A stretch of DNA of 64,000 nt, taken from Mobula hypostoma (Eukaryota). The notes beneath the pieces were generated by a model. That model was not told the DNA's origin and made no database searches. It saw only the letters and a list, made by a program, of their open reading frames with translations. Below are positions 1-64,000 of this stretch, piece after piece (the first letter of the stretch is position 1; each line of letters begins with the position of its first letter). Both the position numbers and the translations under genes were made by a program. The stretch is from assembly GCF_963921235.1 (NCBI RefSeq), contig NC_086128.1, positions 26,722,001 through 26,786,000 of the forward strand, in the 5' to 3' direction.

Positions 1-1114
1 CAACCAGGAGAGGGGTGAATGTCCATGAGAGGTCATTAGTACCTTGGCTGGGGAGGAGAGAAGCAGAATGAAAGGTGGAAATTCAGTGAGGGGGAGCGGA
101 GAGAAAGGTGACGCAGTGGGAAGGTGAGGAGAGGGAGAGCCGAGGGAGAACTGGACTTTGGGAAAGGCGGTACCAAGGAAGCACCATGCAGAAAGAAGAG
201 AGATGCCAACAGAGTGCCATACTGTGGGAAAGGCACTTGTAATACGGGAGAGACCCTCCAGGCTGTGGGAGAGGATGATGGAGAGTGTCCTTGGGCTTTG
301 AGAGGGGATTCAATAGGTGGCATTGAGTCAGCGATGAGGGAAGGGAGTGTCCGTGGGCCGTGGGATGGTATTCAGTGGGTGGGGAGAGCCCATGGCTGGG
401 ATGAGTGGCAAGGGATTAAAGGCCTGAGCTGTGAATAACAATTCCTTTGTAATCCCTCAAACCCCAGTCCTCACCATTTACCAGATCTCTTTCTGGAAAG
501 CACTGTGCTGACCTGGGTTTACTTTGCTAATTAGATGTGTGGCTGACGTAAAATCCAATTAATTTAAAAGCCTCCTGCAGCTCCAGCCCTGAATCAATGA
601 GGTCTCCCTGGCTTCCATCAATCCATTCCCTCAACCCCCCCCCATCTCTCTCTCTCACTTCATTTCACTCTCACACTCTGCCTCTGTCTTTCTCACTTTA
701 GATCTGTCTCGTTCTTTCTGTCCCTCTCTTTCTTTCTTTCTCCTCCCACTCTTTGCCCGCAGTCTCCCAATCTATATCCCTCTCCCACTCTATCTCCGTC
801 ACTCCCAATCTCTCTCTCCCCCCTTTCCCTCCCTCTCTCTTACACACACACACACACCTGGCCAGATGGCCCCCACTCACAGCCAGCCCGTTTACCTTGT
901 CCCTTGGCTCGGCCTGGTTCCTGGGGGGCCAGGAGTGCACCCTGGCCGACACACCGCCGGCGGATAGCTCGTAGGGGTTCGGGGGCAGGAGGTGCGATCA
1001 GGGGCCTCTGCTTCTGTCACCATCACCGGCTGGCCTCGCTCCTAGCGTCTGGGCCTGCACACATGCACATTTCCCTCCCCTCCATCTTTCTCCATTACTT
1101 TATCCGTTTGGACA

Positions 1115-1460
1115 AAGGAATTGGAATTGGTTTATTTTGTGAGTTTATTATTGTCACACATACTGACGTACAGTGAAAAGTTTGTCTTTCATACTGTTCA
1201 TACAAACAAAATCATTACACAGCGTACTGAGGCAGTACAAGGTAAAACAACAGAATGCAGAATGAAGTGTCACGGTTACAGGGAAAGTGCAGTGCAGGTG
1301 GACAGTAAGGTGAGGTAGATTGTGAGGTCAAGAATGCATTTTATAATACTGGGGAATGACTCAACAGTCTTACAACAGCGGGTTAGAATCTGTCCCTGAG
1401 CCTGGTGGGACATGTTTTCAGGGTTTTGTATCTCCTGCCCGATGGAAGAGGGGAGAACAG
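1115..1460 (-). mobile_element. Rex1/Babar-type LINE 3' tail
   Basis: Reverse complement of the tail seen at 24050-24360; similar copies at 52440-53400. Confidence 0.7.
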
Positions 1461-2029
1461 ATTTGCCTGGGCTGCAGTCCACAGATCAGGAAAATAAAAT
1501 GAGGGCCCTTCTGACAAATGGGGATTAATGAAATCCCAGAGGAACTGAAAAAGAATACTTTGTCACAAACAGAGACTACAGCAACTGCTCAGCAAGTCAG
1601 TCAGCATCTGAGGGGAGAAAAAAACAGCTGATATTTGGGGTAGAGGTTCCAGAGAAGTGAGGAAAAGACTGAGTTTCTCCCTGTCGGAAGGGAGATAGAT
1701 GGGGAGGATAGAGGGAGTGTCCAGCCACAGGTATCGTCACTCTCAGTGTCTATAATTCCCTGATAATCTCCTCATGGCACGTGAGGTCATCTCCTATGCT
1801 CACACAAACTGACAGAGCCTGTAATCAGGATCAGGTTTGTAAGCACCAATTTATACCAAGGGAATTTTGTTGTTTTGCAGCAGCAGGACAATGCAAAGAC
1901 TTACAATTTTATAAATTACAGTGCAAAGAAAAGAAAAATGATCGTCTGCAGCCTCCTGTGATCCTGTGCATTGAAGCCTCCATACCATGCTCTGCTTCAA
2001 CCATTTAGAAACTGCTCGACTTCGTGAGG

Positions 2030-2500
2030 AGTTAGAGAAGATTTTGTATGTCAGCAAAGACACTTACAAATTACTACAGATGTGCGGTGGAGACCATTCT
2101 GACTGGGTGCATCACCACCTGCGTGGAGGCTCCAATGCTGAGGATCACAAGACACTGCAGATGGTTGTAGTCTCAGCCAGATCCATCACAGGGACAACCC
2201 TCCCCAACAGTGAGGACATCAGCAAGAGGCAGGGTCTCAAGAAGGTGGCATCCAACATGAAGGACCCTCATCATCTGGGACATGTTCTCTTCTCACTACT
2301 ACCATCAGGGAGGAGGTACAAGAACCTGAAGACACACACTCAGTGATTCAGGAACAGCTTCTTCCCCTCCACCATCTGATTTCTGAACGGTCCATGAACA
2401 CATGAACACTATTCCTCTTTTGCACTATGTACTTAGGATTTGTATCTTAAAGTAATTTTCATGTCTTGCACTGTACAGCTGCCACAAAACAACAAATTTC
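2030..2500 (+). mobile_element. Rex1/Babar-type LINE 3' fragment
   Basis: [20 protein letters not shown] and 3' UTR; tail resumes at ~2821-2862 after a Penelope-like insert. Confidence 0.8.
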
Positions 2501-2925
2501 TATCCCCCACTCTGGCCTCTTATCTCTTCTCCTCACCTGCCTATCACCTCTCCCTGGTGCCTCTCTGTCTTCCCTTTCCTCCCATGGTTCACTCTCCTCT
2601 CCTCTCTAGCCTTTTACCTTTGCCACCCACCACCTTCCAGCTATCTTCCTTCCTTCCCCGCCCCACCACCTTTTTATTCTGCCATCTTCCCCCCTTTCCT
2701 TTCCAGACCTAAAGAAGGGTCTCGGCCTGAAACATTGACTGCTGCCCAACCTGTTGAGTTCCTCCAGCATTTTGTGTGCGTTGCTCTGGATTTCCAGCAT
2801 CTGCAGAATCTCTTGTGTTTAAAATTTCATAACGTATGTCAGTGATTATAAACTTGAGTCTGAGAAAACCCTCCAGTGTACATCTGTAGACTCTGTAGCA
2901 TGGTGTGCGTGGGTCAGTGCTGGGG

Positions 2926-3009
2926 ATGCCCAGTTCCGAGCCGACAGCACCCACCCATCCGTCTGGCCAGGCTGGAGCAAGGGAGCAATTGTATCCTCCC
3001 ATGGCCCTG
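2926..3009 (+). CDS. DPP10/6-like candidate exon 1 ([28 protein letters not shown])
   Basis: gggATG start and CTG|gtcagt donor in phase 0, matching the phase-0 acceptor at 3117. No homology support, since N-termini are variable in this family. Confidence 0.45.
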
Positions 3010-6000
3010 GTCAGTTGTGGGGGTGGGTGTTTGGATATCTCAGCTTTAAGACTTCAAGGATGGGTGAGGGGAGGGAGACCTTGGAGAGCCTTACCCTTTG
3101 CTCTCTGCCACTGTAGGATCCAACAGAAACAACGAGTGGTGCTCCACGGAACTGGAAGAGCATCGGGATTGCGGTGTTGGTCATCAGCGTCATCCTGTCG
3201 CTGGTTATCCTCTCCATCAGCCTCCTGACTCCAGGTAACTGCCCCCATCCACGGCCCTGACATAGCCTGTGACCCCCGGCACCAGGTAGTTTCCCCCAAC
3301 CTTGCCCTGAATGTAACCTGTGGTCCCTAACCCCAATACTGATCCCCTAATGTAACCTGTGACCCCTGACCCCAAGTAACCTCCCAGACCCCACCCCTAA
3401 TGTAACTTGTGATCACTAACCTCTAATCCCCACTCTCCTCCCTTCTGACCCCAAGTAACTGCCCACAGACCCTTCTCTAAGATAACCCAACCACAATCCC
3501 CACCCCCCACCCCCAGGAAACCTGCCTTATCCCAACCATAACGTAACCTGTGATCCACTAACTTCTAACCCTCAATCCTCATCCGTCCTGATCCCAGATA
3601 AGCTCTCAGCCTCCCCCACTGACATAACCTGCAACCCCTACCCCTGCCACCTCACCTGTACTCCTAATCCCCACCCCTAACACTGATCCCTACCCTAATC
3701 CTTCTACACTCAACCCCAGTCACTGCATTGACCCCAAAAACCAACCCTTGCTCCCTTCCGAGGACCACATAGTTCCATCCCAATCTCTGGTGTGTGGGTT
3801 TCCCCCGTGGGCTCCAGTTCCCTCCCATGTCCCACTGACTTGCAGGGTTGATGGGTTAATTGGCTGTGCTGTAAATCCTTCCCCAGTGTTGGGGGTGAGG
3901 GGTAGAAGTGGGGTGGGGGAGAATGGAGTGGGATCGGTGTAGGTGGCTGGCTGATGGTCGGTATGGATTCGATGTGCTGAACGGCCAGTTTCCCAGCTGT
4001 ATTACTCGAGGATTTTCCCTACCGCCCTCCCCCACCCCCAGGCCCTGTCCCCAACCTCACCCTGACTCCCTGACAACCTTACCCTGAAGCAGACCCCACA
4101 AACCCTTCACCCACTCCTGCCCTGCCCTCATCCTGACACCACCGTTAAAAGCCCCGCACTCTAAGCCTCGACCCTTTCCAACCTCAACTTGACCTTACCC
4201 CTGACCCCTATCAACCACAGTCCTGCAGCCCCCTACCCTTTTACCTGACCACATATCCCCCGATCTCCGCCCTTAATGTCTCCTCTGAACTTTGCAAGCT
4301 ACCTCTCCCCTATCTCTTAGTCACCACCCTGTGTCTGACTTCTAACCCCTGACCCATGCTCTCCTACCCTCTTATAACTCTGCTTCCAACCCTGGCCTTT
4401 ACCCCTAACCTAACTCCCTCGCTCCCTTCTCCATAAGACAAGATAAGATAAGGACCTCCGTATTGAATGGGAACAAGGCAGAGTGGGTGGGGGAGGATTG
4501 CTGGGAATCCAGGGAAGGGAGAAGGGATTACAGAATGGAGGAGAAAAGATTTTCTAGGATCTTTACAACTCATGAAAGGAGGAGAGGGAGGCAGGGAGAA
4601 AATGGAAAAAGGCTAAGGGGAGGGGAAACAGGAGGGCAAGGAGGGGCAGAGGAACGAAAAGGCAGTTGACACTGATGTACTTCTCTGTCAGAGGATGAAT
4701 CTCCAGATCCCAGACCAAGGCTCACGCTGGATGATATCTGGGCTCCTAAGTTTCAGATCCACGACCCTGAGGTGAAGTGGATTAATGGTGAGTGAGGCCT
4801 TTACCTCATGGGCAGGTATTGGATCAATTTCTTCAGTAGGTGATGCACAGTTCTGGGGAAGAGGGGTCACTGAGGGAGTGTGAAGGAGATGAACCAGCCC
4901 TTGGAGTGTGTGATGGGACAGTGTGGAGGGAGATTCACTCTGTGTCTGACCCTGAGTGTGTGATGGGACAGTGTGGAGGGAGATTCACTCTGTGTCTGAC
5001 CCTGGAAGTGTGTGAGAGGACAGTGTGGAGGGAGATTCACTGTGTATCTGACCCTGGGAGTGCGTGATGGGACAGTGAGGAGGGAGCTTCACTCTGTGTC
5101 TGACCCCGGGAGTGTGTGATGGGACAGTGTGGAGGGAGATTCACTCTGTGTCTGCCCCTGGGAGTGTGTGATGGGACAGTGAGGAGGGAGATTCACTCTG
5201 TGTCTGCCCCTGGGAGTGTGTGATGGGACCGTGTGGAGGGAGATTCACTCTGTGTCTGACCCTGGGAGTGTGTGATGGGATGGTGTGGAGGGAGATTCGC
5301 TCTGTGTCTGACCCTGGGAGTGTGTGATGGGACAGTGTGGAGGGAGATTCACTCTGTGTCTGACCCTGGGGGTGTGTGATGGGACAGTGTGGAGGGAGAT
5401 TCACTGTTTCTGACCCTGGGAGTGTGTGATGGGACAGTGTGGAGGGAGCTTCACTCTGTGTCTGACCCTGGGAGTGTGTGATGGGATGGTGTGGACGGAG
5501 ATTCGCTCTGTGTCTGACCCTGGGGGTGTGTGATGGGACAGTGTGGAGGGAGATTCACTCTGTGTCTGACCCTGGGAGTGTGTGATGGGACAGTGTGGAG
5601 GGAGATTCACTCTGTGTCTGACCTTGGGAGTATGTGATGGGACAGTGAGGAGGGAGATTCACTCTGTGTCTGACCCTGGGGGTGTGTGATGGGACAGTGT
5701 GGAGGGAGATTCACTGTGTCTGACCCTGGGAGTGTGTGATGGGACAGTGTGGAGGGAGCTTCACTCTGTGTCTGACCCTGGGAGTGTGTGATGGGATGGT
5801 GTGGACGGAGATTCGCTCTGTGTCTGACCCTGGGGGTGTGTGATGGGACAGTGTGGAGGGAGATTCACTCTGTGTCTGACCCTGGGAGTGTGTGATGGGA
5901 CAGTGTGGAGGGAGATTCACTCTGTGTCTGACCTTGGGAGTATGTGATGGGACAGTGAGGAGGGAGATTCACTCTGTGTCTGACCCTGGGGGTGTGTGAT

Positions 6001-9000
6001 GGGACAGTGCGGAGGGAGATTCACTCTGTGTCTGACCCTGGGAGCGTGTGATGGGACAGTGTGGAGGGAGATTCACTCTGTGTCTGACCCTGAGAGTGTG
6101 TGATGGGACGATGTGGAGGGAGATTCACTCTGTGTCTGACCCCGGGAGTGTGTGATGGGACACTGTGGAGGGAGATTCACTCTGTGACTGACCCTGGGAG
6201 TGTGTGATAGGACAGTGTGGAGGGAGATTCACTCTGTGTCTGACCCGGGAGTGTGTGATGGGATGGTGTGGAGGGAGATTCACTCTGGGTCTGACCCCGG
6301 GAGTGTGTGATGAGACAGTGTGGAGGGAGATTCACTCTGTGTCTGACCCTGGGGGTGTGTGACGGGACGGTGTGGAGGGAGATTCACTCTGTGTCTGACC
6401 CTGGGGTGTGTGATGGGACCAGGTTATACCAATGCTTACTATCTGGCACCAAGGCCCAGTAATGTTTCTGCCTAGTGAATGACTGCAGGATCAAATGTGA
6501 TTGAACTGTTCCATCAGGTGATACAGTGACAATGCGAACGCCTGAGGGACATGTGATCAAACAGAGCATGACAACGAGGGAGATCACTTTACTCTTGGAG
6601 AACAGAATCTTTGTAAGTACACATATCTCTCCATTGAAACGTTGAGGTGGCCAATCCACCCGTCAAACTGGTTCTAGCCCTTCTTCCTGGTCTTCCACCC
6701 AGAGTTCAATACATTTCACCTCTCTCACTCTTTCCTTGAATACCCGCTTCCAAAGGCTCTCTGTCGTCCATCCAGACAACACATCTGAGATCCCAACAAT
6801 TTCTACAGGGATCAACACACGCAGGATGCTGGAAGAACTTAGCATGTCAGGCAGCATCTATGGAGGGATAGACGTTGGCTGACCTGCTGAGTTCCTCCAG
6901 CATTCTGCGTGTGAGTTGTTTCCGAGCGCGTATCACAACCTGGTGTGCAGGCTGCAATGCAGAGGGTTGAAAGAGGCTACAAAGGGTTGTAATTTACAGC
7001 AACTTTTTATTGTACTGCTGCTATAAAACTCTGGGGAATTTGTAAGAACATTGAGATAATTTAAGAGGTTGCCCTCCTCGAGGTGGTTCACTCTCCTCTG
7101 TCCTTGTAACTCCCACCCTGATGCTCTCCGTTCATTCCTCCAGGTTTCCCTCAAAGCTACGAAGTACAAGGTGTCTCCCAACCTGCTGTATATTCTACTG
7201 GCCTCCAATGTCACAGAGGTAGGGGTGCAAGAGGACAACTCCAGGCCTGGGATGCTCGGAACAGGAGCGGCTGAGTGGGGACTTGGCACAAGTGAAGTCA
7301 GTATGAAGGCCACACCTGGAAATGGGAGAATAGGACACAGCAGAACTTTAACCTAAATCCCGGGAGTGTGTGATGGGACAGTGTGGAGGGAGATTCACTC
7401 TGTGTCTGACCCTGGGAGTGTGTGATGGGACAGTATGGAGGGAGATTTACTCTGTGTCTGACCCTGGGAGTGTGTGATGGGACAGTGTGGACGGAGATTC
7501 ACTCTGTGTCTGACCCTGGGAGTGTGTGATGGGGCAGTGTGGAGGGAGCTTCACTCTGTGTCTGACCCTGGAAGTGTGTGATGGGACAGTGTGGAGGGAG
7601 ATTCACTCTGTCTCTGACCCTGGGAGTGTGTGATGGGACAGTGTGGAGGGAGCTTCACTCTGTGTCTGACTCTGGAAGTGTGTGATGGGACAGTGAGGAG
7701 GGAGATTCACTCTGTGTCTGACCCTGGGAGTGTGTGATGGGACAGTGTGGAGGGAGATTCACTCTGTGTCTGACCCCGGGAGTGAGTGATGGGACAGTGT
7801 GGAGGGAGATTCACTCTGTCTGACCCTGGGGGTGTGTGATGGGACAGTGTGGAGGGAGATTCACTCTGTGTCTGACCCTGGGGGTGTGTGATGGGACAGT
7901 GTGGAGGGAGATTAACTCTGTGTCTGACCCTGGGAGTGTGTGATGCAATGGTATGGAGGGAGATTCAATATGGTCCTAACCTGATTTTGCTTACTCTGGG
8001 AGGGTGCCAAGTTCCACTGTTGGATGAACAGATAAATGGATGGTGCACCCAGTGAGAGGTCCAAGATTCAGGAGCGATTACTGAACTGAGTTAATGGGTC
8101 AGAGATTTCAGAAAGAATGCAGTGACTTTCTGGAAGAAGGGAATATATCGTTCTATACCCCAGCTTGACTGAGCAACATTACCTCAGACATCCAGGCATT
8201 CCACACACTTCCACAGGCAGGGACAAGGCCATTTAACCCCGTTCCAGCCTGGTAGCAGGAACCCACGCAGGCTGAAACAGTTGAGGCAGAATGGATTTGA
8301 TTTGAATAGAGAGAGATTGAACAGTTGTCTTGGAAGGAGGGTATCACAGGGAGGGAATTAGAAGGAGGGTTTCAGGGAAGTAGGGTGTGGGAAGGGAGCA
8401 GGAAGGTCATTTTGTGGGAAGGTGTCACTGACTACTTGCCTTCTGTTTCCAGGTTTACCGCTACTCCTACATGGCCACGTACTCCATCTGCTGCGTTCAG
8501 ACCAAGTGAGTAACCACACACTTAACATTGCCCACCCAGCACGTTGCCAAACGCCTGTTAAGGCTCTGATCGTGAGCGCAGAGGTGGGCCCGAGGGTAGA
8601 TACACATCCAGCACTGAGAAGTCTCTTCTCTCTCACCCTGTCACCTCCAACACTCACTTCTTTACAGATCCGTTTGCAGGAGCAAATGAGATAAGCACCG
8701 CCCCTCCCACAGCGTGACACTCCCTACTCACCGCCCCTCCCTCAGCGTGACACTCCCTCCTCACCGCCCCTCCCACAGCGTGACACTCCCTCCTCACCAC
8801 CCCTCCCTCAGCGTGACGCTCCCTCCTCACCACCCCTCCCTCAGCGTGACGCTCCCTCCTCACCGCCCCTCCCACAGCGTGACGCTCCCTCCTCACCGCC
8901 CCTCCCTCAGCGTGACGCTCCCTCCTCACCGCCCCTCCCTCAGCGTGACGCTCCCTCCTCACCGCCCCTCCCACAGCGTGACGCTCCCTCCTCACCGCCC

Positions 9001-12000
9001 CTCCCACAGCGTGACACTCCCTCCTCACCGCCCCTCCCAGCGTGACGCTCCCTCCTCACAGCCCCTCCCTCAGCGTGACGCTCCCTCCTCACCGCCCCTC
9101 CCTCAGCGTGACGCTCCCTCCTCACCGCCCCTCCCACAGCGTGACACTCCCTCCTCACCGCCCCTCCCTCAGCGTGACGCTCCCTCCTCACAGCCCCTCC
9201 CTCAGCGTGACGCTCCCTCCTCACCGCCCCTCCCTCAGCGTGACGCTCCCTCCTCACCGCCCCTCCCTCAGCGTGACGCTCCCTCCTCACCGCCCCTCCC
9301 ACAGCGTGACGCTCCCTCCTCACCGCCCCTCCCTCAGCGTGACGCTCCCTCCTCACCGCCCCTCCCACAGCGTGACGCTCCCTCCTCACCGCCCCTCCCT
9401 CAGCGTGACACTCCCTCCTCACCGCCCTCCCTCAGTGTGACGCTCCCTCCTCACCGCCCCTCCCTCAGCACAGCACTCCCTCCTCACCGCCCCTCCCACA
9501 GCGTGACACTCCCTCCTCACCGCCCCTCCCTCAGCGTGACACTCCCTCCTCACCGCCCCTCCCGCAGCGTGACCCTCCCTCCTCACCGTCCCTCCCGCAG
9601 CGCGACCCTCCCTCCTCACCGACCCTCCCACAGCGTGACACTCCCTCCTCATCGCCCCTCCCACAGCGTGACGCTCCCTCATCAATGCCCCTCCCTCAGC
9701 GCGACGCTCCGTCCTCACCGCCCCTCCCACAGCGTGACGCTCCCTCCTCACCGCCCCTTCCACAGCGTGGCGCTCCCTCATCACCGCCCCTCCCTCAGTG
9801 CGACGCTCCCTCCTCACCGCCCCTCCCTCAGCGCGACACTCCCTCCTCACTGACCCTCCCTCAGCGTGACGCTCCCTCATCACCGCCCCTCCCTCAGCGC
9901 GACGCTCCGTCCTCACCGCCCCTCCCACAGCGTGACGCTCCCTCCTCACCGCCCCTCCCTCAGCGTGGCGCTCCCTTCTCCCTACCCCTCCCACAGTGAG
10001 ACACTCCCTCCTCACCGCCTCCTCCCTTCCCTTCCCTCGGTGGGCTTCCAGGCGACAGTCTGTGTCCAACAGCGGCTATCCCAGATTCTGTTGTTCCAGG
10101 TCTTGCTCTCAGCTCTGTGTACCTGGGGTGGGAAGAGCCCCACTGCAGTTCGCCGGCTGGGGGGCACGAGGGAGCCAGCTGGTGAGTGTTGGAGACAAAA
10201 TGCAGGGGAGAGGGAGGTCCGGGAGGTCTGCTTGTGAGGGTTGGGGACACAGTGTAGGAATAGAGAGGGAAAGGGAGGGAAGGAGGGGGAGCACAGGGGA
10301 GCCATCGGGTGAGAATTAGATATAGAACATAAAACATTACAGCATAGTACAGGTGTTTCAGCCCACGATGTTGTGCTGACCTCTTAACCTATAAGAATAG
10401 TCTAACCCTTCCCTCCTACATGGCCCTCCATCTGCCTATCTAAGAGTCTTTTAAATGTGCATAATGTATCTGGATCTACCACCACCCTGGCAGGGTGTTC
10501 CACACTCCCACCACACTGTGTACAGAACTCTGACATGCCCCCTATACTTTCCTTCAATCACCTTAAAATTATGTCCCTTTGTGTCAGCCATTGCCGCCCT
10601 GGGGAAAAGGTCTCTGGCTGTCCACTCTATCTATGCCCCTTATCATCTTATACACCTTGATCAGGTCACCGCTCATCCTCCATTGCTCCTAAGAGGAAAC
10701 CTTAGTTCAGTCAACCTGTCCTCACAAGACACGCTCTCTAATCCAGACAGCATCCTGGTAAATCTCCTCTGCACCATCTCTAAGGCTTCCACATCCTTCC
10801 AGTAACAAGGCGACCAGAACCAAACATAATGCTCCAAGCGAGGCCTAATCAGAGTTCTACAGAGCTGCAACATTACCTCACGGCTCTTGAAGTTAATCCC
10901 CCGACTCATGAAGACCAACACACCTTACACTTTCTTAACCATTCTTTGACATGGGAACTTTGAGGAATCCATGGATGTGGACAACACTGTTAAGAATCCT
11001 GTCATTGACCCTGTACTCTCTCAAGTTTGACCTTCCAGAGTGAATCACTTCATACTTTTCCAGATTGAACTCCATTTGCCACTTCTCAGCCCAGTTCTGT
11101 ATCCTATCAACGTTCCATTGTAAACTATAACAATCTTCTATCAACACCACCACCAATCTTTATGTTATCTGCAAACTTACAAACTCACCCTTCTACTTCC
11201 TCATCCAAGTCACTTATAGAAATCACAAAGATCAGTGATCCCAGAACAGATCCCTGTGGAACACCACTGGTCACCAATCTCCAGGCAGAATATGCTCCAT
11301 CTACAACCAACCTCTGCCTTCTGTGAGCAAGCCAATTCTGGATCCACACATCCAGTGCCTCCTGATTTTCTGAGTGAGCCTGCCAAGGGGAACCTTGTCA
11401 AGTGCCTTACTATACTCTATTTACACCACATCCTCTGCTCTACCTTCATCAATTTATTTTGTCACTTCTTCAAAGAATTCAATCAGAGCTGTGTAGCTTG
11501 GCCTACCCCTCACAAAGCCATGCTGACTACCCCTAATCAGACTATGCTTCTCCAAATGCTCATCAATCCTGTCTCTAAAAATCCTCTCTAACAGTTTTCC
11601 CACTACTGACATAATATTCACTGGTCTATAATTCCCAGGATTATCCCTATTTCCTATCTTTAACAAAGGAATAACATTTGTTATCCTCTAATCTTCTGGT
11701 ACAACTCCAGTGGCTTGTGAGGATGCAAAGATTATTGCCAAAGGTGCAGCAATCTCTTTCCTTACTTCCTGTAGTATCCTGGGATATATCCCATCCAGTC
11801 CTGCCTGGGGATTTACCTATGTCCTAAGGTTTTTCAAAAGTTCTAGCACATCCTCTTTCTTAACGTTGGCCTGTTTCATACTGTCCTCACATTTGTCAGG
11901 GTCCCTCTCACTGGTGAATACTGAAGCAAAGTACTCATTCAGGGCATCCCCTACCTCCTCCTCCAACTCCAGGCATGTTTTCTCTTTTATCCCTGATCAG

Positions 12001-15000
12001 TCATCCTCCTGTTGTTCACGTATGTGTAGAATGCCTTGGGGGTTTTTCCTTAATCCTACTCGCCAAGTCCTTTACATCCTCCTTCTGGCTTTCTTACATC
12101 CACTCTTCAGCTCCTTCTGGGCTACCTTGTAACTCTCTCGAGCCCTATCTTATCCCTGCTTCTTAAACCTTAAGTAAGCTTCTTTCTTCCTCTTGATGAG
12201 ATGTTCCATATCCCTCGTCAACCGTGGTTCCTTCACCCTACCAAACCTTTCCCTGCCCCACCTATCCAGAAACCCAGGCAAGTGCTCCCTAAACAACCTC
12301 CACATTTCTGTTGTAAATTTCCCTGGGAGAAAAGGAGATGGCTGGTATATTACAGGGAGACTAAGAGGCTGGGAGAAGGAGAGGGGCGACAGGGAAGCTG
12401 GGGACACAGAGCAGGGGAAGAAGGAGTCTTTGCTGGGAGTCTGATGGGATGGGAGAGGGAGAGGAAAGATGGGGGAGCCAGCTGGTGAGAGGTGGGGTTG
12501 GGACACACAGTGCAGCTGGAAAGGGAGAGTTTGAAGATTCAAGATTGTTTATTGTCATTCTTCAGTACGTGAGTGTAAAGGAGAACAAAATGATTGTTAC
12601 TCCAGATTTGATGCAGCATAAAAAACACAATAAATATAAATACGAAAGAAATCCTATGAAACACAGTGTTCAGATAACTGTGAGCGTGGCCGTATATACA
12701 AAATAAGCTAATATTCATACACTGATTATACTTACATAAAGTGACGCTAGGTGCAGGAGTATCTGAACATAAGGTGACTCTGACAGAAAGTGATGAAGTG
12801 ACAAAGTAACTCTTGACAAGAGGAACTCTGCTGGGTAGCAGCAGGACAAATGAAAACAGTAGGTCAGTGATGGTGCCAGTGTAGGAGTGTAAAGTGTTAG
12901 TGCATGGCGGGGTGAAGGGTGCTGAGGGGCTGTGGAGGGTGTAGTGTCGGTGGGGGTGGTTGGGGTGGGATAATGGGAGGAGGTGTTGATCAACCTGACC
13001 ACAGGGCCACACAGGGACTGAGGGGCTGGGAGAGGGACGATAGGGGAAACAGAGGAGCACAGAGGAGCCAGCTGTTGAGAGCTGGGGTTGAGAACAGTGC
13101 AGGGGGAGGGGGGAGAGGTTGGGACCCCATGGGGAGACTGAGGGGCTGGGAGAGGGAGAGGGAGGACAGGGAGGTGGGGGCATTTAGTGCAGGGGGGAGA
13201 GACAGAGCGAGAGGGAGGGGCTGGGAAAGGCAGCTCGAGGGAACCAGCTGTCTGGGAATCTCAGGGCGGCTGCTGGTAGAGACTGGTGTGGATTAGTACA
13301 GGCACGTAAACACCATGTGTGGAAGGGCCCCTTCCTGTGCAGTGTGACTCTGGGGTAAATGCCAGAGTGGGATGGAGGAAGTGACTGCAGTGACGTACCA
13401 CAGGGAGCTGGTCAGTTCCAGCACACAGTGCAGGTGCCAACTCTTCCAACTGAGGAGGCTTGTCCTTAGAAATCACTAGTAGCAGTAACTGTCCCCCTGA
13501 GACCAGGCCAGTGCTTCTGATCCCCGGATAGGGAGCACCCCCAGACAGGCTGTCCTCTGTACTGGGATCGCAGAACGTGGCTGTCCCCTGCTTCATACCA
13601 GTCTCCCCTCACCCACGCATCCTTGCTCAACAGCAGGGCAGCAGGCTCGCCAACGGCTGTGCCAACACTTATCCCATTCCTTCCCACCCCACTCCTCCTA
13701 GACCCTGCCCCTCACCCACACACACCGGGGGGAGCAGGGGTTGACAGGGAGAATGTTCTGACTCCACACACACACGATGCTGCAGGTCGGAATTGAACCC
13801 AAGTCTCTGCCCAGTGTGCACTAATACGCCAGGTAGTTAGTTAGGGAAGGCTGTAGGGGCTGGGAATGGTTTCAAAGATGGGGACACTTTGGGGTCAGTT
13901 GGTGAGCACAGAGAGTGAGTGTACAATTGAAATTACCCTGTTTATGATATCTCTCCTTTCCTGCTTCCCCCCTGTTTTTCCCTCTCCCTCCCTCTTCCGC
14001 TTTCCCTCACACTCTCTTGGTCTCATGCTTTCTTTCTATATGTTGTTCTGTGACAATCCTCTACCCCTCTCTCTCCCTCACCCTTTCTCTCTTTCCTCCT
14101 CCTCTTGCTAGCACCCTCCCTCTCCCTCCCCCAATCTCTTCATCTCTCTGCCTCACTGTTTCTTTCTGACACTCTCTACCTCCCTCTCATTTTTTTCTTT
14201 CATCTCTCACACTCTGCCATCTCCCCGTTCCTTGCTTTCTATATAACACACACACTCTCTCTCTCTGCCTTTATCTGCCTCTCTCTATTTTTCTGCCTTT
14301 CTCCATCTTCCACTCTCTCTCTCCCTCCCTCTCTCCCTTCAGGTTTATATCTTTGAGAACAATATTTACCACCAGCAGTCACCGACCAGTGTTGCCCAAC
14401 GCCTGACCTCCTCGGGGACTGAGGGCATTGTTTACAACGGGATTGCTGACTGGTTGTATGAGGGTGAGAGAGAGGGGTGGAGTGATGGAAGGAGAGAGAA
14501 AGAGTGACAAAGTGAGAGGGAGGAGGGAGGGGGAGGGAGAGGGAGAGGGAGGGAGCACTGTGCTGAGGGAGGGGCTGTGAGGAGGGAGCATCACCATGTG
14601 GGAGGGGCGGTGAGGAGGGAGCGTCACGCTGTGGGAGGGGCGATGAGGAGGGAGTGTCACACTGTGGAGGGAGCATCACGCTGTGGGAGGGGTGGTGAGG
14701 AGGGACCACCTCGCTGAGGGGGGCAGTGAGGAGGGAGTGTCATGCTGTGGGAGGGGTAGTGAGGAGGGAGTGTCACACTGTGGGAGAGAGCGTCGTGCTG
14801 TGGGAGGGGCGGTGAGGAGGAAGCACCGTGCTGTGGAAGGGGTGATGAAGAGGGGGTGCTGTGCTGTGGGAGGGGCGGTGAGGAGGGAGTGCCGTGCTGT
14901 GGGAGGGGGAAGGAGGAGGGAGCACAGCACCCAGAGATTAACCTGTCCTTTCCCATCACTGCTGCTCCAGAGGAGGTGCTGGGGACTTCAGCTGCCCACT

Positions 15001-17132
15001 GGTGCTCTCCTGATGGCGCATGGCTCGCCTTTGCTCAGATCAATGACACGCTGGTGCCCAAAATGGAGATACCTCACTATCTGGGCCAACTGTATCCCCG
15101 TGCTAAAATCTACCCCTATCCCAAGGTGGGTTAGTGCCCCTCAATCTCTGCCTCCCTCACATTGCCCCCTCCCTCTCTTTCTTCTCTCCCACTCTCCCTC
15201 CCTGTTTCTCTCACCTCCCCATTCCTCCCTTCTCTTTCTTCCACTCTCTCTCTCTATGTAACTCACTCTACTGCCCCTCTCCCACTACTTGGGTTTGACC
15301 CTGTGTTTTTTTTCCAGATGAGACAACCCCTTCCGTCTATCAGTCTCTTTGTGGTGAAGCTGTATGGACCAGCACACACCCTGCAGGTTCTCCCTCCCGA
15401 GGGCCTCCGGTTCAGGTAATCCCAGGCAGTGACATTAGTGGGGGAGCGGGAGCACAGGACTGATGGTGAATGATGCCTCCACATCGGGTTACAACAGTGG
15501 GGTGGGAAGAGAACAGTTACAGAACCAGGCTCCCCGAGATGAGTCTCCTCGGGCAGATTATCTGCATAGAGAGCAGGTCCACATTAGTCAACAGCCCCAG
15601 GGTGGAGGGAAGCCCCAGAGGAGGGTTATCCCAGTGTGGAGACCAGTTTTGTATTGGTAAACAGCTCTGGGGGAGGGGGAGGGGAGGTCAGTGTGGGTGT
15701 CAAAGTGTGATGACTATGTGACCCTCTCCCACAGTCAGTACTATCTCACCATGGTCTCCTGGGTGTCCAACACCAGTCTGGCAGTACGATGGTTAAACCG
15801 AGCCCAGAACGTTTCCCTCCTCACTGGGTGTGAGGTGACCACAGGGGCTTGTGTGGAGGTGAGATCCTCATCATCCACCCTCCATTTCCCTATTCCTCAT
15901 ATCCCTCCATCTGTCTCCGTCACTTACCTTCCCTCCATCTACCCATCCCTCATCTCCCTCCACTTGAACACCATCTGAACTGATTCCACACTCTGTGGGT
16001 CACTTTCAGGAACTCTACAACTCATGTTCCCAATATTTATTTATTTATTACTATTATTATGTTTCTCGTTTTTGTCTTTGCATTATTTGTTGTCTTTTGC
16101 ACACTGGTTGTCAATCCTGTCGAGTGCAGTCTTTCATTGATTCTATTGTGTTTCTTGTATTTACTGTGAATGCCCACAAGAAAATGTATCTCAGGCTGTA
16201 TATGATGACATATATGTACTTCGATAATAAATATACTTTACTTTGAACCTCCCCATCCCTCAACTCCCTCCATCTCCCTGTCCCTCATCCTCCTCCATCT
16301 CTTCATCCCTTACTCACACCCACAACTTTCTACCTGAGTTTATTGACATATCTCTCTGCCTTTTACAGAAGCACAAGACATCATCAGATGGCTGGCTGAG
16401 TAAACAGGTGAGCCTCCTGAGAATTCAGAAAGCAGTTCGGAATTATTTCTGTCACTAAAGGAATTTGCAGGTTGTTAGAGTCTGTCAGACTGTGAGACCA
16501 GTATTATTATTACTCTGGTGCTGGCAGGCAGGGAACTGATCAGGGGTGATGCTCCTTACAATCCATAGCAAGCAGCGATGCAGGGTGGTCTATGGTCCAG
16601 AGGTTCATTTTGCAGTGGGACGGGCTGGGACTGTAGTATTGGAGGTGTTAGGTAGCCCTCTGCCTCCTGGCTGAGTGAGTGTGAAGGAGTCCCAGGCCCC
16701 AACTGACTGACCATCTCTCTCTCCTGCAGGGTGAACAGCTGCTCTTCAGTCCAGACGGCAGCACCTTCTTCCTCACTGTGCCCACCCAACAAGGGGGTGC
16801 CGGGCGGTTCTGGCACTTGGCCAGGTTCACAGACAGGGTAAGGCAGGACACATTGTCTGGATAGCGTCTGCAGTTACCCTAGAGACAATCCCTGGTCATC
16901 TTCATTACCTCTGTCTCTCCCTCCTCCTCTCTCTGTCCTCTCCCTCCCTCACAATCCCTGTCACTCACCCTCCCATTCCCTGTCTTTGCCCCTCTCTCAC
17001 TCATTCTGTCCCACCTCCCTCCCTCTCACTCTTCCTCTCCCTCAACCTCACCCTCCCTCATTCTGCCTCCGCTAATCTCCCACCTCCTCACTCTCTCCCA
17101 CCCAGAGCCCATACCCGAACTGTCCCTCGCCC

Positions 17133-17176
<44 letters not shown>

Positions 17177-20100
17177 CCTCCCTCTCCCTTCTTGCTCACA
17201 AACTCCTCTTTCTTTTCCAGGCTCAGCGTGCTGGTGAGGAATCTCGTTTCATCACCTCTGGGAGTTTTGATGTGACTTCGCTCTTTGCCTACGATGAGAG
17301 ATCACAGAAAATGTAAAAGCCCTCACCTTTAATAGGTTTTAAAGCAATTGTCAAGACATCCTCCACTTTTCCCATTAACACAGAACTTGCCAGACTGGGT
17401 CTAGGCCAGAGTGACCTACAATAGATGGAGGGAAGGGGCTACATAGATGAGAAAAGATGTAGGAGAGGGAAGGGGTCGCGGAGTTGGGGGGGAATGTAGG
17501 GAGGTAAGCAGTCACAGAGACAGGGAGGGGTGTAGTGGAAGGAGAGGTTCACAGAGATGGAGGGGGTGCAGGGGAGGGAGGAGGGGTCACAGAGACAGGG
17601 AGGTGTGTGGCGGGAGAGGGTCACAAAGATGGGGAGGGAGGGGGTCACAGAGATGAGGAGGGGGTCACAGAGACAGGAAGGCATGTGGTGAGGGGAGAGG
17701 GCCACACAGATGGGGAGGGAGGGGTCAGAGACAGGGAGGTGTGTAGGGGAGGGAGAGTGCCACAGAGACAGGGAGGGAGGGGTCACAGAGGGGGAGGGAG
17801 TGGTCATGGAGACAAGAAGATATGAGGGGATGGGGAGACTGAGACGGGTAGGTGTTTAGGGTGAGAGGGGGAGTCACAGAGACATAGAGGGGTGTGGGGG
17901 GATGTGGGGCAAGGTGAGGGTGGGATTGAAAGAGGGCTATCAGAGAAGCATGTTCTTGGAATTACAAACACGTGTTCCTTCGCAGTTATTTCGAAAGCAC
18001 TGAGGAGGCTCCAACGACCAGGCACCTGTACAGGTGAGCAGGCATGGGATGGACCCACAGGAATCCAGGCTGCAGGATCTACACACCAACACATTGCTCC
18101 CAGAGACTTTCACACCGAGACCACGGTCTCCCTCACCACCGACCTTCCCAACGTGTGACACCATCGGCACCACCCCTCCCACTGACCTCCCTCCTCACCA
18201 CCTCTCCCAAAGCACAGTGCTCCCTCCTCACCGCCCCTCCAACAGCATGGCACTCCCTCCTCACCCCCTTTCCCACAGCGTGGCGCTCCTTCCTCATTGC
18301 CCCTCCCACTGCGCAGATCTCCCTCCTCACCGCCCCTCCCAAAACATGGTGCTCCCTCCTCAGCACCCCTCCCACAGACCTCCCTCCTCACTGCCCCTCC
18401 CATAATGTGGTGCTCTCTCTCTCTCATTGTGATCAGTGACTTTCTATCTCCCCTTCTGCTCTCTCACTCTAACCCCCTCCCACCCCTCTGCAGTGCCAAT
18501 CTGAGTGGCTCCCTCCACAGACAGTGTCTCACCTGTGGCCTCCTCCCACACTGTACCTGGCCTCGTGTCCAGCTCAGTTCAGCTCTCAGCCACTTCCTGC
18601 TGAGCTGTTATGGTGAGCAGCTCTCTTCTACCCCCCTACTTCACACCCTCCACATCTCATCCCCCCTCACCTTTTCCTCTTCTCTCCCCTCCCGCTCTTT
18701 TCTCCCACCCCTCCTCCTCTCTGTTGTGTTTTTAATATTTCAGTAATATTGTCTTTCTTCTGCCCAAACCTCCCCTTCTCCCTCCTCTTTCCCTACCTCT
18801 CTTCTCCTCCCCAACTCTCGTCTTCCCCTCGTTTCCCTGCTCTTACTCCTCTCTCCCTGCTGCTCTCCACTTCCCACCTCACCTCACCTCTCCCTCTCCC
18901 TGCCCCCATATCTTCTCTCCACACCCCCACCATTCACTGTCTCCACTCGGGATGATGAGAGGGACGAGCAGATGAGGTGTGGGACAGATGATGTGGGGGG
19001 AATGGGCAGAGTGCAGAGTGACAGATCAGGTAGGGGACAGAAAGAGGGACAGATAGAGGGGGTGAATAGGGTGGGGGGGATGGGAAGAGGCTCACATTGA
19101 TGGCAACAGACAGGAACAGTAGGGGAGAGTTTCAGATGAGGTGGCAGAGCGAAGAGGGTCACGGAGGGTACAGGGAGAGCAATGGATGAGCTGGGCGTGG
19201 ATGGGAAGGGGCACAGGGAGGGGGATGGACGGGGTGAGGTTGGGGAGAGGGATGGATAGACCCGGAGACAGGGATGGCACAGACATGAGAGGATCAGATG
19301 GGGAGGGGGACTTTCATAGTGGGGACAGACAGGGTGGGGATGGAGACAGATGGAGAGAGGGATGGACGAGGTGGGGACAGTCAGGGTGGGATACATCAAG
19401 CTCTGTATCCTGTAGTCGGGGGATTGTCTGGGAAAGGGGGATCATTTTTCTGAGGGAACAGTGCCCCTCACTGCTCATGATGAACCTGTTTTCTCTCCTC
19501 AGGCTCTGGGGTTCCAACACATTCTGTCCATCGAATTGCAGACCCCAGGGGTAAGTGAGAACTCCCCTCCCCTGTGATGCCCACCACAGCTCAGGGGGAC
19601 AGAGGAAAAGGGGTTGGGGTGGATCAGATCGGGGAAGGTGGGGGGGAGGGGAGAGATGGGAAGGATGTTGGAAGGGGTTGAGTGGGAGGGTAATAGGTGG
19701 GGACAGAAGAGGAGGATGGGTGACAAGGAGGCTGACGGAAAGGAAAAAGGGTGAGGGGAGATGGGCAGGGGAGAGAGGAGAGGGGAACGAGGTGGAGGGT
19801 TGAGTGAGGTAAGAAGACTCCATTTCCCAGCCACAATGATGAGTTGTGTGTGTTCTCCCCACAGATTTTTTCCTGCTGTCCGATAACCAGGACCTGAGAG
19901 AGGCTGTGAAGAGCAGACAAATGCCCCTCACCAAGCTCCACACCCAGGCCACCCTGGCAGGCGGTGAGCGGTGACACCCTCCCTCTGCTCTGAACCAGAG
20001 TTTAACACGGTTTGGGATAGGGCGACAGAGACCACTGAGTTCGAGAAACCTCCACCAGGGCTACTGTGTCCAGCTCTGGTCAACCTTTGGAGAGGGCACG

Positions 20101-23100
20101 AACCTTGTGAGGCAGTGAGATGGGAGGGGCAGTGAGGAGGGAGCGTCACACTGTGGGATGGGCGGTGAGGAGGGAGCGTCACGGTGAGGGAGTGTCACGT
20201 TGTTGGAGGGGCGGTGAGGAGGGAGCGTCTCACTGTGGGAGGGGCGGTGAGGAGGGAGCGTCACACTGAGGGAGGGGCGGTGAGGAGGGAGCGTCACGCT
20301 GAGGGAGGGGCGGTGAGGAGGGAGCGTCACGCTGAGGGAGGGGCAGTGAGGAGGGAGCGTCACGCTGTGGGAGGGGCGGTGAGGAGGGAGCGTCACGCTG
20401 AGGGAGGGGCGGTGAGCAGGGAGCGTCACGCTGAGGGATGGGCGGTGAGGAGGGAGCGTCACGGTGAGGGAGTGTCACGTTGTTGGAGGGGCGGTGAGGA
20501 GGGAGCGTCTCACTGTGGGAGGGGCGGTGAGGAGGGAGCGTCACACTGAGGGAGGGGTGGTGAGGAGGGAGCGTCTCACTGTTGGAGGGGCGGTGAGGAG
20601 GGAGCGTCTCACTGTGGGAGGGGTGGTGAGGTGGGAGCGTCACGCCGAGGGAGGGGCGGTGAGGAGGGAGCGTCTCACTGTTGGAGGGGCGGTGAGGAGG
20701 GAGCGTCTCACTGTGGGAGGGGAGGTGAGGAGGGAGTGTCACGCTGTTGGAGGGGCAGTGGGGAGGGAGGGTCTCACTGTGGGAGGGGAGGTGAGGAGGG
20801 AGCGTCACGCTGAGGGAGAGGCGGTGAGGAGGGAGCATCACGCCGTGGGAGGGGCGGTCAGGAGAGAGCGTCACGCTGAGGGAGAGGCGGTGAGGAGGGA
20901 GCACCGTGCCGTGGGAGGGGCGGTGAGGAGGGAGTGTCACGCTGTGGGAGGGGCGGTGAGGAGGGAGCATCACTCCGAGGGAGGGGCGGTGAGGAGGGAG
21001 CGTCACGCTGTAGAAGGGGCGGTGAGGAGGGAGTGTCACGCTGTTGGAGGGGCGGTGAGGAGGGAGCGTCTCACTGTTGGAGGGGCGGTGAGGAGGGAGC
21101 GTCTCACTGTGGGAGGGGAGGTGAGGAGGGAGTGTCACGCTGTTGGAGGGGCAGTGAGGAGGGAGTGTCTCACTGTGGGAGGGGAGGTGAGGAGGGAGCG
21201 TCACGCCGTGGGAGGGGCGGTGAGCAGGGAGCGTCACTCCGAGGGAGGGGCGGTGAGGAGGGAGCGTCACGCTGTGGGAGGGGCGATGAGGAGGGAGTGT
21301 CATGCTGTTGGAGGGGCGGTGAGGAGGGAGCGTCGCACTGAGGGAGGGGCGGTGAGGAGGGAGCGTCACACTGAGGGAGGGGCGGTGAGGAGGGAGCGTC
21401 TCACTGTTGGACAGGCGGTGAGGAGGGAGCGTCTCACTGTGGGAGGGGTGGTGAGGTGGGAGCGTCACGCCGAGGGAGGGGCGGTGAGGAGGGAGCGTCA
21501 CGCCGTGGGAGGGGCGGTGAAGAGGGAGCGTCACGCCGTGGGAGGGGCGGTGAGGAGGGAGCGTCACACTGAGGGAGGGGTGGTGAGGAGGGAGCGTCAC
21601 GCCGTGGGAGGGGCGGTGAGGAGGGAGCGTCTCGCCGTGGGAGGGGCAGTGAGGAGGGACCGTCATGCCGGGGGAGGGGCAGTGAGGAGGGAGCGTCACG
21701 CCGTAGGAGGGGCGGTGAGGAGGGAGTGTCACGCTGTGGGAGGGGCGGTGAAGAGGGAGCGTCACGCCGTGGGAGGGGCGGTGAGGAGGGAGCGTCACAC
21801 TGAGGGAGGGGTGGTGAGGAGGGAGCGTCACGCCGTGGGAGGGGCGGTGAGGAGGGAGCGTCTCGCCGTGGGAGGGGCAGTGAGGAGGGACCGTCATGCC
21901 GGGGGAGGGGCAGTGAGGAGGGAGCGTCACGCCGTAGGAGGGGCGGTGATGTGGGAGCGTCACACTGTGGGAGGGGCGGTGAGGAGGGAGTGTCACACTG
22001 TGGGAGGGGCAGTGAGCGTCACACTAGGTGAGGAGGGAACGCTGATATGTGTCTTTGACACTCTCCCTCCCTTTTTCACTCTCTGTCTGACTCCCTCTTC
22101 ACCTCTCTCTCTCTCTTTCTCCCTTCCACTCGCCCCTCTCCTTTCCCTTCTCCCTCCCTGTCCCTCTCCCTCACCCTCTGTCTTGCACACAGAACTCCCT
22201 CTGATATTGTATCTGCCTCAAGGACCCCAAGAACAGCTTCGACCCCTCCTGTTAATCATGTGAGTGTGAAATAGACTTTTCCACCACTGTCCCCACCCGC
22301 CAATGCATCTAAACCCCTCCGATAATTGATCCGTTCCTGTGTATGTATGATGAGGATGTGACTGGTTGCTCTGTGAGTGATTCCTCTTCTGGTTGAATTG
22401 TCCAACATCTCTTTGGGGTCTGAGAGTGGGTCACCAATAGGGGACTCGTCGGTTGTACACACCTTCACACCCAGTGGTCAGTTCCCCTCCCACACCCCAA
22501 CCGTCCCCACCACTGGACTCTGCAGAGAAACGTTCCAGATGGGCTGCGAATGCACCCACAGTCAAACAGCCTTGTCTGGACATTGGCGGGGTGGGGTTTG
22601 GTGGGCCACCCTATAGTGACACCCCTGTCTTCTCACAGGGACCAGGATCCGAGCGGACGGTGTCTCCAGGAGCGGATCCAGCTGGACTGGGGGTCGGTGA
22701 TGGCGTCCCAGCACGGGGTTCTTGTGGTCAGAGTGGGTGGCCAGTGGCACAGAGGCTGGAGACCGGGGTCGCTGGATGGCATGGAGCAGCTGAGCACTCT
22801 GGAGTACGTGGAGGGGAGGGAGTGGTGAAGTGGAGTGGGGAGGGAAAGGGAAGTAAGGGAGGGGGAGTGGAAGGAGAGGATAAGGAAGGAAGGGTAGGGA
22901 GTGGGGAAAGGGAGCAAGAGTGGAGGGGAAATGATTTAGGAGAGGGTGAGAGGAAGGAGGGGAGGGAGAGAGTAGGAGGGAGGGAGGAAGGGAGGAGGAG
23001 GAGAGGGGGAGAGGGGTGGGAGAAGGGGATGGGGGGATGGAGAAGGGAGATGGAGGGACTGAATGGTGGGATGTGGGAGGGAACTGACCAGGAACGGTCA

Positions 23101-26100
23101 GACTCTGTGAGCAGGGATCACCCCCTGGGTGTCCACTCTGACTGACTCCACCTGTTTCCAGGACCCTCCTGAAGATGGAGCTTGTGGACCGGACGAGAGT
23201 CGGTGTCTATGGGAAGGTGGGTGCAACCCAATCTCACCCCATATCAACCCCACCATTTTCCCTCCACCTGACCCTGTATGACCCTACATTGCACACTAAG
23301 CCAACCTGACACAAGTCTCTGGGAGTTCATTCATGCATCCCTCTGCGAATGGATCCTCAACTGACCAACAGTCACAATCAGCCACGATTACTCTCAACCC
23401 TGGTACTCCACAGGGCTGTGTCCTCAGCCCCCTCCGAAACCCCCTGTACCCTCACGTCTGTGTGACCAGGTCCTGCTCCAACTACATCCACAAATTTGCA
23501 GTTGGTAAGACCGTAACGGGTTGTATCTCAAATCACTTAACGTGGAGTCAGAGTACAGTAAGGAGACAGAGAGCTTACTGACATAGTGTCATGACGATAA
23601 CATTTCTCTCAATGTCAACAAAACAAAAGAACTGATTTCAGGAAAGGGACAAGTCCATATGCTCTTGTCTACATCAACAAGTGTTGAGGCTGAGAGCTTC
23701 AAGTTCATAGGAGTAAACATCACCAACAGCCTGTCCTGGTCCAGGTGAGAAAGCTCACCACCATCTCTATTTCCTCAGGAGGTTAAGGAAATTTGGCATG
23801 GCCCCATTGACCCTCACTAATCTTTATCGGTACAGCACAGAAAGCATCCTATCAAGAAGCATCACAGTTTGCTCTGCCAGTGACCACAAGGAACTTCAGA
23901 CTTGTGACACAGCTCAGCACATCACAGAAACCAGACTCCCCTCCATGGACTCTGTCTACACTTCTCACTGTCTCAGTGAAGCAGCCAGAATAATCAAAGC
24001 CCCACCCACACCAGACATTCTCTCTTCCCCCCTCTCCCGTCGGGCAGAAGATACAAAAGCCTGAAAGCTCACACCACCATGCTCAAGGACAGATTCTACC
24101 CCACTGTGATCAGACTCTTGAACAGGCCTCTTGTACGTTAAGATGGACTCTTGGCCCCACAATCTACCTTGTTATGATGCTGCACTTTATTGTCTACCTG
24201 CACTGCACTCTTTTAGAAGCTTTTATACTTTATTCTGCATTTTGTTGTTGTTTTACCTTGTTCTACCTCAATGCACTGTGTAATCTGATCTGTGTGAACA
24301 GTATGGAAGGCAAGTTTTTCCACTGTATCTCAGTAAGTGTGACAGTAGTAAACCAATTCCAGTACCTGTCCCATCATCAGCCCCATCTGACCCCACATCA
24401 AACCATTAACCCCCTGACTCCACACTAATCCCACCTGACCCTGTATTAACTCTGTCTGACCCTGTCCTTATACTGCACTGACCCACTTACCCATAAGACA
24501 TTGGAGCAGAATTAGGCCATCGTGGCTGATTTATTATCCCTCTCAACCATCTTCTCCTGCCTTCTCCCCGTAACCTTTGTTGCCCTGACTAATCAAGAAC
24601 CTATCAATCTTTGCTTTAAATATACCCAATGACTTGACCTCCACAGATTCACCACCCTCGGGCTAAAGAAATTCCTCCTCACCACTGTTCTAAATGGACG
24701 TCCTCTATTCTGAGACAGTGCTCACTGCTCCTAGACTTCCCACTATAGGAAATATCCTCTCCACACCCATTTTGTCTTGGTCTTTCAATATTCAAAAGGT
24801 TTCAATGAGATCTCCCTCATTCTTCTAAACTCCAGTGAGTGCAGGCCCAGAGCCATCAAATGATCCTCATACATTTTCGGAATCATTCTCACGGGCCTCC
24901 TCTGGACCCTCTCCAATGCCAGCATATGCTTTCTCAGTTAAAGGACCCAAAACTGCTCACAATGTCCCAGTGCGGTCTGACCAATGGCTTACATAGCCTC
25001 AGCATTGCATCCTTGCTTTCATATTCTAGTCCTCTCAAAATTTATGCTAACGTTGTATTTGCCTTCTGTATCACCAACTCAACCCTCAAGGTAACCTTTC
25101 AGGAATCCTGCACAAGAACTCCCAAGACCCTTTGCACCTCTGATTTTCACACCCCTACTCGCTGTTACTCTGATTGACAGAGACCCCAGATGGAACCTGC
25201 ATTGACCCTCAGTGACCTCACATGACTCTGCCCTGATCATTGTCGTTCAGACCTTGACCCCACCCTGACCCTTGCACTCACCATGACCTTTGCCTTGACT
25301 TGTCCCTGCACTGACCCCTGAACTTGCTCCAGCTCTGAGCTCATGCTCCTTCTCTCTGACCCCTGCCCTGTTGATATTGCAGGGGTTTGGGGGTTTCCTG
25401 GCACTGAAGGTCCTAGGCCTGATGGACGGGTTGATTCAGTGTGGAGCCGCTGTATCTCCCATCACGGACTTCAGACTGCAGGGTAAGCTGACTGACACAG
25501 TACTGGACCTGTGTGTGTGAGAGGGGGAGAGAATGAGAGTGCAGGGTTGTGTGTGTGTGAGAGAGGGATTATGTATGTTAAGTGTGTGCATGTGAGAGAT
25601 AGGAAGTGTTCAAGTGTGTGAGCCTATAAGCCCATAAGATATAGGAGCAGAATAAGGCCATTTGGCCCATCGAGTCTGCTCTGCCATTTCATCTATTTTC
25701 CTCTCAGCACCAATATCCTGCCTTCTAAATGATCAATAATATATCAACCTCTGCTTTAAATATACATAATAACTTGGCCTCCACAGCTGCCTGTGGCAAC
25801 GAATTCCACAGATTCACCACTCTCTGGCTAAAGAAATTCCTCCTCATCCCCGTTCTGATGCCCCTCTATTTTGACTCCTGTGTGGTCTGCTTTTAGTTTC
25901 CCCCACCATAGGAAACATCCTCTCCACATCCACTCTATCGAGGCCTTTCACCATTCAATAGGTTTCAGGGCTGAGTGTGCACATGAAAAAGAGGAAATAT
26001 GTGTACAGTTGTGTGAGAGGGAGTGTGTGTGTGTGAGAGAGAGAGTCAGAGGAACTTACTTATATCAGCTGCTGTTTATTGATTACAGCTCAGTGTTCAA

Positions 26101-27205
26101 CACAATTATACCCTCAGTACTAATCAACAAGCTCCAAAACCTGGGCCTCTGTACCTCTCTCTGCAACTGGATCCTTGTCTTCCTCATCAGGAGACCACAG
26201 TCAGTGCAGATTGGAAATAACATCTCTTTCTCACTGACAATCAACACTAGTACACATCAATGATGCGTGCTTAGCCCACTGCTCTACTCTGTCTACAGTC
26301 ACGACTCTGTGGCTAGGCACAGCTCAAATACCATCGATAAATTTGCCGATGACACAGCTATTGCTGGCAGAGTTTCAGATGGTGACGAGGGGGTGTACAG
26401 GAGTGAGATCGATCAGCTGGTTGAGTGGTCTCACAACAACAAACTTGCACTCAACATCAGTCAGATCAAGGAATTCCTTGTGGACTTCAGGAAGGGGAAG
26501 TCGAGGGAACACACAGTAGTCCTCACCAAGAGATCAGCAGTGGAAAGGATGAGCAGTTCCAAACTCCTGGGTGTAACATCTCTGAGGATCTATCCTGGAC
26601 CCAACATATTGATGCAATTACAAAGAAGGCACAACAGTGGTGAAATTTCATTGGGAGTTTAAGGAGACTTGGTAATGTTACCAAAAACTCTCACAAATCT
26701 CTACAGTCGTGCCATGGAGAGCATTCTAACTGGTTGCATCACTGTCTGGTATGGAGAGATCACTGCACAGGATCGGGAAAAGCTGCAGAAAGTTGTAAAC
26801 TCAGCCAGCTCCAACATAGGCACTAGCCTCCCCAGTATCGAGGACACCTTCAAAAAGTGATCCCCAAAACGGCGGCATCCATCATTAAGGACCCCCATCA
26901 CCCAGGACATGCCCTCTTCTCATTGCTACCATCAGGGAGGAGGTACAGCAGCCTGAAGACAGTCAGGAACAGCTTCCTCCCCTCCGCTATCAGGTTTCTG
27001 AATGGATGGTGAACCCATGAACACCACCCCACTATTTTATTCCTTTCTTTTTGCACTATTTACTTAATTTTATTTCTTTCTTTCTTATTGTAATTTATAG
27101 TTTATTATGTATTGCACTGTACCGCTGCTGCAAAACATCAAATTTCATGACATATGTCAGTGATATTAAACCTGATTCTGATTTGGTGTGTGTGATAGAG
27201 AGATG

Positions 27206-27245
<40 letters not shown>

Positions 27246-30200
27246 TAGAGAGATGCTGTATGTGTGTGTACATACCTGTAACAGGAAGTTGTCTCTGTAG
27301 CCTATTAACTCCCTGCACACCATGTCTCTGAATACCCCAAGTTGCCCTGTTCCCCATCGGTGAGCTGGCACTTCCCCCATGTCCACACACGTTAACATAT
27401 TCCACAGCCAAACTGCCCTCTGCTCTGTCGATAACCCACCCCAACATTCCTCATGGGACCGACACTCGTGCTGTCACCAACTCTGGACTGTGACTCTGCC
27501 CCAGGCACCCCACTGGGAGCCGACACTGAGTGATTGTGGAACAGTACATCACAGGAACAGGCCCTGTCTGTGCCAAAATTTATCCTATCATGTTCCCCAC
27601 CCCTCCACCTGTCCATATGTCGGTTACTGGGTGGGTTTAATGGCCTCTTCCTGGGACGACAGCCTGCGTTCAGTGGGAGGGGTTACCTGGACATACGCTC
27701 GTGGGATTAGTGGGGGTGCAGTCCCAGAAGAGTTTGGTGTGTCTGAGTCCTCTGTCTCCTCCCTGTCACAGCTGCCACATTCTCCGAGAGGTACCTGGGT
27801 TTGTCAGCGCGACAGGACGAGAGTTATGTGGTGAGTGTGTACTGTAGTTGCTTCAGTGTGGGATAGTGAGGGAGGGGCGGTGAGGAGGGAGTGTGACACT
27901 GTGGGAGGGGCAGTGAGGAGGGAGTGTCGTGCTGTGGGAGGGGCGGTGAGGAGGGAGCATCACGCTGTGGGAGGGGCGGTGAGGAGGGGCGGTGAGGAGG
28001 GATTGTCACGCTGAGGGGGGGCGGTGAGGAGGGAGCGTCACGCTGTGGGAGGGGCGGTGAGGAGGGAGTGTCTCACTATGGGACGGGCGGTGAGGAGGGA
28101 GTGCTCTGCTGAGAGAGGGGTGGTGAGGAGGGAGTGTCACACTGTGGGAGGGGCGGTGAGGTGGGAGCATCACGCTGTGGGAGGGGCGGTGAGGAGGGAG
28201 TGCTCTGCTGTGGGAGGGGCGGTGAGGAGGGAGCGTCACGCTGAGGGAGGGGTGGTGAGGAGGGAGTGTCACGCTGTGGGAGGGGCAGTGAGGAGGGAGT
28301 GTCACACTGAGGGAGGGGCGGTGAGGAGGGAGTATCACGCTGTGGGAGGGGCGGTGAGGAGGGAGCGTCACGCTGAGGGAGGGGCGGTGAGGAGGGAGCG
28401 TCACGCTGTGGGAGGGGCGGTGAGGAGGGAGTGTCTCACTATGGGACGGGCGGTGAGGAGGGAGTGCTCTGCTGAGAGAGGGGTGGTGAGGAGGGAGTGT
28501 CACGCTGTGGGACGGGCGGTGAGGAGGGAGCGTCACACTGTGGGACGGGCGGTGAGGAGGGAGTGTCACACTGTGGGAGGGGCGGTGAGGAGGGAGTGCT
28601 CTGCTGTGGGAGGGGCGGTGAGGAGGGAGCGTCACGCTGAGGGAGGGGTGGTGAGGAGGGAGTGTCACGCTGTGGGAGGGGCAGTGAGGAGGGAGTGTCG
28701 TGCTGTGGGAGGGGCGGTGAGGAGGGAGCGTCACACTGTGGGAGGGGCGGTGAGGAGGGATTGTCACGCTGAGGGGGGGCGGTGAGGAGGGAGCGTCACG
28801 CTGTGGGAGGGGCGGTGAGGAGGGAGTGTCTCACTATGGGACGGGCGGTGAGGAGGGAGTGCTCTGCTGAGAGAGGGGTGGTGAGGAGGGAGTGTCACGC
28901 TGTGGGACGGGCGGTGAGGAGGGAGCGTCACACTGTGGGACGGGCGGTGAGGAGGGAGCGTCACGCTGAGGGAGGGGTGGTGAGGAGGGAGTGTCACGCT
29001 GTGGGGGGGCGGTGAGGAGGGAGCGTCACGCTGTGGGAGGGGTGGTGAGGAGGGAGTGTCACGCTGAGGGAGGGGCGGTGAGGAGGGAGTGTCACGCTGT
29101 GGGAGGGGCGGTGAGGAGGGAGCGTCACGCTGTGGGAGGGGTGGTGAGGAGGGAGTGTCACGCTGACGGAGGGGCGGTGAGGAGGGAGTGTCACGCTGAG
29201 GGAGGGGCAGTGATGAGGATCAGTGAGATGGGAGGGAGGAGGGAGCGATCCTGGAGCAGGGTGAGGAGGGGGCGATCGTGCTGTGGGAGGGTGTGAAGGT
29301 GAGGGAGCCAATGCAGTAGGAACACTTTAATGCAATGTGCCAGATGTGCTGTTCATTTGCAGAAAGCATCAGTCCTGGGGGAGGTGGAGAGGCTGAGGGG
29401 TAAAAGACTGCTCCTCGCTCACGGCACTGCAGACGGTAAGTTATATCGGGACAACAAAGCCAACAGCCCAGTGTGGCACTCAGAGTGGTGAAAGAGGGCT
29501 CTATTCTGGGAAGGGTGCAGAGAAAAGGCAATGTTCTGTGAGGGGCAGTGAGGAGGGAGGGCAGTGTTGTGGGAGGGGCAATGAGGAGGGAGCATCGCAC
29601 ATTGGGAGGAGTGGTGAGGAGGAGGGAGGGCAGTGTTGTGGAAGGGGTGGTGCTGTCTATATTCATGCAAGGGCTCTCTGTATAAATAGATAGTCTGTGT
29701 TCACTCATGGCCGGGATGTATGTTTGATAGAATAGCACTCTCAGTAAACCCCTCTCTTTCAGTACAAACCTGTCAATACACCCTTCCCTCAGTACACACC
29801 TCCCCTTCACTACACCACTCCCTCAGTACTCCACCTTCAGTACACTCCCCCCTCAGTACACCTGTCTATCAGTATAGCCCCTCCCTCAGTGCATCCTTCT
29901 GTCGGTCACTACCCCTCTCTCAGTACAGCACTGTTGACAGTACAACCTCTCTCTCTCTCTCTTTCTGACAGCCACTGTACACTTCCAGCACACAGCTGAG
30001 TTAGTTAAGCAACTGGTGGACACCAAGGCCAACTACACACTGCAGGTAGGGTGTGTGGGGAGAGCCTTTTTGCACGGCATAGTTAAACCATCATCGCTCA
30101 CGACCCCTGGGGCCATCGGGAATCACCTGATCCTCACTCCCTCGGCTGGTCCTCGGGCCAGGCATGGCTTGCCCCTCCTTGTCCATCTTCCTACATTTCT

Positions 30201-33200
30201 GTCAACCATCAGTAGCTACGTGGTGTCCCAGAGGAAAGGGGTGTGGAGTAACGACAACGAGGTTGCATGCAGGTCAGGCAGCCTCAGTGGGGGCTGGGGC
30301 AGAGATAATGCCCCCCTTATTGTGGGGTGGGGGGAAGGTGTTAAGAGTTCACTGGTGGGGAAGCATTGTGACAATTGCAGAGGGTGTGGGTGAGAACACA
30401 CTTGAAGCAGTGTGCACAGTTCTGGTCCCCTTGTTTATGAAGAAATACACTGGTATTAGAGACAGTCTGAGGGAGATTCAGAATCAAAATCAGGTTTATT
30501 ATCACTGACCAATGACGGGAAATTTGCTGTTTTGCAACAGCAGTACAGAGCAATATATAACAATTATAATAAGAATACACACACACACACAATATATATA
30601 GTATACTGTATATCGTGGAAAAAGACAGCAAGATAGTGAGGTAGTGTTCACGGGTTCAATGTCCGTTCGGGAATCTGATGGCGGAGGGGAAGAAGCTGTT
30701 CCTGAATCGTTGAGTGTGGGTTGTATCACAACCAGTTAGACTGCTCTCCATGGTACATCTGTGGAAATTTGCAAGAGTCTTTGGTGACATACCAAATCTC
30801 CTCAAACTCCTAATGAAATACAATGCCTATAAAAAGTATTCACCCCACCCCCGTGGAAGTTTTCATGTTTTATTGTTTTACAACATGGAATCACAGTGGA
30901 TATAATTTGGCTTTTTTGACACTGATCAACAGAGAAAGACTCTTTCATGTCAAAGTGTAAATAAATCTCTGCAAACTGATCTAAAATAATTACAAATATA
31001 AAACGCAAAATAATTGATTGCATAAGTGTTCACCCCCCCCCTTTAATATGACACACCAAATCATCACTAGTGCAGCTAATTGGTTTTAGAAGTCACATAA
31101 TTACTTAAATGAAGATCTGGTTTCGGAGATCTGTGTGCAGTCAAGGTGTTTCAATTGAGTATAGTAAAAAATACAGCTGTATCTGGAAGGTCCAACTGCT
31201 GGTGAGTCAGTATCCTGGCAAAAACTACATCATGAAGACAAAAGAACACTCCAAGCAACTCCATGAAAAGCACAAGTCAGGAGATGGATACAAGAAAATG
31301 TCCAAGTCACTGAATATCCCTTGGAGTACAGTTAAGTCAATCATCAAGAAATGGAAAGAATATGGTACAGCTGTAAACTTGCCGAGAGCAGGCTGTCCTC
31401 AAAAACTGAGTGACCATGCAAGAAGGGGACTAGTGAGGGTGGTCACCAAGAAACCTATGACAACTCTGGAGAGTTACAAACTTCAGAGGCTGAGATGGGA
31501 GAGACTGCGCACACAGCAACTGTTGCCCGGGTGCTTTATGGGAGAGTGGCAAAGAGAAAGCCACTGTTGAAAAAACTCCCATTAAATCTCAGCTAGAGTT
31601 TGCCAGAAGGCATGTGGGAGACTCTGAAGTCAGCTGGAAGAAGGTTCTATGGTCTGATGAAACCAAAATTGAGCTTTTTGGCCCTCAGTCAAACACTGCA
31701 CATCAAAAACACAGCATCTCTACCATGAAGCATGAGGGTGGCTGCATCATGCTGTGGGGATGCTTCACTGCAGCAGGCTCTGGAAGGCTTGTGAAGGTAG
31801 AGGGTAAAATGGGTGCAACAAAATACAGGGAAATCCTGGAGGAAAACTTGAAGTCTGAAAGAGAAATGCGACTTGGGAGAAGATTTGTTTTCCAGCAAGA
31901 CAATGACCCCAAGCATAAAGACAAAACTACACAGGAATGGCTTAAAAACAACAAAGCTAATGTCCTGGAGTGGCCAAATCAGAGTCCAGACCACAATCCA
32001 ATTGAGAATTTGTTACTGAACTTGAAAAGGTCTGTTCACTCACAATCCCCATGCAATCTGACAGACCTTGAGCAGTTTTGTAAAGAAGGATGGGGAAAAA
32101 TTAGTGTCCAGATGTGCAAAGCTGATAGAGACCTATCCACACAGACTCAAGGCTGTAATTGCTCCCAAAGGTGCATCTACTAGATACTCGCTTGAAGGGG
32201 GTGAATATTTACGCAATCAATTATTTCACGTTTTATATTTGTAATTAATTTCGATCACTTTGTAGAGATCTATTTTCACTTTGACACAAAAGTGTCTTTC
32301 TCTGTTGATCAGTGTCAAAAAAAAAGCCAAATTAAATCCACTGTGATTCAATGTTGTAAAACAATAAAACATGAAAACCTCCAAGGGTGGTGAATACTTC
32401 TTCTAGGCACTGTATAGCTGCTGGTGTGCCTTCTTTGTAATTACATTGGACCCAGGATAGATCCGCAGAGATGGTGACACTCAGGAACTTGAAACTGCTT
32501 GTCCTTTCCACTGCTGAATCCTCACTGAGGACTGGTGCGTGTTCCCTCGATTTCCCATTCCTTAGTGTTACTAACATTGAGTGCAAGATTATTGTTGTGA
32601 CGACCTACTCCAGGGTAGTTCCTGGGACCAAAAGGTTGCCCCATCGGGAGGGGGTGGACAGTTTGGATCTGTATCCTGTGGAGCGTAGAAGAAGAAGGGA
32701 GGACCTTATACAACAATCTTGGACCCTGTGGGGTAGTGACAGGGGAGATGTGGGGATGTTACAAGATTGAGGTTATTTAACACTGGGGTGTGTGGGGATG
32801 ACGTCTATCAGAGGGAGCATAATCTCTTGAATTCTCTGTCCTCCTGAGGGTGATGGAGGCTGAATCACTGGAGTTAGAGAAGTTCTAAAGAGGAGATTTA
32901 AATGTTTTGAAAATCAGGTGGGACTGGGACACAAGTGGAAATGGGGGGAGATCAGACATGATCACGTCGTGTGGAGGGGCTGGGTCACGAGTGGACTAAG
33001 GGCAGCAGAATAGTGTAGCGGTTAGTGTAATGTTTTATAGCACCAGTGATCAGGCTTCAATTCCTGCCACCGTTTGTAAGGAGTTTGTGTGTTCTCCCGT
33101 GACTGCGTGGGTTTCTCTGCGTGCTCTGGTGTCCTCCCACACTCCAAGTAGCTACGTATAGGTTAGGGTCATGCTCTGTTGGTGCTGGAAGCATGGCGAC

Positions 33201-36200
33201 ACTAACAGGCTGCCCCCAGCACATGCTCGGACTGGTTTTCAATGTCTTGATAAACATGTGACAAATGAAGCTGAAGTTCATCTTAAATTTCAGAAACTCT
33301 CTCCCTTGACAGCACCATTTCACAACAGCTCCACACAGACTATAGGGATTCGGGGAGACGGCGCATTCCCGCCTTCCTGAGGGGACGGAGGTTGGAGGGT
33401 GAGGTTGTAATCAATCAATCAGACACATTTCTCACTCCTTCTGCCTCAGGTAAAGGGGGAGTGGAGATTCCACCAGCACATGGGATTCCATTACTGGAGA
33501 CTCATCACACCAGTCTCACTGCTTGTCTGCTTGTTCATTGATTGATTTATTGAGATACAGCGCCGAGCAGGGCCCTTCTGGCCCTTCGAGCTGTGCCGCC
33601 CAGCAACACACCAATTTAACCCTCATCTAACCGCGGGACAATTTACAACGACCAATTAGCCTACCAACCGGTATGTCTCTGGGCTGCTGGAGCAAACTGG
33701 AGCACCTGGAGGAAACCCATGTGGTGAAGGCGACAACGTACGAACTCCTTACAGACAGTGGCAGGAATTGATCCTCGATTGCTGGCGCTATGAAGCGTTG
33801 TGCGAAGCACTACGCTATGTGCTCGAGGAGATGGCTCACCCCTCACCTCCCTGTGAGACCTGATCCTGAGAATTAACGTTCCAAGTGGAGATGAGACCAC
33901 GGGGGCTGGGATCTGTACCAATAAACTGGCAGAGGAAGTGGTAGAAGCAAGGACAATTACAACAGCTGAGAGGCATTTGGACAGGTGGGGGGCAAAGAGG
34001 TTAGGAAGCTTTGCCAAATCTTGTGTCACTAGAATGAGCAGGAGACGAGGGGTTGCTTATGAAAGGCAGGTTAATCACAGCAGATCTGTCTGAAAGGGTT
34101 GTAGAAAGATGGGAAAGGGCAGAGGGCAAGGGACAGAGAAGCAAATAATGCCATGCGCCTGAGACGCACAGGAGAGAAACAAAACACTGTAGGTGTGGCC
34201 ACACTTCGGAGGTCAGACAACGTCTGTGGTGAGAAAACTCCCCATATTGACCTGCAGTGTGTCCCACTCTGGAGATTCCAGAGAGGACAGGGAGGCTAAA
34301 CTGCACCCTTCCCCAGATGAGGTGTCTGCAAGGTGAAGCTTGGAGCAGGGAGTGGAGAGGGGGAAAACACACAAAATGCTGCCTTTTATGGTGGACGGAG
34401 CAAAGGTGCTCAACACAATGGCTCCTCCAGTCTGCGTTGGCTGTCACTGATGTAGAGGAGGCTGCACTGGGAATACCAGATACAATAATTGAACCCAAAA
34501 GTCTCACAGGTGAAGAGGAGAAGGGGGATTGGATGGTGATGGAAGTAGGGGAAGGGAGGGCAGTCCATGGACCAGGGTGGACAGGTCTCTGACCCGTGAG
34601 AGCGATGGTATTCTGGATCCGGGTCCCTGGGGAAGTCAGAAGGAAGGGGTGTCATGTCTGTGACCAGCTCACTGGGGAAGCTGGCAGATAAGAAGGTCTG
34701 TATTCACCTTAACAAGGCGATATTCTCTCGGCAGAGACCCCAAGCTCACAAGTACATTAGGTTTTGCTACCCTTCAGAATAGCAGGTGATTCAATGCATT
34801 ATCACTGAGGTACAGATCCAGATTTATTATCATATGTCGTGAAATGTTGCAGGGCAAAGACATAAAATTACTATAACAGTGCAAGGAAAAGGGAATTCTA
34901 CTAACAACAGTGGTATAATGTGGTTGAGAAAACATTTCAGATTTTTCAAATACCTTTTGCTGGACAAAGTCATTCAGATTGATGGTCCACCACCTTCTGA
35001 GGTTGGAGAACCCAGACAAATTAGCATTGTGAGGGCTGATACCCTGGGAATACAAAGCTCCCAGTTATCAATGGAACAAATCTGCCTGCAATCGTAGAGT
35101 CACACAGCAATACAGCACGGATACGGGCCCTATATTAATACATGCTAAACTTATTCTGTAGCCCCTAAAATAAATATAGTACACCATTGGACATATCATT
35201 TTGTCCACGATGCCGCGCCAAACGATGCCAATTTATACTAAATGTCCTCCTGCTGTGTTCTCCATCCATGATGCTATCACAGCTCTGGGCCTCGGAGTTC
35301 AGAGCTCATTTCCGGCGTCCTCTGTAAGGAGTTTGTACATCCTCCCTGTGACCACGTGGATTTCCCTTGGGTGCTCCGGTTTCCTCCCACAATCCAAAAC
35401 GTAATGGTTATTTGGCTAATTGGTCATTGTAAATTGTCCTAAGCTTAAATCGGTGGGTTGCTGGTGGCATATCCTGAAGGGACAGAAGTGACTATCCTAT
35501 GCTCTATCCCTAAATAAGTATCCCTACATTTGCCTCATCTCATCTATCTAAAAACCTGAAACTCCAATAAACCGCCTGATTTCACCACTACCCCTGGTAA
35601 TCCATTCCAGGTACCCACCACTCTCTGCTTTAAAAACCTTCCCTCTCACCTCGCTTTTAAACTCACCCTCTCAGCTTAAATGCATGCCCTTTGGTATTAA
35701 ACATTTTGACCCTGGGGGAAAAAAAATTATGGTTGTTTACTCTAACTACGCCTTTTATAAACTTACTAACCTCTCTCAGATCTCCCCTCAGCCTCCACTG
35801 CTCCAGAGAAAACAACACAAGTTTGTCTAACTTCTCCTTTTAACTCACGCCCTCTAATCCAGGTGCATCCTGGTGAACCTCTTCTGTACTCTCTCCAATG
35901 TCTCCACACTCTTCCTGTATTGGGCTGAGCAAAACTGCACACGATACTCCAAACTGCAGCTTGACCAGTTTTATAAGACCACAAGAGAGAAGAGAAGAAT
36001 TGGGCCATCATGTCTGCTCTGCCATTCCATTATGGCTGATTTATTATCCCTCTCAACCCCATTCTCCTGCCCTCTCCACATAACCTTTGTGCCCTTACTA
36101 ATCAAGAACCTATCATCCTCCGCTTTAAATATACCCTGTGACTTGGCCTCCTCAGCTATCTGTGGCAATAAATTCCACAGATTCACCACTCTCTGGCTGC

Positions 36201-38783
36201 AGAAATTCCTCCCTCATCTCTGTTCTAAATAAATGTCCTTGTATTCTGAGGCTGTGCCCTTTGGTGCAAGACTCCCCCACTATAGGAAATATCCTCTCCA
36301 CATACACTTTATCTAGGCCTTTCAATATTAAATAGGTTTCAATGAGATCCGTAGAACATACAGCATTACAGCACACTACAGGACCTTTGGCTCACGATGT
36401 TGTGCCAGTCTTATAATCTACTCTAAAATCAATCTAATCCTTCTCTCCTGCATAGCTCTCTAATTTTCTATTATCCATGTCCTGATCTAAGAGCTTTTTA
36501 AATGTCCCTAATGTATCTGCTTCTACTACCACTCCTGGCACTATGGGTTAAAAACTACCTCGGCCACACCCCCCGATACCTTCCTCCAATCACCTTAAAA
36601 TGATGCTCCCTCATATTGGCCATTTCCACCCTGGGACAAGGTCTCTGGCTATCCACAAGATCTATGCCTCTTATCATTTTGTACACCTCCACCAAATCTC
36701 TTCCCTTGCTTCCTGTAGGAACCTTGGGTATATCCCATCTGGCCCTGGGAACTTATCTATCGTAATGTTTTTCAAAAGTTCCAGCACATCCTCTTCCTTA
36801 ATTTTGACATGTTACTAGCATATCAACTTGTTTTATGCTGTCCTCACATCAAACATCAAAGTCCCACTCAATGGTGAATACTGAAGCAAAGTAATGAGGA
36901 CTTCCCCTGTCTCCTCCGACCCCAGGCATGTTTCCTCCACTACCCCGATTGGTCCTACCCTCACTCTGGCCATCCTCCTGTTCTTCACATACGTGTAGAA
37001 CACTTTGGAGTTTTCCTTCATCCCATTCACCAAGGCCTTCTCATGTCCCCTTCTAGCTCTCCCAAGTCCAGCTCCTTCCTGGATACTTTGTAACTCTCTA
37101 GAGGGCTGCATGACCTTGGGTTCCTAAACGTTAAGTAAGCTTCTTTCTTCCTCTTGACCAGATGTTCCACATCTCTTGTCAACCATGGTTCCTTCGCCCT
37201 ACCATTCTTTCCCTGCCTCAATGGGACAAACCCACCCAGAACCTCCAGCAAGTGCCCCCTAAACAACCTCCACATTTCCGTTGTGTATTTCCCTGAGTAC
37301 ACCCATTCCCAATTTATGCTTCTCAGTTCCTGCCTAATAGCATCATAATTCCCACTGTCTGCTCCTATCTCTCTCCAAGGTTATGGTAAAAGGTCATGGA
37401 ACTGTCTCTGAAAAGCTCATCCACTGAGAGATCTGATACCTGACCTGCTTCACTGCCTAACACCAGGTCCAATATGGCCCCTCCTCTAGGTGGCCTGTCT
37501 GTGTATTGTGTCAGGAATCCTTTCTGGATATACCTAACAAATTCCACCTCGTCTAAACCTTTGGCAATAAGGAGTTGTCGATAAATATTAGGGAAGTTGA
37601 AATCACCCTTGACAACAATCCTGTTTTTTTTTGCTTTGCACCTTTCCAAAATCTGCCGCCCGATCTATTCCTCAGCGTCTCTTGTTACTATTGGGGCAGG
37701 AGGGTGGGTCTATAGAATACTCCCAATAGAGTGATTGCTCCCTTCCCATTTCTGACTTGCACCTACACTGACTCATTAGATGATCCCTCTACAACATCCT
37801 CCCTTTTTGCAGCTGTGATACTATCCCTGATTAGCAATTCCACTCCCCCCACCTCTTATCTCCCTCTCAATCCCTTTAATCCCCGGAGCATCCAGCAGCC
37901 ATTCCTGCCCTGTGACAGCCAAGTCTCCACACTGGCCACAGCATCATAGTTCCATGTACTAAGTTCATCATCCTTGGTCCTGATACTACTTCTATTAAAA
38001 TAGACACACTTCAACTGATCCCCACTGACTGAAGTTTTGGACTACCAACTTTCTATCCTTCCTGACAGTCTCTCTACATGCTGCATCTACCTGTACACCA
38101 ACAGCTCCATCCTCTGACCTATCACTCTGGTTCCCATCCCCCTACCAACAGCTCTTACAAATCTGCCCACAGGGATATTGGTTCCCCTCAAATTCAGGGG
38201 TAATCTGTCACTTTTCTACAGGTCATAACTTCCAATGATCCACAAATCTGAAACCCTGTCCCCCACACTAATTCCTTAGCATTCTTCTAAACTCCAGTGA
38301 GTACATGTCCAGAGCCATCAAAGACTCAAACATTAACCCTTTCATTCCTGTTATCATTCTTGTAAAACATCCCCTGGACCCTCTCTAATGCCTGTACACT
38401 AGGGGCCGAAAACTGCTCTCAATACTCCAAGTGTGGTATAAGGCCTCAGCATTAAATCCTTACTTTTAAATTGGTCCTTTCTAATATGCTGTACAGCTGC
38501 ATGTATCTGACAGCCCCCTGATGGGTTAAATCAGGGGCTGGTGGGAGGAGTCTTGCAGGGCTGTGGGGCACGAGCGTGACAGTGGGGGTTGTTTCATTCA
38601 GCGGGCAGGATAAGATTGGCAATAAGCACAAACTGGTTCTTGCATCTTTCTCCCCACCAGGTCTACCCAGATACAGACCACTTCTTCCGGACAGAGGGAA
38701 ACAGTCGTCACCTCCAGAAAACCATCGTCAGATTCTTCCAAGACTGCTTAACCAGCAGTGGGAAGAGAGCCAAGGAGGTGTAG
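2926..38783 (+). CDS. Inactive dipeptidyl peptidase 10/6-like type II membrane protein (Kv4 auxiliary subunit family), whole spliced gene, ~789 aa
   Basis: join(2926-3009 candidate,3117-3234,4692-4787,6518-6612,7144-7218,8453-8505,10100-10181,14343-14463,14971-15125,15318-15415,15735-15858,16369-16407,16730-16837,17221-17312,17986-18033,18494-18612,19503-19550,19865-19963,22193-22259,22639-22803,23162-23216,25383-25482,27772-27830,29363-29435,29972-30045,38661-38783). All introns GT-AG with compatible phases. Exons 2-26 total 2286 nt with no internal stop. Family motifs: [13 protein letters not shown] (TM), [63 protein letters not shown]. Confidence 0.93.
3117..3234 (+). CDS. DPP10/6-like exon 2 (juxtamembrane region + TM helix)
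   Basis: tgtag|[39 protein letters not shown]|gtaac. Confidence 0.93.
4692..4787 (+). CDS. DPP10/6-like exon 3
   Basis: [32 protein letters not shown]; cag/gtgagt. Confidence 0.92.
4902..6419 (+). repeat. 52-bp minisatellite array (~29 units)
   Basis: Unit gggagtgtgtgatgggacagtgtggagggagattcactctgtgtctgaccct, head-to-tail. Confidence 0.97.
6518..6612 (+). CDS. DPP10/6-like exon 4
   Basis: [32 protein letters not shown]; cag/gtaagt. Confidence 0.92.
6813..6918. mobile_element. Miniature hairpin version of the same foldback family
   Basis: caacacacgcaggatgctggaagaactt...gagttcctccagcattctgcgtgtgagttg is self-complementary. Confidence 0.75.
7144..7218 (+). CDS. DPP10/6-like exon 5
   Basis: [25 protein letters not shown]; cag/gtagg. 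Confidence 0.92.
7358..7967 (+). repeat. 52-bp minisatellite array (~11-12 units)
   Basis: Same unit as 4902-6419. Confidence 0.97.
8453..8505 (+). CDS. DPP10/6-like exon 6
   Basis: [17 protein letters not shown]; cag/gtgagt. Confidence 0.9.
8696..10019 (+). repeat. 33-bp CpG-rich minisatellite (C-rich strand on +, ~40 units)
   Basis: Unit ctccctcctcaccgcccctcccacagcgtgacg; translates as ([11 protein letters not shown])n. Confidence 0.97.
10100..10181 (+). CDS. DPP10/6-like exon 7
   Basis: [28 protein letters not shown] (cf. DPP10 LQYAAWGVQGQQL); cag/gtgagt. Confidence 0.9.
10325..12322 (-). mobile_element. CR1 LINE remnant
   Basis: [42 protein letters not shown]. Confidence 0.9.
14343..14463 (+). 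CDS. DPP10/6-like exon 8
   Basis: [40 protein letters not shown]. Confidence 0.95.
14551..14927 (-). repeat. 33-bp minisatellite, degenerate, G-rich on +
   Basis: gtgggaggggcggtgaggagggagcgtcacgct units. Confidence 0.9.
14971..15125 (+). CDS. DPP10/6-like exon 9
   Basis: [52 protein letters not shown]. Confidence 0.95.
15318..15415 (+). CDS. DPP10/6-like exon 10
   Basis: [32 protein letters not shown]. Confidence 0.93.
15735..15858 (+). CDS. DPP10/6-like exon 11
   Basis: [41 protein letters not shown]. Confidence 0.95.
16369..16407 (+). CDS. DPP10/6-like exon 12
   Basis: [13 protein letters not shown], 39 nt; cag/gtgag. Confidence 0.9.
16730..16837 (+). CDS. DPP10/6-like exon 13
   Basis: [36 protein letters not shown]. 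Confidence 0.93.
17136..17185 (+). repeat. (CT)n microsatellite upstream of the exon 14 acceptor
   Basis: ctctctct run. Confidence 0.9.
17221..17312 (+). CDS. DPP10/6-like exon 14
   Basis: [30 protein letters not shown]; weak donor AT|gtaaaa. Confidence 0.9.
17505..17890 (+). repeat. Degenerate purine-rich tandem repeat (core ggggtcacagagacaggga)
   Basis: About ten recurrences of gtcacagaga with variable G-rich spacers. Confidence 0.75.
17986..18033 (+). CDS. DPP10/6-like exon 15
   Basis: [17 protein letters not shown]. Confidence 0.92.
18172..18412 (+). repeat. 33-bp minisatellite, degenerate, C-rich on +
   Basis: ctccctcctcaccgcccctcc units. Confidence 0.85.
18494..18612 (+). CDS. DPP10/6-like exon 16
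   Basis: [39 protein letters not shown]; family C-x2-C...C...C pattern. Confidence 0.92.
19503..19550 (+). CDS. DPP10/6-like exon 17
   Basis: [16 protein letters not shown]; cag/gtaagt. Confidence 0.9.
19865..19963 (+). CDS. DPP10/6-like exon 18
   Basis: [33 protein letters not shown]. Confidence 0.9.
20122..22024 (-). repeat. 33-bp minisatellite (~57 units), G-rich on +
   Basis: Source of the spurious 588-aa and 599-aa ORFs. Confidence 0.97.
22193..22259 (+). CDS. DPP10/6-like exon 19
   Basis: [23 protein letters not shown]. Confidence 0.92.
22639..22803 (+). CDS. DPP10/6-like exon 20 (shortened)
   Basis: [55 protein letters not shown]; donor GA|gtacgt. Confidence 0.88.
23162..23216 (+). 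CDS. DPP10/6-like exon 21
   Basis: [18 protein letters not shown]. Confidence 0.93.
23320..24360 (+). mobile_element. Rex1/Babar-type LINE remnant
   Basis: [21 protein letters not shown]; degenerate 3' tail. Confidence 0.85.
24493..25147 (-). mobile_element. CR1 LINE 3' fragment
   Basis: Similar to the CR1 3' end at 55261-55980; another tail at 25627-25965. Confidence 0.8.
25383..25482 (+). CDS. DPP10/6-like exon 22 (nucleophile elbow; Gly in place of catalytic Ser)
   Basis: [33 protein letters not shown]. Confidence 0.93.
26055..27182 (+). mobile_element. Rex1/Babar-type LINE remnant
   Basis: [32 protein letters not shown]; tail ttaaacctgattctgat. Confidence 0.9.
27208..27244 (+). repeat. 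(GT)n microsatellite
   Basis: gtgtgt run. Confidence 0.95.
27772..27830 (+). CDS. DPP10/6-like exon 23
   Basis: [20 protein letters not shown]. Confidence 0.93.
27868..29290 (-). repeat. 33-bp minisatellite (~43 units), G-rich on +
   Basis: Same unit with variant blocks recurring; a short degenerate patch also at 29536-29653. Confidence 0.96.
29363..29435 (+). CDS. DPP10/6-like exon 24
   Basis: [24 protein letters not shown]. Confidence 0.93.
29972..30045 (+). CDS. DPP10/6-like exon 25
   Basis: [25 protein letters not shown]. Confidence 0.94.
30475..32585 (-). mobile_element. Rex1/Babar-type LINE fragment split by the Tc1 insertion
   Basis: ...ctcctaatgaaaTA[Tc1]TAtagctgctgg rejoins into sequence matching the reverse complement of ~58970-59020. 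Confidence 0.8.
30821..32412 (+). mobile_element. Tc1-family DNA transposon (DD34E, long IR/DR termini), full length but transposase disrupted
   Basis: TA target duplication (30819-20 and 32413-14); ~220-bp inverted termini CAATGCCTATAAAAAGTATTCACC...GGTGAATACTTCTTCTAGGCACTG; [46 protein letters not shown]-(34)-NPIE; frameshifted into two ORFs. Confidence 0.96.
33001..33280 (+). mobile_element. tRNA-derived SINE (V-SINE/HE1-like)
   Basis: A/B-box-like head (tagtgtagcggttag...ttcaattcc) and core tgtaaggagtttgtgtgttctcccgtgactgcgtgggtttc; relatives at 33535-33820 (-), 35270-35520, 53770-53935. Confidence 0.8.
35560..38480 (-). mobile_element. Cluster of nested CR1 LINE fragments including endonuclease-domain remnants
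   Basis: [38 protein letters not shown], several CR1 3' ends. Confidence 0.85.
38661..38783 (+). CDS. DPP10/6-like terminal exon 26
   Basis: [40 protein letters not shown] (TAG). Confidence 0.93.
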   Translation, partial: VYPDTDHFFRTEGNSRHLQKTIVRFFQDCLTSSGKRAKEV

Positions 38784-39171
38784 GCATCAGTGCCCAGGGA
38801 TTGAAGCCTGGGGGACAGGGTCCCAGGAGTCAGGGCAGGAGATCCAGGCCGAGGGGGTAGGGATAGGGAATGTGCCCTTGCATGCATGGACTCAGCACCG
38901 GAATATGCCCTGGCTGACGATGGCGGCTCGGCCTGGATCATGATTACATGGATTCTTTGGTTTGTGATTTGTCTGTCGTCAATTGATTGCACCAATCTGA
39001 ATCTGATCTATATCGCCATTGATTGCACTGCTCTGACTCTGATCTATATTGTCTCATTGATCGATTACCCAGTCTGAATCTCATCACAGCAGCTTGATTT
39101 TTTTTCTCTGATTTGATTACATCAGTTTGAATCTGATGTGTTGTTTGATTGATCCCACTAGTCTGAACATG

Positions 39172-39697
39172 AACAACACACACAAAATGCTGGAGGAACT
39201 CAGCAGGCTAGGCAGCATCTATGGAAAAGAGTACAGTCGACGTTTCGGGCCGAGATCTTTTGGTAGGACTGGAGAGAGAAAAAAAGCTAAGGAGTAGATC
39301 TAAAAGGTGGGAGAGTGAAAGAAACACAAGGTGATAGGAGAAACTGGGAGGGGGCGGGATGAAGTAAAGAGCTGGGAAGTTGATTGTCTTCGTCGCCTCA
39401 GACCCAGGTCTACAGCCATGTATCCTTCCTGGGAACATATCTTTGCTGGCACAATCAACTTCCCAGCTTTTTACTTCATCCCTCCCCCTTCTGGTTTCAC
39501 CTATCACTTTGTGTTTCCCTCTCCCCTGCTCTACCTTTTAAAACTACTCATTTTTTTTCTCCAGTCCTGCCAAATGGTTTCGGCCCGAAATGTCGACTGT
39601 ACTTTTTTTTCCATAGATGCTGCCTGGCCTGCTGAGTGCCTCCAGCATTTTGTGTGTGTTGCTTGGATTTCCAGCATCTGCAGATTTTCTCTTGTTT
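39172..39697. mobile_element. Foldback element: two inverted Penelope-like terminal repeats (~215-bp arms, ~63-bp spacer)
   Basis: 39172-39387 is an imperfect reverse complement of 39451-39663; related pieces at 2500-2820, 6813-6918, 51057-51240. The Penelope assignment is inference. Confidence 0.8.
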
Positions 39698-39792
39698 ATA
39701 GTTTGCGGGTATTTGACAATGTTTAAAGTGGTGAACGAACCTCTATGCTGCTGTTAGTCGGGATTGATTAGATTATAATTACAGTAGCGATT

Positions 39793-39798
39793 ATTAAA
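39793..39798 (+). terminator. Candidate polyadenylation signal (ATTAAA) of the DPP10/6-like gene
   Basis: First AWTAAA noticed downstream of the stop at 38783. Confidence 0.4.
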
Positions 39799-41348
39799 AT
39801 GGAATTTGGCGTCTCGGCTCTGAGTGTGAATTGAGGGAGAGGAGAGAGGGGCTGTGTCTCGGATTCAGCACAGCAAGATGCCGGTGGAATTCGCTAAATC
39901 ACGTTCCACACATAGCGCAGACGTGCAGCTCAACGTCTGGTACACTCCCGGCTCACACCTTCGACTCCCATTCTCAGAAACTCTGTCCCAACAAACCAGA
40001 AAGGTAACACACAACGATACCGACAATAGACGGCGACACCAACACCAACAGAACAGCCTGTGTGTAACTCACTGCTGGCCTAACAGCGACACCCACGGGC
40101 GATACGGTCTGTATGGCCTCAACTGCCGCCCATAGTTGATTTTGTTACTGTCTGTGGGAACCAGCTGTGCATCAATCGGCCGTTCCCTTTCCCCACCATC
40201 CCGCCCCGTCGACTGTAAACAATTAGTCTTTTCCCAAACTACCAGCGTTGTTATCCACTCCCCTTGGTGAAATGATCTGCATGGATGGTGTGCCTCGATA
40301 CATGCCCAATAATAAAGTAATTTACCAATTTACAAAAGTTTTACTCTGCGCAAAGTTTACTCGGGAGGGAGGGGGAAGAACTGCAAGATTTGGCGTTACG
40401 CCGGACGACACAGGAGGGCTGAAATGGCTTCGTTCCACTGAGCGGGGACAGCACTGAAGCGAATGGGTTGAGGGCATCTTCCGAACCTTCATTTACCCCC
40501 TGCAACTACCACTTGCCCACGTAGAACTAGATGCCACGTTGGAGGGAGGGGAGGTCCTGGATACGAGGACCCTACCTCAGACGGCTGACCAACGAACAGC
40601 CTGTTGCAAGCATCAGTAGGGGAAGATCTCTTCCACTGCAAATCTGCCATCGCCACAGCTCTGGGGTACTCGCTGCTATTTTACCGGGGGGGAGGGAGAA
40701 AAGGAACCACCGACCCTTGTTTCCTGGGCAGTAACGCACTGGACCGCAGGTCTGTCTGCACCGGGAGCAGGCGGATGTTTCCAACATCTGGGAGCCATGT
40801 AGCATGTACCGAGCGTGAAACCGACAGGAACTCCGGTACCTCGCACCTACCATTGAGGTCCGCTGGGAAGTGTAACTGTCCGTAAACAGCCGGGCAAAAA
40901 AAAACCACCCCTGAACTTTGGTTTGGTTGGTCTTTTACGATTGTTTCGCGGAGTAGTTTGCTGGTGATGTTGCAGTTACTCCAGCCTCTGCAGGGTTTCC
41001 TTACCGTTAGTTTGGTATCGAGTTAGTTGCATTCGCCTATTGCACATTGTTACTTTGTATTGCAGTCAGTGTTGTTGCACTCACTATCATATTTGCCTGT
41101 TAGAGTTTGCTACTTTGTTGCACTCCCGTGCTGCAGTAGCATTCAGTATTGGTTCAGTGTTTTCTGTGAAGCGATGTTGCTATTTGTGAAGTTAGCCCTG
41201 GGATTTGTGAAGTTAGCTCCATCTCTCGGTGTTACGGAGTTCAAGGACCGAGAGCGCGCCTGTGAACTCCCACCCGCTGTAGGAGGGAATGGAGCGTCGT
41301 TGTAACGGCCTGTCCTGTCTTCCCGGTGCAGGGCCCGGACTGGACGTG

Positions 41349-41436
41349 ATGCCGATCTCCGTCTACCTGATCCTGGTCTTCGGCTCCCTCTGGGGGCCCG
41401 GCTTGGCCAGGAGATCGGCCGACCTGTATTGTGGAG
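41349..41436 (+). CDS. CNPY2: CNPY2 first coding exon
   Basis: MPISVYLILVFGSLWGPGLARRSADLYCG|gtgag; upstream acceptor at 41330-41331. Confidence 0.9.
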
Positions 41437-44400
41437 GTGAGCGACTCCACTCCCAACAAGGGGGTGGAAGAGAGGGATAGTAGAGAATTGAAAGGAGTAG
41501 AGACGAGGATGGTAGGGAGAGGGGGAGGGAGGGGTTTGGGCGGAGAGGGTTGTGGGGGGAGGGTGTGTGGGGCGGGGGAGAGACAACCATTCTTACCCCG
41601 AAGGTGTGAAGGCTCTTACCCTACTTTTGATCTGAGGTGCTGCAGCCCAGGGTGTGGGTGGGAGAAACATAGACCCTGGGTGACCAAACACAACCCATTT
41701 CCGACTCTCCAAACCTCTCTGCAGTCTGCAGGGCGCTGGTGGACGAGATGGAGTGGGAGATCTCCAGGGTGAATCCGCAGAGGATGGTGGAAACCGGAAC
41801 ATTCCGCCTGGACCCCGAGGGCAGCCCCGTGGTCACACAGGTAGGTATGGACGGGGCGTTTGCTCACAGCGCTGCATGCCCCACTTCCCCTACAACCTCC
41901 CCCAACCCTCCCTCCGCTCCATCTCCACCCCTTTCCCACCGATGGGGATTGTTTTGGGGTGGTGATGGTGTGTCGGTGTGCGGAGGATATAGAAGAATCT
42001 CACTGACTTCTTTCTCGCTTCCCCCTCTATCTGCCTCTGTCCTTTCCCTGACTCCTCGCTCTTTTCCCACTTCAGGTCCCATACAGGCATTCCGAGGAGT
42101 TCCTGTTGGAGCTTCTAGCGAGGGTGTGCGAACGGATGCTCGAGTATGGTGAACGGACGGACCCTGGCACCCTGCGGCAGACCTACCACCGGGTAGTGAC
42201 CCGGGAAGGGCACAGGGTCCCGGCCCCCGACACTCGCACCACCCAGCACGTCACCTCCAGTTTAAAGCAGGCGGTGGGTGACAGGGATGGGGGGGGGGAG
42301 AGAATGGTTGTGAGTGGACGGAGCAGTTGTTATCTGGCAGTGTGGGGCAGGGTTTAGCAAAGGGGGCAGAGAAGTGAGGGGAGGGAGCGGAGGGTGAGCG
42401 GGGAAGTTGAGCTGTGTGGGTGGGGGTGTTAGAGATGAGGGAGCAAGTAAAGGGAAAAAGGGTGGGGGAGGATGGAAGGGAGGGTACGTAATTTAAGGTG
42501 GTAGGGGAGGAAGGAAAGGTTTGCGGGGGAGGGAGAGTTATTATCGTCACCTGTACTAGTGAAAATCTTGTCTTGCATACTGTTCATACAGATCAGATCA
42601 TTACACAGTAGAACAAGGTAACAATGCAGAATAAAATGTAACGGTTATGTATACCTTAACAAAATAGGTTGTGAGGTCTGGAGTCCATCTTATGGTACAA
42701 CAGGTTCATTTGCTGGCAGTTTGGCAGGGGAGGGGAGCATCACTCTGGCAAGGTGTGTAATGGTACCCAGCCCACAGAATGCTCATCTCCCACCCTCGCC
42801 CTTACCCTGTCCCTTCCTCTTGCAGTGTGAGAAACTTGTTGAAGAATATGAGGATGAGTTCATTGAGTTCTTCTCCCGTGAGTCTAACAACGTGAAGGAC
42901 CGACTGTGCAGTAAACGGACAGGTGAGTCCCTCAGCTCACTCCTCCTCCATCAGATTACCAACAGTCCATGAACACTATTTTGCCGCCTTCTTACACATT
43001 CTTATAATTTGTAGTAATTTTGTCTTGCTCTGTATTGCTGCCACAAAACAAATTTCAGAATATGCATTCAGTGGCCACTTTATTACATACATCTGTACAC
43101 CAGCTCTTTAATACAAATATCTAATCAGCCAATCATGTGGCAGCAACTCAATGCATAAACACATGCAGACCTGGTCAAGAGGTTCAGTTGTTCAGACCAA
43201 ACATCAGAATGGGGAAGAAATGTGATCTAAGTGACTTGCCAGACAGGGTGGTTTGAGTATCTTGGAAACTGCTGATCTCCTGGGATTTTCATGCACAACA
43301 GTCTTTGGTGTTTACAGAGGATGGTGAGACATATAAAAAGCATCCAGTAAGCGGCAGCTCTGTGGGTGAAAATGCCTCGTTTATGAGAGGTTGGAGGAGA
43401 ATGGCCAGACCGGTTCAAACTGACAGTAACTCAAATAACTATGCATTACAACAGTGGTGTGCAGAAGAGCATGTCTGAACATGCAATACATTGAACCTTG
43501 AAGTTGACAGGCTACAACAGCAAAAGGCCACACCGGGTTCCACTCCTGTATCTAATAAAGTGGCTACTGAGTGTATATCAGTGATAACAAACGTGATTCT
43601 GCCTCTCTCATTCAGTGTTTCTCCATCCCTCTTCTTCTCCTCCCTCCCTGAACCTGGGTCTTTGCACCTACCCTCCTCCTCCCTCCCACGTTAGAAAACC
43701 AGAACAGAATGTGCAACCAACAAGGCAGGTAGATCATAACTGGTTTGCCCTACAGCAACCCAATCAATCCATTAGGCTCAGGGTTAGAAAGTTTATGGAT
43801 GACACCACTAAACAGATTCCATGACCTATTGTCAGTAATAATAAACCTGATTTTTAAGTATGTGTTGGACCAGAACTGAACACAATACTCTTTAAGTGTG
43901 GTCTAACCAGAGTTTTGCAGAGCTGCAACATTACCTCACAGCTCTTGAACCCAACACCCCCTCTCCCCCCAAACTAATGAAGGCCAACACCTCATAGGCC
44001 TTCTTAACCAGTCTTGAGCATCTGTGGGAAACACCTGGGAACGTGCAGACTCCATGCACAGGCAGTGCCAGAGGCTGAGATTGATCCTGGGTCACTGGAG
44101 CTGTGAACCAGCAGCTTCACCAGCTGTGCTGCCAATGTGTTCAAGGGGGAAGATAAACACCAGGTGGAGCCGGTCACTTCCGGAAGTCACAGCTGTGGGA
44201 TGCATTGTGGCCATTGAGAGGGCAGACAGGTTGTCAATTTAACAGCTCATCTGAAAGACCAGTCCTAATGCTGGGCCATGATTGTAACATTGCACCTGAA
44301 TGAAGGTTAGCATAGTGACCACCGACTCGAGTCCCCAGCATCGACCCTTATCCTTCTGTGACCCTTTTGCGGATGACACAACACCCCTCTGAGTGATCTC

Positions 44401-44786
44401 AGCACAAACAATGATCTGTGCAAATTTACTGATGGGTACCTTGTCCGGGGCAGCATGGTAGTGCAATGCTTTACAGAGTGAACAATTGATAGATCATCAT
44501 TCAATTCCCTCTGCTGTTTGTAAGGAGTTTGTACGTTCTCCCTGTGACTGTGTGGGTTTCCTCCACGTGCTTCAGTTTCCTCCCAAATTCCAAAGATGAA
44601 CAGTTAGGGTTAGTAAGTTGTGAACACGCTATGTAGATGCTGGAAGCATGAAGACAGTTGTAGGCTGCCCTCAGCACATGCTCGGACTGTGTTGGTCGTT
44701 GACACAATGACATATTTCACTGTTTGCATTGATTTTCCACAGATCTTTGTGACCATGCACTCCACATCCACCATGATGAGCTCTGA
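41349..44786 (+). CDS. CNPY2: Protein canopy homolog 2 (saposin-like ER protein), 180 aa, spliced
   Basis: join(41349-41436,41725-41840,42076-42273,42826-42922,44743-44786) = 543 nt. Signal peptide then ARRSADLYCGVCRALVDEMEWEI...CEKLVEEYEDEFIEFFSRESNNVKDRLCSKRTDLCDHALHIHHDEL*. Six saposin Cys, HDEL retention signal, and a CNPY2-type C-terminus. Confidence 0.94.
41725..41840 (+). CDS. CNPY2: CNPY2 coding exon 2
   Basis: VCRALVDEMEWEISRVNPQRMVETGTFRLDPEGSPVVTQ. Confidence 0.94.
42076..42273 (+). CDS. CNPY2: CNPY2 coding exon 3
   Basis: VPYRHSEEFLLELLARVCERMLEYGERTDPGTLRQTYHRVVTREG...SSLKQA. Confidence 0.93.
42826..42922 (+). CDS. CNPY2: CNPY2 coding exon 4
   Basis: CEKLVEEYEDEFIEFFSRESNNVKDRLCSKRT. 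Confidence 0.95.
43065..43573 (+). mobile_element. Internally deleted non-autonomous Tc1-like element (~510 bp)
   Basis: Inverted ends CATTCAGTGGCCACTTTATTA / TAATAAAGTGGCTACTGAGTG followed by TA; residual transposase start MGKKCDLSD at ~43209; interrupts a LINE 3' tail. Confidence 0.85.
44447..44735 (+). mobile_element. tRNA-derived SINE abutting the last CNPY2 exon
   Basis: Same head, core and tail (ggctgccctcagcacatgctcggactg) as 33001-33280. Confidence 0.8.
44743..44786 (+). CDS. CNPY2: CNPY2 last coding exon
   Basis: DLCDHALHIHHDEL* (TGA). Confidence 0.95.
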
Positions 44787-45021
44787 GAACAGATTCTCTC
44801 CATCAACTTCCCGCAGGGAGTAGGGGAGGGTGTTCCAGCCTGGGGAACAGCAGTCTGCCACAGGGCTGGTACTGCAGAGGAAGACCAGCCAGTTGTGGAG
44901 CGTCGGAGACAGTGGAACGTTGGTCTACCCACTCAGAGTGACCCCCACACTTGGCCGGCATGAGCCCTCCTTCGCTGAGGACCAGCCAAGGCAGCGTCTT
45001 ACTCTAGGAACAGTTTACTAA

Positions 45022-45047
45022 AATAAAGGACACTCAGGAACAATAAA
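45022..45047 (+). terminator. CNPY2 polyadenylation signals (two AATAAA)
   Basis: AATAAA at 45022-45027 and 45042-45047, ~240 nt after the stop codon. Confidence 0.6.
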
Positions 45048-45203
45048 CAGCTGGCTGTCTATTTCCATCACTACCTGGCCGAGCCTTCTGTCTGCTTCCC
45101 AACACCCCCCTGCGCCCTGCGGTTTAACACCCACCACACTGCCCTACAAATTCCATCTGGATAAATAAGCCTTCAATCCCTCACCCATTTAAAGTTTCTT
45201 CTT

Positions 45204-45975
45204 GGGGTCAGACACAGAGTGAATCTCCATCCACACCATCCCATCACACACTGCCAGGGTCAGACACAGAGTGAATCTCCCTCCGCACCGTCCCATTACA
45301 CACTCCCAGGGTCAGACACAGAGTGAAGCTCCCTGCACACTGTCCCATCACACACTCCCAGGGTCAGACTGAGAATGAATCTCCCTCCTCACTGTCCCAA
45401 CACCGACTCCCGGGGTCAGACAGACAGTGAATCTCACTCCACACTGTCCCATCACACACTCACAGGATCAGACACAGAGTGAATCTCCCTGCACACTGTC
45501 CCATCACACACCCCCAGGGTCAGACACAGAGCGAATCTCCGTCCACACCATCCCATCACACACTCCCAGGGTCAGACACAGAGTGAAGCTCCCTCCTCAC
45601 TGTCCCATCACACACTCCCAGGGTCAGACACAGAGTGAATCTCCCTCCACACCGTCCTATCACACACCCCCAGGGTCAGACACAGAGTGAATCTCCCTCC
45701 ACACTATCCCATCACACACTCCCAGGGTCAGACACGGAGTGAATCTCCCTCCACACTGTCCCATCACACACTCCCAGGGTCAGACACAGAGTGAATCTCC
45801 CTCCACACCATCCCATCACACACTCCCAGGGTCAGACACAGAGTGAATCTCCCTCCACACTATCCCATCACACACTCCCAGGGTCAGACACACAGTGAAT
45901 CTCCCTCCTTACTGTCCCATCACACAGTCACAGGGTCAGACACAGAGTGAATCTCCCTCCACACCGTCCCATCAC
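45204..45975 (-). repeat. 52-bp minisatellite array (~15 units), inverted, between the CNPY2 and MOB4 3' ends
   Basis: Reverse complement of the same unit. Confidence 0.96.
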
Positions 45976-46623
45976 ATGATCCACAAATGGCAAAGCAGCA
46001 ACACTGACCAGAGGAGTTAATACAGTTTGTTGTTTTTTTTTAAAACATCGAGAAGACAAAGAACAGAGCAATGATAACTTTACATAAATAACTGAACACG
46101 TCAGGTACTAGGCGAGGCTAGCACTGGTAAAATGGTCATTAATTAGGGAGGGAGTGAATCAGCTGAGAGGGGAGGGGTTTACACTGATTACCATCTCAGC
46201 TCTGTGTCAGAGTGCGGGTTGGCACGTTAATCCTCATGTTAACACGATTGGATAAGAACAGTGGCAGTCGTTCAATCAGCATCTGCAGTGAGAGAATCCG
46301 GTCTGAGGACATCAGTCCTCTGCCCACAGACGCTGCCTGACCTGATGAGTTTTTTCTCGAACATCATTCTCTGGAGACAATGAGGCTGCAAGGAGGGAGT
46401 CGGGGTCCCTGTGGAATGGAGAGGGGAGTCTAATTCTGCTTCAATGTTCATTGATCTAGGCAAAAAAATGGGATAATGGGTCTGTGCTATTGAAAGGGGA
46501 CAACACAGATTTGGGTGAGATGAAAAAGGGTCTCCCCATGGGTGAACAGGGGCCTCACGGTGGTTAGCAGATGGGGGGGGGGGGAGAGAAGAGGGTAGAT
46601 GTGCTGGTGGGATTGCCCTGGAC

Positions 46624-46755
46624 TTAGGCCTCACTCTCTCCAGCTGTGGTGTTCTGCACCTCCTCTTCCAGGATGGGAACAATGAGGTTGTCCTTGGACA
46701 TCAGGTTGTACTTGATCACAAACTTGGTGAATCGGTGACACAGGAAGGTCTCATT
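46624..46755 (-). CDS. MOB4: MOB4 exon 8
   Basis: [43 protein letters not shown]. Confidence 0.96.
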
Positions 46756-49700
46756 CTGTAGTGGGGATGTAGGAGGGATGGTAATTAGAGACATCAGGCA
46801 GTACAAACCCCACCCAGCCATAGTACCACCGCTAGAACCTACTCCCCACAGCACCACCAGCTGATCACATTAGCCCTAGGCAGTGTGAGGGAGGAACAGG
46901 GCATGATTTGACATCCCCACACTGGAAAGAATAGGGGTAGCCCACTCGGCCTCTTACACCTAGCCCCATTCGTGCGCTCAGCACCACCGTCCTGCACCAG
47001 TAACTCTGTTCCCTTTGACTTTAACCTACTGGTGGAGATAGCTCCACCTTGTTACCTACTCCTCAGGGCCTGATGTCTTATAGATCTCTTCTCATCCTTC
47101 TATGCACAACACAGTTTCTTTAGCTGCTTCCTCAAAACCCCTTCCCTCCACTGCAGTGTGTACCGTCTACAACACAACTCTCTCCCCCCACCACAAGTAC
47201 TCCCTCCCTTCACCATCATCTACAGAACCCACTGCGGTCACTTGCCCCACCTATTCCAACAGCCCCTTCCAAACCTCCCCACCTCTCCCCAACTTGGAAG
47301 AGAAACACTATACTCTGGAGGTTCTGTGGAATTCATTGCCACAGATGGGTGTGGAGGCCATATCATTGGGTATATTTAAAGCAGAGGTTGATAGGTTCTT
47401 GATTAGTCATGGCAGCAAAGGCTACAGGGAGAAGAGAGAAGAATGGGGTTCAGAGGGATAATGCATCAGCCATGATTGAATGGTGAAGCACTCGATGGGT
47501 CAAATGACCTAATTCTGGTCCTCTATTGATGGGATGAGGCAGAATAACAGTTTGGCATGTACTAGATGGGTTGAAGGGTCTGTAGTACGCTACAGCAGAG
47601 AAACATCTCAGTTGTGGAGTGAACACACTTACAAGGTGGGGGTGTGTAAGGGAGATCTGTAAACACACACAGAGTGGGGAATGGATAAGGGGAGATCTAT
47701 GTCTTATGGACGTTGCCCCTTCCTACACCATCAGATTGAAATAAATTGACTGTCTTGCCTGTTTATATCCTGGGAAATCCCTCTTCGACAGCGCTATGGG
47801 AGCACCCTTACCATATGACCCCCTTCCTGGCTTTCCTGAGGGACCCGTAGGGAGGGACAATAAATGCCGGTCAAACCAGACACACTAAAGATAAAGACAT
47901 TCCCCATCATCTAAACAAAAATGGAGCAGGTCAGAGGATATGGGGACTTCATCTCCTGTTCCCATCCTCTTTCCCGCCAACAGTGTGATGACTCACCTCG
48001 TAATCGTCGAAGATCTGGCGGTGGTGGAAGTAGGCGTGGGAGAAGATGCGGTAAATCCTGCGACAGACGGAGCCCAGCTTGGCCACGGAGGATTCCTTAA
48101 TGCTGACTCTATGGGGCCGAGGACAGTACTGTCAGCGTTCCAGGGCAGATCACTGGGTGGCAGGGGGGAGCCGGGGACAAGTAGAGTGTGGATTATAGGA
48201 GGGAAAGATGGATTGGGTGGGAGTGTGGGGCTCAGAGACGGGTAGGTAGGACAGGACCACAGCCACCAGACACACAGGGAGGGGGGGGATGGAGTGTGGG
48301 GACTGTATGGGTAGTGAGTTGGGGACCAAATGCACACACAAGGTGGGGGTGTGTAAGAGAGATCTATAAACACACACACAGAACTCCCAGGTACGATGGG
48401 CTCTCCATGGGGAGAGTATGCAAGGATCAGGGATGTGGAGCTGGGGTTTTATAGGTCAGGGGTTCAAAGGTTAGGGTGCATGACCCTTGTCACCTGATCC
48501 TCAATGCTGGGGTCAGGGACACTGATCTGGTTCATTGATGAAAAGGGTCTCCCCGTGGATGAAGTGGGGGGACCTCCCCTGGCCGACTGGAGCAGGTGAG
48601 AGTCCGCAGAGCCAGGTACCTACCTGCTGGGAAAGTACTTGTTACTGTTGAGCAAGCAGGCAGCTCCATCCAGAGTGTGTCTCGTGTAGTCAATAGCAGG
48701 GCACTGAAAGCAGAGATCACAGTAAGTGGAGGGGAGGGAAAGTGGCAGGGTAGAGAGTGAGGGAGAAGATGTTGGGGGGAGACCACAGTGAAGAGGGATG
48801 GAGGGAAGTGGAGAGGGTGGTGAAAAGGGGAAGGAGGGGAGAAGGAGGGACAGAGCACTGAAGGGGGATGGGGAAGGGGAGAGGAGAGGGAGAGAGCGAT
48901 GAAGGGAAAGGGAGAGCAGTGGGAGGGGAGAGGCTGAGCAATGTGGTTGAGGGAGGGAGAGCATGGTGAAGTGGAAGGGAATGGTGGGGAAAGGGAGAAC
49001 AGTGGGTGAAAGTGAGGGGGAGAGAGGGGTTGATGGCAATAAAGTTCTTGTGCACAAATTACTTTTAGGCAGCCAGTTCCTGGTTGGGAAGGTATGTTGG
49101 AAGTTCAGAAATATGGAGTTTTGGGTAAAGCCACAGCTGCAGTAGGGTGTATAGTTTGGGTCCTCTGAATTAAGGACACACTGTCACTGGAGGCAGTCCT
49201 AAGAAGATATATTGGGCTAATTCCTGGGACCAGAAGGTTGTCCCATCAGAAGGGGGTGGACAGCTCGGGTCTGTATTCCTGTGGAGTGTAAAGGAACGAG
49301 GGAGTACTTTATTCCAACACTTGGACCCCAAGGGGAGGTGATGTGAGATGTGGGAGAGTCTTAAACGAGTAGACAGTTACAGGGTTGGGGACGGGCATTT
49401 AACACTGACACTGTGGGAACTACTCTCAGAGGGAGGAAATTGTCTGCTCCTCCCCAGAGAGAGTGGAGGCCCGATCACTGAGGGGGGATGTAAAGAGATG
49501 GGAGATAAATGTTTAAAAGATGGCTGGGAGGAGATTATGGGCTGTTGGGAACAAAAGGGTGGATAAGGCCTGGGGTACCGAATGGTGGGACAGGATAAAG
49601 GAACTGAGTGACAGTTCCTATCGCCTCCCCATCTCCCCATATCAACAGCTTCAGGTTACTGCACCGGGGAAATCCACCCCCGCTCAAGTCTCTCCCATCT

Positions 49701-52700
49701 CTCCCTGTAACCGCAATGTTCCTACATCCTGGCATCACTGGAACTGGAGTTGGTGCTCCAGCGCAGGTGCTCTGACTGGAGTTATGCAACAGGCCCTTTG
49801 GCCCATTGAGACCTTGTGATCATCAAGTATCCACATTCCCTGGCCCCCTTTTAAATCACCATATTTCCTTACATCATGAAGGAGGCCATTTCAGCCTATC
49901 GGGCCCCAGTTTCATGACCCAGTCTCCTGTTCCTTCAGGGATGGGACTGTGGATTTCAGGAGGTGCCTCTGCAGGAGAGCTCGGTCAGGGCAGGAGGAAA
50001 GTTGGTGGGCGGTGGGGGGGTGGAGGAGTGGTTGGGCTACCGTTCAATCAGTGAGGGAGTGGGTCAACCAGAGACCTGTGGCTGCTTCACCCGCCAGGGA
50101 ACACTCGTCTCAGCAGAACACTTCTCCCACCCATCCCCCGGTGGCAACAGGCCTGCCCACCTCCTTCGGGGTCTTGTGTGCGGCACACAGGAAGATCCAC
50201 TGCTCTGTCGCCGTCATCTGGGTGCAGGTGTCAGAATGGCACTCGCTCTACAGAGAGGACACAGAAAGACAGGTCACATCACCGGGACACATTTGAGTGA
50301 GGGACAGAGAAAGAGAGAGAGAGAAACAGGACATGTTACTGGGACATGCTGGCAGGAGACAAGAGTCAAAGAAACACGTGACATGGAGCGCAGACAGGAC
50401 AGAGACACACAGACAGAGTGAGCATGACAAAGACGCACATGCACACAGAGGGGGGAGAAGGGGGAGTGAACATGAGACGCACAGCCCTGCAGATAAAGTT
50501 AAAAAGTAGTCGATGCTCTGTCTTAGGGGAGCTCATCATCCTTGAACCTTGCTGAGGAGTTAACTTACTTGTAGTTTCACAGCCAAGTCGTTCAGTTCCA
50601 AGCAAAACTGCCTGAAATAAAACCCAAGTTCATTGTTTATTAGGTTGAGGCAAACACTTGAACATAACCTTCCAATGTGAACACATCATCACTATCCCGT
50701 TCTTGGCATCCTTTACGTTTAGCACCCATTTTAAAATTCTCATCAACTGTCTGGAAATACTGACTCAGCACCATCCTATTTCTGTGACCCTCTAGAGCTC
50801 TCACATCCCTCCTCCACTATTTCTGCCTCTGTCATCAGTGGTCATTCAGCTGCATGCACACCAACCAGATTTATTTCCCTCCCCACTGAGGACTGGGTGA
50901 GAGCATGGCTGAAGGGCTGGGCGAGTGTGAGAGTCTAGATGAGAGTGAGGGACAGGGAAAGGGTGAAGTACAGGTGGGACAGAAAGAGCAGGGCACAGGG
51001 GAGTGGAACTCAGTCGCTCAAATGGCCAGCACACTCCCATTGGTGCTCAGTGTTAACAATCGGAGGCACCGTAGATGGCAGATGCTGGAACACGAAGCAA
51101 CACAGCAGAATCAGGAGGAACTCACTGGACCAGGGGTCAGAATTGAACAGCAGATGTTTGTGGACAAGACCCTTCACTCACATGAATTGGCCCTTCAATG
51201 CTGAAGAGTCCATTGCTGATGTTGCCTTACCTACTTAGTTCCTTGTATTGCTATAAATGGATGAGATTTTAATTTAGATGTCTGTGGGCACACACCAATG
51301 GAAGTGGTGGGTCAGACTACATCCACTTCACTACCCCTACACCCTTCCCCAACCCCGACTCTGCCTTGGGCCACTATGATCCCAGCAAGACCCTCACCGG
51401 AGATGCTCATATTTCCAGACGCCCTCATCCTGCCCCTCCGGTGGTTCCAGGATCTTCTCGATGTCCGATGCGTCATCGCGGATGCTCTGCTGGATGTACT
51501 ATGCGTGGAGGGGGAAAGGGGGGGGTGGAGAGTGGGGGGAGTGATGGGTGAGGGGAGGGCAGGAAGAGAGAGAGAGAGAAGGGGGTTGATTCTGGGATTG
51601 AAAGGCTTATCATATCAGGAGCTCTGGGTTTTTACTCTGGAATTCAGAAATATTACGTGGTGGGGGGTTGTTCTCATTGAAACCTGCCGAATGTTGAAAG
51701 GCCTCGATAAAGTGGATGTATCCTAAGACATAGGAACTGAATTTGGCCATCCAGCCCATCAAGTCCACTCCACCATTTCATCATGGCTGATCCTGGATCC
51801 CATTCAACCCCATACACCTACCTTGGCATATCCCCTTTAACTTCTACAAATTTTTATCAATGCACCATAGGAAGCATTTTATAAAGATGCACCACAGCTT
51901 GGTACAGCAACTGCTCTGCCCATGACTGCAAGAAACTGCAGAGAGTTACAGATAGAGCTCAAAACATCACAGGAACCAGCCTCCCCTCCATGGACTCTGT
52001 CTGTGCTTCTTGTTGCCTCAGTAAAGCTGCCAGGATAATCAAACAGCCCACCCACCCCAGACATTCTCTCTTCTACCTCCCATCAGGAGAAACACGTACC
52101 ACTAGGCTCAAAGACAGATTCTATCCCACGGTTATAAGGCTCTTAGATGGACCTCTTGTATGACCAGTTTCACTTTATTCTTTATTGTTATAGTTTTACC
52201 TCAATGCTTCTGTGTAATGATCTGATCTGTATGAACAGTACCCAATCGGAGGCACCGTAGATGGCAGATGCTAGAACACGAAGCAACACGGGAGAATCAG
52301 GAGGAACTCACTGGACCAGGAGTGAAAGACAAGCATTTCACTCTTGGTACATGTGACAATAATAAACCAATTTCACTTTCTTCAACTCTCCTGCTGGTGG
52401 TAACATCTCCATTTCTACCCTGTAATGTCCACTCGGGATCCGAATTCGTAATTTGGTTTATTATTGTCACTTGTACATACCAAGATGAAATATACAACTT
52501 GTTCTGCGTGATATCCATACAGATAATTTCAAGACACAAGTACACTGACGTAGTACAAGTGAAAAGGAATAACCGAATGCAGAATAAAGTGTTACAGAGA
52601 AAGTGCAGTACAGGCAGACAATAAGGTGTAAGGTCACAATGAGGTAGATTGTGAAGTCAAGTGTGAAGGTCACTGGAACAGGTTTATTCTTGTCGCATGT

Positions 52701-54831
52701 ACTGTGATACAGTGAAAAGCTTGTCTTCCATACTGTTCATACAGATCAAATCATTACACAGTGTGTTGAGGTAGAACAAGGTAAAACAATGACAGAATGC
52801 AGAATGTAGAGGTCAAAAGGCCATCTTAGAGAACAGTTTAACGTCCTACTAACAGTGGAGTAGAAACTGTCCTTCAACCTGGTGGTGCGTGCTTTCAGGA
52901 TTTTGTATCTTCTGTCCGATGGGAGAGGGGTGAAGAAAAGAGAATGTCCGGTGTGGGTGGGGTCTTTGGTGACGTTGGCAGCTTTACTGAGGCAGTGGGA
53001 AGTGTAGACAGAGTCCATGGAGGGGAGACTGGTTTCTGTGATGTGCTGAGCTGTGTCCACAACTCTCTGCAGTTTCTTGTGGTCACAGGCAGAGCAGTTG
53101 CTGTACCAAGCTGTAATCCAGACAGGATGCTTTCTATGGCGCATCGATAAAAATTGGTAAGGGTTGGTGGGAAATGCTGAATTTTTTTAGCCTTCTAAGG
53201 AAGTAGAGGGTCAGGACAGGCTATTGACCAACTCTTTTGTTTAACTAATACTGAGGGAAAGGTTGATGTCAGAACACCACGCCACTAGGCTATCTCCTTC
53301 CTGTACTCCAATGCATCCTTATTTGATATGTGGCACACTACAGTGGTATCATCTGCAAACATGTACATGGAGCTAGAGCAGAATCTGGTCATGCAGTCAC
53401 AAGATTAGTGAGGGGTCATTTAACACTGAGGTATGTAAGGACTTCTGCTACAGACAGTGGGGGAAATCGCTGGAATTCTCTGCCCTCAAGGGTTGTGGAG
53501 GCCTGATCACAGGTGTAATTTAAATAAGAGCTTTAGGTTTAGCAATGCAGTCGGAACACCACTTCCACGCTGCGGTTTTCACACACTGGTCACTGGTGTT
53601 CCAATGCTCAGGAACCTTGAACAGAGTGCAGGGCGACTCTGGACGTACTCACCTGCTGCACAGCCAGGGTGCTGTCCATCTCATCCAATGACTCATTAGG
53701 CCAGTTGTAGAAGTCCTAGAGGATGGAGTGAAGCAAAACTGTAGGTGAGGAGGCTGGCCCAGTGATCAATCGGTAGCATAGAAGCCAGTATAATGCTTTA
53801 CAGTGCCAACTACTAGGGTTCAATTCTGCCACTGTCTGTAAGAAGTTTGTGACTGCGTGGGTTTCCTCCCACATTCCAAAGATGTATGACGTATGAGTTA
53901 GGGTTAGTAATGCTGTGGGAATGCTATGTTGGCATGAACCCACAGGGGGAGGAAGCAGAGGGATTAATGGAGAGCAAAAAAGGTGTGAAGGAGGATGTGG
54001 GGGCAGGGAGCTCCAACTAGAGAGGTTGGGAATACTAAACAAGGAAAGGGACTGCAAGCAAGACAGCATAACTGGGGTAGTGTAATGAGGGCATGGGGAA
54101 GTTACTGGAGGGGTCAAGTGAGTGAGGGTGTAGGGATGATGTGGATGAGATCAGGGGTGTGGTGATGGAGTAGGAAAATAGTGAATGGGGTGAAGAAGGT
54201 GATGGTCATGCGGGTAAATAGGATGATGAGGGGCAATGGCAACAAGGGGGTGGGGGTTGGAGGAGCAAATGTGGTGAAGTTGAGGAGGGATGACGGTGAC
54301 AGGTGTAATTAGAGGGGGTGAAGGTGGGATGGGAATTTGTAAGGGTGGGACTGAAAGAGGGAAGGTGATGGGGGATGGAGGGACTGACGTGATGGGGTTG
54401 AGAAGGGGTGATGGTGACGGGAGCGATAAGGGGTTCAGAGATGTGGGAGCGATTAGAGAAGAGGGGAGATGATGATGGTGAAGAGGGTGATGAGGAAGAT
54501 TAATGGAGAGACGAAGGGAAGGGGCCGGGTGTGTGATGGACGGTCCTCACATCCAATCGGTAGGGCGCCATCTCTAAACCCGCAAATGGCGAGCGGAGGG
54601 TGGGAACATCCTGTGGCGACCCAACCAATCAGCACGGAACCGGGGCCCCGTGCCCCTGAATTAGGGCGGATACCCTCGGACTCCTCACATTGGGTTTCTT
54701 TCTCCCTCTCCCTCCCCCCTCAGATCCTGGGCGGGGATCACTTGCCGCTTAGCACCTCCGACTGTCCCCCAGCTCCTCACCTGGGCTTTAGTGCCTGGCC
54801 TGTTTCTCCTCAGCAAGACGGTGGCCGCCAT
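46624..54831 (-). CDS. MOB4: MOB-like protein phocein (MOB4 family, STRIPAK component), 222 aa, 8 exons; probably a paralogue
   Basis: complement(join(54781-54831,53653-53715,51398-51498,50569-50611,50161-50247,48624-48703,47997-48108,46624-46755)) = 669 nt. [42 protein letters not shown]...[16 protein letters not shown]...[56 protein letters not shown]...[14 protein letters not shown]. Confidence 0.96.
47997..48108 (-). CDS. MOB4: MOB4 exon 7
   Basis: [37 protein letters not shown]. Confidence 0.96.
48624..48703 (-). CDS. MOB4: MOB4 exon 6
   Basis: [27 protein letters not shown]. Confidence 0.96.
50161..50247 (-). CDS. MOB4: MOB4 exon 5
   Basis: [29 protein letters not shown]. Confidence 0.96.
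50569..50611 (-). CDS. MOB4: MOB4 exon 4
   Basis: [14 protein letters not shown], 43 nt. Confidence 0.95.
51398..51498 (-). CDS. MOB4: MOB4 exon 3
   Basis: [34 protein letters not shown]. Confidence 0.96.
51583..53400. mobile_element. Mixed CR1 and Rex1/Babar LINE fragments in MOB4 intron 2
   Basis: [15 protein letters not shown] (+); Rex fragments on + (51840-52375) and - (52440-53400). Confidence 0.75.
53653..53715 (-). CDS. MOB4: MOB4 exon 2
   Basis: [21 protein letters not shown]. Confidence 0.96.
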
Positions 54832-55010
54832 CCCGAGCGACACCCAGCTTCCCCTGAACCCGGATGTAATTAAAGGCGCCTCCTTCCTTCCCGGCGGCGG
54901 TGCCGACACAAATTAAATCGTTCTGTACTCCTAAAGGGAAGTGCACTGGCAGCGAAGAAAGGTGCGCCTTTGCGCCCCCAAGCGTTAGTTAGCGCACGGA
55001 TCGCGGGTAG
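54520..55010. promoter_or_regulatory. CpG-rich promoter region around MOB4 exon 1
   Basis: CpG density; CCAAT at 54553 and 54625; YY1-like GCGCCATCT (54565) and AAATGGCG (54584). Confidence 0.6.
54781..54831 (-). CDS. MOB4: MOB4 exon 1 (coding part)
   Basis: gggATGg, [17 protein letters not shown]|gtgagg, in a CpG-rich island. Confidence 0.94.
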
Positions 55011-55127
55011 AGTAGCAATTTAATTCCCCTCCACCTCACGTTCACCTCTCCCTCCAGCTGATCCTTACCATTGTTCCACTTCATTCTCATCTCCCCTCCA
55101 GCTCTTCCTCACCTTAAATGAGTGAAG

Positions 55128-56925
55128 TTATCCCCTTTTGTTCAAGAGCCTGATGGTCGAGGGATAGTAACTGTTCTTGAACCTGGTGGTGCAAGTCCTG
55201 AGGCTCTGGTACCTCCTACCTGACGGCAGCAGTGAGAAATGAACATGGCCTGGGTGGTGAGAACATAAGAAATAGGAGCAGGAGTCGGCCATCCAGCCCA
55301 TCGAGCCTGCCCCACCATTCAATAAGATCATGGCTGATCTGTCCATAAACTCAGCTCCATCTACCTGCCTTTCCCCCATAACCCTTAATTCCCCTACTAT
55401 GTAAAAACCTATCTAACTGTATCTTAAATATATTTAGTGAAGAAGCCTCAACTGCTTCCCTGGGCAGAGAATTCCACGGATTCACCACTCTCTGGGAAAA
55501 ATAGTTTCTCCTCATCTCCGTCCTAAATCTTTTCCCCTGAATCTTGAGGCAATGTCCCCTAGTTCTAGTTTCACCTACCAATGGAAACAACTTTCCTACT
55601 TCTATCATATCTATCCCTTTCAGAATTTGTATATTTCTATAAGATCCCCTCTCATTCTTCTGAATTCCAGAGAGTATAGTCCCAGGTGACTCAATCTCTC
55701 CTCATAGGTTAACCCCTTCATCTCTGGAATCAACCTGGTGAACCTCCTCTGCACTGCCTCCAAAGCCAGTATACCCTTCCTCAAGTATGGAGACCAGAAC
55801 TGCACACAGTACTCCAGGTGTGGCCTCACCAGTACCCTGTACAGTTGCAGCATGACCTCCCTGCTCTTGAATTCAATCCCTCCAGCAATGAAGGCCAACA
55901 TTCTGTTTGCCTTCTTAATAACCTGTTGCACCTGCAAGCCAATCTTTTGCGATTCATGCATAAGCACTCCCAAGTCCCTCTGCACAACAGCATGCTGCAA
56001 TCTTTCATCATTTAAATAATAATCTGCTCTTCTATTATTCCTTCCAAAGTGGATGATCTCACATTTACCAACGTTGTATTCCATCTGCCAGACCTTGGCC
56101 CATTCACTTAACCTATCTATATCCCTCTGCAGACTCTCCACGTCTTCTGTACAATTTGCTTTTTCACTCAGTTTAGTGTCATCAGCAAATTTTGCTACGC
56201 TACACTCAGTCCCCTCTTCCAAATCATCAATGTAAGTGGTAAACAGCTGCGGGCCCAGCACCAATCCCTGCAGCACCCCACTCACCACTGACTGCCAACC
56301 GGAGAAATGCCCATTTATACCAACTCTCTGCCTTCTATCGGTTAACCAATCCACTATCCATGCCAATACACTTCCTCCGACTCCATGCATCCGTATCTTA
56401 TTTATAAGTCTCTTGTGCAGCACCTTATCAAATGCCTTCTGGAAATCCAAGTATACAACATCCACATGTTCCCCTCTATCCACTTTAGAATCTTTGATGA
56501 TGGATGCCGCTTTCCAATGGCAGTGTTTCATGTCGATGTGCTCAACGGCTGGGAGGGTTTTACCCGTGATGTACTGGGCCAAATCCACTACCTTTTGTAG
56601 GATTTTCTGCTCAAAGGCATACCAGGCTGTAATGCAGCCAGTCAGCGCACTTTCCACCACACACCTATTGAAGTTTGCCAAGGTTTTCAATGACATGCTG
56701 AACCTCTGCAGACTCCTGAGGAAGTAGAGGTGCTGTTGTGCTTTCTTCACAATAATATTTATATGATGGGTCCAGGACAGGTCTATAGTGACACCCAGAA
56801 ATTTAAAGTTAATGACCCTCTAAACTTCTGATCCTCCGATTAGTACTAGCTCACGGACCTCTGGTTTCCCTCTCCTGAAATCTACCATCAGTTCCTTGGT
56901 CTTATTTACATTGAGTGAGAAGTTG
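55128..56925 (-). mobile_element. Rex1/Babar-type LINE fragment hosting the CR1 insertion
   Basis: KAQQHLYFLRSL...ESALTGCITAWY...ASIIKD (56750-56490) resumes as [17 protein letters not shown] (55260-55128). Confidence 0.85.
55261..56489 (-). mobile_element. 5'-truncated CR1 LINE with well-preserved RT fragment
   Basis: VDVVYLDFQKAFDKV, GVLQGLVLGPQLF, KFADDTKL, LVRPHLEYCVQFWSP, RGDLIE; 3' tail ttcttatgttc. Confidence 0.95.
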
Positions 56926-58481
56926 GCCATGGTGTTCACAACACCACGCTCCACCTTTGAAACACCAACAAACAACTGACCTTGTCCTTGCTAAGAATAT
57001 CATATGCTATATACATTATTACTAATTTGAGACAGCCAGCGTCTGTCACTGAGTAAGACAACAGCAGCAATTCGGGGGAGGGCTGGAATAATAGTTAAAA
57101 GCCCATCATGCTATCCTGTAACATATTACTATGTAATTGAGGTGTCAGGGAGGGGTAGCACCTCTGGTGGGGGAACATGTCGTGTCCTTTTCAAGGCGGT
57201 TAGTCCACCTTTGGTCCCCACCTGGCACTCAGCTCTCACCTGTGGCTCCCCATAGCTGTTTGCATGTGACAGTGGCCACACCCCGGGCAATGGCTTCGAC
57301 AAGCCGGCTAAACCAGGTGAGGGTAGCTGACGGGTCTCAAACCCTCGGTGAGATAGGGAGTTGTCTATCCCAGCATGTGAAGACAGACTCCAGCAGATTG
57401 AGCTGACGAGACCAATCGAAGGTCCAACGTTCAAGAAGGCAGTCTCTGCAAGCGTTGTGGAACGTGTAGAGCAGGACAAGACACAGAAGATGTCCTGGTC
57501 ATCCACTGCGCCTAGTCCCATCTCCAGCCGTCTCGGCTCTGTCTTGCCACTGGATCCAGATGGGAATTGGGAAGAGCGAGTGAGGCTGACGCTGTGCAAC
57601 TCTCCCTCACTTAAATCCAAATCACGCGCTATTCTCTGGTGAGCTTTCTTGCACCGGTGTCTATGTGTTTGGACCTGGATGAATATTGGTGAAGTTCACT
57701 CCTAGGAATTTGAAGTTCCCAACCCTCTTGTCCTCAACACTATTGATGTAGGCAAGAGTTTGTGCACCGTCAACACCCTCCTTCCTGAAGTCAATGGCTA
57801 ACTCTTTTGTTTTGCTGATATTGAGGAAAAGGTTGTTGTCATAACACCATTTTGGATTTCCAGAGAAACACAACATGGTTCAGGGTATCATCATGGCAGA
57901 GGAGTGGGTTTGGACAGCAACTTTGAGAGCACCTAGCACCGGATGAGCAGGCTCCTATCAAAGTCAAAGTGGAGTTTATTGTTACCTGTATTCAGGTGCA
58001 GTGAAAAACTTGCTTGCAGCAGCATCACAGGCACAGAGCATCAGGTACACAACATTCACAAGAAAAATATAAATCAAACAAGGAAGATCACAGTTAGAAT
58101 AAAAAAGGTCCATTGGAGTCCTAGTGTTTCACCTTGGCTACCTGCTCCAGCCAATTCTCGCTGTACCGAACCAGATCCCAAGTAACTTCAGATTTGACGG
58201 GGAAGGGAACAGAAGAGTAGTCAGCCCAATTGCCAAGGACCATGTCCTCACTTTTGCTGTAAATTACTCTTAGGCCATTTCAGTCCAGTCATAGTTGCTG
58301 ATCGATTTGCGGATTGTCTGTGGGTCCAAGAAGGAGATGGTGCTTTACCTGCATACAGGAAAGCTTTGACTTGAGTAGCCCCGGTGCCTAGCATTGTCAC
58401 ACCCTCAAACACATCTATCTGGTGTTTGCCAATTCTGGTTAACAAAATGTGCCAGTGGAGGGAAGCAAGAAGTAAGTTGTA

Positions 58482-59660
58482 GAACCTGGGCCTCTAAACC
58501 TCCTTCTGCAATTGGATCCTCAGCTTCCTAACCGGAAGACCACAGTCTGTGCAGATTGGTGATAACATATTCTTCTCGCTGACAATCAACACTGGCGCAC
58601 CTCAGGGGTGTGTGCTTAGCCCACTGCTCTGCTCTCTATACCCATGACTGTGTGGCTAGGCATAGCTCAAATACCATCTATAAATTTGCTGACGATACAA
58701 CCATTGTTGGTAGAATCTCAGGTGGTGACGAGAGGGCGTACAGGAGTGAGATATGCCAACTAGTGGAGTGGTGTCGTAGCAACAACCTGGCACTCAACGT
58801 CAGTAAGACGAAAGAGCTGATTGTGGAGTTCAGGAAGGGCGAGACAAAGGAACACATACCAATCTTCATAGAGGGATCAGAAGTGGAGAGAGTGAACAGT
58901 TTCAAGTTCCTGGGTATCAAGATCTCTGAGAATCTAACCTGGTCCCAACATATCAATGTAGTTATAAAGAAGGCAAGACAGCAACTACACTTTATTAAGA
59001 GTTTGAAAAGATTTGGCATGTCAACAAATACACTCAAAACCTCCTATAGCAAGACAGCAGCTACACTTTATTAAGAGTTTGAAAAGATTTGGCATGTCAA
59101 CAAATACACTCAAAACCTCCTCTCGTTGTGCCGTGGAGAGCATTCTGACAGGCTGCATCACTGTCTGGTATGGAGGGGCTTCTGCACAGGACTGAAAGAA
59201 GCTGCAGTGGGTTGTAAGTCTAGTCAGCTCCATCTTGGGTACTAGCCTACAAAGTACCCAGGACATCTTCAGGGAGCGGTGTCTCAGAAAAGCAGCGTCC
59301 ATTATTAAGGACCTCCAGCACCCCGGGCATGCCCTTTTCTCACTGTTACCATCAGGTAGGAGGTACAGAAGCCTGAAGGCACACACTCAGTGATTCAGGA
59401 ACAGCTTCTTCCCCTCTGCCATCCGATTCCTAAATGGACATTGAACCTTTGGACACTACCTCACTTTTTTAATATACAATATTTCTGTTTTTGCATGTTT
59501 TAAAAAATGTATTCAATATACATAATTGATTTACTTGTTTATTATTATTATTATTTATTTTTTCTCTGCTATATTATGTATTGCATTGAACTGCTGCTGC
59601 TAAGTTTAACAAATTTCACGTCACATGCCGGTGATAATAAACCTGATTCTAATTCTGATA
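58482..59660 (+). mobile_element. 5'-truncated Rex1/Babar-type LINE with internal 76-bp tandem duplication
   Basis: [43 protein letters not shown]; tail aataaacctgattct; duplicated unit begins at 58973 and 59049. Confidence 0.9.
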
Positions 59661-60259
59661 GTGTCCCTTTAAATTAGAGCATGCTGAATATTTCCAGCAG
59701 TTGTCTCAATACTTTACCAAGGTCATTACAGTACCTCAGTGTCTGAGGAGAACCATGGCTTATGATGCAAATCCTTTAAAGTTAACAGGAATCACCCAGA
59801 TGATGGTTTCATTGCAAACTGAAGATTTTAGACTTATAAAATACATAATTTCGAGTTCAGTTAAACCAGGGTCAAACCAGTGAAGCAAACGAGTAACAGA
59901 CTAAGCCCAGGCCACTCTATTGATGTTGTGCTATCCCTCAAGGATATTAATTTAATTCCTAATTATTTCAGGATATTAGTATGAATTATATAATGCACTT
60001 CTTAATACATTGAAATGAGATAATCAAATGATGTCTCATTTTATTGCATTATTTAAGACGTATAAAGTCAGTTTTATGTAATATATTTGGAAACGTTATG
60101 TTCTGTATTAATATATTTAAATATGATTGTAAATCGTCAGATTAACTGCATTTTTTCATTGCTTTATACAATGCATGTGTCTTAAAATACGTGTCGTTTG
60201 TGCTTTGGGAAAATTTAATATTTATTAGCTTTCTCAATTTAGGGAAATAATATGCTAGC

Positions 60260-60790
60260 TGTCTGATTGACGAGCAGAAAGCCAATGAGGGGGCGGAAGG
60301 CCGACGGACCTGGCCATTAGAGAGCGGGATAGAGGAGGCAGGCCATATACGCCCCCTGAGTAGTGGTCCAGCAATTAGCGTGATGAGTATGGGCAGGTCA
60401 TTCACGACCATCGCCCGGTAGCAGCGCACGGGACGGTCATGCCATCGTCATCCTGTGGAGTGGCTCCTCCCTTCTGTGCGCAGGCGTGTTGAGCGGTGAC
60501 GCGAATGCCGTCTCTCTCCTTCTCGGCACCGTAAGACCTTTCAACCTTGTGGCTGACTACTGAGCATCATGTCTCTGCTGGCAGCGAACAGAGCGGCGGC
60601 CATGCTGCTGCGGAGCGCCAAGGTGAGGCGGTGCGTTCCGGCTTCCCGAACAGGGGAGGTGGGCAGCCGGGTGAGCGTGGGGACCGACGGCGTGGCGGGG
60701 CGGGCATCAGGCTTCGGTTTGACCACTAGGCCGCGGTCGCCCGGTTGCCATGGAGTTGGGGAGTCCGTCTGCGAGGTGTGAGCAACTGAG
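60260..60790 (+). promoter_or_regulatory. CpG-island promoter of CS
   Basis: CCAAT 60282-60286, GC-box GGGGCGG 60290-60296, NRF1-like TGCGCAGGCGTG 60477-60488; abrupt switch from AT-rich to CpG-rich sequence. Confidence 0.7.
60569..60622 (+). CDS. CS: Citrate synthase, mitochondrial, coding exon 1 (start of transit peptide); gene continues beyond the window
   Basis: atcATG MSLLAANRAAAMLLRSAK|gtgagg. Resembles vertebrate CS exon 1 (human MALLTAAARLLGTK, ending in K at a phase-0 intron). Lies in a CpG island, and CS is the downstream neighbour of CNPY2 in the same orientation in human. Confidence 0.8.
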
Positions 60791-63700
60791 TGGGTTTTTT
60801 GAGTTTGTCGGGGGTGGGGTGGGTGGGAAATAGATGGTGTAGTTAGGTGTAGGTTCCGAGGATGGAGAGATGGAGGTGTGTGGGGTGGGTGATAGGGGGG
60901 GAGAAGGGTGGATGTGAAACAGGGCTCGGTGGAGCTTGAGAGTGAGGGGATGGAAATGGGAGTGAGAATGTGGGCTATAGAAGGCAGGTTGGTGAGGTGT
61001 AGAGGGCAAGGTAAAGGATTGGGTAGTGTTAAAGGTTGAGTGGGCATAAAATGAGGGTAAAGGGAGGTGAGGACGGATGTGAGTGTAAGGCCAGGGGAGA
61101 TGAGAAGGGAAAAATTAGATGGAAGAGGTATGGGTGTAAGTTGTGCAGGAAGGGTTGCAGGACAGGGCCCAAGCGAGAGATTGAGGGTATATGATTAGGG
61201 TGATGGGTGCCATTCAAGGGTGGGGGTAATGGTGGCGGGGTTACTGGATGGAAGCTGGTAGCTGAAGTCCAGCCTTATTCTAGGGGCCACCTGCCAATCC
61301 CTGTACCCTACAACACTCGAGTAACCAACCCCTTTTAACGCAATCAGACCCCTGGGTCTTTTGATACTCTCTTCCCATATGGCCACATAATTGATCCCCT
61401 CTGAGGCTTTCAACACCCTCCTGCCTGTGAACAGCATCTGGCCTTGACGTGCATGGGGTTGTTGGTGTTGAGGGAATATCCCAATTTCATGTTATTCCTG
61501 AAGTAAAATATTTTGGGGGCCTTATCAAAATGTATTCAAATTCTAAACGGCATGAGTGATTAGTGTAGGTTACAGTCCAAGCTGTATATTTGGCAGGTTA
61601 AAAGAACATTTCAGACCAGAGCTATTTTATGTTCTAGTAACACTAGACTGGGGATGTATGAGTTAATATGCACTTACTGTATAGAGATACTGTAGACAAG
61701 GTCATGTACAATAACTGAGTGTTGGGAACAAAGAGACCTTGGAGTAAATGTCCAAAGGTAACATTACAGCTAGATAATGTGGTTAGAAGGGCACATGCAA
61801 AGCTTTTTATCATTGTTTCTGGACTACTGTGACTGCACTGGAGAGGGCAAGGGAGAGATAAGAGTGTTGCCAACACTGGAGAATGCTAGCTCTGAGGAAA
61901 TATTTGAGGTTGGCTCTGGAACAGAGTCAGCTAAGGGATGTGGAAAGTCTGATTGGGAAAGACTGTTTCCCTTGGAAGGGGGTCAAAGGTCAGGGAGCTG
62001 AGGTTTAAACAAAGGTGGAAGGGTGAGTGGAGGAGAATTGTTCTCCCTCAGGGAGTTTGTTGCCTTGAACTAATAGTGGAGGCAGAAACATTTCCCCACT
62101 TTTAAGCAGGACATTCCTGGTCAGCATAATGATGGGCTGAATGGTTGTCTCTCATGTTATGAGCTTTCCCTGCTGGTGTCATTAATGCTGGTTATCTTCT
62201 GTGGACCAAGCAACATCAGGTTCAAGGTTAATGTAACACCCCTACAGCTTCATTGTCCCTATGTATAATGACAATAATGACAATAAATGCTGGGTGGTTA
62301 CTCAATTCAATTCAGTAACCTCCCAGCATTGGTCTGTCCACCACATTTGGCAAACAATTCACGAAACTGATTTTGGCAAATGTGGCACCAGTAATGGTGT
62401 CCATGTCTCTGTAGTCCCCAGGGCAGGGACCTGTCTCAGGATGGCGGGTCTGAATGCACCAACCCATGGTAGAGTGTTGTTAGCTAATGCTGCATGTATG
62501 GTGTTGTCAAGCAAGACCAAAAGGGTAATGATGTTTGTGGCGTTTTTATAGAACCCAGAGCAGTACAGCACAAGGACAGGCCCTTTGGCCCCAATGTTAT
62601 GACGAACTAATTAAACATTAAACTAAATCCTTCTGCCTACACAAGTGCATGTCTCTCCATTCTCTGCGCATTCATGTGCCTATCTAAGAGACTTTTAAAT
62701 GCCTCTATTGTATTTGCCTCCAGCACCACCCCTGGCAGTGCATTCCAAGCACCCACCACTGTTTTAAAAAAAATTTTTAAAAATAATTTGTATATCTTTT
62801 AACTTGCCACCTCTCACTTGAAGTGGCAGTGGAAGCAGGTTTAGTGGTGGCTTTATAATGTAACTGGATAAGTACTGGAGAGATTTGCAGAGGCATTTGA
62901 AGACAGGATGAAGCAAATTGGATGGGTTCTCCAGTGTGGTGAATCGTTGCCTTCTGTATAGTCTGTTATTGTGGAAGTTCATCTCTCTCACTGGTGGGAC
63001 ACCTCTATCTTTTCCTGCTTGGAAAAGAGAAGGTTGAATTACGTTCTAGTGAATAGGTTCTGATGGACAGCTACAGTTAACAAAGTACTTTTGGGGGGGG
63101 TGATTGTGAGGAGGGGGAGGGCATGCTGAGATAAACGAGAGAGCAGCTTAAAACTAGTTCCAGACAACAGCACCATGAATTGAAATCTGAAATCAACTGC
63201 CAACTGATTTCAAAGCAATGAAACATTCCTGCACTGTATTTGAGGGGCTCCCTGTAGCAGCTCCCATGAGTTACTTGACAGCAATTTACAAGAAACTCAC
63301 CAGCCTTCCTCTCGTACTTTCCAAGTTTCCCGCTGCTATCTTGGCTATAATTTACTTTACCAGCATCTTGGCATCACTGGTAAGGTAAGCATTTGTTGCC
63401 GTCAAAGGTGAAGGTGGGCTGCCTTGCACCTTTGCAGTCTTTGAGGTGATTGTGCTCCTCACTACACTGTTGCAGAGAGTGTTCCCTGACCTACTGATGA
63501 AGCAGCAACAAAGCTTCCCAATCAGCAGAGCATCAGGCTTAGAGGGAACTTGCAGGTGGTTGTGTCCTTGTGTGATGAATATTCTTGTCCTCAGCGGTAG
63601 AGGCTGTGGGTTTGTGAAGTGCTGTCGAGTAGCCTGGATGAATAATAGCTGTGCATTTTGTAGATAACATTCACTGTTGCCAAGGTGCGTCAGTAATGGA

Positions 63701-64000
63701 TAAAATGAATGCTTAGGGTGGTGGATGGGGTGCCAGTGAAGCAGGCTGCTTTGTCCTCCATGTTGCTTGGGAGGAGCTTTTGGGTGTTAGCAAGTGAATC
63801 ATTTGCCACAGGAATCTAGCCAGTCTCTAACCTGCACTTGCAAATACTCCAGTGGTGATCCCCGCCCAACCCTAAGATGTGGGAACTGGTGGTGCTAATG
63901 TCATAGGTAGTCTCTCACATAAATAAACTGGGCGTTGAAAGTACAAGGTGTGGTTAGTAAGTTTGCACACCACACTAAAATAGGTGACATCAAGGTTATC

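Follow-up and report, generated by a model that had tools for sequence, protein, structure and literature searches.

The locus described here raises the question of whether a dipeptidyl peptidase (DPP) family gene in the ray Mobula hypostoma is a DPP10, a DPP6, or neither of the two. The gene lies in a 64,000-nucleotide stretch of contig NC_086128.1 (positions 26,722,001 to 26,786,000), which is referred to below as the window. DPP6 (DPPX) and DPP10 (DPPY) are auxiliary subunits of Kv4 channels, and a review of the Kv4 complex counts "the two DPLP genes" (PMC3973911). In the literature that we searched by full text, no description of a third DPLP lineage was found; orthology databases may already separate it. 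An earlier note on this DNA had proposed a third lineage of the DPP6/DPP10 family, and this proposal held up: the lineage, which we call T, is split from the rest of the tree with 100/100 support, has a CNPY2/CS/PAN2 neighborhood, and bears a first exon and a transmembrane (TM) signature of its own. We consider it highly probable that the Mobula gene is the ray orthologue of lineage T and that T is an ancient, third paralogue of DPP6 and DPP10 in gnathostomes.

Structure of the gene in the window

DPP-family exons were first seen on the + strand in a motif scan and six-frame reading, which brought out the HGTAD motif, an exon for a transmembrane segment, and a C-terminal exon whose end is at 38783. 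The exons were mapped by tblastn guided by ray, shark, and lizard proteins (Hypanus, Chiloscyllium, and Zootoca, respectively), and the junctions were set by listing the frame-compatible GT-AG pairs at each one. The resulting gene comprises 25 exons at positions 3117 to 38783 (+), numbered 2 to 26, in which every intron is of the GT-AG type and the phases are consistent. The joined coding sequence of 2286 nt encodes 761 amino acids without a stop or frameshift; the product is 768 amino acids long if the alternative exon 20 donor at 22824 is used. The earlier claim of an intact gene of 25 to 26 exons with the DPP6/DPP10 phase pattern was thus borne out. The 25 core exons also agree with the pattern described for the DPLP family, a variable first exon followed by a common core of 25 exons (PMC3973911).

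All of the exons are on the + strand. Exon 2 (3117..3234) encodes the cytoplasmic juxtamembrane part and the TM helix, with the T-type TM signature; its acceptor lies directly after TAG and its donor is CAG/GTAACT. Tblastn matches bounded by GT-AG define exons 3 (4692..4787), 4 (6518..6612), 5 (7144..7218), 6 (8453..8505), and 7 (10100..10181), the acceptor chosen for exon 7 being the one that gives the Hypanus and Mobula protein. Exon 8 (14343..14463), placed in the same way, ends in DWLYE, and exon 9 (14971..15125), which was placed by a PDB match and GT-AG, carries EEVLG...PYPK. Tblastn and GT-AG also define exons 10 (15318..15415), 11 (15735..15858), 12 (16369..16407), 13 (16730..16837), 14 (17221..17312; the acceptor at 17221 agrees with the annotated ray proteins), 15 (17986..18033), 16 (18494..18612), 17 (19503..19550), and 18 (19865..19963). 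Exon 19 (22193..22259; 67 nt) was found by local alignment to shark and lizard proteins and has the acceptor CACAG/ and the donor CAT/GTGAGT. The hydrolase domain begins in exon 20 (22639..22803), where the DGRGSG region is degenerate and shortened; the Mobula and Hemitrygon models both use the donor at 22803. Exon 21 (23162..23216; tblastn, GT-AG) ends in GVYGK, and exon 22 (25383..25482; tblastn, GT-AG, and motif alignment) starts with GFGGF. They are followed by exon 23 (27772..27830; tblastn, GT-AG), exon 24 (29363..29435; tblastn and motif alignment), which carries HGTAD with the triad Asp retained, exon 25 (29972..30045; tblastn, GT-AG), which carries VHFQHTAEL, and exon 26 (38661..38783), which carries YPDTDH with the triad His retained and includes the stop codon.

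The annotated first exon of Mobula and Hemitrygon, which ends in MI[IV]THQNVSHSL, is absent from positions 1 to 3300 of the window, and the start codon that had been proposed at 2926 is therefore unsupported and doubtful. Exon 1 is upstream of the window. The region at about 2900 to 2970, a homologue of Hypanus exon 1b, has GC, not GT, at the homologous donor position. In-frame GT sites occur further 3' of the ATG at 2926 (CTG/GTCAGT and TGG/GTGAGG), and these are candidate donors only, of unsupported usage. The gene is compact, spanning 36 kb in the Mobula window versus 17 kb in sturgeon, whereas the DPP10 gene is very large; the Hypanus locus measures 102 kb.

The introns are rich in repeats. 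A 33-bp G+C-rich minisatellite family occupies 8696 to 10027, 20186 to 22016, and 27983 to 29218, as well as about 14500 to 14900 and about 17440 to 17860; on the + strand it is C rich at 8696 to 10027 and G rich in the remaining arrays, and the family is thus present in both orientations. The 1.8-kb array at 20186 to 22016 ends about 180 bp 5' of exon 19, which is skipped in NCBI models. A 52-bp minisatellite (92% matches) is present in intron 3 (4898 to 6419, 29 copies) and in intron 5 (7362 to 7967, 12 copies). The last intron, 8.6 kb in length, contains a Tc1/mariner-type transposase remnant at 31109 to 32180 (+) that consists of two open pieces of 153 and 229 amino acids in different frames, and reverse transcriptase/LINE-like fragments are found in introns at 23300 to 24400 and 25900 to 27000. 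In four RNA-labeled runs, one of them flagged "probably DNA," positions 23400 to 25170 showed very high contig depth at 90 to 95% likeness, as is characteristic of a high-copy repeat family.

Existing annotation of the gene

A protein search of 1.8 billion representatives with exon 9 (14973 to 15125) returned two Hypanus sabinus proteins that are 96% identical, together with many DPP10 and DPP6 proteins. A bacterial IPT/TIG protein from Agromyces that also came up in the exon search was discarded as a spurious match. The translation of the window is 100% identical to Mobula hypostoma XP_062893879.1 (574 amino acids) over exons 2 to 18, after which that model runs out of frame, and 100% identical to Mobula hypostoma XP_062893880.1 (195 amino acids) over exons 20 to 26. 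NCBI thus splits a single Mobula gene into two "DPP10-like" models. The guess in the earlier note that automated annotation might read "DPP10-like" was exact, the NCBI name being "inactive dipeptidyl peptidase 10-like." A full-length model of 770 amino acids exists in Hemitrygon akajei (XP_072927372.1), and the window translation is 93% identical to it.

The models differ at exon 19, which is skipped in Mobula hypostoma and in all Hypanus sabinus models, i.e., in two of three ray genera, and is included in the Hemitrygon model. A jump from exon 18 to exon 20 without the 67-nt exon 19 shifts the frame and leads to a stop within exon 20. The Hypanus isoforms are all truncated, at 558 amino acids or shorter.

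Predicted protein and fold

In the Hemitrygon orthologue, Pfam PF00930 (DPPIV_N) is complete, with 304 bits, and Pfam PF00326 (Peptidase_S9) scores 101 bits and covers profile positions 46 to 211 only, the first 45 being missing; both domains were also found on the two Mobula models. An AlphaFold model of the same orthologue (mean pLDDT, 78; pTM, 0.75) shows a TM helix at residues 25 to 49, a propeller, and a hydrolase fold. Its best structural match is human DPP10 (PDB 4wjl; TMt, 0.90; 46% identity), and the next are DPP6 (1xfd, 7e8b, and 7e8h), Kv4.2-DPP6S complexes included, at 42 to 43% identity; DPP4 follows at 28%. When exon 9 was compared with the PDB, DPP10 scored 56.6 bits, DPP6 53.2, and DPP4/FAP 31 to 35, and the exon 9 scores and structural-alignment identities (46% and 42% versus 28%) place the protein closer to DPP6/DPP10 than to DPP4/FAP. 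The modeled protein is a type II single-pass membrane protein with a predicted eight-bladed beta-propeller and an alpha/beta-hydrolase domain, the topology and architecture common to DPP10 and DPP6.

The nucleophile motif GKGFGGF spans the junction of exons 21 and 22. Gly replaces the catalytic Ser in this motif, and serine peptidase activity is therefore impossible. Ser is found at the nucleophile position in no aligned T, DPP6, or DPP10 sequence: other T orthologues have Ala or Gly, DPP10 has Gly like the ray protein, and DPP6 has Asp or Val. The triad Asp (HGTAD), the triad His (PDTDH), and the DWLYEEE motif are all retained in the ray protein, as in DPP10, where the last of these reads DW.YEEE. 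The gene thus encodes a protein of the DPP6/DPP10 type, with a DPP fold that is anchored in the membrane and catalytically dead. DPP4 and FAP, which are active S9B peptidases, share the overall fold and the 26-exon type of gene with T, but their catalytic Ser is intact and their TM region is different.

Divergence and constraint in the ray copy

The earlier description of a heavily diverged protein proved correct. The ray protein is 50% identical to sturgeon or gar T, its nearest non-ray relatives, 46 to 48% identical to DPP10, and 44 to 45% identical to DPP6; for comparison, identity is 72% between the DPP10 proteins of Mobula and bear and likewise 72% between sturgeon T and gar T. Unlike other T proteins, it also lacks about 10 residues near the family motif DGRGSG. 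The stem branch of the rays measures 0.84 substitutions per site, and ray T evolves about 10 times faster than ray DPP10, so the function of T in rays may be relaxed or changed.

It is conceivable, though in our estimation rather improbable, that the ray gene is decaying or being remodeled, with an unused hydrolase half and a skipped exon 19, so that its product would be a truncated propeller protein or a nonsense-mediated decay (NMD) target. This would fit the long stem branch, the shortened DGRGSG region and restricted Pfam S9 match, and the fact that exon 19 is left out, with a stop within exon 20, in all of the Hypanus isoforms and in the N-terminal Mobula model. RNA depth on exons 19 to 22 was zero, and only intronic repeats were matched, in the runs that could be used: six small runs, amounting to 0.01 of the sampled words, were listed, and the four labeled as RNA were used, as contigs only and with one flagged "probably DNA." However, exon 19 is in frame and has good splice sites, the 25-exon reading frame is open in both Mobula and Hemitrygon, where the model includes exon 19, and the hydrolase domain is predicted to fold.

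The distribution of substitutions also argues against decay. Constraint was judged by a conservation-pattern test of protein differences, which is not a dN/dS estimate. The near-invariant columns of the family are kept at 113 of 127 positions (89%) in ray T, compared with 131 of 141 in squamate T, 137 of 139 in teleost T, and 127 of 127 in batoid DPP10; 14 family-invariant residues are altered in ray T. The 55 differences between Mobula and Hemitrygon favor columns that are variable in the family (Mann-Whitney P = 0.0027), avoiding the conserved ones. Since the reading frame is open in both genera and the differences fall on variable columns, the sequences argue against free decay and in favor of a protein that evolves fast but is still under purifying selection.

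Phylogenetic placement

We gathered 55 named proteins from cluster look-ups and from searches in which the Hypanus protein, gar DPP6, and the sturgeon relative served as queries. A maximum-likelihood tree of 56 rows was inferred with IQ-TREE (LG+C20+F+G4 PMSF); it is unrooted and has neither DPP4/FAP nor an invertebrate outgroup. The tree consists of three groups: DPP6 (100/100), DPP10 (100/99), and T (24 rows; 100/100 versus the rest). The DPP10 clade includes DPP10 of Callorhinchus, Amblyraja, Chiloscyllium, Hemitrygon, Hypanus, and Mobula hypostoma. The gene in the window falls in T, together with bichir, sturgeon and paddlefish, gar, Amia, teleosts, lungfish, salamanders, and squamates, and nests in neither DPP10 nor DPP6. 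The monophyly of T accordingly depends on the root lying outside T. Within T, rays form one subclade; lungfish, salamanders, and squamates form another; and bichir, sturgeon and paddlefish, gar, Amia, and teleosts (Danio, Takifugu, and Oryzias) form the third. These subclades match the three major gnathostome groups, and the tree leaves their mutual order unsettled.

T and DPP10 are both present in Huso, Pleurodeles, Hemitrygon, Hypanus, Mobula, Anguilla, Megalops, and Clupea and, in an earlier 54-row tree, in Podarcis muralis; sturgeon and Amia also have DPP6 besides T. T is not a lineage of "basal" fishes alone, since it occurs in nearly all teleosts, zebrafish among them. The best 120 hits with either T query included no T member of any mammal, bird, turtle, frog, shark, skate, or chimaera, a distribution that is consistent with loss from these groups. 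Of the true dpp10 and dpp6 genes that were to be sought elsewhere in the genome, Mobula has a separate DPP10 copy, and a search with gar DPP6 returned ray-finned fishes only.

Anguilla and Megalops have a second "DPP10-like" pair, which falls, on a long stem (0.46), outside the group formed by DPP10 of all other gnathostomes, including sharks (98/94), and has an MNQTA-type first exon. The pair stems either from a teleost duplication followed by rapid evolution or from a fourth old paralogue of which it is a remnant.

First-exon and transmembrane signatures

T proteins share a single conserved type of first exon, MIATTQQNMTT... or MIATHQN(M/V)TT..., which can be summarized as MIAT[TH]QN(M/V)(T/S). 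The ray version is MI(I/V)THQNVSHSL. This first exon is present in the Mobula and Hemitrygon proteins (MIITHQNVSHSL and MIVTHQNVSHSL, respectively) and in 20 other T proteins. It was found in none of the DPP6 and DPP10 proteins compared, which begin with MNQTA... or MTAxKEQ....

The TM segment offers a second signature. In T it reads GIGIA plus LSLVIL, whereas in DPP6 and DPP10 the almost invariant sequence is IAIALLVIL.VCSLI; the segment encoded in the window is of the T type. It is identical to that of DPP10 at 18 of 29 positions, keeping the RNWK and LLTP flanks, but the near-invariant core is altered and the conserved Cys is missing.

Gene neighborhood

A canopy-family (CNPY2-like) gene at 41709..44786 (+) begins 3 kb downstream of T in the window. 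It was identified by tblastx with the DUF3456 gene that lies beside the Huso orthologue, and Pfam PF11938 is found on two of its exons. Tblastx with fugu citrate synthase (CS) gave no match anywhere in the window, including beyond 46000. Of the CNPY2-CS neighborhood claimed by the earlier note, CNPY2 is thus in place downstream of the gene, and CS did not turn up in the window.

Comparable gene orders are found around the orthologues. In Huso huso, an LETM1_RBD gene is followed by T, DUF3456 (canopy), and citrate synthase (Citrate_synt); in Hemitrygon, T is followed by DUF3456 and Mob1/phocein; and in Amia, T is followed by DUF3456. T lies between an RhoGAP+C1 gene and citrate synthase in Takifugu and after PAN2 in Podarcis muralis. 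Since the neighborhood is shared by sturgeon, Amia, fugu, and lizard, the gene did not arise by a recent duplication specific to rays.

In humans, PAN2, CNPY2, and CS are neighbors on 12q13.3, and DPP6 is located close to CNPY1 and EN2 on 7q36. T sits in the PAN2/CNPY2/CS block, which corresponds to human 12q13, in a position that mirrors that of DPP6 beside CNPY1, and it is apparently missing from mammals; DPP10, in contrast, lies in a 2q14-like block. The parallel between the DPP6-CNPY1 and T-CNPY2 linkages provides a clean added marker of 7q36/12q13 paralogy. T probably arose before the split of cartilaginous and bony vertebrates. Because the tree is unrooted, the view that T is a whole-genome-duplication copy rests on paralogon logic.

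The synteny and the signatures bear directly on whether the ray gene could be a DPP6 orthologue that evolves fast and was misplaced outside the DPP6 clade through long-branch attraction. This we hold to be very unlikely. No chondrichthyan DPP6 was recovered with the gar query, and in an approximately unbiased (AU) test, uniting the rays with DPP6 cost 35.4 log-likelihood units and was only weakly rejected (P = 0.031). However, the rays remain in T, with an SH-aLRT of 100, after removal of squamates, hagfish, and other long branches. The ray gene has the T-specific first exon and TM motif, and the window encodes HGTADA, not the DPP6-type HPTADEK. The CNPY2/CS synteny is common to T of sturgeon, Amia, and fugu, and sturgeon and Amia have DPP6 as well. 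In addition, DPP6 exons have been reported in the elephant shark genome (PMC3366920).

Still less plausible is that the gene is the ray DPP10 orthologue or a ray- or chondrichthyan-specific DPP10 duplicate, as the NCBI name, the slightly better match of single exons to human DPP10 than to DPP6, and the Gly at the catalytic Ser position could suggest, because the batoids Mobula hypostoma, Hypanus, and Hemitrygon each carry another gene within the DPP10 clade, the genes next to it are CNPY2/CS, unlike the neighbors of DPP10, both the first exon and the TM segment are T-type, and AU tests rejected uniting the rays with chondrichthyan DPP10 (log-likelihood loss, 100.7; P = 4.6e-55) and with all DPP10 (loss, 34.9; P = 0.0029).

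Names and possible function of lineage T

The orthologues of the gene in lineage T are already in public databases under DPP10 names; the finding is one of comparative genomics, and no new kind of system is described. The T genes of teleosts, Amia, sturgeon, and bichir bear the name "inactive dipeptidyl peptidase 10," and those of rays, lungfish, salamanders, and squamates are listed as "DPP10-like." Orthologues annotated as DPP10 or DPP10-like include Hemitrygon XP_072927372.1, Huso huso isoform X1, and Lepisosteus W5MB80; further ones are a Danio rerio isoform X2 model, a Takifugu rubripes isoform X1 model, and a Podarcis muralis DPP10-like X2 model. They resemble the ray gene in clade, CNPY2/CS/PAN2 neighbors, and first-exon and TM signatures. 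The teleost names are inverted: the "inactive dipeptidyl peptidase 10" of Danio, Takifugu, and one Clupea gene is T, whereas the teleost orthologues of human DPP10 are mostly labeled "DPP10-like" (cyprinid examples are 74 to 76% identical to Megalops DPP10). Danio "dpp10" is only 48% identical to bear DPP10.

The TM region of DPP10 suffices for Kv4 binding and gating effects (PMC4873792). By analogy, T, like DPP6 and DPP10, would bind a Kv4-type channel through its TM segment and, once bound, would tune the trafficking and gating of the channel. That T in general acts as a Kv4 modulator has, on this analogy, at best an even chance; for the ray copy, we would put it lower. A further reading, which we offer tentatively, is that T may constitute a third class of channel auxiliary subunit with an invariant cytoplasmic N terminus of its own (MIATTQQNMTT...), one that modulates Kv4 or another channel in a manner unlike that of DPP6 and DPP10. 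Such a class would extend to zebrafish, medaka, fugu, lizards, and salamanders. It would follow that the teleost "dpp10" is not the orthologue of human DPP10 and that the true orthologue is the gene labeled "DPP10-like."

The distribution of T points to repeated, independent loss, and the lineage exposes a systematic naming error in automated annotation. DPP10 is a locus for asthma and neurodevelopmental disorders, and studies that use zebrafish "dpp10" in place of the human gene may address the wrong gene. With a third gnathostome-wide paralogue, the A-type current of fishes, salamanders, and lizards may make use of a subunit that is absent from the mammalian model.

What the first reader, a model, noticed from the sequence alone, without database searches (positions are those of the whole stretch)
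46624..54831. A second, diverged MOB4/phocein between CNPY2 and CS
Seen: intact 8-exon gene with the zinc-ligand Cys/His motifs kept, but a shorter N-terminus and about a dozen substitutions versus human ([32 protein letters not shown]). Known: MOB4 is single-copy and highly conserved in mammals, near COQ10B/HSPD1/HSPE1 on 2q33, whereas CS and CNPY2 are adjacent near COQ10A on 12q13. Inference: this is the sister duplicate lost in mammals, implying an alternative STRIPAK/MST-kinase adaptor. The conserved introns exclude a retrocopy.
Basis: partly seen in the sequence, partly recalled or inferred. Interest (0 to 1): 0.75.

Follow-up and report, generated by a model that had tools for sequence, protein, structure and literature searches.

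The report
Shark-and-ray MOB4 gene beside CNPY2
This is an intact, expressed MOB4/phocein gene of a stingray. RefSeq already lists it as that species' MOB4, but in sharks and rays it sits next to CNPY2 instead of HSPE1 and carries a dozen lineage-wide changes, so it may be an old duplicate that replaced the usual copy rather than an extra one.

Summary
An 8-exon, all GT-AG, 222-aa MOB4 gene lies on the minus strand at 46624-54831, tail-to-tail with CNPY2. Contigs of three small runs from the source species, RNA by inference, join exons 8 to 3 exactly at my splice sites; the DNA run does not.

Whale shark MOB4 (XP_048474922.1) shares 12 of the 14 differences from the human-type core. It also lies tail-to-tail with CNPY2, so the diverged form and the position are elasmobranch-wide. 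Ray versus shark dN/dS is 0.02.

In bony vertebrates MOB4 lies next to HSPE1, shown by Cpn10-Mob fusions and by paddlefish HSPD1-HSPE1-MOB4-RFTN2.

"Second copy" is not shown:
- No canonical MOB4 appeared in the RNA or DNA contigs of the species, though that test is weak.
- Both elasmobranch MOB4 proteins I could sample are of this type.
- I could not inspect the HSPE1 neighbourhood of any shark or ray.

My odds: about 0.5 that it is the HoxC-paralogon ohnologue and the only elasmobranch MOB4 (reciprocal loss), 0.25 a relocated orthologue, 0.15 a true second copy.

CS is represented in the window only by a putative first exon.

The parts
54781..54831 (-). MOB4 exon 1 (start codon, [17 protein letters not shown])
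   Evidence: The N-terminus is identical to RefSeq XP_072927382.1 (P0327). It lies in a GC-rich, CpG-enriched stretch.
53653..53715 (-). MOB4 exon 2 (21 aa, skipped in RefSeq isoform X2)
   Evidence: with AG/GT borders. It is homologous to whale shark exon 2 at about 81-82% nt identity. It was not inside the stretch laid with reads.
51398..51498 (-). MOB4 exon 3 (carries [11 protein letters not shown])
   Evidence: The joint 50610/51397 (cut +1) is in three RNA runs.
50569..50611 (-). MOB4 exon 4 (carries LNDL)
   Evidence: The joints 50247/50569 and 50610/51397 are in the RNA runs only.
50161..50247 (-). MOB4 exon 5 (carries ECHSDTC, two zinc-ligand Cys)
48624..48703 (-). MOB4 exon 6
   Evidence: The joints 48108/48624 and 48703/50161 are.
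47997..48108 (-). MOB4 exon 7 (CRRIYR basic patch, SHAYFHH zinc-ligand His)
   Evidence: Pfam Mob1_phocein E 7.6e-6. It is 94% nt-identical to whale shark.
46624..46755 (-). MOB4 exon 8 with stop codon (FVIK, NTTAG)
   Evidence: The joint 46755/47997 is.
46012..46623 (-). MOB4 3' UTR, at least about 610 nt
   Evidence: RNA contigs run on from exon 8 through 46050 and about 38 nt further (records 9, 17, 24). Four small runs of organism A hold all sampled words of 46050-46760.
41330..44786 (+). CNPY2 (canopy family), convergent with MOB4
   Evidence: Exon translations are. Pfam DUF3456 E 7.8e-8. The last exon ends ...HHDEL* at 44786. Two of its exons are conserved downstream of whale shark MOB4 on the opposite strand.
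45205..45976 (.). 52-nt tandem array (14.8 copies) between the two 3' ends
   Evidence: Related arrays lie at about 4.7-8 kb of the window and inside and just after whale shark MOB4.
60569..60622 (+). Candidate first exon of citrate synthase (presequence-like, 18 aa, GT donor)
   Evidence: The sequence pattern and the CpG island are the only evidence; no homology test was possible.

Best explanation
This is the MOB4/phocein gene of a stingray, either the red stingray Hemitrygon akajei or a very close relative. It most likely does what MOB4 does elsewhere. That is, it acts as the core Mob-fold subunit of the STRIPAK phosphatase-kinase complex, binding striatin and STRIP and docking phosphorylated GCKIII/MST kinases through its basic patch.

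What is unusual is its history. In sharks and rays the gene lies between CNPY2 and (probably) CS, in the 12q13/HoxC-type paralogon. All sampled bony vertebrates keep MOB4 next to HSPE1/HSPD1, in the 2q33/HoxD-type paralogon.

I read it as the HoxC-side duplicate from the early vertebrate genome duplications. It picked up about a dozen changes while it was redundant. It then became the only MOB4 of elasmobranchs when the HSPE1-side copy was lost, while bony vertebrates lost this one (reciprocal loss, or 'hidden paralogy').

Shown: the gene, its splicing and transcription, its identity with the RefSeq product, its position in ray and shark, and purifying selection. Inferred: STRIPAK function, ohnology and single-copy status.
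For: Gene and transcripts:
- Spliced contigs occur in three small runs of the source organism, read as RNA, and not in the DNA run.
- The 3' UTR and exon 8 are fully held by four small runs of the source organism and partly by related species.

Identity and sharing with sharks:
- The protein minus exon 2 equals XP_072927382.1 [Hemitrygon akajei].
- Whale shark XP_048474922.1 shares 12 of the 14 substitutions and has CNPY2 exons tail-to-tail downstream.

Selection and rate:
- Ray versus whale shark: dN 0.024, dS 1.16, omega 0.02.
- In the tree the elasmobranch pair has a stem of 0.082 changes per site (support 100/99). Its tips are 0.001 and 0.037, and the median end branch is 0.039. This indicates a burst followed by strong constraint.
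- None of about 250 other MOB4 sequences fetched, from cnidarians to mammals, has NESL, LNDL, CHSD, SIRDD or NTTAG.

Position in other vertebrates:
- Bony vertebrates show Cpn10+Mob fusion products in mammals, birds, reptiles, frogs, sturgeons and teleosts. Paddlefish has the order HSPD1-HSPE1-MOB4-Raftlin.
- From the human map (own knowledge): COQ10B-HSPD1-HSPE1-MOB4 on 2q33.1 against COQ10A-CS-CNPY2 on 12q13.3. MOB4 is thus two genes from a COQ10 paralogue in both.
- Another agent's note, which I did not check, reports a third DPP6/DPP10-type gene lost in mammals in the same window.

Copy number:
- Exon-bin depth in the RNA runs X11 and X26 is fully accounted for by this gene's own contig. 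No second MOB4-like transcript was laid at 80% likeness or more.
Against: - Single-copy status is not demonstrated. I could not obtain any shark or ray HSPE1/HSPD1 locus.
- The read test has low power. Exact seeds between ray exons and a canonical MOB4 are only 8-23 nt long at 80-86% identity.
- The vertebrate backbone of the protein tree is a polytomy, so it cannot separate orthology from 2R paralogy.
- COQ10A and the body of CS lie outside the window, and the whale shark flank on that side is a run of N.
- The burst of substitutions has another possible cause. The red stingray genome paper reports elasmobranch-unique substitutions and long branches for HoxC genes, in a repeat-rich, GC-rich region on a sex chromosome (bioRxiv 10.1101/2025.06.08.657570). 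A regional rate effect could therefore mimic post-duplication relaxation.
Confidence: 0.5

Rival explanations
1. Relocated orthologue. There was only ever one MOB4 in jawed vertebrates. It moved between the HSPE1 neighbourhood and the CNPY2-CS neighbourhood, either on the elasmobranch stem or, in reverse, on the bony-vertebrate stem. The elasmobranch gene is then the plain orthologue of human MOB4.
For: - RefSeq names it simply MOB-like protein phocein.
- No second copy was seen.
- The tree is compatible with the species tree.
- Amphioxus MOB4 neighbours (GCSH, a WD40 gene, a COMM-domain gene) support neither vertebrate neighbourhood as ancestral.
- Fast evolution of HoxC-linked DNA in elasmobranchs could explain the substitutions without any duplicate.
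Against: - A random move would have to land within two genes of the paralogue (COQ10A) of the gene (COQ10B) that flanks MOB4's neighbourhood in bony vertebrates. That is a very small target. This rests on the human map (own knowledge), not tested in the ray.
- The same window holds another gene reported as an ohnologue lost in mammals.
Confidence: 0.25
2. One reading: a true second MOB4. Elasmobranchs keep both the HSPE1-linked canonical gene and this CNPY2-linked duplicate, and this one has diverged towards a modified partner set within or outside STRIPAK.
For: - The long stem branch followed by strong constraint is the pattern expected of an asymmetrically diverging duplicate.
- Changes hit positions invariant from sea urchin to human: G80D in LNGL, P91S between the two zinc-ligand cysteines, F27L.
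- The HSPE1 side was never inspected in an elasmobranch.
Against: - Both elasmobranch MOB4 proteins sampled from the protein collection are of the window's type, and none is canonical.
- No elasmobranch Cpn10-Mob fusion product was among the roughly 45 fusion clusters listed or among the cluster members I could see.
- MOB4 is broadly expressed in other vertebrates, yet no second MOB4-like contig was laid on any of exons 3-8 in the RNA runs X11 and X26 (X10 checked at exons 7-8), nor on exons 5 and 8 in the 2.5-gigabase DNA run.
- The gene itself is transcribed at good depth in all three samples, as a housekeeping MOB4 would be.
Confidence: 0.15
3. A lineage-specific DNA-level duplicate of an elasmobranch MOB4 that happened to insert beside CNPY2.
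For: The introns are retained, so a segmental copy is mechanically possible.
Against: - The position and substitutions are shared by a ray and an orectolobiform shark, so any such event predates the elasmobranch crown.
- It would again need a parent copy, for which there is no sign.
Confidence: 0.04

Closest known systems
Human MOB4/phocein (PDB 7k36 chain H in STRIPAK; 5yf4 chain A, MOB4)
   Same: - Mob1/phocein fold family.
- 93% identity over the 205-aa core.
- The same 8-exon structure.
- Zinc-ligand Cys/His motifs and the RRxxR basic patch are kept.
   Different: - 14 substitutions, several at sites invariant across animals (G80D, P91S, F27L, and the N43S/A46D/C48A/N50D/D52E cluster).
- The N-terminus is 3 aa shorter.
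- It lies beside CNPY2, not HSPE1.
Whale shark MOB-like protein phocein XP_048474922.1 and red stingray isoform X2 XP_072927382.1
   Same: - The stingray entry is identical to the window's product apart from the skipped exon 2.
- The whale shark protein is also 222 aa, shares 12 of the 14 derived residues, and has the same tail-to-tail CNPY2 neighbour.
   Different: The whale shark differs at 8 residues, mostly in the acidic C-terminal tail.
Extra teleost MOB4 copies (Merluccius polli KAK0149274.1, Lampris incognitus P0172)
   Same: They are diverged MOB4 genes lying away from HSPE1.
   Different: - They sit beside beta/gamma-crystallin genes.
- They group with teleost MOB4 in the tree.
- They lack the elasmobranch substitutions apart from a few coincidences (QQSIR and FVIK in Lampris).
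- They are probably teleost-specific duplicates of the 2q33-type region.
Third DPP6/DPP10-type gene in the same window
   Same: It is reported as an old vertebrate duplicate kept in rays and lost in mammals, in the same CNPY2 neighbourhood.
   Different: That gene is said to survive in many bony vertebrates as well. No bony vertebrate among about 120 MOB4 clusters showed a CNPY2-type MOB4. I did not test that note.

Membership tests
MOB4/phocein (class IV Mob) | Mob1/phocein domain (Pfam PF03637) | tested here: met
   Exons 3, 5, 6 and 7 each hit PF03637 at successive profile positions. Each is below the whole-protein cut-off because it is a single exon. The whale shark full-length counterpart carries PF03637.
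MOB4/phocein (class IV Mob) | Closest to MOB4 rather than MOB1/2/3 | tested here: met
   92-93% identity to vertebrate MOB4 and 80-83% to invertebrate MOB4. The only PDB hits for exon 8 are MOB4 chains.
MOB4/phocein (class IV Mob) | Zinc-ligand Cys-x5-Cys and His-x4-His motifs and the basic phosphopeptide-binding patch | tested here: met
   ECHSDTC, SHAYFHH and CRRIYR are present. Assigning them to zinc and phosphopeptide binding rests on Mob1/MOB4 structures recalled from the literature.
MOB4/phocein (class IV Mob) | Conserved exon-intron structure | tested here: met
   Exon borders coincide with whale shark, paddlefish and teleost genes.
MOB4/phocein (class IV Mob) | Binds striatin and STRIP within STRIPAK and docks GCKIII/MST kinases | not testable with these tools
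2R ohnologue of MOB4 (HoxC-paralogon copy) | Lies in the region paralogous to the MOB4 region of bony vertebrates | tested here: inconclusive
   CNPY2 is adjacent in ray and whale shark, and TMBIM6 lies just upstream (note). CS is only a candidate first exon. COQ10A is outside the window. The paralogy of 12q13 and 2q33 is taken from established knowledge.
2R ohnologue of MOB4 (HoxC-paralogon copy) | Gene tree splits it from HSPE1-linked MOB4 before the cartilaginous/bony fish split | tested here: inconclusive
   The elasmobranch pair is a well-supported long branch, but the vertebrate backbone is unresolved.
'Second' MOB4 of the genome | A canonical MOB4 co-exists in the same genome | tested here: inconclusive
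   None was laid on the exons checked from RNA or DNA contigs at 80% likeness or more, but the test is insensitive. No elasmobranch HSPE1 locus was obtained.

The most novel reading that the evidence does not exclude
Sharks and rays carry two MOB4 genes: a canonical one beside HSPE1 and this CNPY2-linked ohnologue. The ohnologue's invariant-site changes (G80D, P91S, F27L and the N-terminal acidic cluster) would then retune which striatin, STRIP or kinase partners it binds. That would give elasmobranchs a second flavour of STRIPAK that bony vertebrates lost.
Probability: 0.13. Interest if true: 0.6.

Novelty: new member of a known kind. Interest (0 to 1): 0.33.

Why it matters
MOB4 is treated as a strictly single-copy, one-to-one orthologous core subunit of STRIPAK across animals.

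If the elasmobranch gene is the other 2R duplicate, then "MOB4" of sharks and rays and "MOB4" of bony vertebrates are paralogues that look like orthologues. That would matter in three ways:
- It would be a clean case of reciprocal ohnologue loss in an essential, dosage-sensitive gene.
- It would caution against using such genes as orthology or phylogeny markers.
- It would be a natural experiment showing which otherwise invariant MOB4 residues can change while the protein stays under strong constraint.

If it is only a relocated orthologue, the finding is ordinary.

Tried and rejected
- **Full-length searches left out.** The spliced 222-aa product has no reference, so I did not type it into any search. 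I worked from single exons and from P0287 and P0327.
- **Exon 8 against the 50%-identity representatives.** This returned only fragments and fusions; none was of the window's type.
- **Human-type core against the 90%-identity clusters.** No elasmobranch name appeared among the 120 clusters listed. The clusters proved looser than 90%, and the shark and ray entries were hidden inside clusters headed by a hake and a cod protein.
- **Exon-8 ORF with its intron-derived leader.** I hoped to find Logan ORFs of the same species and then a second exon-8 type in the same sample. The window's own ORF is not in the collection.
- **HSPE1 profile search and cluster sampling.** The aim was a shark or ray HSPE1 locus. 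No elasmobranch entry surfaced, so the decisive neighbourhood was never seen.
- **Amphioxus MOB4 neighbours.** Uninformative.
- **P0040.** This diverged FVIK-type fragment sits on a 1.9-kb contig of unknown origin beside an Alba-domain gene, so I dropped it.
- **Earlier findings of the scan.** No note mentions HSPD1, HSPE1, COQ10B, RFTN2 or another MOB4 in this genome. Only a small part of the genome has notes, so this says little.
- **Structure papers for 7K36 and 5YF4.** Neither is held, so I could not map the substitutions onto interfaces.
- **PDB.** It has no canopy-family match for CNPY2 exon 3.
- **Paralogue detection by read laying at 80% likeness.** Nothing was found, but canonical exons would be only 80-86% alike, with exact seeds of 8-23 nt. 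I count it as weak evidence only.
- **Complex and structure prediction.** No complex prediction was run because no partner sequences were available. No structure prediction was run because the fold is known and the tools would not give interface contacts.

Full report
**What is there**

On the minus strand between 46624 and 54831 lie eight open pieces. Joined at canonical AG/GT borders they give a 669-nt reading frame and a 222-residue protein.
- Exon 8 alone matches human MOB4 in the STRIPAK cryo-EM entry 7k36 (chain H) at 40 of 43 residues, E 2e-21.
- Four other exons hit successive parts of the Pfam Mob1/phocein profile.
- Against the human-type 205-residue core there are 14 substitutions, 93.2% identity, and the N-terminus is three residues shorter.
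- The Cys-x5-Cys and His-x4-His motifs and the CRRIYR basic patch are untouched. By homology with solved Mob proteins these hold the zinc and bind phosphopeptides.
- Exon borders fall at the same CDS positions as in whale shark, paddlefish and two teleost MOB4 genes. Amphioxus differs only by a fused exon 2/3. A retrocopy is excluded.

**It is transcribed and spliced as modelled**

Four small runs from the window's source organism hold every sampled word of the 3' UTR plus exon 8. The tool labels them only 'RNA?'; I read them as RNA because they are far too small to cover the genome as DNA.

I laid three of them and one DNA run on 46050-52049. Each RNA run has one contig (word depth 110-320) that joins 46755/47997, 48108/48624, 48703/50161, 50247/50569 and 50610/51397, with CT..AC ends (GT..AG on the gene's strand). 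The DNA run has none of these joints. Exons 1 and 2 lay outside the 6,000-letter limit. Exon 1 is confirmed by the RefSeq product below, and exon 2 by homology.

**Whose gene it is**

Sampling a protein cluster turned up XP_072927382.1, "MOB-like protein phocein isoform X2 [Hemitrygon akajei]", 201 aa. It is letter-for-letter the window's protein without exon 2.
- The window is therefore the red stingray or a very close relative.
- The gene is already annotated as that species' MOB4.

**The diverged form and the position are elasmobranch-wide**

The same sampling gave whale shark XP_048474922.1, also 222 aa.
- It shares 12 of the 14 substitutions (F27L, N43S, A46D, C48A, N50D, D52E, G80D, P91S, E177D, M193I, V216T, S217A) and differs from the ray at only 8 residues.
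- In its locus, two CNPY2 exons lie downstream of MOB4 on the opposite strand, as in the window.
- Between ray and shark dS is 1.16 and dN 0.024, so omega is 0.02. That is strong purifying selection.
- In a maximum-likelihood tree the two form a clade (100/99) on a stem of 0.082 changes per site. That is as long as the branch separating all invertebrate from all vertebrate MOB4s. The ray tip is 0.001.
- About a dozen changes, several at positions invariant from sea urchin to human, therefore accumulated before the shark-ray split. Almost nothing changed afterwards.

**Where MOB4 lies in other vertebrates**
- Products carrying both Cpn10 (HSPE1) and Mob domains are annotated in mammals, birds, turtles, crocodilians, snakes, frogs, sturgeons, paddlefish and many teleosts.
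- The paddlefish locus reads HSPD1, HSPE1-MOB4, Raftlin, the human 2q33.1 order.
- Two diverged teleost copies (hake, opah) lie beside crystallin genes and group with teleosts. They are unrelated to the elasmobranch form.
- Amphioxus neighbours are uninformative.

**Neighbours in the window**
- CNPY2 is secure. It hits DUF3456, ends in ...HHDEL*, and is conserved in whale shark.
- CS is not secure. No catalytic exon is in the window. There is only an 18-codon presequence-like first exon with a GT donor, in a CpG island at 60569.
- The whale shark flank on that side is a run of N, which I left as it is.
- TMBIM6 lies before the window, and a third DPP6/DPP10-type gene fills 2.9-38.8 kb according to earlier notes that I did not test.

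**Is it a second copy?**

This is the crux, and I could not settle it.

Against a second copy:
- Both elasmobranch MOB4 proteins I could see are of this type.
- No elasmobranch HSPE1-MOB4 fusion appears among the fusion clusters.
- In RNA runs X11 and X26 the depth over each of exons 3-8 equals what this gene's own contig contributes; in X10 the same holds for exons 7 and 8. Nothing else at least 80% alike was laid there. The same holds for the DNA run over exons 5 and 8.

Limits of these tests:
- A canonical paralogue would be only about 80-86% alike, with exact seeds of 8-23 nt. The read test is therefore weak.
- Cluster listings show only 15 members each.
- My attempts to reach a shark or ray HSPE1 locus failed.

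**Ohnologue or relocated orthologue?**

On the human map (own knowledge), COQ10B-HSPD1-HSPE1-MOB4 lies on 2q33.1, and COQ10A-CS-CNPY2 lies on 12q13.3, in the HoxD- and HoxC-linked paralogons.
- An elasmobranch MOB4 between CS and CNPY2 is thus two genes from a COQ10 paralogue, just as in bony vertebrates. That is what a retained duplicate predicts, and it would be a very improbable landing site for a random move.
- The pattern of a burst followed by constraint also fits a phase of redundancy that ended when the other copy was lost.
- There is a counterweight. The red stingray genome paper reports that elasmobranch HoxC genes lie in repeat-rich, GC-rich DNA on a sex chromosome and show unusual substitutions and long branches (10.1101/2025.06.08.657570). 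A regional rate effect could therefore explain the burst.
- The protein tree cannot decide.

**Verdict**

My odds are:
- 0.5: HoxC-side ohnologue that is now the only elasmobranch MOB4.
- 0.25: relocated orthologue.
- 0.15: true second copy.
- Remainder: other explanations.

The function is most likely the ordinary STRIPAK role. Nothing supports an "alternative adaptor". I found no paper describing this. The gene itself is in RefSeq, so the only novelty is the evolutionary reading.

Noticed in passing
window 45205-45976; also about 4700-8000; L003 10673-10935 and 17946-18055: A 52-nt tandem repeat (14.8 copies, 89% matches) fills the gap between the 3' ends of CNPY2 and MOB4. Related arrays occur elsewhere in the window. 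In whale shark they lie in MOB4 intron 1 and about 450 nt after its stop codon, at 68-80% identity. So an old elasmobranch satellite family, or a positionally conserved one, flanks this gene.
   Followed up: partly
L001 (Lampris incognitus) 10001-17852; L002 (Merluccius polli) 10001-15521: Two teleosts carry diverged MOB4 genes (82% and 91% identical to the human-type core) next to beta/gamma-crystallin genes rather than HSPE1. They are probably a teleost-specific duplicate of the 2q33-type region kept in some lineages.
   Followed up: partly
window 47997-48108 (MOB4 exon 7): Exon 7 is 94% nt-identical between ray and whale shark, while the other exons are 77-88% and overall dS is 1.16. This is fewer silent changes than expected, hinting at an extra constraint such as a splicing signal. 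The excess is not seen against paddlefish (83%).
   Followed up: no
window 60569-60622 (+), CpG island about 60000-61000: Candidate first exon of citrate synthase, head-to-head with MOB4 at 5.7 kb. Exon 2 is not within the remaining 3.4 kb of the window.
   Followed up: partly
   Followed up: no
window 8650-10100: A GC-rich minisatellite (63% GC, strong negative GC skew) is open in several frames on both strands ([10 protein letters not shown]... and [11 protein letters not shown]... repeats). It is not a gene as far as I can see.
   Followed up: no
window 47320-47490 and 51650-52050: Two intronic copies of a very abundant interspersed repeat, in opposite orientations. Contigs at 80-90% likeness pile up there to word depths of 10^4-10^5 in both the RNA and DNA runs, and create false 'joints' between the two sites.
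   Followed up: no
L003 1-5500: The whale shark flank upstream of MOB4 (the side where CS would lie) is a run of N in the stored locus. I left it unfilled.
   Followed up: no
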